Shown here: piece by piece, positions 1 through 64,000 of the stretch
How positions within the stretch are numbered: position 1 is the stretch's first letter
Layout of the letters: each line of letters opens with the position of its first letter
DNA from: Lytechinus pictus
Lineage: Eukaryota
Assembly: GCF_037042905.1 (NCBI RefSeq)
Contig: NC_087246.1
Span: 35,712,001-35,776,000 of the forward strand
DNA: 64,000 nucleotides
Reading direction: 5' to 3'
Program-made: the position numbers and the translations under genes
Notes under the pieces: generated by a model
What the model was told of the DNA's origin: nothing
Database searches by the model: none
The model's input: the letters and a program-made list of their open reading frames with translations, nothing else

Positions 1-99
1 TAGTCCGTTGTCTCTCTTGCTAAGATTCAAGGTGTTAAGTGAGCCTAATAAAGCACTTGGATCAACTTAAGTGTTTGAAAGAAAATATCGTACTTATAC

Positions 100-1626
100 T
101 CCAGCAGCTATCAATCCTTGGTGGACTCTGTTGGATAAAAGGGGGGCCGCGACAGGCAAGTTGCATAGCATCACAGGCTCCTCTTATATTCATCACTTGT
201 GGTCCGTTGGCATAGCAGAGCACTCCCCGTCTTGCCCGTCTAAAGAGCTGCCTCATGAACCCATCGTGGTAGATATCCTTATCTTTGTCGTAGACTTCCT
301 CGAGAACATCCCTGTTGCAGCGACCCTCGTCGAACATTTCCGAACCAAACAAGCCACAGTACTCGGACATTCGACCGTGTGGATTATAGCCTGGGCCTGT
401 ATTTTTTTTTTTTTTGGGGGGGGGGAAAGAAATCAGTCATACTTCTCCTCGCTTTTGCAATATTGGCTGCAATCTGCCATTTATATACGCCATGGCATCA
501 CTACAGGCATAGGAGGGAGCCCTTTAAAAGGGGACCTCGAGGGAGTTTATAATACTCATAACATTAACATAATAATAACATTCTTAATCTAACGTGACAA
601 GACCATGATGGGTTTATAAAATATTTCTGCACCTATTCAATTCAGGTTCGACAACTATACTTCATAAAAAGAAATAACATCAAATTATTAAGAAAAACAG
701 GAGATCAATATACATTCTAAAAATATAAAGAAATGACGGGAAATGTTCCATTATTTGGAGATGAAGCTTTAATCTATGAAAAAGTTAATCAATTTTATGG
801 AAATTATGTAAATTATGCAAATACGCTATACAATGGCTTTAATTCGATGATAATAGGTCACTCATTGAATTAAAAAGCGAGGCAAACATATTGCGTTCAA
901 TGATGTGTTTAAGTTGTTAAAATAGTCCGTTACTTCGTATGCAGTTTTTCATCTGGAAAAAAAATCGAAGTTTCACTTAGATGATTTAATAGTGCATTCT
1001 TAAATCGTATTGTACTGGCAATTATCAAATTCTCCTCGAACTTAAACGTTAGTTTTCCATTTGCGTTTGACAAGAAAACTCAATACACATGAAATTGTTG
1101 TTATTTTTTTGTATTAAAGGATGTTGATACCTTAAAGGCACAGTTTAACATTAATTTTAATTTGAAAGATTTGAGCTGCAGGGTTCCACTTGTGATATTT
1201 TATAAGAATGAACATGATGAAGACAAGTAAAACTAAAATCGCGCCCCAAAACCATTATTTAGTGCATCAAAACATATGACTATAAAGTGACAAGAAACGC
1301 CATATCATGCACCTCACATAATTATATGTGTTATATATCTCCTCTAGTAGATGATTTTTAAGCCACAGAAATCTTAAAATTGCCTGCAGGAATTTGATTT
1401 CTTTTAAAAGATGTGAACAGTATTAAGCACAACATGAATCAAAATAAATGAAGTAACACATTTTAGTATACTTGCCCCAATAGCCATCATACATGCCGTA
1501 CATTCCGTATACTTGAGAGAACGAGGTACATATTATCACAGATAAACAGAGAGATATTACTGTATTCTGAAAATGGTAATAAAAACAAAAGTATATATGA
1601 ATGAATATATCTCCACTGACCATTGA

Positions 1627-1668
<42 letters not shown>

Positions 1669-2003
1669 ATATATACATGTATATGCTCTGCTTGTTATCA
1701 TTTATGTATCGTGACATAAACATCCTAAACATTTTGAAGTTTAAACTTCAAAATGTTTAGGATGTTTATGTCACGATACATAAATGATAAAAAGCAGAGC
1801 AGAAAAACGCTGCTTCGGCTTCTATTGTGTAAACAAGAGATTAATCAATGGTTTTGCACTTGATCGAAACATTAAAATAAGAGTTTCCAACTCCTTTTCA
1901 AATTTTAAGACATACATAAGTATGTTTGTGGTTTCTATTGATAATAGGCAATAGAATGATACAACTAACAGTTTTGAATTATTGTACTCACCGTTGCAAT
2001 CAT
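100..2003 (-). CDS. Six-Cys secreted family gene A (exons 1-3; last exon lies left of the window)
   Basis: Exon 1 is 1992-2003 (MIAT|gtgagt). Exon 2 is 1476-1566 (NTVISLCLSVIICTSFSQVYGMYGMYDGYW, GC donor gcaagt). Exon 3 is 100-396 (GPGYNPHGRMSEYC...CDAMQLAC...IDSCW). Phases 0/1/1 match the paralogs and all six Cys are conserved. Confidence 0.8.
1684..1801. repeat. 118-bp near-perfect palindrome with no spacer, in intron 1 of gene A
   Basis: Two 59-bp arms centred at 1742/1743 (AGTTT|AAACT) with one mismatch; next to (TA)n at ~1629-1673. Confidence 0.9.
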
Positions 2004-2097
2004 GTTGTAGTTTCGAATTATTATGTTGGTTTACACTTAACAGAGAGACATAAACAGAATCTACTGGACGTCGATATGACAATCGTTAGACTCACTC

Positions 2098-2132
2098 GAA
2101 TGACTATCCCCGCCCAAATGGAGGCTCTTATA
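2098..2132 (-). promoter_or_regulatory. TATA box + Inr of gene A
   Basis: TATAAGA at 2132-2126 and TCATTC ~31 nt downstream. The same spacing recurs in B-E. Confidence 0.55.
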
Positions 2133-2830
2133 CTCCTTCTCAAAGATCGAAATACGACCTATGCACCTGTAATCGAGAACCGCTCTCTCCACCTAGGCCC
2201 CTAGATCGACATGACTATAATGCACTGATGATATAGATTCTGCAAATATCAATTGATAACATGATCATTCATTAATTACTCATCAAATACGTATAAGGAA
2301 AATGCAATTCTTGATTCTTGAATAAGAATACATCTTAAGAATAATACATGAATAAAGTATGAACATTATTCGTGTTCTCATGTTCCGGACATGCTTTAAG
2401 ACGTGAAAACAACCGGCAAGTAATGTTATATTTTTTAAATAGCTTGCTCTTTAATGATCCCCAAGAAGGCGTATGTGAGTAGAGGGGGATTAATTGAGTT
2501 GATACTTGAAAATCACATTGTAATTGGGGAACAATAATTTAAAACAAACATGACAAATAAATGTGGGTAATAACATTGTAAGATCTGAAAAAAGATGCTT
2601 ACCTAACAAAATAAGAAAATTAATTAGATATTTAAAGAGAGATACTAATTGATTTACGTTAGAGCACAACATTATTATTTTATAAATTTCATTTTTTTGT
2701 TATTCTTGTGACAGCGTTTCATATATTTCTTACTCCAAAACCAGTCGATTAAAAGGGTAGTGAACGTTATCTTTAATTCTATATTTTCACAAATATCACA
2801 AATTCTTTCCTGTCTGGGAATTTGTTTATA

Positions 2831-3240
2831 CAATGCGTCCCACAAAAAAAGGAAACCAAGAATTATCGATGATTTATCATAACACAATCACAAATACAAT
2901 AGCAAAATTAGCTTTCATTATAAAGCTTAGAATCTCCTTTATTTCTCACTCACGCATGAATGAATAAAAAGCATTTTGAATAAAAGATACAAAAATTTCA
3001 TTGGTAGGAGAGTATCTGAATTTTAAAACGAAACTCACAAGTACGAAGATTTCAATATATGCTCTTTCATTTTTAAATTACAAAGCACTGTCTGTTTGAA
3101 ATGATGCTTGTATTTTTTTTGTATTTTCATAATTTCATTAAAAAAAAGTGTTTTAAATATTTCATTGAATGGATGATCGTCACAAAAGCGGAGTGTTGAG
3201 TAACGTCTTCATTTTGTAAAATTGTTGAGTTATTTGTACT
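2831..3240 (+). mobile_element. Degenerate single-arm relic of the Tc1/mariner-type MITE family at 26393-27213
   Basis: caatgcgtcccacaaaaa...ttatcgatgatttatcataac aligns by eye to the left arm of the 26.4 kb element. Confidence 0.6.
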
Positions 3241-3961
3241 AAACAGAACTTTGTTATTTCTTGATCATTTTTTCTAATGTTAGTTCGGAGGTACTCTGAT
3301 GTTTTGGTTCCATAAGGGATCCAATACTCTGCCTATATTTTCCAATTTCACTAAAATTGAACCATAATAATGATCTTTCACATAAAATCAAATTCTTTTT
3401 GTGATCTACAAAGATAATTATAATATTGCACTGTATTTTTCTAAGGCACAATTTTTAAAAGCTACGTTCATGCTTTTCCAGTGATGATGATCATCATTAT
3501 TCTGAGGCTTATATCGCGACTTGTTATCCGTGTAGACCTGAATGTAGTCGCAAGTTGTGACCAGACACAAGTCGAGATAAAAGAGCATTCAGACGGTTCT
3601 ATGACATTTGCTTCGGCGACAATTGGTCCGCTATAAATTCCACACACTATTATACCCTACTTTAAGCCTAACATGAGACCCCGTTGCAACCCTAACTTCT
3701 AACCCTACATCTTCGGCGAAATAAAGCCCGAAGCAATTGCCACAGGAGCGAATGTCCTGTCACCATATCAGGCACACACCCACACCCACTCAATACACAT
3801 AACGCGCACGCGGCCATCCACACCCGCACCCAAACGCACACTGTCATGTACACAATCACACAGTACAGAAAAACTCATACCTATTTCCCTACACGCACAG
3901 GATCAGATTCTTCTCTCGCATTCCCTCTATCCCACCCCCCCCCTCTCTCTCTCTCTCTCTT

Positions 3962-6900
3962 TTGATGCATGATTATACTTCTTTACCACTGTCCTGGTTA
4001 TTCTTCCACCTGTTACATTATTTCACATTAAACTATTTTGGTCTCTTCAATGTAATAATGTATCATTTCATCGTATGTGCTCCCTCTCTCTCCCTCTCTC
4101 TCCCTCTCTCTGTTTCAAACACTTTTAATACACTTTATTTGTCGCCTGGCGACTTTCCTCTCTCATGATTAAAAACATTTTCACTCATTATTTTGCTTTC
4201 ATCCTCTTTTCCCGAACGAATTTCTTTTTAACCAATATATTTATTTAATGTATCATAGGATAACAAAATGACAAGAGTCGTTGTTTTTAGCTTTATACAA
4301 TAGTGTGTATTTCACACGAATACAAACTGTATATCTTGTAATTATCTATTTACAAACATTGTTTTTCAGTAGTTTAAACACTACTTCACGTCTATTAATA
4401 CAAAATGACGATGAGTGCAAGATTATGTTTACAATGCATACTGACATTAAGAGCATATTTATCTTATTAAGGTTAAATTTTTAACAGGTGACCAGTAACC
4501 ATTAAACAAACGATAAGTCGCCAGGAAACTTTCTCTGTAAATTGTCAAAATACCTATAAGCTTCTTTGACATTATCAACTTAGCGTGCTTTTATACGTAG
4601 ATGTGTTATAGCTCAGTAGATAAGTCTCCGAACTTTGAACCAGTGGCTCATGCCCCACCTTATCGTTATTATTATTGTTATTATCATTATTATTTATCAT
4701 CGTCATCATCATTATCAGTACCATCGACATCATCATCTCAAACAATAATCCACCTTTTTCATAATGTCAAAATGTTAAGTTGTTAAATCTAATAAAAGAT
4801 GATATACAACAGTTTCTTTCATTCAACTTTTTTTTCCAGACTAGCTTGAAAATCCTCCAAAATAATTTTTGACCACTTAATTTTGGGGTTTTGGGTGGCA
4901 GTTCACATCGTATTATTTCATGAACAGATCATTTGTTTGTCTTCTTTCATTGTTTTGGACATCAATTTTTGCCCGATTAAAATAATGTTGAATCTATTCA
5001 TTGTAGTTTTATGTCCGCCATTGGTAAGGTAAGAATTACTCACAAAATATCACAATGTTGCTCAATCACTGAATAACGTAAATGTTCCTTGTATGTCTGA
5101 CGGTTTCAACGAACCGATACTTGAAACTTTATCAAAGTGCGTAATCCTGCAGAAAAGGACTAGAGCTGTCTTTGAACCCCACGGATGCAGGGACATCTCA
5201 CTGATGAAAGTAGGATACAGTGACATCATCAAGTTCAATATTCAAATCACAGATTGAAAGCCTCTCATGTGTCGTCATCATACATTACTAAGAAGCAGAG
5301 GTTTGTCGAGTATCATGTTTTGTTGAGTATCGTCGTTTACATACCCCTACCAGGGGGTTTAGGTCTTGGGCCCTGTGGACCTTGAGGGCGAGTTGGCTTT
5401 AGTGTTGCAATCACTCCTATGGTAAAAAGAGAATCGCGTAAGAACAATAATGGTTAATGTTCCTTCTATTAAGTTGCTATAACAGGAAATACAAAAAAAA
5501 GATTAAAGCTATTAAAATATTGTGAATATATTTTTTTTAATGATCTTTTCGTCGTGTACGCCTCAATTTAATTCATTTCAAATCACTAATTCATGTTCAT
5601 AGTTGCAATATAAATTATACAAAGGATTAAACGGTTAGCACCTCAAGAAGCTTACGCTTGTCGAGCAAGGTGATCCCTTATGGAAAACAACAAAACAGTC
5701 AATAAAAAGATCCTATGAATGGTTTGCGTCATACTCACTCCAGCAATGGTCGATCGTTTTGGGAGAATTTCTACTGCACGTGAGGTCCAGCGCCTCACAA
5801 GCATTCAGCACCTCTACTGCCCTCCCGTTTTCCTCGTAGCACAGCTTTCCGTCACGTGACCATCTGTACAGACGCCTCATGTACCGGAATGGGAATACAT
5901 TCACCTTCTCATCGAGATCGGCGACTTTATCCAACAAATTTTGATTACACCCGTAAATTTTCTCGACTCGCTGCACAGAACGGTACATGTCACACGTTTT
6001 ATTCTAGCGGAGGCCTGGTGACGGTCGTGGGCCTGTGAATTAATTATTACAAAACTGAATTGTTAACATTTTATAGTTTAGTATACAAATGATGAAGGTG
6101 ATAGTGATCGTTATACAATGTTATTAGTGAAAACCTAAGTGCCAATCAAACATAAAGGGAATGAGAGTATTCATATTTGACAATCAATTATAGTTTAGAT
6201 CCAGTGCGCAATCTGTCTAATCTCCAGTAGCGTACGCATTAATTAAGATTGGCGGAAATCAATGAACACGCCTCGTCTCACTCTATTTCTTTATATATTT
6301 ATTATATCTTACAATTTCATAATTCAGCCTGTAATACAAGCGTAGATATTCGCTTTTTACCCCCTTCATTGTTTGTATTAGACCAAATATATCCATTCAC
6401 AGTGTTCAATTTTCAATGTTTTTTCCTGTTTTTTATGTTGTGTCTTATGTACAGAATATTTCCTGGCTTTATTGAATAATCTTTTAGGTAACGTCGACCA
6501 TGTTACAATTTGAATTGAATTCCCAAAAAAAAAATGAATTGGATAAATCTTTAAAAAAAAACAGCACCCGAGGTAAGCACAACGGTTTTAAAATGTTATC
6601 GGGTCCGGAGGGGGGGGGGGTAAGCGCTGATATTGCACCATATTGGGTAGAAAGTGAACATGCATGTTTGTTGGGTATTTTTATTACCCCATATTGGGTT
6701 TTTTTTCAACGCAGCGTTGCGTAAAATTTACAAAATTACAATTTTTTCCCAACCAACATGCATGCTCCCATTCTACCCAATATTGGGTAAACCCTTTCTT
6801 AGAGTGTATAGAGTAAATGATATAATAATATGAATACAGTCTTAAATACATTTCTTAGATTCTTATATTTTTTATGAAATGTATTTTCGTGTTATAATAT

Positions 6901-7752
6901 TTTTTTAATGCGTTGTTCATTTGTACTTCCTTTTAGTTTGAATTGTATTAATACCGTATGCCCTTGGGCAGTACTACATTCAATAGCATAAATTTGTGTT
7001 CTAAACTATGTATCATGTTTTCGATTTATGATGAAATCCAAGTATACCTTGTTGGTAAAGGAGTCTTAAATCAAAATATACCCAATTGAATTATAACATA
7101 TCATTTCACACTTTCCAATAACATTCATACCACATCAATTATATTTTGCTAAGGAGCTAAGAGTTTAGTGGTTGAATACGAAACGTTTGTTTCCGATAAA
7201 AATACACACTAAACCTGTATTACTCTCACTTGTTTTGTATTATCAAGACCAGTTAAGGAGCACGAATCAACACTCTTAAAATTGATTGGCCAGAGTAAGT
7301 GTCCCATCAATAAAATTGGTCAATATCAACCAAAATTATGGTAGATTTTAACTAATAATATGGTTGATTTCGACACTTTTTATTGGTCGAACTTTAAAAA
7401 AAAACCGTCAGAGGTTTTGTTTTGTTCTAAGGGACAAAAATGCACAATATGTGATCCCAACCCAAAACCAATTCACTCAGCAAGGTTCTGTATAAAAAGC
7501 CAAAATTTGTAATTCGGTATTCAAAAGGTCAAATTCAGAAATTTGCATATCAACTTCTTTTTTTTTTTTGGGGGGGGGGGTGAACATGCCACTTAAAAGA
7601 GACACCAGTACCACATTACATTCGACGAGACTAAAAATGACAAAAATCTAATTTGTATTTGCACTCAGAAACATAGCCCCATATCATTATTTTTGTTATT
7701 ATTTATTTATTCGTATTCAATCATTTTTTACACAGCATGCAATACCACATCA
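3962..7752. repeat. Tandem segmental duplicate of 7753-14511 carrying an internal ~2.85 kb deletion
   Basis: 3962-6640 matches 7753-10440 and 6640-7752 matches 13295-14511. The segment 10440-13295 is absent. Confidence 0.9.
5337..6032 (-). pseudogene. B': pseudogenised duplicate of gene B (exons 3 and 4 only)
   Basis: Exons 5739-6032 and 5337-5416 are nearly identical to B. TTG>TAG nonsense at 6004-6006. Promoter, exon 1 and the signal-peptide exon are deleted. Confidence 0.85.
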
Positions 7753-9141
7753 TATGATACATGATTATACTTCTTTACCACTGTCCTGGTTATTATTTCA
7801 CCTGTTACATTCTTTCACATTAAACTATTTGGTCTCTTCAATGTAATAATTTATCATTTCATCGTACGTGCTCCCTCTCTCTCTCTCTCCGCCCCCTCTC
7901 TCTCCCCATCTCTGTTTCAAACACTTTTGATACACTTTATTTGTCGCCTGGCGACTTTCCTCTCTCATGATTAAAATATTTTCACTCATTATTTTGCTTT
8001 CATCCTCTTTTTCCCGAACGAATTTCATTTTAACATATATATTTATTTCATGTATCATACGAAAACAAAATGACAAGAGTCGTTGTTTTTAGCTTTATAC
8101 AATAGTGTGTATTTCACACGAATACAAGCAAGTATATCTTGTAATTATTTATTTACAAACATTGTTTTTCAGTAGTTTAAACACTACTTCACGTCTATTT
8201 ATACAAAATGACGATGAGTGCAAGATTATATTTACAATGCATACTGATATTAAGAGCATATTTATCTGATTAAGGTTAAATTTTTAACAGGTGACCAGTA
8301 ACCATAAAACAAACGATAAGTCGCCAGGAAACTTTCTCTGTAAATTGTCAAAATACCTATAAGCTTCTCTGACATTATTAACTTAGCGTGCTTTTATACG
8401 TAGAGGTGTTATAGCTCAGTAGATAAGTCTCCGAACTTTGAACCAGTGGCTCATGCCCCACCTTATCGTTATTATTATTGTTATTATTATTATTATTTAT
8501 CATCGTCATCATCATTATCAGTACCATCGACGTCATCATCTCAAACAATAATCCACCTTTTTCATAATGTCAAAATGTTAAGTTGTTAAATCTAATAAAA
8601 GATGATATACAACAGTTTCTTTTATACAACTTTTTTTTTCCAGACTAGCTTGAACATCCTCCAAAATAATTTTTGACCACTTAATTTTGGGGTTTTGGGT
8701 GGCAGTTCACATCGTATTATTTCATGAACAGATCATTTGTTTTTCTTCTTTCATTGTTTTGGACATCAATTTTTGCCCGATTAAGATAATGTTGAATCTA
8801 TTCATTGTGGTTTTATGTCCGCATTTGGTAATGTAAGAATTACTCACAAAATATCACAATGTTGCTCAATCACTGAATAAAGTAATTGTTCATTGTATGT
8901 CTGACGGTTTCAACGAACCGATACTTGAAAACTTTATCAAAGTGCGTAATCCTGCATAAAAGGACTAGAGCTGTCTTTGAACCTCATGGTTGCAGGGACA
9001 TCTCACTGATGAAAGTAGGATACCGTGACATCATCAAGTTCAATATTCAAATCACAGATTGAAAGCCTCTCATGTGTCGTCATCATACATTACTAAGAAG
9101 CAGAGGTTTGTCGAGTATCATGTTTTGTTGAGTATCGTCGT

Positions 9142-11561
9142 TTACATACCCCTACCAGGGGGTTTAGGTCTTGGGCCCTGTGGACCTTGTGGGCGAGTTG
9201 GCTTTAGTGTTGCAATCACTCCTATGGTAAAAAGAGAATCGCGTAAGAACAATAATGGTTAATGTTCCTTCTATTAAGTTGCTATAACAGGAAATACAAA
9301 AAAAAGATTAAAGCTATTAAAATATTGTGAATATATTTTTTTTAATGTCCTTTTCGTCGTGTACGCCTCAATTTAATTCATTTCAAATCACTAATTCATG
9401 TTCATAGTTGCAATATAAATTATACAAAGGATTAAACGGTTAGCACCTCAAGAAGCTTACGCTTGTCGAGCAAGGTGATCCCTTATGGAAAACAACAAAA
9501 CAGTCAATAAAAAGATCCTATGAATGGTTTGCGTCATACTCACTCCAGCAATGGTCGATCGTTTTGGGAGAATTTCTACTGCACGTGAGGTCTAGAGCCT
9601 CACAAGCATTCAGCACCTCTACTGCCCTCCCGTTTTCCTCGTAGCACAGCTTTCCGTCACGTGACCATCTATACAGACGCCTCATGTACCGGAATGGGAA
9701 TACATTCACCTTCTCATCGAGATCGGCGACTTTATCCAACAAATTTTGATTACACCCGTAAATTTTCTCGACTCGCTGCACAGAACGGTACATGTCACAC
9801 GTTTTGTTCAAGCGGAGGCCTGGTGACGGTCGTGGGCCTGTGAATTAATTATTACAAAACTGAATTGTTAATATTGTATAGTTTAGTATACAAATGATGA
9901 AGGTGAAAGTGATGGTTATATCATGTTATTAGTAAAAACCGAAGTGCCAATCAAACATGAAGGGAATGAGAGTATTCATATTTGACAATCAATTATAGTT
10001 TAGATCCAGTGCGCAGTCTGTCTTATCTCCAGTAGCGTACACATTAATTAAGATTGGCGGAAATCAATGAACACGCCTCGTCTCATTCTATTTCTTTATA
10101 TATTTATTATATCTTACAATTTCATAATTCAGCCTGTAATACAAGCTTAGATATTCGCTTTTTATCCCCTTCATTGTTTGTATTAGACCCAATATATCCA
10201 TTCACAGTGTTCAATTTTCAATGTTTTTTCCTGGTTTTTTATGTTGTGTCTTATGTACAGGATATTTCCTGGCTTTATTGAATAATCTTTTAGGTAACGT
10301 CGACCATGTTCCAATTTGGTTTTAATTTAATAAAAAATGAATTGGATAAATCAAAGAAAACCAGCACCTGAGGTAAGCACAACGGTTTTAAAATGTTATC
10401 GGGTCCGGAGGGGGGGGGGGTAAGCGCTGATATTGCACCATGCAACATTTGCCCATGACTCATTTTTGGTTACATTATATGTTTTCGATAGTTTATTTCA
10501 ATTGTGCCTTTTATACACCCTTCATTTCCCCATATCACGTTCCATAAACACCTAAATACGTTGTACACTGCAAACTAAAAACTCCGGTGTTGATTTAACA
10601 CCAGTCCGGAATCTATATATGTCCACACCAGAGAAATATTGAAACAATACCAGTTTGGAATCAAACCGATGCCATTTTAATACTAATTGGTGTTGTATAA
10701 ACACCTATCTGGTGTTAGACCAAAAAGAAAGTGGTGTTGTTTAACACTTCTCTGGTGTGGACATATATAGATTCCGGGCTAGTGTTAAATCAACACCGGA
10801 CTTTTTGCAGTGTAGCTTCTTACCACCTCGTGCTTCGTTAATAAAATGGGTTTGAAAAGAATACTCACCTCTCCACCTTTGTCCCATACACACACAGACC
10901 ACAACAGATAGACAGAGTGATGTCAGCATTATCCTCTGGAGAATGATTAAATTAAAACGACATTTTTACATTTTCCATGGATGTATGCTAAAGTATACAG
11001 ACTGTTCCTATATACCTTAAAGAATTTCATCGTGCCTATTTTACACAAGAGCAACATTGAAAGCACACAAAATATTTTCACAAAATATAAACATTGCATT
11101 AGCGTCATAGTCGTTTATTAGTAGTTGTATATATCACATACGCTATTTATCCATTTCTTTCAAGTGAATTAATGGGTTCAATCTTGAAAATCGCATTGAC
11201 TTAATTTACTTGACAAAATTGTAAATTACTGATTTGTATTCTGTTGGAAATGAAATAAATGAAATTTAATGAAATATATAATATATGTTTGTAAAGCTTT
11301 CGCACAATACAATGAAATTTAAACAATCTACAAATGATCAAGAATTTTAAGATTAAAAAGAAAATCTTTAATTGCCGTGTACATAGCTAGCTCAATGATG
11401 TAAAGCATAAATTCAACAGCTTACTGCACAGGAAACAATAGATTACTTGGTGGATTGAAGTGATAATAGGTCATATCACTGAAAAATATAATCTTTCCTT
11501 CACTCGGCAAAACCTCAACAACCCAATAAAATAAAATTTAGACACTTACTGTTGGAGCCAT
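9142..11561 (-). CDS. Six-Cys secreted family gene B (150 aa; short PQG/PPGR tail)
   Basis: Exons 11550-11561, 10869-10935, 9544-9837 and 9142-9221, all GT-AG and in frame. Product: MAPTRIMLTSLCLSVVVCVCMG-QRWRGPRPSPGLRLNKTCDMY...IDHCWRVIATLKPTRPQGPQGPRPKPPGRGM*. Confidence 0.88.
10566..10812. mobile_element. TA-flanked MITE (CACTGCAAA termini) in intron 2 of B
   Basis: Terminal inverted repeats cactgcaaa...ctccggtgttgatttaacac and gtgttaaatcaacaccgga...ttgcagtg; TA on both sides. A relative is at 53860-54045. Confidence 0.8.
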
Positions 11562-11641
11562 TTTGTGAAGTTTGGTCAGCTAACACGAGGGATAGTGAAT
11601 TTGAAAATATTCTAGATAGTGACGGTGCTGTCACTCGTACA

Positions 11642-11735
11642 AAAGTGATGATTTATCCTGTTCGGTTTGCTAATTTATATCAGGGAGAGGAAGAGAAATA
11701 CAATCCATTGTAAAATATGAAATCGAGAAATATGT
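11642..11735 (-). promoter_or_regulatory. Gene B core promoter: Inr, TATAAAT and a ~40-bp block shared with gene C
   Basis: TATAAAT at 11679-11673; TCACTT ~33 nt downstream. gaaatacaatccattgtaaaatatgaaatcgagaaatatg is nearly identical to 36961-37000. Confidence 0.7.
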
Positions 11736-13261
11736 AATTGAGAAATTGTTGTCTCTGTTTACCATATTGTGCATGCGGAATATGATTCCCAGCTCATGAG
11801 TATACGTCCCCCATATTATGATTCATGGGAAAAAAATTGGACATAATTATGACGAATAAGCTCAATACAATGCAATGCAATGCAACCACTAACAATGTGT
11901 CATAGTTTCAGTTGAAATGTATACTTCAATTTCACTGTAACCGAAGAATGCTTGATCCGAGACGAGATACCCATTATACATGTTATACGTGTTATATGAA
12001 TGACAAAACATCTGTTTAAAGGGGTGCCCCACCCTACAATTTTGTTCATTTGGTTTTATCCGTAACATTAAATAAGGACAAAATCAGTGATACTTAGATA
12101 AAGAAGAAATTGTAAAATACATATCAATGATTATGTCATGCATGGGTACAGATAGGTTAGCTGCTAATAACGATTTTGTTAATCTAGATTTCATTAAATC
12201 TCCCTTTCCCTGTTTTTTTTACAATGTCTAACAATAAGGATAATTCAAAAATTCCATTAAGAGAATAATCTTTCTAACAATCTATGTTTAAAAGATTGAA
12301 ATACATATTTGGTTGTTTGTACTTTTATGAAATCAAATACATAAACAAAAATGGCATGACATAAGTTTCGGTCAATGTCTCGTCATTTTATTATCATTCA
12401 GTGTTGCTGGAATTTTCTTTGTATGTTAACGTTAAATAAAAAAAAATGGCATGTGTGTTGAGTACCTGCCTAAAATGAAACCATGGAGATGAAACAACGG
12501 TTTGAAGTCAAACCAAGTCACTTAACTCATATAAGGCTTTGCGATTTTTTATCTTCCTTTTTTTTCAATTTTCGCTCTCTCTCTCTCTCACTACACACTA
12601 AGAAATTCGGGTTAAATTTTGCACCCCTAGGGGTGCACAGGCTTGTCCCTATACGAGTACCCCTAGCAGTGCACACGTACACCCCGAATATGGGTGTACA
12701 GTGTGCACCTGTACAGGGTGTACACGTTTACCCTTCGGGTGCATATGTACCCCCACCTAAAATAACAAAAATATTGTCTAGACTTCCGGTCCATTTAATT
12801 TCTGTATCGATTTTTTTCAGTTACCTTAATTGGGATTCGAGCTCGTTTTATCTGTAGTCAAGATTCTTCCCGCTTTGCCAGCGAGAAGTGCTAAGACCTG
12901 TGAGGACTTTAGCGATATGATCCGATACACGTTTGACTTGTTCTGATAGTTGTGATTCAAGTAGCTCTATTTACTGTTTCTCCAAAAGTATACGTAATCA
13001 AATGTGTTTTTGAAACAATTATCATCACATGAATATTAAATATTTTAAAAATTGTTTCACTTCGGTAAAGTGTGGCGTAAGTGCATTGTTATTTCGGGTA
13101 ATCTTCAATCACAAATCAACTTTATATATACCATATACGTCTATCAGCGAGACTGGTGGGGTTCACACAAAGAGTACAGGGGTGTACAGGTGCGCCTTGT
13201 GATAGTGCATGGTTCTCTTTCTCTGCCTCCATATTGAACGGATCATACATGTACATTTATA

Positions 13262-13457
13262 CACTCTAAAAACACTAAGTAAAATTTTACCCAATATTGG
13301 GTAGAAAGTGAACATGCATGTTTGCTGGGTATCTTTATTACACAATCTTGGGCTTTTTTCAACGCAGCATTGCGTAAAATTTACAAAATCACAATTTTAC
13401 CTAACCAACATGCATGTTCCCATTTTACCCAATAGTGGGTAAACCCTTTTTAGAGTG
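13262..13457. mobile_element. TA-flanked MITE (CACTCTAA termini)
   Basis: cactctaaaaa...tttagagtg with internal inverted repeats. Its right part is retained at ~6640-6806. Confidence 0.7.
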
Positions 13458-14770
13458 TATAGAGTAAATTATATTATAATATGAATACAGTCTTAAATAC
13501 TTTTCTTAGATTCTTATATTTTTTCTGAAATGTATTTTCGTGTTATTTTCCTTTTTGATATTCGTTGTTCATTTTTTACTTGCTTTTAGTTTGAATTGTA
13601 TTAATACCATATGCCCTTAACCTGTTGCATTCTACTTCAGTCAGTGCCAAATTCAATAGCATAAATTTGGGTTCTAGACTATTCATCATGCTTTCGATTT
13701 ATGATGAAATCCAAATATACCATGTTGGTAAAGTAGTCTTAAATCAAAATATACCCAATTACTTTGCAGTAACATTCATACCACATAAATTATAGCAGCA
13801 TATGATTATGATTACGAAACGTTTGTTTGCGATCAAAATACACACTAAACCTGAATTGCTCTCACTTGTTTTATTATAATGTAGTATCAAGACCAGTTTA
13901 GGAGCACGAATCTACACTCTTAAAATTGATTGGCCAGAGTAAGTGTCCCATCAATAAAATTGGTCAATATCACCCAAAATTTTGGTAGATTTTAACTAAT
14001 AATATGGTTGATTTCGACACTTTTTATTGGTCGAACTTAAAAAAAAAAACCGTCTGAGTGGTTTTGTTTTGTTCTAAGGGACAAGAATGCACAATATGTG
14101 ATCCCCTGTTCCAAAACCAATTCACTCAGCAAGGTTCTGTATAAATAGCCAAAATTTGTAATTTGGTATTCAATATGTCAAATTCAGAAATTTGCAAATC
14201 AACTTTTTTTTTTTTGGGGGGGGTGAACTTGCCACTTAAAAGAGACACCAGTACCACATTACATTCGACGAGACTAAAAAGGACAAATTTAATTTGTATT
14301 TGCACTCAGCCCCATATTATTATTTTTATCATTGACTTATTGTTCAGACATGTATTATATGTAAATAGTTTTTGTTGTTCTGCTCTGAAGCGCTTTGAGC
14401 ATCTAATCAAGATGGAAAGAGCGCTATACAAATCTCATGTATTATTATTATTATTATTTATTCATTTATTCGTATTCAATCATTTTTTACAAAGCATTCA
14501 ATGCTACATCATCATAAAGTTATTCTCTATATTTGCCAGTCATTCATAAAGTCATTCTGCTTTTCCTCCTTTCTTATAAACTATTGTTAAGGTTGGATTT
14601 GCCTTTAATAGCACACATGAAAGGCAAAGGTGTGTTGTTGTGTACGGTGATGTATCACATGCAAATCGAAAAATATCATTTATTTATTAGAAATATTTAT
14701 ACAGGTACAAAATGTTAGCAATTTGCCGTTTTTCATCAATGACTTGAAGAACTACAAAAATTGGCATCTA

Positions 14771-14937
14771 CACTGTAAAAAATGAAGTGCTAATTTAGCA
14801 CCTTAAAGTGATTGTATAGTGACTGCACTACGAGTGCTGATTTTATAGTTCAAATTTGAACTAAAAAATTAGCATTCGTAGTGCAGTCACTATGCAAGCA
14901 CCGTAATTGCTAAATTAGCACTTCATTTTTTACAGTG
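14771..14937. mobile_element. TA-flanked palindromic MITE
   Basis: cactgtaaaaaatgaagtgctaatttagca ... tgctaaattagcacttcattttttacagtg. Confidence 0.85.
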
Positions 14938-15483
14938 TATGTTATAAATTTAAAACTTACTAAAAGAAGAATTTATTATCTCGACAATTCCTAGAAAACA
15001 AGCAGACAATTTGTTGTTTTTTACTCAAACAATAGCTGAAAATTGGTAAAGTTATCACAACGGAAAATTAGATATATCTAGAAATTGTGTAATTGATAAA
15101 ATTATCAAAAATCAGTAACCTAATGCACTGTAATGTATAGCATATAATTCTTGTTGTAAAACGCACAACACGTCTACACCATGGTACATTAAAATGTGAA
15201 ATCGAAATAGGGTTTTTCTCTTATTTTTAATTTAATGATGTGTATGTAGGCCTATATATATATATATATAAGTTTAGTATCGAACCACTAAAAGACTGTT
15301 CTAAAACAAATCCGTTTAGAGTGCATTTTTGTCTCTTTCGGCGGGCAAAACCAAGGTTCTTTTCCCGGTTTATCCAAATAGTAAAATGCCCCCATCGTTT
15401 GCACACCTTTATTATACTTTCTTATCTCTTGAGAAATTATCGGTCAATTATTCATTATACTCTTTGACCAGTATATATAAGAA

Positions 15484-18400
15484 CTAGCAGATGTAAGTAG
15501 CCGCCCCGTGGTGTGTCCGAGTGGTAGATTGTTGTCCAAGTAAACACGCCCTCTTGCGTAGGATGTATGTAAAACAGTTGCAAGATTTGTGATGAAGACA
15601 AAGTCGACCGCATCCAATGACTGACGTCACGGATTGATAGGATGTATGCGTATAAGTGAGAGCCTGGTCATATGAAATAAGTCTTAAAATGGTGGATCGT
15701 TGAAAGCCTGTGGATTAAAAAAAATTAACAGGTAAGCTCGAATAACTCAGTCTCAGCTATCCTATACAGTACAGAAAAGTAATACCTGAATAAACTCAAC
15801 TCCAACTAGTCGTCCAATTGTGGAGTTGGGGCAGCCCTGTTAAAACCTCAAATGTATTTAAAATGCCGTCAGATATAGCAATGAACAGCTGGTAGGTCTT
15901 TGTCGAAAATTGGAGATTCGAAACAGCAATTTCGGAGCTGACGAAAAATTGCAAATATGTGGTTTGACCAAAGTCCAGGGCGAAACATCAAATTTGATCC
16001 ACAAATTTTTGACAAAGACTTGTCCTGACGGGCATTTGACAATACATTTTCTATTTATTGAAAAGGTTCTGTATAGCAGTGCGAAAACCCATAATGTAAC
16101 AGCCAACACATAATTTCGCATTTTTTTCTAACGCAAAATTCACATGTCCTGACGCATAACGTCGCAGCGAATTTCTAACGCATAACGTCACATGCCCTCG
16201 ACGCATAATGTCGGCGTGGTATTATCTTGTTTGAGGAATCTGAAGTTCAAATTATTTTATTAAATGGAACAAATACATTTACAAATATGTATTCCTTTTT
16301 ACTCAACATTTACTCAACACCTGTCGGGGAGGAACAGGGAAGGAGGGGGGGGGGGGTAAACGACAAGGATAAGATAATCAAATTCATAGTTGAATTAAAA
16401 TTCTGATATATACGCATAGAAATGTGTCCTCCATCATGTTCACTGGCTGTTAACAAAGGAAAAATGAAAATATGAAACGAGTAGACCTGTTACTATGTTA
16501 TATGTCTACTTATAACATATCGTCAATATATCAAAAAATGTGTAAAATAAATATATAATCAGTGTATATATCGTCAAGATAATAACGCCATTTTACTAAT
16601 CAATTTCACACAGTGACAATATAGTCAAGTATATGTCAATTTAAATCTGCGGTTATAGAGTACCAATGTTGATAAAAACAAAAATTTTCCTCTTTTGCAA
16701 AGTAATTTCACTTTTTTTCATGATACTCACCAACAGGAACTAAACCATATATTTCCATTCGGAGGCTGATATGCCGGTGCCACGTCTGAGGTAGAATACG
16801 TACATAGCGACACCCCTGCGGAGCAGGTAAGGTGTTGTTTACCACTGTCCTGCGGTCGCTATTACCTGTGAACACCTTTATATTACATGTAGTATCGATA
16901 AAGAAGAACGTTTCATTGTTAGGCAGTGGATGTTGTTTTCTCGTAAACATGGTGAATGGATGCATTATTTTCACTTCTCTCACATCTTGCTCTTTATTGG
17001 GATGAATGAATAGCTGAATGAATATATGAATACATGGATGGATGAGCCAACACTCCTAAATTTTCATCACATATCATTTTCTTGAAACCAACACAAAACT
17101 AGTGTTTAAACTTGAATACACACACACCCAACCCCACTTTTTGAGACACATTATTTTATTTAAATGCTCTTTCGAACTTTGTGGACGGTTGCTTTATAAG
17201 TTCATTCAATGATACCATATTCCATGTAAGTATTGGTGAGACGTGTTAGGGTGCAACTGACAAAATGAAAACAAAAATGCATTGAATGTTATTTGCTTTA
17301 ATATTTTCAATCAAATTATTCCTATCTACTTTCATCTCATCAGTTCAGACTGTAAATGACTTTTGTTTCGCATGCCAAGCTTTTTTTTTTTAAATCTATT
17401 AGTCTGATGAAAAGACATCGAAAAACTTTAATAATAACACTCTAAAAAAATATTGGGTAAAAGTGCTCCATGGGGGTAATTATGTGTCCAACCAACATTG
17501 GGCATTTCTTTTGGGGCATTTTCATTTATCCGGTGTGATGGAAATTTTGACCATTCTAAAGTTATTGCTGCTTATTTTCTAACCTTACTAGACAATATGC
17601 TTCCCGCATTTGGTAAAATACTGCCCAAAATTGGTTAGACACATAATTATCCTGGTGGTGGTAAAAAATGACCCAATATCTTTTACAGTGTACCTTCGCA
17701 GAAGTTGAGGTGGTGTTGGGGTCTGGAACTGTATCAAAGGATACTCCATCGAGACTGCAGGAAATCTCGAAGCTAGTGACCCACTGGCTCTTATCATCCC
17801 GACCCTGGGTTGCTACTCCGACGACGAGATATGTAGTTAAAAGATCAACCTGAATAAGAAGAAGTGGATAATCGTACTACGCCTACTTAAAATAATTGAG
17901 GGATTGTGACTTTATAAGCTCAATCAATACTTTCAAGGTTAAGGAGAAAGTTGTTTTCTTGTTAATATTTTTAGTCAAACTATGAAGTAATTCCACCCCT
18001 TTCTCAATTAATATTTTGATGTTATTGGAAATGATAATGACACGCCTAGCAATCATTTACATTCGTATGTGTGTGAGAAAGAGAGGGCTGTATATTATGT
18101 ATGAGCTGATCGGTAGTGAGTCACATTTTTCGGGTATTTTTTATGTAAAAAATAAAGAGTTATTAGTTATTACACGTCCAGGATTTCTCAGTTTATAAAG
18201 CTACTCCCTTTCCCATTTTAACCCTTTCTCCCTTTTTCCCCTCCCTACTCCTTACCCTGAGGTGTTGTCTCTATTTGATAAAACACCCTGAAGCTACCAG
18301 ATATTAGTTTAAAGGGGAAGTTCACCCAGTCGAAAAGTTTATTTCAGAAATAGCAGGAAAATATTTTAAAATATTGCCGACGGTTTGAAAAAAATCCACC

Positions 18401-21400
18401 AAAGTATAAAAAAGTTATTATAATTTCAATTGTTTGATATGTGACGTATGCGAGCATCTTTCCCACATATCGCATGGTAAAAAAAATCAAAGAAATGCCA
18501 TTTTCTCAGAAAATTTAAGTGGTTTTTACTGTACCTTCAGTATAACAATAGACAAATAATTTCACGTTCCTTCCTAAAAGCAAGAAAAAATAACTCATCA
18601 TAAAGCATTAAGTAATTGAAATTTATGCATTTCATATTACATAACATGTGGGACAACTGCTCGTTTATGACGTCACAAATCACAAATTTTAAATTATAAT
18701 AACTTTTTAATCTTTAATGGCTTTTCCTCAAACCTTCGCCAATATTTTTTTCTGCTATTTTTACAAAAAAGTTTACTTCAGGGTGAACTTTCCCTTTAAT
18801 TGCATGGAAACAAAAGGATAGAAATGACACAAGAGTTGGGAAGCTAATTAATAAGCCAACCCTATTAGGTTGATTAGAGGAGTGTATAACGCACGCATCT
18901 ATTGTTCCATGGTATAATTATCGTAATGTCAGGGGTGTGCGGTGCCGGGATATTTCAATATAGGCATGATAGGGGAGCACTATTGTGACGTCATATAAAT
19001 TTCTCAATTGGATAATTAGAGGTATTTTATAGCTACACGACACTGATCTCACATCTTTTTAATCCTTTTTTTCCTACTCTCTTCCTTTTTCTTCAATTTC
19101 TCCTATTTTTCTTCCAAATTTCAGTTACTGAAAAAAAAAACACGATGCAGTTACTTTTATCATGAACCCTGCTTTTTTTATGATACCTGTATCCACTCGC
19201 CGAGTTTATCTTCTTCTGCCGACCAGCATAAAAGACGAACTCTTGAGAGATGTAATCTGGCCGTACTTGCTGGATTATTAGAACTCCATTCACTAGATGC
19301 TGTCATACTAGAGTCTGGAATCGCCCTACTTTCAAGACCCAAAGCACGGACATCTGAAGATAACAAGGATTAAAAACTGAAATGATGATGATGATGATAA
19401 TGATGATGATGATGATAATGATGATGATGATGATGATATGAGAGAAACAAACTTCTATATTTTGGTTATAGCAATGAATTATGCAGCATATGCGGTTTCA
19501 TGCATGAAGGTCTAAACTCCGAGATTCATCATCATCATCATTATACTGCTACTTTTACTATCATTACTATAGTAACAATGATGATGGTCATGATAATGAT
19601 TATGCTAATGATAATGAAATTGAACATAAAAATGCCCAATTAAAATCAAATTCAATAGAAAATACGAACATGAACCAAAATATACCCAAACATGTATTGA
19701 TTGTTAGGGTATAATACCAACCATAATAACACTTATTGCATTTTGTCCGAAAGAGCGTCTATAAATTTGATGCGTTACATAATGTTGTAGAGAGGCTTAA
19801 ACGTAAGATTTTTATGTTTCTTAAGGGGTACTCCAGGCTAAAATAATAGTATTTTGAACTGATGAAGTAAAATATAAAAAACAAAAACAAAAAAAATCAA
19901 AGTATTTCATTATTTTGGTGAAACAATTCTATGCATGTCTTCATGCCGGGGTGCGATTTTTTCCTCAGTACTTGTGCACCCGACGCGAGAGGGCAGTGTG
20001 AACGACGATAATAGGTTTTTTTAGTTAGGCTATGCCTCTGCATTAATATTCATGGAAACGAAACGTTAGGATATGTCGTAGTTTCAGACCAGGGACGGAT
20101 CCGGGATTTTCCAAAGGGGGGGGGGGGGAACATTTTTCCGATGAATATTAGACAAGCAAAAAAAAAGTTTTTAACCCAAAATAAAGAATACTACGTCCCC
20201 GAAAAAAGGGTTTTTAACCAAAAATTAAGGATATTGCGTCCCCGAAAAAAGTTACAAGGCAAAAAAATATAAAAAAAAGGTTTTTAACCAAAAATTAAGG
20301 ATATCAAGGGGGGGGGGCTTCTGTTTTAACGGCATGTTTACATTACAAATTTTATCTTTGCTTCTCAAGGGGGGGGGAGGCACGGGCCGGCAGTGTCCTT
20401 CCCCCTGGATCCGCCAGTGTTTCAGACCCACCCATCACTTTGATTGATGCGGCTCACTCAGTAAGCAAGTCGAGCAGTCGGCTTCATGGACGCAGGCCCG
20501 AGTCTCGCCCATGACGATTTTGATAAATTCTTTAAATAAAAAAAATGAGGCAAGTCCAAGAAATGATATCTGATTCAAAGCCTCCAAAACAGCCTGTTAA
20601 TTATATCGTCATTCTCACTGCTCTCTCGCGTCAGGTGCACAAGTACTGACGAAAAAAAATCGCTGCCGGGGCGGCACTCCACACTTGTGAACTAGAATCA
20701 TAAACACTTGTACTTAATGAGCAGAAGACCTATTCAAATGCATGTAATTCAAGTCTTATATGCCACTGCTTCTCAACCTTTTTTTTTTACTCGAGGACCA
20801 CTTTGACTCTCAGATATTTTTCGAGGCCCACCTACCAAAATGTTAAGAAAACGTCAATTTTTAATTAAAAAGTGTTTCCTGAAATTTGAGCACAAAGCTC
20901 TGAAGCACTTTCGAAACAAACAGTTTGAGAGCTAATCTGAATTCGCAAAGGTCCGGTAAATGGGCGACAATAAACTACATCGAAGACACAATGTGCATGC
21001 GCATGAGGTTCACATCAAAGTTAGATCGAAACCATCATTGTGTGTATGATTGTGCATGCTTTGTATTAAACATGCATGGTGCCTAATAGCGTGCTTTAGT
21101 TTCGTTTGACCCACGTAGACTGATCGGACATATTCGGACAGGTCTGTGCAATATACTATAGTTTTTCTCTTATTTTCCCCCTTCTGGGGCTTCTCGCGGC
21201 CCACCTGACGTACGGACATCGTTTATTGAGCTTATAAAGCGACTCGTTCACTAAACGTATTCCTGTACAAGCAAGCTTACAGATTATGCAAGCTGTACGA
21301 TATTAAAGGCCCCCTCACACCTAACAGAATTGCCTGAAAATATGCCTTGCGATGGCTGGTGAAAGGCATTTTTTTAATCGTTTTCAATGGTAACTGATAG

Positions 21401-24400
21401 TAAATCATATTTACCCTTCGTGTTTGGCTTCATACACATTCTGAACTAACAGCTGCGATTATTGAAATTCACGCGGAAATTTTGAACATGTTTAAAATTT
21501 CCCGACGAATAGAAAATCGTTGGTCATCTGTTTGAATTCGCATCTCTTATTTAGTCTGCGGTAATCGTTCGTGTGTTTATTGTCGCGCATAGTCCCTCAT
21601 CGCGCTTTTGCCAAAGTGGACCGATCTCGAAAGAACCCAAACGAAGCAACACGATGACAAAAACGTACAAGAACGCCCGATCTATCCCCTCGTCTTCGTT
21701 TCTAATCGCACGCCATATTAAACCATTGCTCACTGTTCGTTCGTCTTATTGGGTTATATCCACCATTCGCTCGCCTTCGGCTGCGATCAAATCAAAGAAG
21801 TAAACCGAAAATCGATATCCTTCGCATGTCATATTTATCCTTCGCTTACCGTTCGTTGATAAAATTTGACAATAGTTACTGATCGCATGATTTGACGGAA
21901 ATTTTATTTGAAATCGTTTAATTCGCGTGCATTTCGTGCATTTTTTCCATTCGTCACCCTTCGTCCGCCTACATGCGGTCAGGTGTGAGGGGGCTTTAAA
22001 ACGTGTTTTTCATAACTTTTTTTCGATTGTTTAACGTATACAAAATATCATATATTGTACATGCCTAAATTTATATTGTCTGTATAAGTTTATTGTAATT
22101 ATTTCGACCACTTTACTTTGTTCTGTTGAAAATGAAATAAATTGAAATTGAAATTGAAATACATTTTACGAATCGGGGGCCCATGTCCACTTTCCCTCTC
22201 TCTCCCTTTCTCTCTTCCTCTCTCTCTCTCGTCTCTACAAGTTTACTTCATTGTAAACGACATCTAATGAATTTGATTTAATTGAGCTAATATAGGCCAA
22301 ATTATCTTTGATGGTCTGTATTGTCATTGCCATGATGGTACCGAAGTAGAGTCGTCTTATTGATAAGGTGTTAGTGCTTTGAGATCGATGGGAAAGTCGT
22401 GATGAAAAACAATAATGAAATAAAAGCATAAAGATGAGCCGGGAAGAAAATAAAGATTAGACAAAGTTGAAAGCGGGTGAACCAAATCTTGAGTGAACGG
22501 GATGGAAAGTGATCATTAAACAACCCCAGTGATAGAAAAGGCGAAGATGATATGGAAGGGACCCAACTTAAAGGGGATCGAATAATATTTTTATGACGAA
22601 TAAATCTTGCTGAAAGTCGTGTAAATTTATTTGCATGCATAAAAAGGATATGAAATTGCGTTAAATTCCTTCTATGCATTACTGCGAATCTAGTGTTTTA
22701 TTCAATAGGAATGCAATATTATACAGTGCGTATCAAAAAAAAATTTACACTTAGAAAAAATCCTGTAAAATTATACATTTGTAATATCCTGAAGATTTTT
22801 CCACATTTTAACATTGGTACAGATCCATTTAAGCAAATGACGATATAACTGTCGAAAAATATTTCCGATTGAGTGAGCACCACTTACTTTTGAAAAACTA
22901 GTGAAAAATGATTTGCGCAGAACTTTGAAATAGTTATGCAAATAAAAGTAGACCTTAATCATGAAGTACACGTTGAATTTAGCTAGTAAAATTGGTTTAA
23001 AGATATCTTTTACCTTTTTAACTTGTTTTCTTGCCCAAAACACTTCGAAGAGTGCATTGCGCCCCACCCCACTCCCCCACACATCGAGGCCATCGTGGCG
23101 ATATTTGCTTTACACTGAGCTGTGATTTACATGAAATGGCTTAGGCTTGATTTTCATTTTGTTAATCATTGTCAAGCTTGGAAAAGGTGTGGAGAAAAGT
23201 ATTAAATGAAAAATGAAATGTAAACCCACTTTAAATGATAAAAACTTAGTGAAAAAATGCTGGAGATATCTGATGTAAAATTTTGTTCAGATTTAGTTAT
23301 GTCCTCAGATCCAGCAGGCACAAAAAAGGTTGTGCTTACTAAGTGTTGAAATTTCAATTTGGGTGGCAAAATTGTTACAAAATACTTGAATGTATCTGTT
23401 GTATTTCAATTGACTAAAAGTGCAAGGAAAAAAAGGGTACGAGAAATGTTTCGCAGGGTACGTTTGATTTCGCCCTTTCCCCTTGACACAGCGTGAAAAC
23501 GAGCATTTCTGCGCAAACAGATTTCTGCGAGCTTTACAAAAATGGACAGTGCTCACTCAAGTGTAACATTCTGACAAAAATTTTACTTTCATTAGATAGA
23601 TGAGACCCAAACCTAAGATTATATGTGAAAAAATTACCTACATGTTGTATATTTTTTAATTCCCAGGGCTTTTTCAAAGTGTAAACTTTTTTTTTATACG
23701 CACTGTATACAGGTGTATGACAATCAAATTCGGCAATAAAAAGCTCAGATGTTCTCAAGCTGATAATTATGCTCGGCCTACAAACACTTGCGTATAGATG
23801 AGGGGATGCGTTGGGGCTATGCCCCTCCTCCTCCCTACAAAAAAGTTCCTTTATCAAGACGGAAAAGGGGAAAACAGGAATTAAAGAGAGAAAAGAACGG
23901 AAAGGCTGAAAATATAATGTCATTCAATATTATGTACAAATATATCACAGAAATAGATTTTTGTTTTAAAAAGGTCAAAATTTTGCTCGCTTGCTTCCAC
24001 ATTTGTTTTCTCTTTTCGCCTCTGTAGTGTTAAATGACTGTTTAATTTAGTTATTTATACTGGTAATTGGAATTTCCATTGTGTTTACCATGTGTGCTGT
24101 TAATAATTGAACTCACATGGATGACGAACTTGTCATGAGAGACAGTGTTTCTTGTAATATTTCAGTCATTTCTGATTTAAATTTACTCAATAAACGATGA
24201 ATGTATTCTAATCATAAATTAGTTTTTGAATCATTTCATTCCAGCCGACAAAGTGTTGAAGAATGTGGATCAGTCGGTAGAGTGAAAAGAGCAAAATGCT
24301 CCGATAAAGATGATGCTCTTACCTCCACCGTATATCGTCTCTTTAGCCAAAGAAGATATTAGTTGACTAAATAGTATAAGTGTATAGAGTGTAGCTTTAC

Positions 24401-24404
24401 CCAT
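15484..24404 (-). CDS. Secreted F5/8 type C (discoidin) + PAN/Apple domain protein, ~257 aa
   Basis: Exon 24323-24404 encodes the signal peptide MGKATLYTLILFSQLISSLA. Exon 19187-19353 encodes LGLESRAIPDSSMTASS...WIQ. Exon 17694-17849 encodes VDL...GVATQGR...WVTSF. Exon 16731-16875 encodes VFTGNSD...RYVRILPQTWHRHISLRMEIYG. Exon 15484-15707 encodes CGRLCLHHKSCNCFTY...CLL. All junctions are GT-AG; 774 nt in frame. Confidence 0.88.
17438..17690. mobile_element. MITE abutting a splice donor of the discoidin gene
   Basis: cactctaaaaaaatattgggt ... acccaatatcttttacagtg. It ends 3 nt from the exon boundary at 17694. Confidence 0.75.
18313..18795. mobile_element. TTAA-flanked MITE (AGG termini, Kolobok-like)
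   Basis: TTAA|aggggaagttcaccc ... gggtgaactttccct|TTAA with long imperfect inverted arms. Confidence 0.8.
19946..20670. mobile_element. Non-autonomous TIR element containing a nested hAT-type element
   Basis: ~50-bp TIRs: gcgattttttcctcagtacttgtgcacccgacgcgagagggcagtg and cactgctctctcgcgtcaggtgcacaagtactgacg. Confidence 0.7.
20090..20419. mobile_element. hAT-type non-autonomous element (poly-G class)
   Basis: cagggacggatcc...ggatccgccagtg with 8-bp TSD TTTCAGAC. Confidence 0.8.
21307..21995. mobile_element. Non-autonomous TIR element (TTAA/TAA flanks; Harbinger- or Kolobok-like)
   Basis: aggccccctcacacct ... aggtgtgagggggct, flanked by TTAA. Confidence 0.7.
22724..23705. mobile_element. 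Tc1/mariner-type non-autonomous element
   Basis: TA|cagtgcgtatcaaaaaaaaatttacactt ... aagtgtaaactttttttttatacgcactg|TA. Confidence 0.85.
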
Positions 24405-24632
24405 CTGTAAAGGAAACGATGCAATAATTTTTTATTTTTTTTATAACCCATCCACAGGGGTCCTTTATTGAAATCACTATAATACATATTTTTTTACAAT
24501 ACGTGATTGAATGATTAACACAGTATATGACACACAAGTTGAATATGTACAATACAATATTCCATGAAATTGTCGTAACATTTGTATAAAAAAAGCTAAA
24601 TCAAAGTGCAAAGGAAAGAAAAAATCCATACA

Positions 24633-24634
<2 letters not shown>

Positions 24635-24716
<82 letters not shown>
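24635..24716. repeat. (TA)n microsatellite
   Basis: Perfect AT dinucleotide run of ~80 bp. Confidence 0.95.
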
Positions 24717-24720
<4 letters not shown>

Positions 24721-24742
24721 TTTAGAATGATATCTGAGAGAC

Positions 24743-25130
24743 TTAATGTAATAAAGTAAAAGATGACCACCTCTTTATGAATTTCTTCTCTTTCAGATTT
24801 GTTTTATATATATACTTTTCCATACCATAATAAGATTTTATTTCAGACAAAATATGGTCGAAAACTGAAAGACAGTGTTTGCATTTTGCTGCAAAAATTT
24901 CTTTTCTAACGATTATAAAAATATAATTAAGAGCACCATTGTTGTTTCCGTAAAAACCGAATAGTTTATTCTGGTTTGAAATTTTGATATGCAAATTGTT
25001 ACGAGAAAACCAAATTTCGAGTTGAGACCATATTTCGTTTGTGTGGGCACAAGAACAAAAAATATGCATAATAGTTTCTTTAGAATTATAACAAAAGGTA
25101 CATAAGTTATCTGTAACCAATTTAAATCGT
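24743..25130 (-). mobile_element. 3' fragment of an L1/Tx1-type LINE ORF2
   Basis: CTFCYNSKETIMHIFCSC zinc knuckle plus a typical ORF2 C-terminus (...KRWS); no RT core. Confidence 0.75.
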
Positions 25131-26256
25131 AATAAAATAATGATTTTGATGATGATAATTACTATAGTAGTTATCAAATTATATTATGATTATAATAAGT
25201 AATTATTATAATAATTATCTTCATAATAACAATAAAATGATATGAAGATGGCAATGCTGATGATTATTGATTATTATCATTATCATTAAACTCGACCTAA
25301 AACACTGGCGTATAGATGAGGTGGTGCGTTGGGACCATGCCCCCCCCCCCCAATAAACCGTTCCTTTATTAAGACGGAAAAGGGGAAACAAGGAGTTTAA
25401 AAGAGCACAAGAAGGGAAAAGGGTAAAATGTAATGTTGTTTTTATAAATATATCATAAAAATAGATTTATGTTTTTAAAGTTTAAAACTTTTGCTCGCTT
25501 GCTTCCACATTTTTTTTCTTTCATTACGAGGAAAGAAAACGTGTAACAAGATTATGATTTTGATGATGATAATTATTACTATAATTATCATAACTATATT
25601 ACAATCTTAATAATTGATTAAAATAATAGCTATCCTGATAACAACAATAAAAAATATAACGATGATGATGATGATGATGATAATAATAATATGAAGAAGA
25701 ATAGAAGAATAATAATAATAATAAGAAGAAGAACAATATTAATCAGCATGATTAGTAATATACTCCACACTTTATAATTCCACGCTCTTGATTAATTCTA
25801 CTTCACTCTAAATCTACCTGTATTAGTAAACTCTTGACTATTTTGTATATAAGATAAATAATTGCAGCTCAAAATCGGAATGTGTTTCCGTTTCAATCTA
25901 ATGTTACTGGAAATATGTATCACTGCTCAAAGCAATACAAGAACACTCTACTCCCATTTAATTCCATAAGCTATAGGTCTACACAATTTCTTCAGGACAT
26001 AAAAAGCATTACAATGCAGAATTCAAATGTGAACATAATTGCAACACATTATAAAAGTAGGTAACATTTTTTTTGAGGATATTTCACAGCGCACCTCAGT
26101 GATAAAATGCACTTTACATAAAAAAAAATAATGTCTGAAACGACTTTGTAACGTTTAAAAAATTTAATAACAAATGTCGAATATCCTCAATCTAATTGAA
26201 TCATGTATATTTGTTATTTATTCTGTAAAAATATAGGAAAGTGATAATATTCTCAC

Positions 26257-26268
26257 CACGTTGGTCAT
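26257..26268 (-). CDS. Candidate 4-codon first exon (MTNV) of the discoidin-PAN gene
   Basis: ATG ACC AAC GTG|gtgaga is phase 0 and compatible with the acceptor directly before ATG 24404. Not otherwise supported. Confidence 0.35.
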
Positions 26269-26392
26269 GCTTGTTGTGTCTCCCAATATAAATTATGATG
26301 TACATGTCGTTCTCTTCAATCCCCTTTTCCGTCAAGGCATTGAAGTAAAATATCTATCTAAAGTACACAATACTACCAAATCAACACCTATA

Positions 26393-27213
26393 CAGTGCGT
26401 CCCAGAAAAAATGAAACAGAGATTTATCGATGATTTATCATAACTTTATCACAAATACAATAGACAAGTGACCTACCACTGTAAAGCTTCGAATTTCTTC
26501 TTTCATCTGAAATTACTTCAATTATTTCTCATTCACGCATGAGTGAGCAAAAACAATTTGAAGAGGGGATACCAAAAAAGTCACTTGGCGGGCTGTATCT
26601 GGGTTTCAAAAAGAAAACCACCTTTTTGAAAAGTTCAATATCTGCTCTTTAATTTGATACCTCAATTACAAAAAATGGTCAAGAAATAACAAAGTTCTGG
26701 ATACTTGAAATAAGGCTTGAATTTCAATAATTTCATAAAATGAAGAGGTTTTACAGGCTAGCGTCAAGACTCACTCGACACTCTGTTTTGTCGACGATCA
26801 GCCATGTATTAAGTCTTTTGTTAACCGTACGATAGCTTCTGTGGGAAACCGGTGAAAACACGTTTATTTAATGTAATTATGGAAATACGAGCATTGTTTC
26901 GAGGGAACATAACTTTTTTACTTCTTGACCATTTTCTGTGATTAAGGTATCAAATAAAAGAGCAGATATTGAACTTTTTAGGAATGTGATTTTCTTTTTT
27001 AAATTCAGATACCCCTCGCCAAATGAGTGTTTGGTATCCTTTCTTCAAATTGTTTTTGCTCACTCATGCGTGAATGAGGAATAATCTAAGTAATTTCAGA
27101 TGAAAGAAGAAATTCGAAGCTTTACAGTGGTAGGTCACTTGTCTATTGTATTTGTGATTAAGTTATGATAAATTATCGATGAATCTCGGTTTCGTTTTTT
27201 GTGGGACGCACTG
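26393..27213. mobile_element. Tc1/mariner-type MITE with long (>300 bp) TIRs
   Basis: TA|cagtgcgtcccagaaaaa ... tttttgtgggacgcactg|TA; the arms are highly complementary. Confidence 0.9.
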
Positions 27214-28029
27214 TATAAAACCAATACAGAGCAAATTTGATTGAGTAGTGAGCAGGTTTATCTGGTTTACCCACTTAAAGTAATTTGATCGATGTTTTTT
27301 TTAATTAAGTCATGCGCACCGGAACAATTTGGTTTGGTTGGGCAAATTCTTGAAAGGGGTAGTGTGAGATTCTAATTAAATAATTAAAAAAGAAAAATCA
27401 TATCTATATTCCCGATCAGTCGACCGAAGAGCTTAAAGCATTTTTTGTCGGGAGAGTGAGTTTATGTGCATTTTAGCTTTAACGAGATGAGTCTCTTAAA
27501 GTCCTATACATAATACGAGCGCGAAGCGCGAGCTGATTTTTTTTAATATTTTATCTATTTGGACATAAGGCTGACGATACTGACCCGAAAAGGGAAAATT
27601 TTAAGGACTGTTTTGCCGCGACTCATGAAGAGGATATGTTCACTAATGAAATAATGCGAGCGCAAATGCAAATTATTTTTTTTTATATTCAGACTTGAAA
27701 ACGCGACATTTTGAAAACTTTTCGTAATAAGAAAGAAGATAATCAATTGGGATATTTTTGGAAAAGCGCAATACATAAATTTTAATAATGATAATAATAA
27801 TAGATATTAGTAATAATAATAGTAATACTAATTCAAATAGTAATGATTTTTTTCTTTCCACCATTTAGTTTAAATCTCAACCTTATACATGTCTAAGGTA
27901 AATCATGATGTATTCATTTTATTATTCCTTACCTACATCAGTCGTTTGCTCCTTGCGTAAACTTATTTCAATAATATAAAAGCAGCCTATAAGTCATTCA
28001 TTTAATAAAATATTACGTGTAAATTATTG

Positions 28030-29374
28030 CAGACGCGTAGCCAGGGAGGCGGTGGGGGCGGTCCCCCCCCCCCAAAAAAAAAAAAAGAAGAGGAAAAAGA
28101 GAGGAGAAAAGGAAAAGCGAAAGGAGGAAAGGGAAGAAAGGTAGCTTTGTGGGTTTTTCTTTTTATTCTTTATTTTTTTCTCAAGAGATAAACTTTTTCA
28201 CTCTTGCTCTAAAATTTTGCTTCCGGTTAAATGACAATATTGCAGTTCGTATTTGTTTCCTTCACCCTTTTTCTAACTCTGTTTTTCCACCTCAGCTATA
28301 TGTGTTTCTTGCCAGTTCAAGTTCAAATGTATACATGAGGGCATGGAATTAGAGTAAGGTTAGGCCGAAATTTATCTTCTTCTTTTTTTCAAATTGATCG
28401 CGCAACTTCAATCAATTTCTGCCGTCACCTCCATATAGGCAACTTCTCCCGCTTTTCAGCTCATTACTAAACATTTTGGGGGCAAACAGGTTCCTAATTT
28501 AAAAAGAGGAAGGTATAAAAAAGGTATAAAAAGTACAATTTTTTTTTTTTGCAAATTCTATTAAACTTCATGTCGTTTCCCTGCATATTCATCTCCTGGT
28601 CCTATTTTGCGCCCTCAGTTTGAAATTTTGAATGACACTTAGGTTTCTTTATCATTCAAAATGAAGTGCTTCATAAGTCAAAGAAATTATACATCATCCT
28701 TTTTTATATTATTTCAATAAATCACAGAAGTTTCAATTTTTTGCGCGGTATTTTCCTTGTAATGAAGTTAAAAAATCTTAGAAAATCAATTGAATTAGAG
28801 CCGATGGGCATAGAGATATCTGCATTTGATTAAACGTCCGCCCTTTGAAATTTCAGAGTTTCGAATTGCTCTGCGCGGGGATGAATATCTTCCTCCCGGC
28901 ATATACCCTCCTTCTCTTCTGTTTTGCGAGTTAAAGATATGCGTTGTCGCTAAATTGTTAATAATCAAATCTGATCTTTCCAATGGAAGCATTCAATATG
29001 ACTTAGACTTTCTCGGGACCCTTTTCTTTGCAAAAAAAATGATAAAACGCTTTAACTTCTATTATTATTTTAATTTCCTCCATTTTATCCCTTTTTTGTG
29101 CGTTCACAATCACTTTTGAAAACAAGGTTCAAAATCATAAAGTCAACTGATTTGGGGCTGATATAGGTACTAGAGACAAGAGAGACTGCTCCTTTTCATT
29201 TTAATTCATGAAACACCGAAAGCTTCGCGCTTCGCGCGGGAGGGGAGAAACTCCCCCTACCTGCACCCACCCCCTAGGGAGCGCGCTTCGCGCGCTCTGT
29301 GAGTGTTGGCACGGTTGGCACGTTTCGCGTTCATTTACCGCCCCCTCCAAAATAAAATTCTGGCTACGCGGTTG
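28030..29374. mobile_element. hAT-type non-autonomous element
   Basis: cagacgcgtagccag ... ctggctacgcggttg with 8-bp TSD AATTATTG (28022-28029, 29375-29382). Confidence 0.85.
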
Positions 29375-29774
29375 AATTATTGCAAACTATTGAGTTTTAT
29401 AATCGGTAACAGGTTACATTATATCGCTTTTGTTGTTTTGTTTGATTTACTGTTTATGTTATGCTTCCTTCATAAGTGTTTCCTTGTTATTGTATATGGA
29501 CCCCATGGAAGAACAGTATTGTCATGTTGACAAAATTGAATATGGGCTATCTATCCGTTTTGTATTTTTTTATACGGAAAATAAACACTATAATCTAAAT
29601 AAAAACAAAATGTTTTGAATTAATAATTCATTTTATATTCTTGGCTTTTCTTGCATCAAACAATATTTACATTTCTGTCTTCGGTCTGGATCGAACCTTA
29701 GTGCTTGATTGTTACAGTATATGTGCATGAGGATGCGCGTGCGCGTTTGTGCGTGTGAGTACGTGGGAGTATAT

Positions 29775-30470
29775 TTGATTTTGATTTGATTTATTTATTT
29801 CCGTTTCACAATTGTACGTAATATGATAAACATAACACACCAAGGTCGAAAATACTGCAAGATAAAATATAATATATAAATATATAACATAATCATAGAT
29901 TTAAGGAACACAATTCAGTAAATAAAGTTATCTCAAATGACGTTTGTATTTAAAAGTAAAACGGAGGGACTTGCCGAAAAAAGCAAAGCTTGTACAAGAG
30001 GCAAGCCCCTATCTTAGTTACATTACAAAATTACAACAAATAAATAGTGGGTCGTAATAATAATTTTGTTAAAAAAATAAATACAAACAATTTGTGTGCA
30101 CTTGACAAAAAAGTAACTGATGGATCATGTGAGAAAATATTACGTTTTACAATATTATAAGAGAGGGGGAGGTGAGGGGGAGAAGACAGGAGGGACAGAG
30201 GAGTGCAGTACACTAAAGTAGAAAGAAAGAAGGCGGGCAGCAGGAGCAGGTACTTTGGCTAATTGCAATTTTAAGAAGAAAAAGATAATAAAACAAATAA
30301 TATACATGACTATGTATATAATGTAAGCGCATATAATACGCATATACACAAAAGTCGAGTATAATTAAATTAGTTATTCAGCTTGACCTGTTTGCAACGA
30401 GTATTGCAGAATTAACATTTTTTCAGTTTGCGTTTAAAAATATTTACATTAGGGAATTCTGCTATATGAG
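29775..30470 (-). mobile_element. Probable degraded 3' end of a non-LTR retroelement
   Basis: Minus-strand tail ggaaataaataaatcaaatcaaaatcaaat after a T-rich UTR-like region; no intact ORF. Confidence 0.4.
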
Positions 30471-31468
30471 ATATAGGTGAGAATTTGTGAGAGAGGGTGG
30501 GAATTTATGTGAAATTTTTTCGATTTTCTGCCCTTTTTTCTAAAATTCTCATCATGATCTTCCTCTTTCTCCTTTCGAACAATGTTTTTTCCCTCTCTCT
30601 TCTCTTGTCCCCCTTTCACATTTGTCTGGTTTCTCCCTCATCACTTAACGGAATGCTCCAAATAAACATCTTTAAAAGTTGGTTATTTATCTCTCCATCT
30701 TTAATCTTCCATTGATATTTTCAAATATATTTGAATGTGTCTATCACATTCGCTCTCTCATCTTTTCACGCTTACCATGCTTACTGCTGCTGCAGTCACA
30801 TTTCCCTTGCGGTGCCCTCACGGCGAGTCGAAAACAGTCGTTTTCTTTTAATTCAAAGCACATTATGTAACTGGTACATAAATGTTAAAACGGCTTTTTC
30901 GACTCTCCGTATATACGGTCACCGTAAAGGAAAATAATATGACTGCACCATTTATTCTCTACATACCACTATTGTCTTATCATTTCCCTCATCTCATCTT
31001 CTATCTAATCACCAAACAATAAGTGGGTTGACATAGCACAAAATATGAGAAACAAGTTAACATTAATTGCTTTTATTTACATACATGTACATATATAATT
31101 ATTTTCTCCAATTAGTTGTTTGCTTTTTTTTTGTCTTGGTAATCAAAGTTGGGGAAAAATATCCTATTCCTAATCCAATTCCTTTCTAAATTTCCCCTAA
31201 TATGTTTTTTTTTTCTTGTTGTTTCGTCTATTTATTACCAAGATTGAATTCCCTTTTAAAGAATAGTCCTGTCGTTAAAACTTCACCTGGTAGTCGCATC
31301 GTCCTCAAGAATATGGGAACAGTCAATTTGTATATTGACGTAATGTGTTCCCTAGTAACAATCATACAATTGTCTTTATATTCTGATTAGAAACAGCATC
31401 AATTCCATTTTCGCACCACGTATCATCCAGCACAACCAAAAGCCAAAATGGATTTGTTGAAAGACTTT

Positions 31469-34400
31469 TTATATGCCCCAACCACCACGGCCAGGTGGGT
31501 TTTGTCGAGGAGCTTCGGGGCCCTGAGGAGGTTGGGGAGACTGAGGCATGTCCCAACCACCACGGCCAGGTGGATTTGGTAGAGGAGTTTGGGGAGCTTG
31601 AGGCATATCCCAACCTGGACGGCCAGGAGGGCTTGTTCGAGGACTTTGTGGACCCTGAGGAACATGGGGAATCTGAGCCATACCCCATCCCCCACGGCCA
31701 GGGGGATTTGGTCGAGGAGCTTGCGGACCCTGGGGCCTCTGGGGACCCTGAGGCCTTTGGGGGCGACTCTGAACCATGAGTGATGCGACGATTCCTGAAC
31801 AAAAAAAGTAATGAAAAAGAAAGGAAAGAGCAATCAATAATTAAGACTTTGCATTAAGACTTTTGGCAAGTCCTGGGCCCGTATTTCAAAAGATTTGCGA
31901 CATATTCAAAATCAAACTAAAATTTTAACGTATACATGTCAGTGTTGTAGTGCCTTGATGCTCGGCCTTGGCCTTAAGGCGCCTTAAGGCCTACTTTTTC
32001 AAAGCCTTGGCCTTGAGAGGGCCTTGGCCTTGGCCTTGAGGATTTTGAGCCTTGAAATTTCAAGGCATTTTCAAGGCATTTTCAAGGCTTTTTCAAGGCA
32101 TTTTGTTTTTTGTACTTTCATTTGTTTTTAAATAATTAAGTAATTATAAATGTTACTATGTTATTAGTAATTGTTCTGTATATTCAATGGCACTACTTCC
32201 AGTCAGCAGTAGTAAGTGTACTAGCAGTGCCATAAATTGTGATTATCACCATCATCAAGAATTATCATCATATTCATGTATGTGACAAAGAAAACAGTAA
32301 TGATGAAAAATAGCATTATTTATTGGTAACGTGTTGTAATCATGACTAATGATGATAATGATGGTAATAATCATTATGATAAAGATTACAGTGATTTGAT
32401 GACAGGAATAATTCTGACAGATCTGACAGCTAATTTTGACAAAAATTTTTCATAAAGAATAATAACAAGGACTTTCATTGTATTATTTCCTTTGGCCAAG
32501 AAGAATGTTTTAAGTATTAATGATATTCTGAAAAGATTTGGTAAACTTGAACACAATCTTCAAATTTATCATATCCAAATGGGTTATGTCAATGGCATGA
32601 TGAACCAAAAGTTTTGAGGTGCCAAGCATGGCATATATATAGAGCAAAATTTCTGCCAAAAAAAGTTGAAAGCAATTGAAGAGAGCGAGCAAAATTCTTC
32701 ACCCTCTTACTATAAGAAAAGCTAATTTTTGTGATAGATTGTGACAATATGTTAAGAAAATAATATCACATTTACTCCTTCAATCCATATTTTATTGTTC
32801 GAAATAGACACCAGAAATGAAATACTCCTAAAATTTGTTTTGCCCAATTGATCGTGGGCCCGGCAGCCGCTGTGCAGCGCCAGATCGACAAGGCTCTATC
32901 CCTTTAATTATTGAACGCCAAACAGGGTAGCAGCAACTTCCATCTTTAAACGTCTTTTGGTCTGACGCGGCCGGGGTTTGAACCCCCGACCTCTTTTTTT
33001 AATTTTTTTTTATAGTAAATTAGGTTCGAAAATCGCCAAATTTTGGATCGCGCTTGCATCATTTATTGTTTAGTACAGTATTAATCCTATTCATGGTTAC
33101 AAAAATGTTTAGAATTTTCAGGTTAGAATATCACAAATATTTGGTTCGCGTTCTGCACTTGCATCAATTATTGTTAGGTACATGTAAGGTACTCAATATC
33201 ATATGTTCCTGTTTACAAAAAAATGTTTAGAATGTCAAATTTTCAGGTTGGAATATCACAAATTTTTGAGCTCGCGCTCTGCGCTCGCATTATTTGATCG
33301 GTGAGTTATGTATCATATTTATGAGTCACTAAACATGCTAAATGCAGGCCTTAACAGCTTACTTTGCAGACCTGTCAGTATATTAAAAATTTCAGCTCGC
33401 GCTTAATTCTTAGTTAGATGCACATCTTTTTCACGAGTACAAAAACAGCCCGGAATATTTAATTCTTATGTCACAATGTCAAAAAGTTTTTGCTTATGAT
33501 TCGCGCTGGCAACATCTCGCAATGATGTCCTTTTAAAAGTGATTAGCCCTGTAATTGACCAAACATCAAGTTTTTCAACTTCAAAATTGATTTTTTTAAA
33601 ACCACTAAATCAAAATATCTGTCTTATCAATGAGAAATCACTAAAAAGGCTTTGGTCAACTCAATTTCCACAAAATACACAACTACTTCACGTAGTTGAT
33701 AATCTCATTTTGAAAACATCTGTTTGCACTAAATGCCAATTTTGACATATAAGTACCCTTTTTGGTTTAGACCCCCCCCCCCCCCAAATAAAATACGTTC
33801 TGCCGCCCCTGTCCCAGGGAGTGGAGAATGACATACGTTGAGAACGGGCACGCCAGGATCAGAAGACCGTGGTAATAATAATTATTGCAATGTAAATCAC
33901 ATAAAAAATAATAAATTATAATAATAATTTAATAATAACATAATAATAATAATTATATGTACAAAGGTAACTATATTATTATTTTAAAATTATGTCTAAA
34001 TCTACCATGAAATTATTTTTGTTTTTCATGTACAAAAGTCAAAATTTTTGCTCGCTCAGTTCGCTCGCTCTCACCTATTAAAGTTTGAAATGCCTTGGCC
34101 TTGGCCTTGGCCTTGAGGTTTTCAGGCCTTGGCCTTGGCCTTGGGTTTCCATGCCTTGGCCTCAGCCTTGGGTATTGAAGCCTTGGCCTTGGGAATTAAA
34201 GCCTTGGCCTTGGCCTTGGCCTTGGAGGTTTATGCCTTGACTACAACACTGATACATGTAGATCTACTGTTCATATATCTCAACTACATAAATCTATATT
34301 TCAGTTCGATTTGAATTTATCGCGTCTCTTTGTAAGACGGGGTCCAGGAGATTATGATAAACTTGCGCATATTCAGGATATAGTTCTAATTTACGTTTCG

Positions 34401-36842
34401 AACATGTTTTGTTGGTCCCTGTTGCTATTTCCTAAATAATGCATTTTTATTTTCTTGAATATTGTTTCGGCAAGCTACTGTCTTTGAAACTCCTATTGTA
34501 ATAAACCAAATGCATCAATACCAATCTAGTATTTTACAAGCAATACAAAGGCCCTGTCATACACTTCCGTTTAGCTATACTGTTTGCCATAGTCTAGAAA
34601 AATAGGAGCTTATTACGGTAAAAGATGGGAACGTTCAGTCGAGCATGCACCTACAGGTAATGAATAAATTACAACATTTTTGTTCAACTGTTTTGTCTGA
34701 ACGCCATTTACATGTAACATTCGGAAAAGGAACAGTATCGTTGGATCAAGTGTAGAAAGGAAATTCGATTATTTGACTTTATCTTTCAATGACATTACTT
34801 AGATTATATTCTTGTATTTAGCTTTCCAAAGAGATCGCACTCTGTGTCGCGCAATCGATAATATCATTTAGACAGTGTTATAGACAACCAAAAATTAAAT
34901 ATGGATATTACATTAGTTCCAAACGATTGACCAGCAAAATAATCACTGGAGAAAAAAGTAACAGAAATGTACGACTCCCCCCCCCCCCAACATGTTTACA
35001 AGGGAGTTGGTTTTTTTTAGTTTACGTTCACTACTTGACTGCGTCATGCTGCAGTCACAGTCCCCCTACGGCGACCGTACGGCGAGTCGAAACCAGCCGT
35101 TTTATTCACTTCTATTCAAACCACCTATATGTAGCTGGTCCCCCCCCCCCCCCAAAAAAAAAAAAAAATGTTAAAACGGCTGTTTCCGACTCGCCGTACG
35201 GCCGCCGTTTGGGAAATGTGACTGCAGCATTAGTAATGGGTCTACCTCATAATAATATCTTGTATGTTCGATTACAGAGCATGTGCAAGCACCTATATTG
35301 CAAGTATACACAACCAGCATCCAGAGATAAAGAATCTTATTTGAGGAAATCCGACTTCGACTCACGAACAGATGATATGGCAGGCAATGTGAGTCATGTT
35401 TAGGCATGCGCAGTGTCTTGTGTTGCATCACTCCACCAAAATGGGATACCTTACTGGCTTTGGAAAGAGAGCTGACTATCATTGCGTACTTAGGCTACTT
35501 GGCAGTCCATTAGTGAACGAGCAAATCGAGAACTTCCTTTTGATAATTACATGTACACTTTGCACAGGAAATCTGCTACAAAACTTAGATATTTTAAAAA
35601 TATATCAAGGACTACTTACTCCAACAGAAATCCACCCTTTGAGGGTTTCCTTTGCTGCAAGCTAGGTCAAGAGCTTCACACGGATGCGCAATCTCTACCG
35701 CTTGGCCATCATGTGCATAACACAAATGCCCGTCCGTTCCCAATTTGTAAAGTCGTTTCATAAAATGGCGCGGGTACATATTCACCTCCTCGTCCATTGC
35801 AGCAAGTTTATCCAAACAATTCCAATTGCACCTGACAATATTCTCGCGTAACTTTACGCTTGCGTACATTGGACATGCTTCTGTTAGGCGGTCGTAAGGT
35901 TTAGGCCTTGGTCCTGTTAATGATAAAAAGATCTACATAAATAACATCACAGTATATCGTTTTCTTTTGTGCTTTGTAATGTTAGTTTACTCACAGAGCA
36001 CCATTCACCTATCTTTTTTTAACACATCTTCAATATCATAATTCACAATGTTGTAGTATTTTCATTTTCCATAATAAGTATAAAAAAGTATTATTTATTA
36101 TAAATTTGAATTCTCGAAAGTTATGAAAAAAATTTGATAATATTTTAGAAACCATTTGATATATGTTATTTTTTCTGATTTCAAAATCGAAAATTTTAAA
36201 ATATTTTGTTTAACCCAAGACCAACACGCATTTCCTAAGATTCCTTATGGAAATGACGTTATCACATTGTCTCATCAATATAGATTTTCCCTCATCAAAA
36301 ACTATTTCATGACTTTCGAGAATTAACACTACCATAATTATTACTATAAACCATTATAGATGTAATGGAAAACGTCGCTCACCTAACCATCTTTGAGCAA
36401 TACAAGCACAGATCATAACAGATAGACAAAACGACGTCAACAGCACCTTCTGAAATAAAAAAAAAAACATTTTTTCAAATAACACATGAATTCGCCTACT
36501 CAACCTTAATAAAACTATAGCCTGTAAGATGAAGTTAACACTGTCAATCGATTCCAACTTACCTTTATTAGTCAGGTATAAGATATATTTATGAAACAAA
36601 TGCGAGAAACTTCCGGTAAGGAAACAATCGAGAGAGGGGCTTTCAGACCCAACAATAAACAAACAGTTGTACACAGAAAAGAAACGTAAATAATCAACAA
36701 TTCATTCCACATACCATGAACAAAATATTGTTGTCGGTATGCATGGTCATGTATTAAGCTAAAGCAAACACACAAACAAATCATAATGCCATAGGTATAA
36801 CAACTCAAGAAAAGAAGGCTTGGCACTTACTGTTGTCGTCAT
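31469..36842 (-). CDS. Six-Cys secreted family gene C (232 aa; long PQG/PPGRGGW repeat tail)
   Basis: Exons 36831-36842 (MTTT), 36383-36449 (KVLLTSFCLSVMICACIAQRWL), 35620-35913 (domain) and 31469-31794 (tail). Sizes 12/67/294 are identical to gene B; all GT-AG. Confidence 0.88.
31940..34251. mobile_element. hAT-type non-autonomous element with (GCCTTG)n subterminal arrays, in intron 3 of gene C
   Basis: TIR cagtgttgtagt / actacaacactg; 8-bp TSD ATACATGT (31932-31939, 34252-34259). Nested in an older MITE (ctgggcccgt at 31873 ... acggggtccag at 34348). Confidence 0.9.
32890..32992 (-). mobile_element. tRNA-derived SINE fragment
   Basis: Minus strand aggtcgggggttcaaaccccggccgcgtcagaccaaaagacg contains a B-box and T-arm hairpin but no complete cloverleaf. 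Confidence 0.55.
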
Positions 36843-36906
36843 TTTGAAGTGATTTTAAAGCCAAAACATGAATCTTCAAGATGTTGATGGTGATTTTGCT
36901 TCAATT

Positions 36907-37000
36907 CAAATGATGACTCCACCGTCTCATATCGTCATTTATATCACGCAAAACAGGCCAGAAATATAATCCGTTGCAAAATATGAAATCGAGAAATATG
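36907..37000 (-). promoter_or_regulatory. Gene C core promoter: Inr, TATAAAT and block shared with B
   Basis: TATAAAT at 36943-36937; TCATTT ~32 nt downstream; conserved block at 36961-37000. Confidence 0.7.
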
Positions 37001-39137
37001 GAACTGTCTCTTCTTACTCCCATTCGACACGTTTCATTACTGTTTTGTTCAAACTATGATTCATTCGAAATTGTATGACTCAAATATTGTGAGAACCCTG
37101 GTAATTAAGCATGTAATAATAGCCTTGTTNNNNNNNNNNNNNNNNNNNNNNNNNNNNNNNNNNNNNNNNNNNNNNNNNNNNNNNNNNNNNNNNNNNNNNN
37201 NNNNNNNNNNNNNNNNNNNNNNNNNNNNNNNNNNNNNNNNNNNNNNNNNNNNNNNNNNNNNNNNNNNNNNNNNNNNNNNNNNNNNNNNNNNNNNNNNNNN
37301 NNNNNNNNNNNNNNNNNNNNNNNNNNNNNNNNNNNNNNNNNNNNNNNNNNNNNNNNNNNNNNNNNNNNNNNNNNNNNNNNNNNNNNNNNNNNNNNNNNNN
37401 NNNNNNNNNNNNNNNNNNNNNNNNNNNNNGGTTGGGTAAAATAGGCCAATTATTTACGACCACTGGGCAACATAGTGTCCTCACAACCATTGTTTAAAAT
37501 CTGTCCAAATTGGATAATATAAACTAATAATTGGGTAAAAAATTTGCTCACTTTGATAATAATTGCCCAGAAATAAATATATGTTTTTAACCAGCATACA
37601 TTACCTAACACAGTGAACAGTATGTTGCCCAACATTTTAGGTGTGTGATAGTGATTAGAGAAACATAATTTTATACTTTAGTTATACCGATAAATTAAAA
37701 TGACATCCTGCTTTATAGCTAGCATAGACTGGAGGAATGTTATACACAGTAGTATAAAACATTGATAATTTGCCAGGTCTGCTCAAGCATTTGCATACAT
37801 GAAAGGGTAAACTCCGAGATCATTATTAATAAGTAATATTGTTATGATTATTATTATTATTACGATTATTATCATTATTATCATTATTACTTCTTTATTT
37901 GATTATTATTATTGTTAATACTTTTATTATTATTATCATTTTTATTATTTGTATTACTACTATTATCATTGCTTTAATCATTATTATTATTATTTGTCGA
38001 TTTTGTTATTGTTAATGTAATCATCATCATTAAGTATAACAATCTTTATAGGTGCTGGTAATGATCAATATTTATGATATTTATGATTTACTTATACTTA
38101 AAAATCTTATCTATTTATGTTCTGAGATCGTACGTTTACAACAATTACCCAATTTACAACATGTTCTTTCGCAAAACCAAACCAGAAATCCCACGATTAT
38201 GCTACACAGAACATTAGTCCATGAACGCTTGTGCAGCTTTTGTAAAAATCAATGATAACTGCAGGTCCACTAATGAAGAAAAAAATGTATGGCAATGATT
38301 CAACAAAGAGAAAACTATTCTTGTGTCATTAAATATTTGCTGGATATCAAAAGAAAAGAATGTCTATTAAAGAAATAAGAATAGAAAGATCTACACAGTG
38401 GGAAAGCCATTTCCTCTGATTGTTCCACTCTGCCTGAGAAAAGCTCAATAAAAACAAATTTGCATCAATTGGCACACTAAATCTGATAAAAACTTCCGAC
38501 TCCGACATATATGATTACAGATAACATATTCAATTCATAGTTTCCCGGGGAAAAAATAAGACTTTGAGTGTGTGTCATGAGAATTAAAGTTTCATATCGC
38601 AAAGTGAAATCATATATCGCCTTTTGTTATTAGGCTATCAAATGAGTAGAAGTCTTTAACTCAATAGGAGATGAATTTATATCTTTATGTGATTGTGATT
38701 AAGCAGAAGTTTGTTGTTTCTAATCACGTCGAAAATAATAAAAATTGGATGGATGACAAAGTGAAATTTAAAAAGAGGGGCAAACTGTTTCTGTTTTATA
38801 TCTCATGTCATGGGTGATATTGAGAAGATGTTAAAGTAATTTCAGTTAAAATTCGTATTTTATGTAAATATTGCCAAGTTTGAGTTATACAGCTAAAAGT
38901 GTGTCGTCATTTTGCAAACTGGCTAAAATGATTTTTACTTTTACATTTGGTTGGTTTAATAATTTATTAATGATTTACACAGATGAATGAACAGTTTGCC
39001 TTATCTTTTCCTTATTTTTTTTTGTTTTGTTATGTTATAATACTTCACCAAAGTAGAGGAATTCATTACGAGAATGCGGATGCGTGATTGAACCCCAGAC
39101 ATGACAAATGGGTGTAATTGGGGGTGGGGCATGTAAT

Positions 39138-39304
39138 CATTTTGTGGATCCAGGGGCACATTTTTATTTTTGCTTGTCAATTTTTTTTTCGTAGACGAAA
39201 TGACCTAAATTTAGGGTGAAATTTTTTTTTTGCTTGTCGAAATTTCCTCGGGAAAATTTGCGTGCCCCCCCCCCCCCCCTTTGAAATTATTGGATCCGCC
39301 CCTG
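39138..39304. mobile_element. Degenerate hAT-type poly-G/C element
   Basis: Ends ggatccgcccctg; 8-bp direct repeat CATGTAAT on both sides. Confidence 0.65.
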
Positions 39305-42300
39305 CATGTAATCATATGATTGAATAAGATACATTTGTATATAGGCATGTAACCGAGATCCTGTCCAGTGTATCATTCTAGGGTCGTAATAGCTGGACAA
39401 ACATTGCCCTTCCCAATCATTCGAGATGAAAAGATTAACATTCGAGACATGACACAAATTACATTTCGTGTCAAAAAGGATTTCGTATCAATTAATACGT
39501 ATGCCAGGAGGAATTAGTGTTCGAAATTCAAAGCAACGTGTCTGATAACAGGCAAGATTATAGGTTGGTATTCACTATCTTCTTAAAATGGTTAAAGAAA
39601 TCTATCCAAACTTTACCCGGCGATCATTATCCACCTGGAAAAAGGAAAGGGCGGGTCTCCGGAGGGAGAATAGGTAAAATGTATTTAAACTGTATTAATT
39701 CATTTCTTGAAATTCATTTGTAGGTCCTTTAAAATCTTTCGAGGTCCAAAGCACAAAAGACACACGAACAAATTCAATGTATAAGCATGAACTCGGTTCT
39801 CCTACGGGTAGTATGGTATTTACCGTGCCATATTTTCCTGAATAAAAACGAATTCATAAAAATAAAAAATAATAAAATAAAATGAGTGAGAAAGGGAGAG
39901 AGAGAAAGAAATAAATATATTCTGGTTATTCCAGTACTTTTCAAACGACCTATTAAAATGAAATAAATATATTTTGTAGAATAACGAGTAGCATAAATTG
40001 TCCATGTTGATGAATTCATCAGAAATGAAAGTAGATCAATGTTATCAGCAGATGTATTCCGTCTAAATTTTGAGAAGCACTACAAACTGCGAGGGACGAT
40101 TAAAGGTGACAGGACAGATCAGGCCCTGATTTTTCAACAATTCAAGTGCCCGATTAAAAGAAAATCCATTATAATTATCAAATAATGAGCAAGCTTGACA
40201 AAATAATCATTAAAATTGTCTGGGTTTGATTACTGAATTTAATTCACAATTATTAGTAGTCCAAACATGGGAAAGTGTGTGTGCTGCGCTTTGTGACCGA
40301 AAGGAAACTAAATGATTATTGGATTGGATCAGATGAAGCATGAGAACAGAACCTCATAAACACTAAAAATATACAGCGAAAACAGATTTTCTGACGTCAT
40401 TCGCTTTCATAATTCGGTCATTGACTTAGATCAAGGCTTAATTAACACCATGATAGACCTTAGCCTCCATTTTTAAGGTGGAAATAAGCTGTTTCAGTAT
40501 ACATGCGTACATTGTTTGTATTGCATTTAATGCAAGGTTAATACTGTCTGTTCTTAATATTCTTTAACCTAGTAGAAGGTTTTAACCGACTCTGATCTAC
40601 TGAGAAATAGGCGTAATAATTGCTGAGAATTTTGTCCCCCTTTTCCTTTTCCCTCTATCTACCTTCCGTAACACAACCTTTTCCTGCATTTTCCAGCTCA
40701 TCCGTATTCTCACACACACACACACCCTCACCCACGCACGTGACTTGTACACACTCTCCTCCCCTCTCGTCATTCCTCTTTTCAACTTCTTCTGCTCTGT
40801 AATACAATTTCTCCTTATACGACTCTCCTGATACAGAGTTTTATTTCCCCTCAAATGTTGTTCTACTGATGTGAGGATGAGTGTATTGGTGAAGATGAGG
40901 GTGTGCGGAAGGGAGAGAGTGCGTTGGACTGTTTGTTTGAAATGATATTTTAGAGGATTTCGAACTATAAAACATGGATCATTATCATTATTNNNNNNNN
41001 NNNNNNNNNNNNNNNNNNNNNNNNNNNNNNNNNNNNNNNNNNNNNNNNNNNNNNNNNNNNNNNNNNNNNNNNNNNNNNNNNNNNNNNNNNNNNNNNNNNN
41101 NNNNNNNNNNNNNNNNNNNNNNNNNNNNNNNNNNNNNNNGGAGATCATACTGAGATAACTTTACATTTGATATCAACTGCATATTCTAGTAAATAACTAA
41201 ATGTAGATTTTCTCAGTTCTGCTACCACATGTATATCATTATTATGTATATAGTATCCGTTATAATTGAAACTTCAGAAAAGCAGATTGAGGAAGTTTGA
41301 ACATAGGACATGTAAAATTCCTTTATTAGTAAATGAATTTCTCCTTACCTAATGATATTATATTATATAGCCTTATAGAGGGGGAGTAAAACTTCCCTCA
41401 TTACTTATTTGCGATCTGCAATAAGTCGAAGCTGAATTCATGATGTGATCTTAGATACTTGGTACACGAGACGCCGCTGTGCTATTGCACCAAGAACAGA
41501 ATACGTGATTGAGTTACACGCGATTAACACGGATTATCTCTGGTTTATGGAGATTTCCGTTTCCATGGTGCTAATCTTGATGAAGGACAGGTAGATAGTC
41601 GTCTCTTATTCGTTGCATATTAGACAGGTGGGCGTGTCAGTCTACACATTAGCGAGTACGGCTGATAGCTGAGAATCCAATTCATGTTTGCTCTAAATTT
41701 CTATACGAACATTTTATTAAATTAATAACATTGTTTGGCGTTCATTCTTTCATTGTAGGACCATGGGGGCTAGATATGGCGTTTCGGGAAAATTAACGAG
41801 CAGCGAGCAAAAAAATTGACATTTTTATCTAAAAATAAAATTTTGTGATAATTGTGTTATATAATATTATCTCTTTCCTTTTCTTTCCTATTCTCTTTTT
41901 TTCTTAGAGATTTTTTTTTTGGGGGACCCTCAAGACCCCCCCCCCCCCTTCTGTACGCCAATGCATTCAAGTAAATCTCTTTGAATTTTTATCGTTGCTA
42001 CCTGCAGGAATAGCTGCTGTTTCTAAACCTGTTGGTAAGCTGACGTAAGTGGCAGCAAACAGACACGATGAAATGGCGAGATTTAATTTGGTGAAAGAGA
42101 GGTGATAAATGAACTACAATATTTGTGGAGGGGTAATTATTATTTCAGCATTTCAACATTTTCCGTTTGGTAGTGATCACTTTTAATCATTACTTTTCAT
42201 GGATAACATTTTGACTTCAAATGGCTTCGACAAAAGCAAAAAGAAAAAAAATGCATAATTTGGCGAAGGTCCATCAAATAGGAAAAGAGTTGTCAATTCA

Positions 42301-43873
42301 TTTTCGAATATTCAATTCAATTCAATTCAATTCATTTATTTGACATCCTTTAAAAACATATGTACAAGTATACAACAACAAAGGAGTACAATAATTTAAA
42401 TCACAGTATAAGCGATAAAAAATTGTCAAAATATAAAAGAAATGAAAATAAAATATTCATATTCATGATTAATTGCACAAAGGGGAATACACTATAAACA
42501 TTATTCATGATGACCTCCATTGATATAAATAAGATTTATTGAGAATGTATAATGAGAAATCCATTGCCAAAATTATTTACGCATAGCGTTGATGCATCTT
42601 ATCTCAGGAAATGCACAAGAGATATGATTTAGAATTGAAAAATAGATCATACTAAACCAAACTGCCAACTTATTCCACATTAGTCAACGGTTTGTTCTAT
42701 TTTCACAAGTGGAAAGGGGAAATAAAGAGGCTTCATCAAGAGGGGCCCACTCTACATACTAAACCATGTTAGCAATCAGACATGTCTTGATGTTTTTAAT
42801 ATCACGTTTTGAAATTATCTTATGAATCATTTACCCCTCTTTCTTTTTCTCATTTTGACCTGATTAGTTTATCCCTCACGAATGAATTTAGCCATTTGTC
42901 GCCCTAACTTTCTTCCACCCTTCTCTCTTTCTAGAAAAGAAAATACATTACATTCACTTATCTATCTTAACCCATTTGCAATTTCCTTGTTGTCTTTATT
43001 TTCTTCTGTTTCATTTCGTATTTCTTTGTTTCAATCAAACCATCGAGAAATGATGCAACTACTGTTCGTATATGCCTATGATTGGTGTGTGTGTGTGTAG
43101 GGGGGGGGGGGGGACGCTGTCATTACTAAGAGGGCACCATGCTCATATCTCTCTCTGTCAAGTAGCTCCATGCCCATAACAAAATTCCACTCATGAGGTA
43201 GGCCTTAGCAAAAAAGGTTATCAAAATCAAGGAAAGGTGTATATTTTCAACCCTCTTTGGGCTATCGGTGCATTCTTTTTTCCTTCTCTCTGTGCTCTCT
43301 CTCTCTCCCTCCCCCTCTCTCTCTTGCCTTCTCTCCCCTACACACCCACATACACACATATCCTAACCTGCATTTTTTTTTATTTAGCACTTCAATTTGT
43401 TTTCCTTAGCTCTTCATAACATGTATCTATTGCTTGTTAACTCTCATTTCTTCAGTCTCTTTCATCCCTTTCTTTCTTCCACCCTAGGTTTCTGCATGTG
43501 CCATGCTTCAACGAAAACCAGTGCGGCGTCTATCACATTCTTTTGTAACAAACGAAATGACCATAAAATAAAACGTATACATTTCCATTTTTTAAACTTG
43601 GTAACCTTTTAATGCCGATTTCGTTCAAAACCAAAATATACAAAAATACATCATTTTCAAACACTAATTATATGAACATTGCGAATAAGAGTATCCAAGC
43701 AAATAATGCTCTACTGCAGTATCTTATAAAACACCAAAAATGAAAACAATATTGTTAAATAAACTATGAACGTAAAGAATTCGCACACAAATGCACGCAA
43801 GACATTTGCCAGTCAGGATCTTGCTATTCAAAGACGATACATCCCGGAAAGATTGATGAGGGAATAAGTGGCT

Positions 43874-46158
43874 CTACTGGAAGGCTTTAGCCCGTCCGGC
43901 TGGAGTGGGGAACTCGATCTCTGGTCTCTCTGCCCCCTCGGTGGCAGGCTCCGTTGTAGTGGTGGGTGCTGTCGTTGCCATTGATTGTTGTTTCCTGAGT
44001 TCTGCAACATTTAAAGGGAGAACAAACAAAGCATTGGAAACTCGGCGTAGATGTACAAATTAGATTAAATTTTAAGTAATAGCTTATTTCTTCTGTATTG
44101 GGAGATGATGATAGAATCCTCATTGACATTAGCTTCCTTTGTATTTTCATGCACTGATCGATTTTTTTTTAAACTGAGAAATCGTACTTTCATTTTGTCA
44201 AACTCAATGTTCATTTTGTTGAAACATAATTTAAACTTTAGAATCTTTCAATTGAATGAGACGGTATAATTTTATTTCATGTGTTATCATTATCATCATT
44301 AATATTATTGCTATTATCATTATTATCATTATCACCATCAGCAACAACATCATCAAACTTACTAGCATTATTATACTTAGAATTTCTATCATTGTTTTAT
44401 TGTTGTTATTATTGTTAGAATTAGTTATATATTTTAGTATTATTGTTTCCTTTTTAAAGAGTTCATTAATATGATTATGGCCATGTTTTTGTTTTCATTT
44501 TTGTTCCGGATTTAAAAATAATAAAATATGAAACTGAAAAATAGAACACTCACTGGAGCAGAAATCGACGACCTGAGGTTCATATTCACTGCAAACCAGC
44601 TCCATAGCTGCACAGTCTCCTTTTACAATCTCTATTTTGGAATCTTTCATGTAGCAAATGCCGCCACCATTCGCCATGTCGAGGTAGTCTTCAACGATGT
44701 CACCGTTGTAACCTGCCATCTCAAACTGTTCGGCGTAGTCGTGGACGTGGTCGATGACCTCGGAGTCGCAACGGTAACCTTCGCCTTGTTTCTTCTCCAT
44801 GTATCCAGGACAAGACTTGATGAGATGCTCGTTGACACTCAATTCTAAAAGGAAAGATATGGTTCGTGATGTTCATTGTGTTATTGTAGGAGAATATAAA
44901 GACATGAATAGGGAATATTTACCAGGGGCCCGTTGCAGAAAGAGTTGCAATCAATCGCAACTCTAAAAATCATGCGCAACTTGATTTTCAACCAATTAAC
45001 AGCGCGCATTTGGGACTTGCGATTGATTTTTTGGGTTTGCGTTTAATGCAACTCTTTCTGCAACAGGCCCCAGAAAAGGTAAGACAATAATAAAGGAGTG
45101 GTGGGTTAAAGTAGGATAAGTAGTAGTAGTGTAAGCAGTAATAAAATCAAATCATTGAATATGTATTCCTTAATTATAAATAGATCTCATGCATCGAATG
45201 TATGCTAGCAACAAGATCCGGCACTCACATCACCTACAGTTTATGCATTATCTTAAAGAAAGCCAATTTTGATTGTATCATGAGTGAATTACAGTAATTT
45301 ATGGATGTATGGATCATAAATATTCTCTTTTCAAGCTATTCAACGTCTTTATTTGCACAGATACTATTTGTTAGATTCTCATCTACTGAATTCAGAAAAA
45401 AAATCGGTGGAGTGTTTTTTTTTTTTACAAATGTTTAATGATTTTTTTAGATATCTTATGTAATTAGTTTTCGTCTTTTTTCGATAAGCTCATCTGCGGC
45501 ATCCTCGCACGTGATAAACGTTTATGACACGAAACGGGGGGGGGGGTTCCGCCCCTTGTTAATATACTTACTGAAGGCTTCTGAGAGGCCAATACATGAT
45601 ACTGACAGAAGACACAGTGAGATGACCAGCTTCATCTGAATAGGGTAAAGAAATGAAAAATACCATCTATAAAGGTAGAACTAACGGATGTTTTGAACAT
45701 GAATAATCCAAATTCCCCCCCCCCCCCGTACATGACGAAAGTATAATACATGATTGAATGTATTCCAATAAAGGTTGTGTATAACACTGTCATCAAGGGT
45801 GGGTGGACGGAGTATTCAAGTATTATGAATCTATTGAATTATAATCACTTGAATTCATTGAAGTATCATGTTTGATGTAAGCTGCCAGGGGCTGAAAAAT
45901 TTCATTTCATTTATATCTAGCAAAGTAATTACATTTTGTACGTCAAAACATTATGAAACAAGATTAAAGAAATGGAACAATTCAAACAAGATTTACCGAT
46001 TTGAAATTACAAAAAACGTGGAAGGAACTGTCCAAAGTGCGAGTCAAGAATAATCTTTTATGAAAAATATAAATAGCTAAATATTCCATGGTAAAAAGAA
46101 CTAACAAAGAAAATAAAGAAATGATTATATAACTTCCTGTATTTACCGTTGTTGCCAT
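43874..46158 (-). CDS. Six-Cys secreted family gene D (164 aa; acidic domain, Thr-rich tail)
   Basis: Exons 46147-46158 (MATT), 45572-45635 (MKLVISLCLLSVSCIGLSEAF), 44554-44844 (domain) and 43874-44001 (KLRKQQSMATTAPTTTTEPATEGAERPEIEFPTPAGRAKAFQ*). All GT-AG and in frame. Confidence 0.87.
44923..45073. mobile_element. Short palindromic MITE in intron 2 of D
   Basis: ggggcccgttgcagaaagagttgc ... gcaactctttctgcaacaggcccc. Confidence 0.8.
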
Positions 46159-46240
46159 GTTGATGATAGTCTCTAGCTACTTTGACGCAGATCCTCACTT
46201 TCTTATTTTAAGGTTCCTTAGTATTTTGTCGTCTTCAGTG

Positions 46241-46276
46241 GAATGATGAAGAGTGGGGAGCGACCTGATATTTATA
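46241..46276 (-). promoter_or_regulatory. TATA + Inr of gene D
   Basis: TATAAATAT..CAGGTCG, then TCATTC 32 nt from the TATA; same layout as gene E. Confidence 0.65.
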
Positions 46277-48449
46277 CAATTTAAACCGGAACTAGCTAAA
46301 ACAAAGTTCGAAGTTAATTCATTCATTGAAAACAAATATTCTTGAAAAATGGCTACATGTGTTTGATTTAAAATAATAAGGCTCTGAGCAAGGTTGTTAT
46401 GTTGATGCATAGCTGCAGACAAAGACTACTATGTCCACGTCTTATGTCGACCGCCTCTATTGAGCTTTGCGAATAATCCACTAGCCTTCATTCGATTCCC
46501 CCAAATCATTAGTTTTCTGTATACGAATATTAATCTCCTCTCGACCTTTGAGCTTAAACTTCGAGTGCGTGGACACATTTTGTCAAGTAGGAACATCATG
46601 GCATCACTTTGAAATTGTATTTCAACAAATGCATTCGTGGTCAATATAGGCGTGGTCAAAAATTAAAGAAAACTGACAACAATAATCAACTAAACAAGTA
46701 ACAGCAATCACAGGCTTTGAATTTGTCATTACATTGTCACGGTTACGCACTTGATGAAGTTCACTCATATATTCATGTGACTAACTAATGTTTGTTCGGT
46801 CGATGATCGTTCCTATGCCTGATGAATGCCTATGTGACGAGTATTTGAAATTAATGCCCAAACCTTCACGGATGGTAATTTCCGCCAAAATTTATGTGGT
46901 TATTAAGTCATTTTTGTTACCGTCATTTGAATAATCATTATCACTGTTGGTTGTTGTTTATTTTCTGTTTGTTTGTTTGTTTATTTCTCTTTCAATTAAT
47001 GTGGCCCTTATGTCCGCCTTCATAGGGATTGGCGTTAATTCCCAGATTCGCTTCGTGGTATATGAAGGACATGAATTGATGCTAAACAGAGTACTTAGCA
47101 CGTTTACTTTCTGCATAATGAAGGGAGGGACTGTACACACCCAAGAAACCCTGACAGGTGGTGTAGAACGAAAGATTATGGGGGCAGCTTTCTTACTAGC
47201 AAACCTGAAACACGAAGGATAAAACGTGGTTAAACTTGAATTACATATGTGTTTTAATGAAAATGTATAACTTTATAAAAACATTAATTTATTTCACAGA
47301 TACATGCTTCCATTCTAAGGCTTTACGATCAGCTAATTTGACGGCGCTAAGAAGGCATTAGCCTCTGGTCGAGGCTTTGGCGGCTGATAAATAAATATAC
47401 TCTAACTCGTAAAGCGAGAAGGCCTGGCGAGCGGACCTCGTTCGCGACTTAGGGTATCTCTCGCTTCGCTTGGGATATAATGGACAAACCAGGAGCAGCC
47501 GCCAGGACCTCGACAAGAGGGTCAGAAGGCATCTGCACGGAGTTCGTAAGGCGTTCGTATGCCATACGTATAATTAAGGGAAATGATTGACTAATCCGTC
47601 AATATCTTGACACATTGCGGATGACCTTTTTTTTCTGAAACCCCATATTTCGAACTAACACGTTTACAAGTATTCAGATAAAAATATTAATCTAATGATG
47701 ACCATAGTCAACTGTTCATGGTAGTATAGTAGGAATATAGCGTTTTAAAAATATATATTTGTTTAAAGAAGTTTACCCTGACGAAAATTTTGTTGTAAAA
47801 ATACCAGACAAAAGTGATGAGAATATTGGTGATGGTTTGAGGAAATTCATCAAAGATTAAGGAAGTTAGGTGACTTTTTAATTTTTGATTTGTGACTTCA
47901 TATGCGATATGCTGCATATGTTATGTAATATATAATGCATAAATTTATTTTTTCAGTGGTTCATGATGACTGGGGTTTTTCAGGAGCGGCTGTGAAATAA
48001 GTTTTCTGTCGAAGGTACAATAAAAACTAATTTAAATTTCTTGAGTGTCTCAATAGATGAGAATCTCAGTTGAAGTGCACACATTAAAGTTCCAAAATTC
48101 CCAAAAGTGTCGGTGCAATGAATCGCCTTAAGAATATAAATTTAGTTCCAAAACAAGTTCTATTATATTTGTATTATTCAATGGTCTTTCCATGTATCAC
48201 TTATACTCTTGTATTGTATGGGGAACACACTGTGCCAATTACCTATTAGATCGTTTAAACTACGAAAAAAAAATGTACCGTCCCTATCATTAGCAATGAA
48301 AATGTAGTTTCCCACTTTGCTATTATTTTAAAAAAATATATGGATCCTCACTGAATTGTATCAACTATAGGTCGCTTTATTAAAAAACATCTTGCCTTCG
48401 AATTTCAGTGTATCTTTCAGGGCTAATATCTATTTCCATGTTTATGTTA

Positions 48450-48646
48450 CACTCTTAAAAAGGATGGGCAGTATACTGTCCACAAAACAATTGGTCAAAA
48501 CGTTATAGTTCTGGGTACTAGTTTTAAACCAATAATGTGTGCTTTGGTTGAAAACTACACTGTATACGTTGAAAACTAACCAGAGTTGGATATTTTTTTT
48601 AACCAACTGTTGTGTGGACAGGATGTTGCCCAACATTTTAAGAGTG
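48450..48646. mobile_element. TA-flanked MITE (CACTCTTAAAA termini)
   Basis: cactcttaaaaaggatgggca ... tgcccaacattttaagagtg. Confidence 0.75.
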
Positions 48647-49148
48647 TACAAGGACCATTATCCACTTACACTTGTCATTATACAAATATTAATTTTCTCG
48701 TACAACTACATCCTTTGTTGGAACAAAATGTTGGAATCGCATATCAAATGTTATCAAAAAATGACCCAATTTGGTCAGTATATTGTCTTTCAAAATACAC
48801 ATGTATAAGTATAAATTGTATCTTTTCGCTCGATCTCAAAAATGCACTGAGATGACCTTTTCCAACTCAAATATTGTTTGTTTTATTTTAATTGTTGTTT
48901 TATTCTAATTAACAACTCAATGATTTTAATAATATTATTTCGGGGACTATAGCCTCAGATAGGCCCTTGGCATTTGCTAGTTCCCCCTTACTCTTAATTG
49001 TTATATGTTCACATTATTGTGTATCTTTTTATTTTAATATTTGTTTTGCAAATTTCGATTGTATTTGATGTTTTTATTGAAATTATGAAAATGAATACAT
49101 TTTATTGAATTGTACATTAGAGATGAAAATCATATATATTATATCATG

Positions 49149-50144
49149 CAGGGGCGTCGATCCATTTTTCGGATTGGGGGGGCAAAATCATGAATCAACA
49201 GTCCAAAGGCGNNNNNNNNNNNNNNNNNNNNNNNNNNNNNNNNNNNNNNNNNNNNNNNNNNNNNNNNNNNNNNNNNNNNNNNNNNNNNNNNNNNNNNNNN
49301 NNNNNNNNNNNNNNNNNNNNNNNNNNNNNNNNNNNNNNNNNNNNNNNNNNNNNNNNNNNNNNNNNNNNNNNNNNNNNNNNNNNNNNNNNNNNNNNNNNNN
49401 NNNNNNNNNNNNNNNNNNNNNNNNNNNNNNNNNNNNNGACATGTATCTCACCAACAAATTAATGCGAGCGCGAAGCGCGAGCTGAACATTTTTAGTATAC
49501 TGATCGACCTTAAAACAGGAAAAGCGTACCTGTTTAGGACTGTTTGTATAGTAACTCATGAGGAGGATACATATCTCACTACACAGATAATGCGAGTGCC
49601 GAGAGCGAGCTGAAATTTCTTTATATTCTGACCTGAAAGCTTGATATTCTAAGCATTTTTGGTACCAATGATTAAGATTGGTATCTAAAAGAACAAATCT
49701 CTCTCTAAAAGCTCGCATATTTCGATCTGAAAAAAATGACAGATTAATGGACTTTTTTTTATAAAGAACAAGATATATATCCAACAAAATATTATTGCAA
49801 ATCGAAGCGGGAGTTATTTTGAGGGTTAGAACTGAAAACGGGACATTCTATTCACCTATTTAATCATTAAAAGTATGGGTTTTTGCTATAGAAATGATGC
49901 GAGCGCGCAGCGCGAGCTGAAAATTTTTGTATTCCAATCTGAAAAGCGGACATTTTGAGCACGATTTGGAATAGAGAACGAGTTGTGTATCTCAATCTCG
50001 CTTGCTGAACATTACAATCTTATTTTATTTTTGCACAACTGGAATTATTGGGGGGGGGGGGCAAAACGATATGTTTGCCCCCCCCCCCAATATTTTCATT
50101 GGTGGGGCGATCGCCCCCCTGCCCCCCCAGGATCGACGCCTCTG
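49149..50144. mobile_element. hAT-type non-autonomous element (spans an N gap)
   Basis: caggggcgtcgatcc ... ggatcgacgcctctg with 8-bp TSD ATATCATG. Confidence 0.85.
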
Positions 50145-50815
50145 ATATCATGTGATAAAATAAATGAATTATTAAGTTGTGTATTCACTGTGTGAAACTG
50201 AGAATATTACAATATTTACTTTTATAATGATAATCACGTGTTTATTCCTCCTGGATCATGTATTTCATTCTTATCACCAAATACGTAAATAAGAATAGTA
50301 TATTCAAGCTAATTTTAAAAATACCAATGGAGAGTGAGAATGTGATACTTTTAGTTCCCTCATTTGGATACAACAAACAGCCAAACTTTTACTGAACTTT
50401 TGAGTCATGAAAAATTGCATAACTTCGCTTTCAATAAAGTTTTTAAAAAACTTTTTCGCCAATGTGTTTGGATGCAACAAACGGGCCAGACTTTCATTGA
50501 ATTTTTTTGCGTCATAATAATTGCAAAACTTCCCTTTTGATAAAGTATTTTAAAAAACTATTTCGTCAATGTATTTGTGTCCCAAGCCACCCTGATTCTG
50601 CGTGAGGAGTGAATTTGGTGAAGAAGGAAAAAAATTGGTTTTATTCTGCTCAATTTTCATTATAACAATGAGGGAAAAATTGTTTAATTAACGATTTTCT
50701 TAACAAATTGCCACAATTAGATAATGATATGGGTCTTTCATAGCCCAAGATGGAATTCTTTTTAATCAATTGCATTCGCTCATTTGTTAAATAGTTTGAT
50801 ATTGATAAAACAAGA

Positions 50816-53735
50816 TTTTTTTTTTTTTTTCTTTCAATAGCATTTATTTAATCATCTGTATATACATTTCACATTTATATCAAAATACATTAAACATAAT
50901 CAAATAATACATACGGAAGACGATACAAAGATTTACCAGTACAGTTTTTGTTCATTTCTAGTCTCCTACGCAATTCTGATTTAAATAAAAACGTTAGATT
51001 TGATGGTCTATTGTCTACTTTCCTGTAATTACGTAACAAAATTGATTTATACACAGTCCAAAAAGCTACATTCATGATATCATCTAGTTCTTTGTGCTCG
51101 TTATTTTTTATCAAAAAATCGACATCGATAATAACGTGTTTATTGAAGGCTTTTTTAATCAGCCAAATTATATATGACCAAAAATTTTGATTTAATTTAC
51201 AAGTGATCAAGGCATGTGTTATGTCCTCTTCTACATGGCAACTATTACAATAAGCATCTTCACTTATACGCCATTTACATTAATTTCTTTTCACAGGCAC
51301 TAAATTATATAGTATTTTGAAATTAAATGATCTAAGTTTATTTTCTTTTACTGTTAACAAGTTTCTCTCGAAACAAGTATTCCAGACTATACTCTTTTTC
51401 GAAATATTTTCCCAAAAGAAACAACAACGTGAATTTGACCCTTCATGACGTATAGCATAATTGTAAAAGTATCTTGAAGGTACGTGGTCCAGACATTTTA
51501 CTGAGTTACCTATTTTTAGTTTGGGTTTATCAAGATGCGCAGATCTTTGTAGGTTCTCAATAATAGATTTTGATAGCCAAATTTTAGGTATAGCTTGCCT
51601 CAGTTTTGAATAATAAAAAATGACAGATCTTTTACTATTTTTAAACTTCAACATAGATGAAATTTCGGATACATCTTTAAAGCCTCCATTAACATTCAAA
51701 ATGTCTTCCAAGTATATTATTCCACTACTGTACCATTCCTTGAAAAATAGTGGTGATTTATTAAAAACAATATAATGATTAAACCATAAAATATTTTCTA
51801 CCTCATGTTCTTTTCTGAATAATATTTCTTTATCAATCAGACTCCAAGCTCGAATTATTTCAACATAAAATGGAGGTATTTTCTTATCAAACAATGGGGT
51901 AACATTGTGAACCCGAAAGTCGCTATTCAAGATTAGATTAAGAGTTCCAAAACGCTCAAACCAATAATTTCCAAGTGTTTTCCACATAGAATTTACCTCA
52001 TTTGTTAATCTTCCTAACCATCTTAATCTAAAACTGACTACTTTCTTTTCTATGTCAACCATTTTCAGACCACCTTGTGTGTAATCTTTGATAACATCAC
52101 ATCTTCTAACCTTTTCCATTCGTGAATTCCAAAGGAATTTGAAAAACATTCTATTTAGTTTCTTAATAATTATTGATGGAACTGAATTAAACATAAGCAA
52201 ATGGACTACTTGGCTTAGTGCTAAGCATTTCACAATCGTCACTCTACCAAATAATGTCAAGTTTCTTTTACGCCAATTATCTAGGAGACGTTGCATTTTC
52301 TCTAACTTATTTTCCCAATTTGCACTGTTAGCAGATTCCACATTATTAGAGATAAAAAAGCCCAAATATTTTACCGGGTTTTCTGCCCATGTCAGGTCAA
52401 TGTCTTGTATCACCCATCGATTTTTTTTCTTACCTATCCATAAGAGTGCAGTTTTTTCTTTGTTAATTTTAGGACCGGCTACCCTCCCAAAATCTTCTAA
52501 TTCAGTTAAAATAAATTCTAATGAGCTATCGTCTCCAACAAAAAAGGTAGTATCATCTGCATACTGTAATACCTTTAACTCAAAGTGACCATTGGTTTCA
52601 TCAAAACAAACACCTCTTATAGTATCATTTTTACGTATCTTGTTTGCAAAGAATTCAGCTGCAATCACAAAAAGGAGTGCCGAAAGAGGACAGCCTTGCC
52701 GTATTCCCCTTTGCACTTGAAACTCTTCTGTTATCCTACCATTTACAATTACTGAACTTACTATTCTACTGTAAAGGACACAGATCCATTTGCGAAATTC
52801 ATCGCCAAAATTTAACTTGTCTAAGCATTTCATTATAAAAGATATATCAATACAATCAAATGCTTTGGTGAAATCAACCATCATGACCGCACCTTCAACA
52901 TTTTTTTCATGCATGTAATCTATCATATCTTTAACAATTCTTACATTGAAACCTCCTAAACGTCCTTTAATATACCCTACTTGTGTTTCCATAATAATAC
53001 TCGTTAAAACCTTTTGTAATCTTAATGCTAGAACTGTTGCAATTATTTTATAGTCGCAATTGAGTAGTGTTACTGGTCTCCAGTTCTTTAAATCATCACT
53101 GTTTCCTTTTTTATAAATCAGAGTTATGAGACCTTTTCGTTGTGAAGGCGACATCTGTCCATTACTGAATAATTCATTGAATGCACTAATTAACAACTTG
53201 CCTATTTCTTCCCAGAAAACTTGATAAAATTCGATAGGCAGTCCGTCCATACCTGGCGCTTTATTCCTCTTCATTGAGAATATAGCCTTTTTGCATTCTG
53301 CCATACTCATCAAGCCTTCACATTTATTTCTTTCATCTTGACTAAGCTTTTTCACATCTTGTGAGAACACATATTCATTCATATGATCTAGATTAATATG
53401 ATTTCTCTTATACAGATCTTCATAATACAGTTTAACTTCTCTTAAGACATGTTGTTGCTTAGTAACTACATGTCTCTTCCCATTTACTCTTAGTTGAGTA
53501 ATAAGTTTATTTTCCCCATTTTTTTTCTCAATGGATAAAAAATAATTTGTGTTTTTTTCCCCTTCTTCCATCCATCTGATCCGTGACCTTATTGCGGCAC
53601 CTTTACATTCATTTATGTATAGCTTCTCTAACTTTTCTTTAAGTTGTAGGTATTTTCCTTTTGATATATCATTATTTCGATTGTCTAAATCACATTCACA
53701 TTTGGCTAACTCAATTTCCAAAAGTTCTTTTTCAC
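50816..53735 (-). mobile_element. 5'-truncated L1/Tx1-clade LINE (reverse transcriptase + C-terminal CCHC), recent insertion
   Basis: RT motifs KAPGMDG, NWRPVTLLNCDYK, GIRQGCPLS, QYADD and KYLG; CNSC-x7-H-x4-C; one in-frame stop at 51280-51282. Poly(A) at 50816-50830; 15-bp TSD ATTGATAAAACAAGA (50801-50815, 53736-53750). No endonuclease domain. Confidence 0.95.
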
Positions 53736-53859
53736 ATTGATAAAACAAGATGCTCTGTGATGATTCACGCATAATCATAATCCGATGCAATATGACTTTT
53801 TTTCAATTCTCAAACCTCAGTTTCACCCTTTCCTGCTCCCATTCGCTTTCTCAGACACA

Positions 53860-54045
53860 CACTGCAAAAACTGCGTGTTAATTTAACACCAGTCCGGAAT
53901 CTATATATGACCAGTCCACACCAGAGAAGCGTTGAAACAACACCGGTTTGAAATTAAATCGATGCTGTTTTAACACTTATTGGTGTGGTCATATATAGAT
54001 TCCGGATTGATGTTATTAAAAATTAACACCGCAGTTTGTGCAGTG
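53860..54045. mobile_element. MITE of the same family as 10566-10812
   Basis: cactgcaaaaactgcg...cgcagtttgtgcagtg; absent from the paralogous site at ~60470. Confidence 0.8.
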
Positions 54046-54895
54046 CTCACACCCTCTCACCCGTTGATAAACACACAGTACGACTTCTCTCTTCCTTTTC
54101 CGCCCTTCCTTATTTATTACCTTCTTATCGGACTCCCATTGCTTCCTCTCTACATGGTCTATACCTCAAAGTTTCTTTCTCCCTCACTCGGCACCCCTCT
54201 CTTTCACTTTTTCCTTCTCACATTCGCTTTCTCAGACACACACGCACACACACACACTTCCGTGCGTAAACACGTATACAACCTTCCTCTCATTTTATCT
54301 TCGTCTCGGACTCATTTTGCTTTATTTCTCAATCTCCTTTTCGTTCTCCCTCACTCTGCACCACTCTCTCCCCCTCCCTTCTCTCCCTCTCTTTCCCTCT
54401 CTCTCTCTCTTGTAGGAAATTTTCGCTGTATGTTACTTGACAAACTTCACATTTTCATTGCTGAACAACATTGTACAATCCTAAGAAACTCAATATAATA
54501 TATCAATAATTTATTAGTATTCAAACTTCGATTTTAGTATGAAAACAAAATATACAAATAAATTTCAATCTAGTATCTCATTCTTCAGATATACGGGTCC
54601 TGCACAAGGTACTTATTATAAGTCATCAGCTCGTACTATGACAATGGGATTAAAGCTGTATATTGTATTATAGTCTTTGATTAAGTGATGAGACTTCGAA
54701 TCTTATTCATCGAGACCAAACTTTTCTTCCTGGTGAAGATGACATCGGATGTAAAGTAAGCAATTGTTGTTCCAGTTGACTTGTTGAAAGTGTCGTTGCC
54801 GGACTTGTTGAATTTCGTGTGTCCTTATAACCGGCTACCTTGGTGATAGTGACCTGCAGGATGTGTTAGTTTCTTACGGTGAAATTGCGTTCAGT

Positions 54896-56278
54896 TTAGA
54901 CAGTCGTAGCCGGTAAAGCGGTCGTTGGCCCAGGGGTAGGTGGCGGGTTCGTATTTCCCCGTCGGGTTGGCATGGTGGGAGGATGGAAAGCTCTCCTTGC
55001 TTTAAGGGCTGTTAAGTTAAAGAGACAAAATGTTTTTTAATATCATTAAAGATCAGATGATCAAGATAATGCGAAGAAGTGGCACTTAAACAAGTTTCTG
55101 GTTTCATGATAATCACTTTTCTTCAATACAAGCACTTTTTACTACAAAATACCTACAGAATTCAAAGGATTTTGTAATTAGATTGTGGAAGTAGTTTTGA
55201 CCCTATTATTGTCAAAGAAGTATAGAGAACGGGAAGGAGATCAATTAATGAAAAGAAATTAAAAAGAAGTGCCGAGTGTGCAGAAAGAGAAGAAAAAGAA
55301 GAAGAAGGAAAAGGATAAGAAGAAGATGAAGAAGAAGAAGAAGAAAAGAAGAAAAAAGAAGAAGAAGAAGAAGAATAGGAGCATAAGGAGGAAGAAGAGA
55401 ATGAGGAAAATAAAGTGAAAAGTGGGAAAAAAATGAATAGGAATAATCAAAATGTACAATAAAACAAATAAAGGTGAAGAGAAAGATTGATAAGAGATAA
55501 CAAATGTGTGAAAAATTTATCAAGATGTTGTATATTTATATCCCTTCTGTCCGTTATTGCTGCCTTGTCTCTCATGGCCTCACTCTCCGACTGGCCGATA
55601 CACGAACCGTCATTTCCTCAGTTATTTATTGCTTTTTTATCATTTAAACGATAATAAACAAAGTACTCACTGGTACAACGATCGACGACTGTTGAGGGTG
55701 TTGCACACACAATCTCCATAGCGGCACAACCATCGAAGACCATCTGGACAACGGAACGTTCATCGAGGTAGCAGAGTTGTTTATTGTTCGCCTGATCGAG
55801 GTAGCTCTCGACTCTGTCGCCATTGTAACCCGGGGTTTCTCTCACCCCCTCGGCGTAGTCGTGCACGTGATCGAGGACCTCAGAGTTACAGCCACCCTCA
55901 CCTCGCTTCTTCTCCTCGTATCCGGGGCAAGACTTGATAAGATGTTCGTAGATACTCTGTTGACCATTTCCATGAGCTGAATAACACAAAGAGATGGGTA
56001 TTGGCGGTAATGAATTTGTTAAATTTATTAAAATTTTTGATATTAGTAACAAAATCAATAGCAATACTACTACTACTACTAATAATAATAATATTATAAA
56101 AATAACCGTCATGATGAATATCATATTAATCTTAACAACTATGTTTATGATAATGATACTGATAACAATCACAAGAGCAACAAGGAAAACTGTGACCATC
56201 TCGTCCCACTCCTCTGAACATACATATATGTATTTTTACTACTTAATTTAATACAAATTCTAGTAAAATAACAGTTTT

Positions 56279-56318
<40 letters not shown>

Positions 56319-57114
56319 GCTACTACTACTACTACTGATAATAATAATAATAATATAAAAATAACCGTCATGATGAATATCATATTAATCTTAACAACTA
56401 TGTTTATGATAATGATACTGATAACAATCACAAGAGCAACTAGAAAAACTGTGACCATCTCGTCCCACTCCTCTGAACATATGTATTTCTAATACTTAAT
56501 TTAATCATGTTAATACAAATTATNNNNNNNNNNNNNNNNNNNNNNNNNNNNNNNNNNNNNNNNNNNNNNNNNNNNNNNNNNNNNNNNNNNNNNNNNNNNN
56601 NNNNNNNNNNNNNNNNNNNNNNNNNNNNNNNNNNNNNNNNNNNNNNNNNNNNNNNNNNNACTGTTTCTACTTCTGCTATACTTCTGTTTATACTTCTAAA
56701 AATAATGCTGGCAAATTTACAATTGCATTTGTCTCTCCCATTTACCATGGATCCTACTTGGATCCAAAATACTTACGGAATGCTTCAGATATCGCGATGT
56801 AAGATAAAACAACCAGGCACATTACAGCAGTTGGTTTCATCTGAAAAAAAGAAGAAATATATATTTACAATCACAATCAGATGAAGCAATGTGAAAATCA
56901 GTTAAGTCTAAAGTCTAAAAAGTAGTACAGTCAGTACTACTTTTTAATTCAAACACTCCTTTAATTTAAACATGGAATATATAAAGTGATATATTGATAT
57001 AATTACGAAGGAAATCTCGAATGAAGAACATACTCAATTTCCAGAAGAAGTTAAAGCCATAAAAATAAGAAATGTTTGAAGAAAATTCTACAATTCACTT
57101 ACAGTTGTGGCCAT
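54896..57114 (-). CDS. Six-Cys secreted family gene E (164 aa; acidic domain, Pro/Thr tail)
   Basis: Exons 57103-57114 (MATT), 56777-56840 (MKPTAVMCLVVLSYIAISEAF), 55671-55976 (domain) and 54896-55008 (TLKARRAFHPPTMPTRRGNTNPPPTPGPTTALPATTV*). An N gap lies in intron 2. Confidence 0.85.
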
Positions 57115-57183
57115 GTTGGATATTCAAAGATACTACGAGGACTTCTTAAAGTTGCCTGAAATTTTTTCTTAGCTTCTCTACTC

Positions 57184-57219
57184 GAATGATCTCTTGAGAC
57201 CGACCTGCTCATATTTATA
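57184..57219 (-). promoter_or_regulatory. TATA + Inr of gene E
   Basis: TATAAATAT at 57219; TCATTC 32 nt downstream. Confidence 0.65.
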
Positions 57220-58052
57220 CTTTTCTCACTCTCCAGGCAAACAAACTAAAAATCACTTCTTGTAGAAAAAAATAAAAGAAATATGTTGCCAGCAACTGTC
57301 CATTGAGATTAAGACAATGTCCACATTAAGGACAGTGAAATAATAGTAGCCTAGAGTCAGTGGATTTGTCAATTGCCAATTCATCACAGAGAGAATGTCA
57401 GGGGGGCCTCAAGTTTGCCACAATCCTTCTCAGTCATGTCAGTTGAACCTGCACTTTGTTTCTTTGTAAGATGGATTTCAATTGATTTGAGACTAAGTGT
57501 TATGAAGCGAAGCATTAGGATTATTGCTTGTTTCGTCATAATCGAGAATGTGAAAGTGACCGAATTATGAGGTCAATTGACTTACGATACTCCCACATTG
57601 AGGAAAATTATCATTTTGTATACTTAATATTTCACTTGGAACAACTCTAATTGTCTCTGTTTTATCTTTGTAACCATCAGTTTGTCTTGTACTTCAACTA
57701 GGTCTTTCCATTCCCATTCGCTTTGACATTTAGTCGAAATATTTATAGCAGCTTTAAATTCAGCAGAATTAGTATTTTGTTTCATCATTGGAATAATTAA
57801 TGTGATATTTTGAGATCATACATATTTTCCGTTACATCGTGATTTCATCCTCTTCCTTATTACATGTATAGCCTCATTTATATTGCTACAAAGTACAACT
57901 TTTCCCTTCTTAAACCTTAATTGCCTATATTTTTTAGTAATTCATTAAAAAGTAATTGAAGAGAGATAAGTTTTGTCATATATTTTTAAAACTCTGTTGT
58001 AATGTATAATGCCCGACTCTTTTTATCTGTTAAACTATCTTATCTTACCTCT

Positions 58053-58087
<35 letters not shown>

Positions 58088-58525
58088 TCTTTCTCTCTCG
58101 GTTATTCCTCTATCGCACATTAATATGCGCGCGCGCACACACCCTCCCACATACACATCCACACACACCCAATAGAGTAAGAGTATTGTTAGTCATATTC
58201 GAGTAAAGTATCGCTAATTATAATCAGAGGAAAGAGACGGTAGTCATAATCAGCTAAGTGGGTCGCTAGACAACAACAGAAGATGGTCACTAGTTAATAT
58301 GGTCAGGCGTAATTTTTGAGAGGAGAGGATCCCTGTAAGAAGGTTGCAGGTCATAATAAAAGAAGGGGGTCGCTCGTCATAATAATAAAAAAAGAGAGTC
58401 GCTCGTCACAATCAAGTAACAGGGCAGACGTTAGTCACAATAAAAAAGGGTCGCAAGTCGCAATCAGATGAGAAAGTCGCTGGTCATAATCAAAGAAGAA
58501 GGTACATGTAGGTAGTCATAGTTAA

Positions 58526-59107
58526 AGGGATGGTCCGGGCTGAAAGTATTTATAGCTTAACAAATAGAGTAGAATTCACTGAGCAAAATGCCGAAAATTT
58601 CATCAAAATCGGATAACAAATAACAAAGTTATTGAATTTTAAAGTTTAGCAATATTTTGTGAAAACAGTCATCATGAATATTCATTAGGTGGGCTGATGA
58701 TGTCACATCTCCACTTGTTCTTTTGTATTTTATTATATGAAATTAGGTTTATTCAAATTTTTTCCTCCAAGAACTAGAAAAATTGAATTGACAAATGATT
58801 TAGTGCATTAGATATTTATTGCTGCAACTTATTTCATTATAAAAGAGACATATCATTCACACAAGTATGAAATAATGAAAAAAATATGATTTTATGTAAT
58901 AACATAAGAAAACGGAAAGTGGAGATGTGACATCATCAGCCCATCTAATGAATATTCATGACGACTGTTTTCACAAAATATTGCTAAACTTTAAACTTCA
59001 ATAACTTTATTATTTGTTATCCGATTTTGATGAAATTTTCAGCATTTTGCTCAGTGAATTCTACTCTATATATTAAGATATGAATATTTTCAGCCCGGAC
59101 CATCCCT
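58526..59107. mobile_element. TTAA-flanked MITE with long TIRs
   Basis: TTAA|agggatggtccgggctgaaa ... tttcagcccggaccatccct|TTAA. It interrupts a degenerate ~28-bp tandem array (gtcgctagtcataat-like, ~58230-59190). Confidence 0.9.
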
Positions 59108-59859
59108 TTAAGTTAAATGAAAGACGCTAGTCACAATAAAAAAGGTCGTTAGTCATATGAGACGGTCGCTCGTCATAGTCAAGCAGAAGGGTCGCTGCTT
59201 ATACATGTTATATGCAGTGGCGTAACAGGCGGGGACAGGGGGGCAAGCTGCCCCCCCCCCGGCGGATTTCACCGGGAAAATTAAAAAAANNNNNNNNNNN
59301 NNNNNNNNNNNNNNNNNNNNNNNNNNNNNNNNNNNNNNNNNNNNNNNNNNNNNNNNNNNNNNNNNNNNNNNNNNNNNNNNNNNNNNNNNNNNNNNNNNNN
59401 NNNNNNNNNNNNNNNNNNNNNNAAAAGAAAGGAGGAAAAATATAGGGATGAGGGGAAAAAAAAACGAAGATTTTGTTTTAATGGAAAAAAAAGGAAAGCT
59501 GGAAAAGTAACGAAAGAAGAACATTTGAGAAAGAACAAATCATTCCGAAATAGGCCTATGTAAGGCAATAGCATGATGGGAAATAAATTAAAAGATGACA
59601 AATGGCAACAAAAGCGGGAAATGAAGGTAGAATGCAATTAGTCAAAAGCTAAATTGGAAAACAAAGAAAAGGGACAAGAAAAAAACTTAATAACAAGACG
59701 GGGCTGCCGAGAATTGAAAGTAAAGAGGGGGAAGAAAGATGGACTGCATACACTTATTGTGCTATAAGCTTGCTAAATTTTATGCAAATAAGCTACCGTG
59801 GCTTTGCCCCAGACCCCACGCAGTAGAGGCTCTTCATCTATAACCTTCAAATGAAAACC

Positions 59860-62800
59860 TATAATGAAAATCACTTGTTTATTCCTCCTGGATCATGTAT
59901 TTCATTCTTATCACCAAATACGTAAATAAGAATAGTTGATATTCAAGCTTATTTTAAAAATACCATTGGAGAGTGGGAACTTTTGAGTCATAAAAAATTG
60001 CAAAACTTCGCTTGCAATAAAGTTTTAAAAAAAAGTTTTTGGATGCAACAAACGGGCCAGACTTTCATTGAAATTTTGCGTCATAATATTGCAAAACTTC
60101 CCTTTTAATAAAGTATAAAAAAAATATATTTCGTCAATGTATTCGTGTCCCAAGCCTACCTGATTCTGCGTGAGGAGTGAACTAGGTTAAGAAGGAAAAA
60201 ATATGGTTCTATTCTGCCCAATTTTCACCATTACAATGAGGAAAAAAAAACTTATTTGATTAACGATTTTCTTAACAAAATTGCCACAATTAGATAATAT
60301 TGATCTTTATTCATAGTCCAGGATGGATTTTTTTAATCAGTTGCATTCGCTCATTTTGATAAAGATTTAGATATTGCTCAAGCAAGATGCTCTGTGATGA
60401 TTCACGCACAATCCGATGCAATATGACTCTTTTTCAATTCTCAAACTTCTCCCATTCGCTTTCTCAGACACACATACATACTCTCACCCGTGGATAAACC
60501 ACTGGTCTCTCCCTTTAATATCTGGATGGGAACAATAACGCTGATTGGCCTATTCCGTGTTGAAGCACCGGAAGTTGGTACCTCCGCACGCCGAGTTCCC
60601 CCAAAAAAGCCAAAATCGAAGTAGAGTCTGGTTCACGGCAAGAGTGTTCTTAATTATACTTACCAGATCAACTCTTATTACAGCACTTTTCAATGTGAAT
60701 TTATACCTGATGCAAAGTTAAAGATGCCGTCATGTGCCGCGTATGATTGCAATAATCGGGACGACCGTGGAAACAGAGAAAAGGGGAATACTTTTCACAG
60801 CTAAGACAAGCTGGTGAACTGCATAGTTGTAGACTTTATGTAGTCCCATGTGCTCAAATACATGTGTGGTAATTCTAGATTACCAGAGCAAGTTTCCAAA
60901 ACTTTAAAACTCCAGGGGGGGGGGGGTTATCGATTGTTGTGATTTCTCTGGAATCGTGATGAATTTAAACCATGATTCAAATAAATATTCATTTTATTGA
61001 TATTCATAACTGTCACCAAGTTTTATGAGTTTATCAATCATGTTTGGGCAGAAGAATAACACGAGACACGAAAATACTGACCGTGTAGCCTGTATTCTGA
61101 AACTTGACTGAAGTTAAGTTAAGACTGGAAATCTGCCGTTTCGGAGGAGTTAAAAAAAATGATTTTTTTTGCGAAGCACAGATCCTGACCGAAATTTTTC
61201 GGTCAAGGACTAGATCTACAAGGTATTCTGAAAATTATTTTATCTTTTATTTGTGTTAATGTCCTTGGAAAGGACAATAAAATTTACAAGCTAGAGGTAC
61301 ATGTACGGTAGGACTATAGGACTTTAGGAGGCTAATGTAACTTGTGCCATGTGAATTTGTGATAGTTCTCTGTCAACAATAGATCTAATTATTTTTCCCA
61401 AGAACTTGTTTTTTTTTTAAGTACGTAAAAAAGACATTAGGCTACAGAGACGGATTTACAGACTTCAGAAATTTCACAGAACTTATTTTGAGATGATGAA
61501 TGTCTTCAAAGAAAAAAAATGTCTCGGTGGAGCAAAAAAAAGGGGGGTTATCAACCAAAAATTTAGGGGGGATGACGCAAGAAAAATAATCTGACAAGCA
61601 AAAAAAAAAGGATATCAACCCAAATTTAGGGAGGGATGCAAACATAAGAAATAATCTGACAAGCAAAAAAAGGTTATCAACCAGAATTTTAGGGTGGAAC
61701 ACAACAATTTTAGGGGGGTCCACCTGAATTTAGGGGGGATGCAGGAAACAAAATTGACAAGCAAAAAGAACAAAAAAGGTTATCAACATAAATTTTTGGG
61801 GGTCTGTCCCCCAACCTAAAATTTAGGGGGGACAGGACCCCCCCCCCCCCCGCTGCCTATATGAACAAACTGGGGAGAGGATAATTGAAGAGGGTCGATC
61901 GATGTGACGGAGGGAGAGAGAGAGAGACACTCTTAAAGGGCAAGTCCACCTCATGGAAAAGATTATTTGAATAGAAAGAAAAACCACATAAAATGCTGAA
62001 AATTTAATCAAAATCAGAAGTAAAATATGAAATTTATGATATTTTAAAGTTTTACTTAAGCGATGAATATTTCGGTGTTATGCTTGTTAGATTATTTTGG
62101 GGGGTGGACTTAAATAAAAGGGGGTTTCAAGCCCAGTGTTATAATTAAGCCTGCATAACCTAGAAAGTCCTCGCCCTATCCCTAAGATGTTATTTGGCAA
62201 ACCTCCAAAATACCCCTAGACAAGTCAAGGATTTCATCCATTCTTCCTTAGGTTAGAAAAACACCAACCCCTTCAAAATTATGTTTCCGAAATGTACTAG
62301 GAAAGAACCATGGTTTCAAGAAAATTGCGAATTCTGGCACCTTAAATATATGAAGTTTTGTATGAAAAGCAATGAGAGTTTCAGTGTGCAGACAGCTAGC
62401 GTATCGCTCACAATGCACATGCTAGTGGAGCGATCGCGTTCCTTTTGGGGGAACTGGTATGGCGGACAATAGAACTCGCGGGCTTCAAACAAAGGACCCT
62501 CCCCGCATATCCAGTTTAGAGATCAGTGGGATAAACACACATTCGACCTCCCTCCCTTTTCCTCACTTCCTTATTTATTACCTTCTTATCGGACTCCCAT
62601 TGCTTCCTGTATACATGGTCTATACCTCAAAGTTTCTTTCTTCCTCACTCGACACCCCTCTCTTACTTTTTTCTTTCTCACACTCGCTTTCTCAGACACA
62701 CACGCACACACTCACACCACTCACTCATCCGTGCATAAACACATATGCAACCTTTCTTTCTTTCTTATCTTCGTCTCCGACTCATATTGCTTCATTTCTC

Positions 62801-63194
62801 CATCTAAAATTTTCTGTTCTCCTCACTCTGCACCACTCTCCTCCCTTCTCTCTCTCTCCCCCTCCCTCTCTCTCGTTCCCTCTCTCTCTCTCTCTCTTTT
62901 TAAGGAAATGTTCGCTGTATGTTACTTGACAAACTTCACATTTTCATTGCTGAACAACATTGTACATTCCTAAGAAACCCAATAATATAATATATCAATA
63001 ATTTATTAGTATTCAAACTTCGATTTAGTATGAAAACAAAATATACAAACAAATTTCAATCTGGTATCTCATTCTTCAGATATACGGATCCTGCACAAGG
63101 TAATTAAGTCATCAGCTCGTACTATGACGAAGGGATTAAAGCTGTATATTGTATTGTAGTCTTTGATTAAGTGATGAGGCTCAGAATCTTATTC
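59860..63194. repeat. Segmental duplicate of the 3' UTR end and downstream flank of gene E (50224-54708)
   Basis: 59860-60499 matches 50224-50815 plus 53751-54070, and 62529-63194 matches ~54065-54708. It includes the minus-strand AATAAA. Confidence 0.9.
60500..62528 (+). mobile_element. P-element-like non-autonomous transposon retaining the first THAP exon
   Basis: CA...TG termini; TIR cactggtctct / agagatcagtg; 8-bp TSD GGATAAAC. 60724-60800 encodes MPSCAAYDCNNRDDRGNREKGNTFH (THAP N-terminus). Empty site at ~54065. Confidence 0.85.
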
Positions 63195-63456
63195 CGGACC
63201 TTTCGTTTGAGGACGCGCACGCTTATTTACGACGTTAGTTGATTTTGGAAGAGACTTTTTGGGCCCGTCATCATGGTCGTCCTGCAATGCAAATTGTGTG
63301 ACATGAGATTTTTTTTTCGTTTCGCATCTGCGACGGAAACATTCAATATGCGTTTCGTGTGCAAAATTTTGGTTGCTACTATGGTAACAGCGATATATCT
63401 CATTGAGGACGACGTTCCAAAGCCACATTTGACTCCTCCTAGAGCTCGAGAGGCCG

Positions 63457-63756
63457 CCCGGGGGGCCCACTTCCATTGATTAGTGGATACCAGGAGCGAC
63501 CACGCGTAAAAGGGGACAGAGTGGGCAGGTACGTTACGTATAGGCCTATGTAACGTTATAAGGGTGTCAAAACGATGTTTAAAATGCTGACAAAAAAGGG
63601 ATATCCATTACTTGTAGGGTTTCACAAGCTAAATTCTTGTTAAGAGATGCATTTTCATAATCTGGAAAAGAATTAATTCCCAGCTTGTTTAGGGTACTTT
63701 TCGAAACCCCATGGTCGTGCCTGGTATCCACTCATTAATGGAAGTGGTCCCCCCGG
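63457..63756. mobile_element. MITE with CCCGGGG termini
   Basis: cccggggggcccacttccattgattagtggataccagg ... cctggtatccactcattaatggaagtggtccccccgg. Confidence 0.8.
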
Positions 63757-64000
63757 AATTTGAATCTAATCCCCCATTTCTGGGGGAAGTAAAACATAAT
63801 GCCCATTACATCGTGTGCGAGAGGCATATCGTTTGTGTAGAATGAATAAACAAAATAAACAAAAGAAACAAAAAGAAACGAGTTCAAACGTATTACATAA
63901 TGGTGTGCACTTATCAACTCACGCGAAATGTTCGGCTGGAGAGGTTGATCTGACCCATGAAATCAATTGCCAGTAATACACCAATAATCCACAATAAATG

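Follow-up and report, generated by a model that had tools for sequence, protein, structure and literature searches.

A tandem family of predicted secreted six-cysteine proteins with separately encoded low-complexity tails in the sea urchin Lytechinus pictus

A stretch of 64,000 nt from Lytechinus pictus (hereafter the window) carries part of a super-cluster of at least 120 kb on chromosome piece C2 that almost certainly consists of real spliced genes built on a single exon plan. Under this plan the first exon combines the 5' untranslated region with 12 coding nucleotides, the second encodes the signal peptide, the third, symmetric with phase 1-1, encodes a six-cysteine head, and the fourth encodes the tail. 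The window contains six copies, of which A, C, D, E and F are intact genes of four exons and B is broken. The family is conserved, restricted to echinoids and made up of at least 16 genes, and probably of about 30 when a neighboring array of smaller proteins is counted. Much work on development, biomineralisation and innate immunity relies on sea urchins as a major model, and L. pictus has now become a genetic model as well; a head that is confidently modelled yet matches no known fold marks an evident hole in the inventory of extracellular components of these animals.

An earlier note on this DNA had described five same-strand genes and one pseudogene sharing this exon plan and a six-cysteine signature, a description upheld by signature matches, by the exon structures of the intact genes, by identity with RefSeq proteins and by the introns of gene D seen in RNA. 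In a six-frame translation of the 64-kb window, the proposed pattern C-x12-14-C-x33-38-C-Y-x12-13-C-x-A-[ML]-x-[LI]-x-C-x9-15-C matched exactly six times, in copies A-F and always on the minus strand, and 50 shuffled windows yielded 0 matches. A family profile recovered the window copies with E values of 1e-33 to 1e-41, and copies outside the window that were absent from the profile with E values of 1e-10 to 1e-33. The head exons of all six copies have lengths that are multiples of 3 nt, are preceded by AG, begin and end in phase 1, and are followed by GT(A/G)AGT or GTATAA. The intact genes further share 12-nt first coding exons, which read MIAT, MAPT, MTTT, MATT and MATT (A, C, D, E and F, respectively), signal-peptide exons of 64-91 nt, and a TATA-box promoter at each gene. 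Tail exons were found for B-F (Table 1); that of A lies off the window and its tail is visible in the RefSeq protein (P0036). Assembly gaps at 37130-37429, 40993-41139 and 49212-49437 fall between genes, and no exon or reading frame in the window is crossed by a gap.

Table 1. Positions of gene features in the window.
Feature	Position	Strand	Remarks
Gene A exon 1 coding part, ATG + 9 nt (MIAT)	1992..2003	-	donor GTGAGT; prefix of XP_054765446.2
Gene A exon 2, signal peptide + Gly/Tyr/Met-rich stretch, 91 nt	1476..1566	-	GC-AG intron, donor GCAAGT
Gene A domain exon, 297 nt, phase 1-1	100..396	-	tail exon beyond window start
Copy B domain exon, pseudogene	5739..6032	-	in-frame TAG at 6006-6004; exons 1-2 missing
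Copy B tail exon	5337..5416	-	peptide identical to tail of C
Duplicated segment	3963..6641	.	pairs with 7755-10441; 96.2% identity over 2695 nt; exons 3-4 only
Gene C exon 1 coding part (MAPT)	11550..11561	-	
Gene C signal-peptide exon, 67 nt	10869..10935	-	
Gene C domain exon, 294 nt, phase 1-1	9544..9837	-	
Gene C tail exon	9142..9221	-	26-residue Pro/Gly/Gln tail, end PPGRGM, + stop
Gene D exon 1 coding part (MTTT)	36831..36842	-	TATA box ~110 nt upstream; joint 36831/36449 in run X19
Gene D signal-peptide exon, 67 nt	36383..36449	-	
Gene D domain exon, 294 nt	35620..35913	-	seventh cysteine (CNWNC)
Gene D tail exon	31469..31794	-	108 residues, four PPGR(G/P)GW(G/D)(M/I) units, + stop; joint 35620/31794
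Gene E exon 1 coding part (MATT)	46147..46158	-	donor GTAAAT
Gene E signal-peptide exon, 64 nt	45572..45635	-	
Gene E domain exon, 291 nt	44554..44844	-	
Gene E predicted tail exon	43874..44001	-	Thr/Pro/Glu-rich, 42 residues, + stop; prediction only, no database protein matched
Gene F exon 1 coding part (MATT)	57103..57114	-	TATA box near 57215
Gene F signal-peptide exon, 64 nt	56777..56840	-	
Assembly gap in intron 2 of gene F	56524..56659	.	coding sequence untouched
Gene F domain exon, 306 nt	55671..55976	-	
Gene F tail exon	54896..55008	-	Thr/Pro-rich, 37 residues, end ATTV, + stop

The assembled proteins of three genes agree with existing models: C is identical letter for letter to XP_063951908.1, F matches XP_054772788.2 exactly, and the gene A model is a prefix of its RefSeq protein, XP_054765446.2. 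In F2, a paralog of F free of the gap, exon order is unchanged and intron 1 is equally long. The in-frame TAG of copy B stands where gene C has TTG. For gene D, contigs from the public RNA run X19 join 36831/36449, 36383/35913 and 35620/31794 with GT..AG ends; because these contigs span the joints, all three predicted introns are confirmed. The retrieved L. pictus model, XP_054772631.1 (126 aa), ends in intron 3, and the RNA contig together with the L. variegatus ortholog, with which the tail exon is colinear, supports a D protein of 232 aa. A search with the D tail elsewhere in the genome matched only D itself.

Expression appears to be low and restricted to few samples. Two deep RNA runs left the exons of D uncovered, one further run gave D a word depth of 2-4x, and searches of sequencing runs returned small word shares only. 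At the protein level, 14 predicted tryptic peptides from S. purpuratus, searched in subsets, were absent from the supplements of spicule-matrix, test/spine and tooth proteomes, and accession or LOC prefixes of the S. purpuratus members were absent from those of a tube-foot adhesive study. These absences carry little weight because the studies used 2006-era gene models that possibly did not include these genes.

The head comprises ~95 residues, and its six cysteines are invariant in 27 of 27 sequences; they are spaced C-x12-14-C-x33-38-C-x13-14-C-x6-C-x9-15-C in the window copies and would be expected to form three disulfides. Further conserved marks include CN after the second cysteine, CY at the third, C-x-A-x4-C and VD-x-C. 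The proteins are probably secreted: their N-terminal exon is hydrophobic and is predicted to form a helix (residues 3-24), and UniProt names the S. purpuratus orthologs 'Secreted protein'. In high-confidence AlphaFold models of the head, four helices precede a beta-hairpin, which is followed by a fifth helix and a short strand. The order of elements is identical in the independent models of C (domain pLDDT >90) and F (mean 89, pTM 0.82), and two S. purpuratus members modelled in AFDB can be superposed on the F model with TM 0.80-0.85. The helical domain that had been anticipated is mostly helical in the models, with four to five helices and a small three-stranded sheet.

In searches of Pfam, PDB, and solved and predicted folds, the head matched nothing outside sea-urchin paralogs. 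Pfam assigned no family at cut-off to the six heads, the D tail, P0021 or two C19-type proteins, and a PDB sequence profile search gave 0 matches at E values up to 10. Foldseek against PDB found nothing at E <= 0.001 for either model; weak winged-helix, TetR and DtxR rows were dismissed as noise. The AFDB clusters held two S. purpuratus family members only, and ESM Atlas gave no match by shape or by features. Among candidate families, the saposin-like proteins (saposins, granulysin, pERp1/MZB1) were rejected, as SapB_1 and SapB_2 scored below cut-off in the six heads and the saposin spacing, C-x2-3-C ... C-x~10-C ... C-x5-C, is different; a clear superposition on solved saposin-fold chains was not obtained. 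Insect odorant-binding proteins (PBP_GOBP) were likewise set aside, with no Pfam match and a spacing unlike their C-x3-C / C-x8-C. The absence of a characterised domain family, and a spacing unlike saposin, odorant-binding and C-type lectin proteins, had both been claimed before and agree with these searches, through the Pfam negatives and, for saposin and odorant-binding proteins, the spacing itself.

Whether the family is 'unrecognised', as the earlier note put it, depends on the resource. This description holds for family databases and the literature, where 24 full LOC or XP identifiers and 6 LOC prefixes of family members retrieved nothing and an L. variegatus spine paper does not list the family genes, but not for RefSeq, where the genes are already 'uncharacterized protein' models. 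These include LOC135153297, LOC129280801, LOC129272318 and LOC129280630 in L. pictus, LOC121409559-67 in L. variegatus, and LOC105442040-45, LOC105442051, LOC105441530 and LOC105441533 in S. purpuratus; they are the same genes as those of the window or their orthologs and carry neither a name nor a family assignment. The named organisms among the matches are only Lytechinus, Strongylocentrotus and Diadema, in keeping with the suggestion of a lineage-specific family.

Two old clades are distinguished, between which head charge ranges from ~-22 to +6. A, C, D and three upstream genes form the basic clade, whose Pro/Gly/Gln/Trp tails finish with G-(R/G/W)-G-hydrophobic. To the acidic clade belong E, F and F2, two genes on C19 and four others that are downstream or dispersed; its tails are Thr/Pro, short and Thr-rich, or hydrophobic-ended. 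In the C19a paralog, a downstream exon with a hydrophobic end is conserved, at 67% identity with S. purpuratus. Inserts rich in Gly and Tyr come directly after the signal peptide in A, P0034, P0016, P0044 and P0007. The tails had been called interchangeable, which is accurate in that distinct classes exist across the wider family, but tail type tracks the domain clade and the basic-clade tails are variants of one Pro/Gly tail. The tails of F and A match in BLASTP at E 0.04, and common descent of the tail classes is therefore not established.

For most paralogs a 1:1 ortholog exists both in L. variegatus, with heads 95-98% identical, and in S. purpuratus, and tail lengths are unchanged between L. 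pictus and L. variegatus. The young duplicate pairs B/C and F/F2 show nonsynonymous/synonymous changes of 0/3 and 1/4, indicating purifying selection; most paralogs are saturated at silent sites, so the proposed dN/dS comparison yields no value for the old pairs. One pseudogene (B) and the two young pairs agree with the birth-and-death evolution suggested earlier; given the age and 1:1 orthology of most paralogs and the purifying selection on the young pairs, rapid birth-and-death is just partly supported.

A second family of 13 copies, here termed the mini family, occupies the same chromosomal block (C2:35.82-35.91 Mb) and is a probable distant relative. Its exon plan is that of the window family, running from a 12-nt first coding exon through signal and six-cysteine exons to a tail exon, and its heads retain the C-x6-C helix motif and the VD-C ending. 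It differs in a shorter head (C-x9-C-x22-C-x12-C-x6-C-x5-C) and in an RFRR convertase site followed by a Ser/Glu-rich acidic tail; an R-x-R-R site before a Ser/Glu tail is missing from the window tails, and only F carries a weak K-A-R-R site. The window-family profile detected the mini family with an hmmsearch E value of 4e-5 in a 184-kb region, and hhalign of window against mini heads gave E 4.6e-4 and a probability of 33% over 34 columns, with the third, fourth and fifth cysteines aligned. The mini-family copies are 90-100% identical and therefore reflect recent amplification.

The likeliest role for these proteins, which we put forward tentatively, is in extracellular materials. The disulfide-locked head would provide a stable binding or assembly module, and the tail, encoded by its own exon, would determine how the material behaves, as a self-associating Pro/Gly/Trp linker, a mucin-like O-glycosylated spacer or, in the C19 paralogs, a membrane or GPI tether; skeleton-associated matrix, cuticle, ligament, adhesive and embryonic matrix would be likely sites. 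The four PPGRGGW units of D, the Gly/Tyr-rich inserts, the clade charge range and the TATA promoters are counted as material-like features. The 95-98% head identity, constant tail lengths and purifying selection are more in line with structural or housekeeping functions outside the cell than with arms-race genes, which weighs against two rival readings. Immune or antimicrobial effectors of coelomocytes or epithelia, diversified in tandem as in other sea-urchin defence families, are improbable given the age and 1:1 orthology of the paralogs, purifying rather than diversifying selection on the young duplicates, saposin-like scores below the background expected of unrelated helical proteins, and a family of which half is strongly acidic. 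Egg-coat, jelly or sperm proteins, or pedicellarial or spine toxins, are more improbable still: taxon-restricted secreted cysteine-rich families are often so employed and expression is apparently limited to few samples, but gamete-recognition and venom genes usually evolve fast, whereas conservation between the two Lytechinus species is high, and Pfam, PDB and fold searches revealed no similarity to known toxins or gamete proteins.

Low-complexity tails are also common among non-structural secreted proteins, which counts against the extracellular-material reading, as do the sparse RNA signal of D and, weakly, the proteome absences. Signalling or recognition proteins are an unlikely candidate, in which the head would be a ligand or cell-surface module (growth-factor, hormone or pheromone-like), the tails spacers or processed pro-regions, and secreted and tethered paralogs would act on receptors. 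Small, secreted, disulfide-stabilised proteins with strongly conserved orthologs and low, sample-specific expression would suit such a role, as would the hydrophobic C-terminal exon of the C19 paralogs, consistent with surface tethering, and the KARR site of F beside the conserved RFRR site of the probably related mini family. However, no convertase site is common to the window's genes, surface charge differs greatly among at least 16 paralogs, Gly/Tyr-rich and Pro/Gly/Trp repeat regions are unusual in ligands, and fold searches found no similarity to cytokine, hormone or growth-factor folds.

Within the extracellular-material reading, a known parallel is with the spicule-matrix proteins (SM50/SM37/SM32/SM30/PM27), which are likewise sea-urchin-restricted, secreted and tandemly clustered and combine a compact cysteine-containing head with Pro/Gly-rich repeats. 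The window head differs in that it is not a C-type lectin domain, with no Lectin_C in Pfam and no lectin among fold matches. A more speculative extension, which we consider doubtful, is that the head is a new disulfide-stabilised fold born in the sea-urchin lineage that, together with the 13-copy mini family, would form a super-cluster of ~220 kb encoding a second class of echinoid proteins of extracellular material or associated with biomineral, independent of lectins, with exchange of tail exons (Pro/Gly/Trp, mucin-like, phospho-acidic and membrane-tethered) tuning their properties. The family is compact, modular (a head exon and a swappable tail exon) and clustered, which makes direct testing feasible. 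If the heads are true matrix- or mineral-binding modules, they would place a second protein class beside the C-type-lectin spicule-matrix paradigm; if not, they would still constitute a new domain family deserving of a Pfam entry. SM50 has PG-x-GG repeats, which the PPGRGGW units of D resemble. Owing to its Pro/Gly tail, one ortholog bears the erroneous name 'collagen alpha-1(IX) chain-like', and two family proteins are present in ENA, both from assembly ERZ26222911.

The cysteine framework described in the earlier note is common to six minus-strand open frames in the window (G+C 35%, five N runs), of which five belong to intact four-exon genes (A, C, D, E and F) and one to a further copy, B. 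Written as a regular expression, its signature matched exactly these frames, nothing else in the window and nothing in 50 shuffled windows; the observation was correct and precise. The shared exon plan could likewise be read from the DNA, and consists of a 12-nt coding exon, a hydrophobic exon, a phase 1-1 domain exon encoding the six-cysteine head, and an exon encoding a low-complexity tail. In all six copies the domain exon is 291-306 nt long and a multiple of three, directly follows a pyrimidine tract and AG, completes a codon with its first two bases, ends one base into a codon, and is followed by a GTGAGT, GTAAGT or GTATAA donor. The intact genes begin with ATG plus 9 nt and GT(A/G)AGT or GTAAAT, carry a TATA box ~100-115 nt upstream of the ATG, and continue with a hydrophobic exon of 64-91 nt, phase 1 at its 3' end. 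Tail exons with phase-1 acceptors were located for B, C, D, E and F; that of A lies outside the window and is present in RefSeq XP_054765446.2. In A, the donor of intron 2 (1468-1475, minus) is GCAAGT, with GC rather than GT, and the RefSeq model uses it. Directly upstream of the TATA box, C and D have a near-identical ~40-nt block (ATATTTCTCGATTTCATATTTT.CAA.GGATT.TATTTCT) that may be a shared regulatory element.

Coordinates of family features (window positions unless a contig is named)
Feature	Position	Strand	Remark
A domain exon	396-100	minus	read from DNA
B domain exon	6032-5739	minus	read from DNA
C domain exon	9837-9544	minus	read from DNA
D domain exon	35913-35620	minus	read from DNA
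E domain exon	44844-44554	minus	read from DNA
F domain exon	55976-55671	minus	read from DNA
A start (ATG), coding exon 1	2003	minus	
C start (ATG), coding exon 1	11561	minus	
D start (ATG), coding exon 1	36842	minus	
E start (ATG), coding exon 1	46158	minus	
F start (ATG), coding exon 1	57114	minus	
Promoter block common to C and D	about 11690-11735 and 36958-37002	minus	
C19a (paralog on C19) tail exon	L009 (G000:C19:13043298-13046576)		~500 nt downstream of head exon
Mini family array	G000:C2:35,819,600-35,908,641	both	~44-133 kb past window end

Database proteins support several of these models. The concatenated exons of C (150 aa) and F (164 aa) are identical to XP_063951908.1 and XP_054772788.2, respectively, and A is a prefix of XP_054765446.2. 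For E, the model is intact at 164 codons and its splice sites fit the consensus; its tail exon is a prediction because no database protein was retrieved for it. Support from RNA was obtained for D, where contigs of the public run X19 carry all three predicted joins (36831|36449, 36383|35913 and 35620|31794), each with CT..AC ends on the plus strand, that is, GT..AG on the gene strand; X19 therefore contains spliced D RNA, at low depth. These joins correct the L. pictus database model, which ends within intron 3, and give a 232-residue product that is colinear with the ortholog in L. variegatus. D also has a seventh cysteine (CNWNC; 35830-35845, minus) just after C2, retained in that ortholog, which could provide a free thiol or an intermolecular bond. 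Within D intron 3, a short repeat (32796-32993) has a word depth of 7,000-11,000 in all four runs and exceeds 140 reads in raw RNA. Past 32993, hundreds of reads continue into a single shared sequence. The repeat probably represents an abundant element of SINE-like or small-RNA-derived type.

Copy B, a pseudogene, sits within a 2.7-kb segment (3963-6641) that shares 96.2% identity with 7755-10441 and carries exons 3 and 4 only; B reads TAG at 6006-6004, in place of the TTG of C. No exon abuts an assembly gap; three gaps are intergenic and the fourth (56524-56659) falls within F intron 2. In F2, a gap-free paralog just past the window, exon order is as in F and intron 1 is of equal length (~261-262 nt), with intron 2 of ~590 nt versus 800 nt in F, Ns counted. 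Adjoining the gap, F intron 2 contains a tandemly repeated ~200-nt segment (55994-56199 and 56243-56458, minus), which creates spurious open frames, long and hydrophobic, and may account for the assembly break.

Structural prediction bears out the proposal of a mostly helical domain. With the family alignment, AlphaFold2 modeled the C head at pLDDT >90 and the F head alone at mean pLDDT 89.4 and pTM 0.82. The elements follow one another alike in both models: a pair of short helices comes first, then two longer ones, a hairpin bearing C3, a helix with C4 and C5, and a short strand ahead of C6. Superposition of the F model on AFDB models of two S. purpuratus members gave TM 0.85 (C19-type) and 0.80 (basic-type); the fold is therefore common to the clades. 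Foldseek against the PDB returned no match at E <= 0.001, AFDB clusters held only the two S. purpuratus family members, and searches of the ESM Atlas, Pfam and PDB sequences found no match to the head. The fold is thus unrecognised by every tool used here, although a weak or missing match is no proof of a new fold. Among 1.84 billion representative proteins, an exhaustive HMMER search gave 20 matches, 14 at E <= 1e-10, and a few more came from a word-indexed profile search over 5.8 billion proteins. All species-named matches are from Lytechinus pictus, L. variegatus, Strongylocentrotus purpuratus or Diadema, and are labelled 'uncharacterized protein' or 'Secreted protein' except one called 'collagen alpha-1(IX)-like' because of its tail; the remainder come from ENA assemblies and from run assemblies that carry no annotation (Logan), with two of the ENA proteins tracing to a single assembly, ERZ26222911. 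Consecutive S. purpuratus gene numbers (LOC105442040-45, LOC105442051) indicate that the cluster is syntenic there. The earlier note was right on an unrecognised, lineage-specific domain, but the genes themselves were already annotated, though uncharacterised. The present analysis adds a definition of the family, an orphan fold for its head, the division into two clades, a corrected model of D, the full extent of the cluster and its probable link to an adjoining shorter ('mini') family.

A profile from the five intact heads matched 16 exons across the 812-Mb genome. A finer scan of 184 kb placed 13 strong matches at 35,686,437-35,807,080, 12 of them on the minus strand; further members lie at C2:29.29 Mb (one) and on C19 (two). 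Three weaker matches directly follow the strong ones of the cluster, one being an intermediate-looking six-cysteine exon between the two arrays (35,813,511-35,814,083, plus) and the rest members of the mini family. That family has copies in both orientations, 13 in all, which share 90-100% identity; they encode secreted six-cysteine proteins on the same exon plan, in which an RFRR site and a Ser/Glu tail are present. The window-family profile detects it at E 4e-5 (hmmsearch), and profile-profile alignment (hhalign) aligns C3, C4 and C5 at E 4.6e-4 but with only 33% probability; it is a probable distant relative.

A maximum-likelihood tree of 37 heads separates a basic from an acidic clade (support 100/99), and most L. 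pictus genes pair 1:1 with L. variegatus (branch lengths 0-0.04) and with S. purpuratus. Identity between L. pictus and L. variegatus is 95-98% in heads and 86-100% in tails, with no length change. The proposed comparison of substitution rates between paralogs gave, for the young pairs, 0 nonsynonymous and 3 synonymous changes (B/C) and 1 and 4 (F/F2); older pairs are saturated at silent sites. Together these data indicate an old, constrained family with a little recent turnover, so the birth-and-death evolution proposed earlier holds for some recent copies and was otherwise overstated.

Tail class follows head clade. Basic-clade tails start with R-(V/I)-(I/V)-A-(T/S)-L or a close variant and finish in P-P-G-R-G-M or G-W-G-(M/I). 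Four PPGR(G/P)GW units occur in D, against one PPGRG in C, and the G-(R/G)-G-hydrophobic ending is retained in S. purpuratus and one Diadema protein. Tails are Thr/Pro-rich in E, F and their S. purpuratus orthologs, and short and Thr-rich in the strongly acidic downstream genes. C19a has a distinct downstream exon, conserved at 67% identity to S. purpuratus XP_011677075.1, with two extra cysteines, a C-x-G-Y-x-C motif and a hydrophobic end; these features point to a form tethered to the membrane directly or by GPI. In newer RefSeq models, the related S. purpuratus gene is without this tail. Similarity between tail classes was not demonstrable. The 'interchangeable' tails of the earlier note are apt family-wide, where one symmetric type of head exon combines with tail exons of several kinds, but not between neighbouring same-clade genes; tail exchange was to that extent overstated.

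The literature yielded nothing on the function of these genes. We tentatively favour an extracellular-material role, given the Pro/Gly/Trp repeats, the Gly/Tyr inserts that follow the signal peptide, tails of mucin-like character, head charges that vary widely (about -22 to +6), the TATA-box promoters and the strong constraint on orthologs. A signalling or recognition role is less likely, an immune role slightly less likely again, and a reproductive or toxin role the least likely of the four. Fourteen predicted S. purpuratus tryptic peptides, searched in subsets, were absent from the supplements (peptide tables included) of three skeletal proteome papers, as were accession and LOC prefixes of S. 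purpuratus members from those of a tube-foot study. These absences count weakly against a skeletal-matrix role in particular, because the proteome searches relied on older gene sets.

Other elements also occur in the window. Between C and D, an isolated open frame (16708-16983, minus) corresponds to the C-terminal part of an F5/8 type C (discoidin) domain (Pfam E 2.2e-7, above cut-off). Between E and F, an 836-codon open frame (51280-53790, minus) contains an RVT_1 reverse-transcriptase domain (E 1.4e-34), indicating a LINE-like element, and a second fragment (24743-25177, minus) carries a zf-RVT motif.
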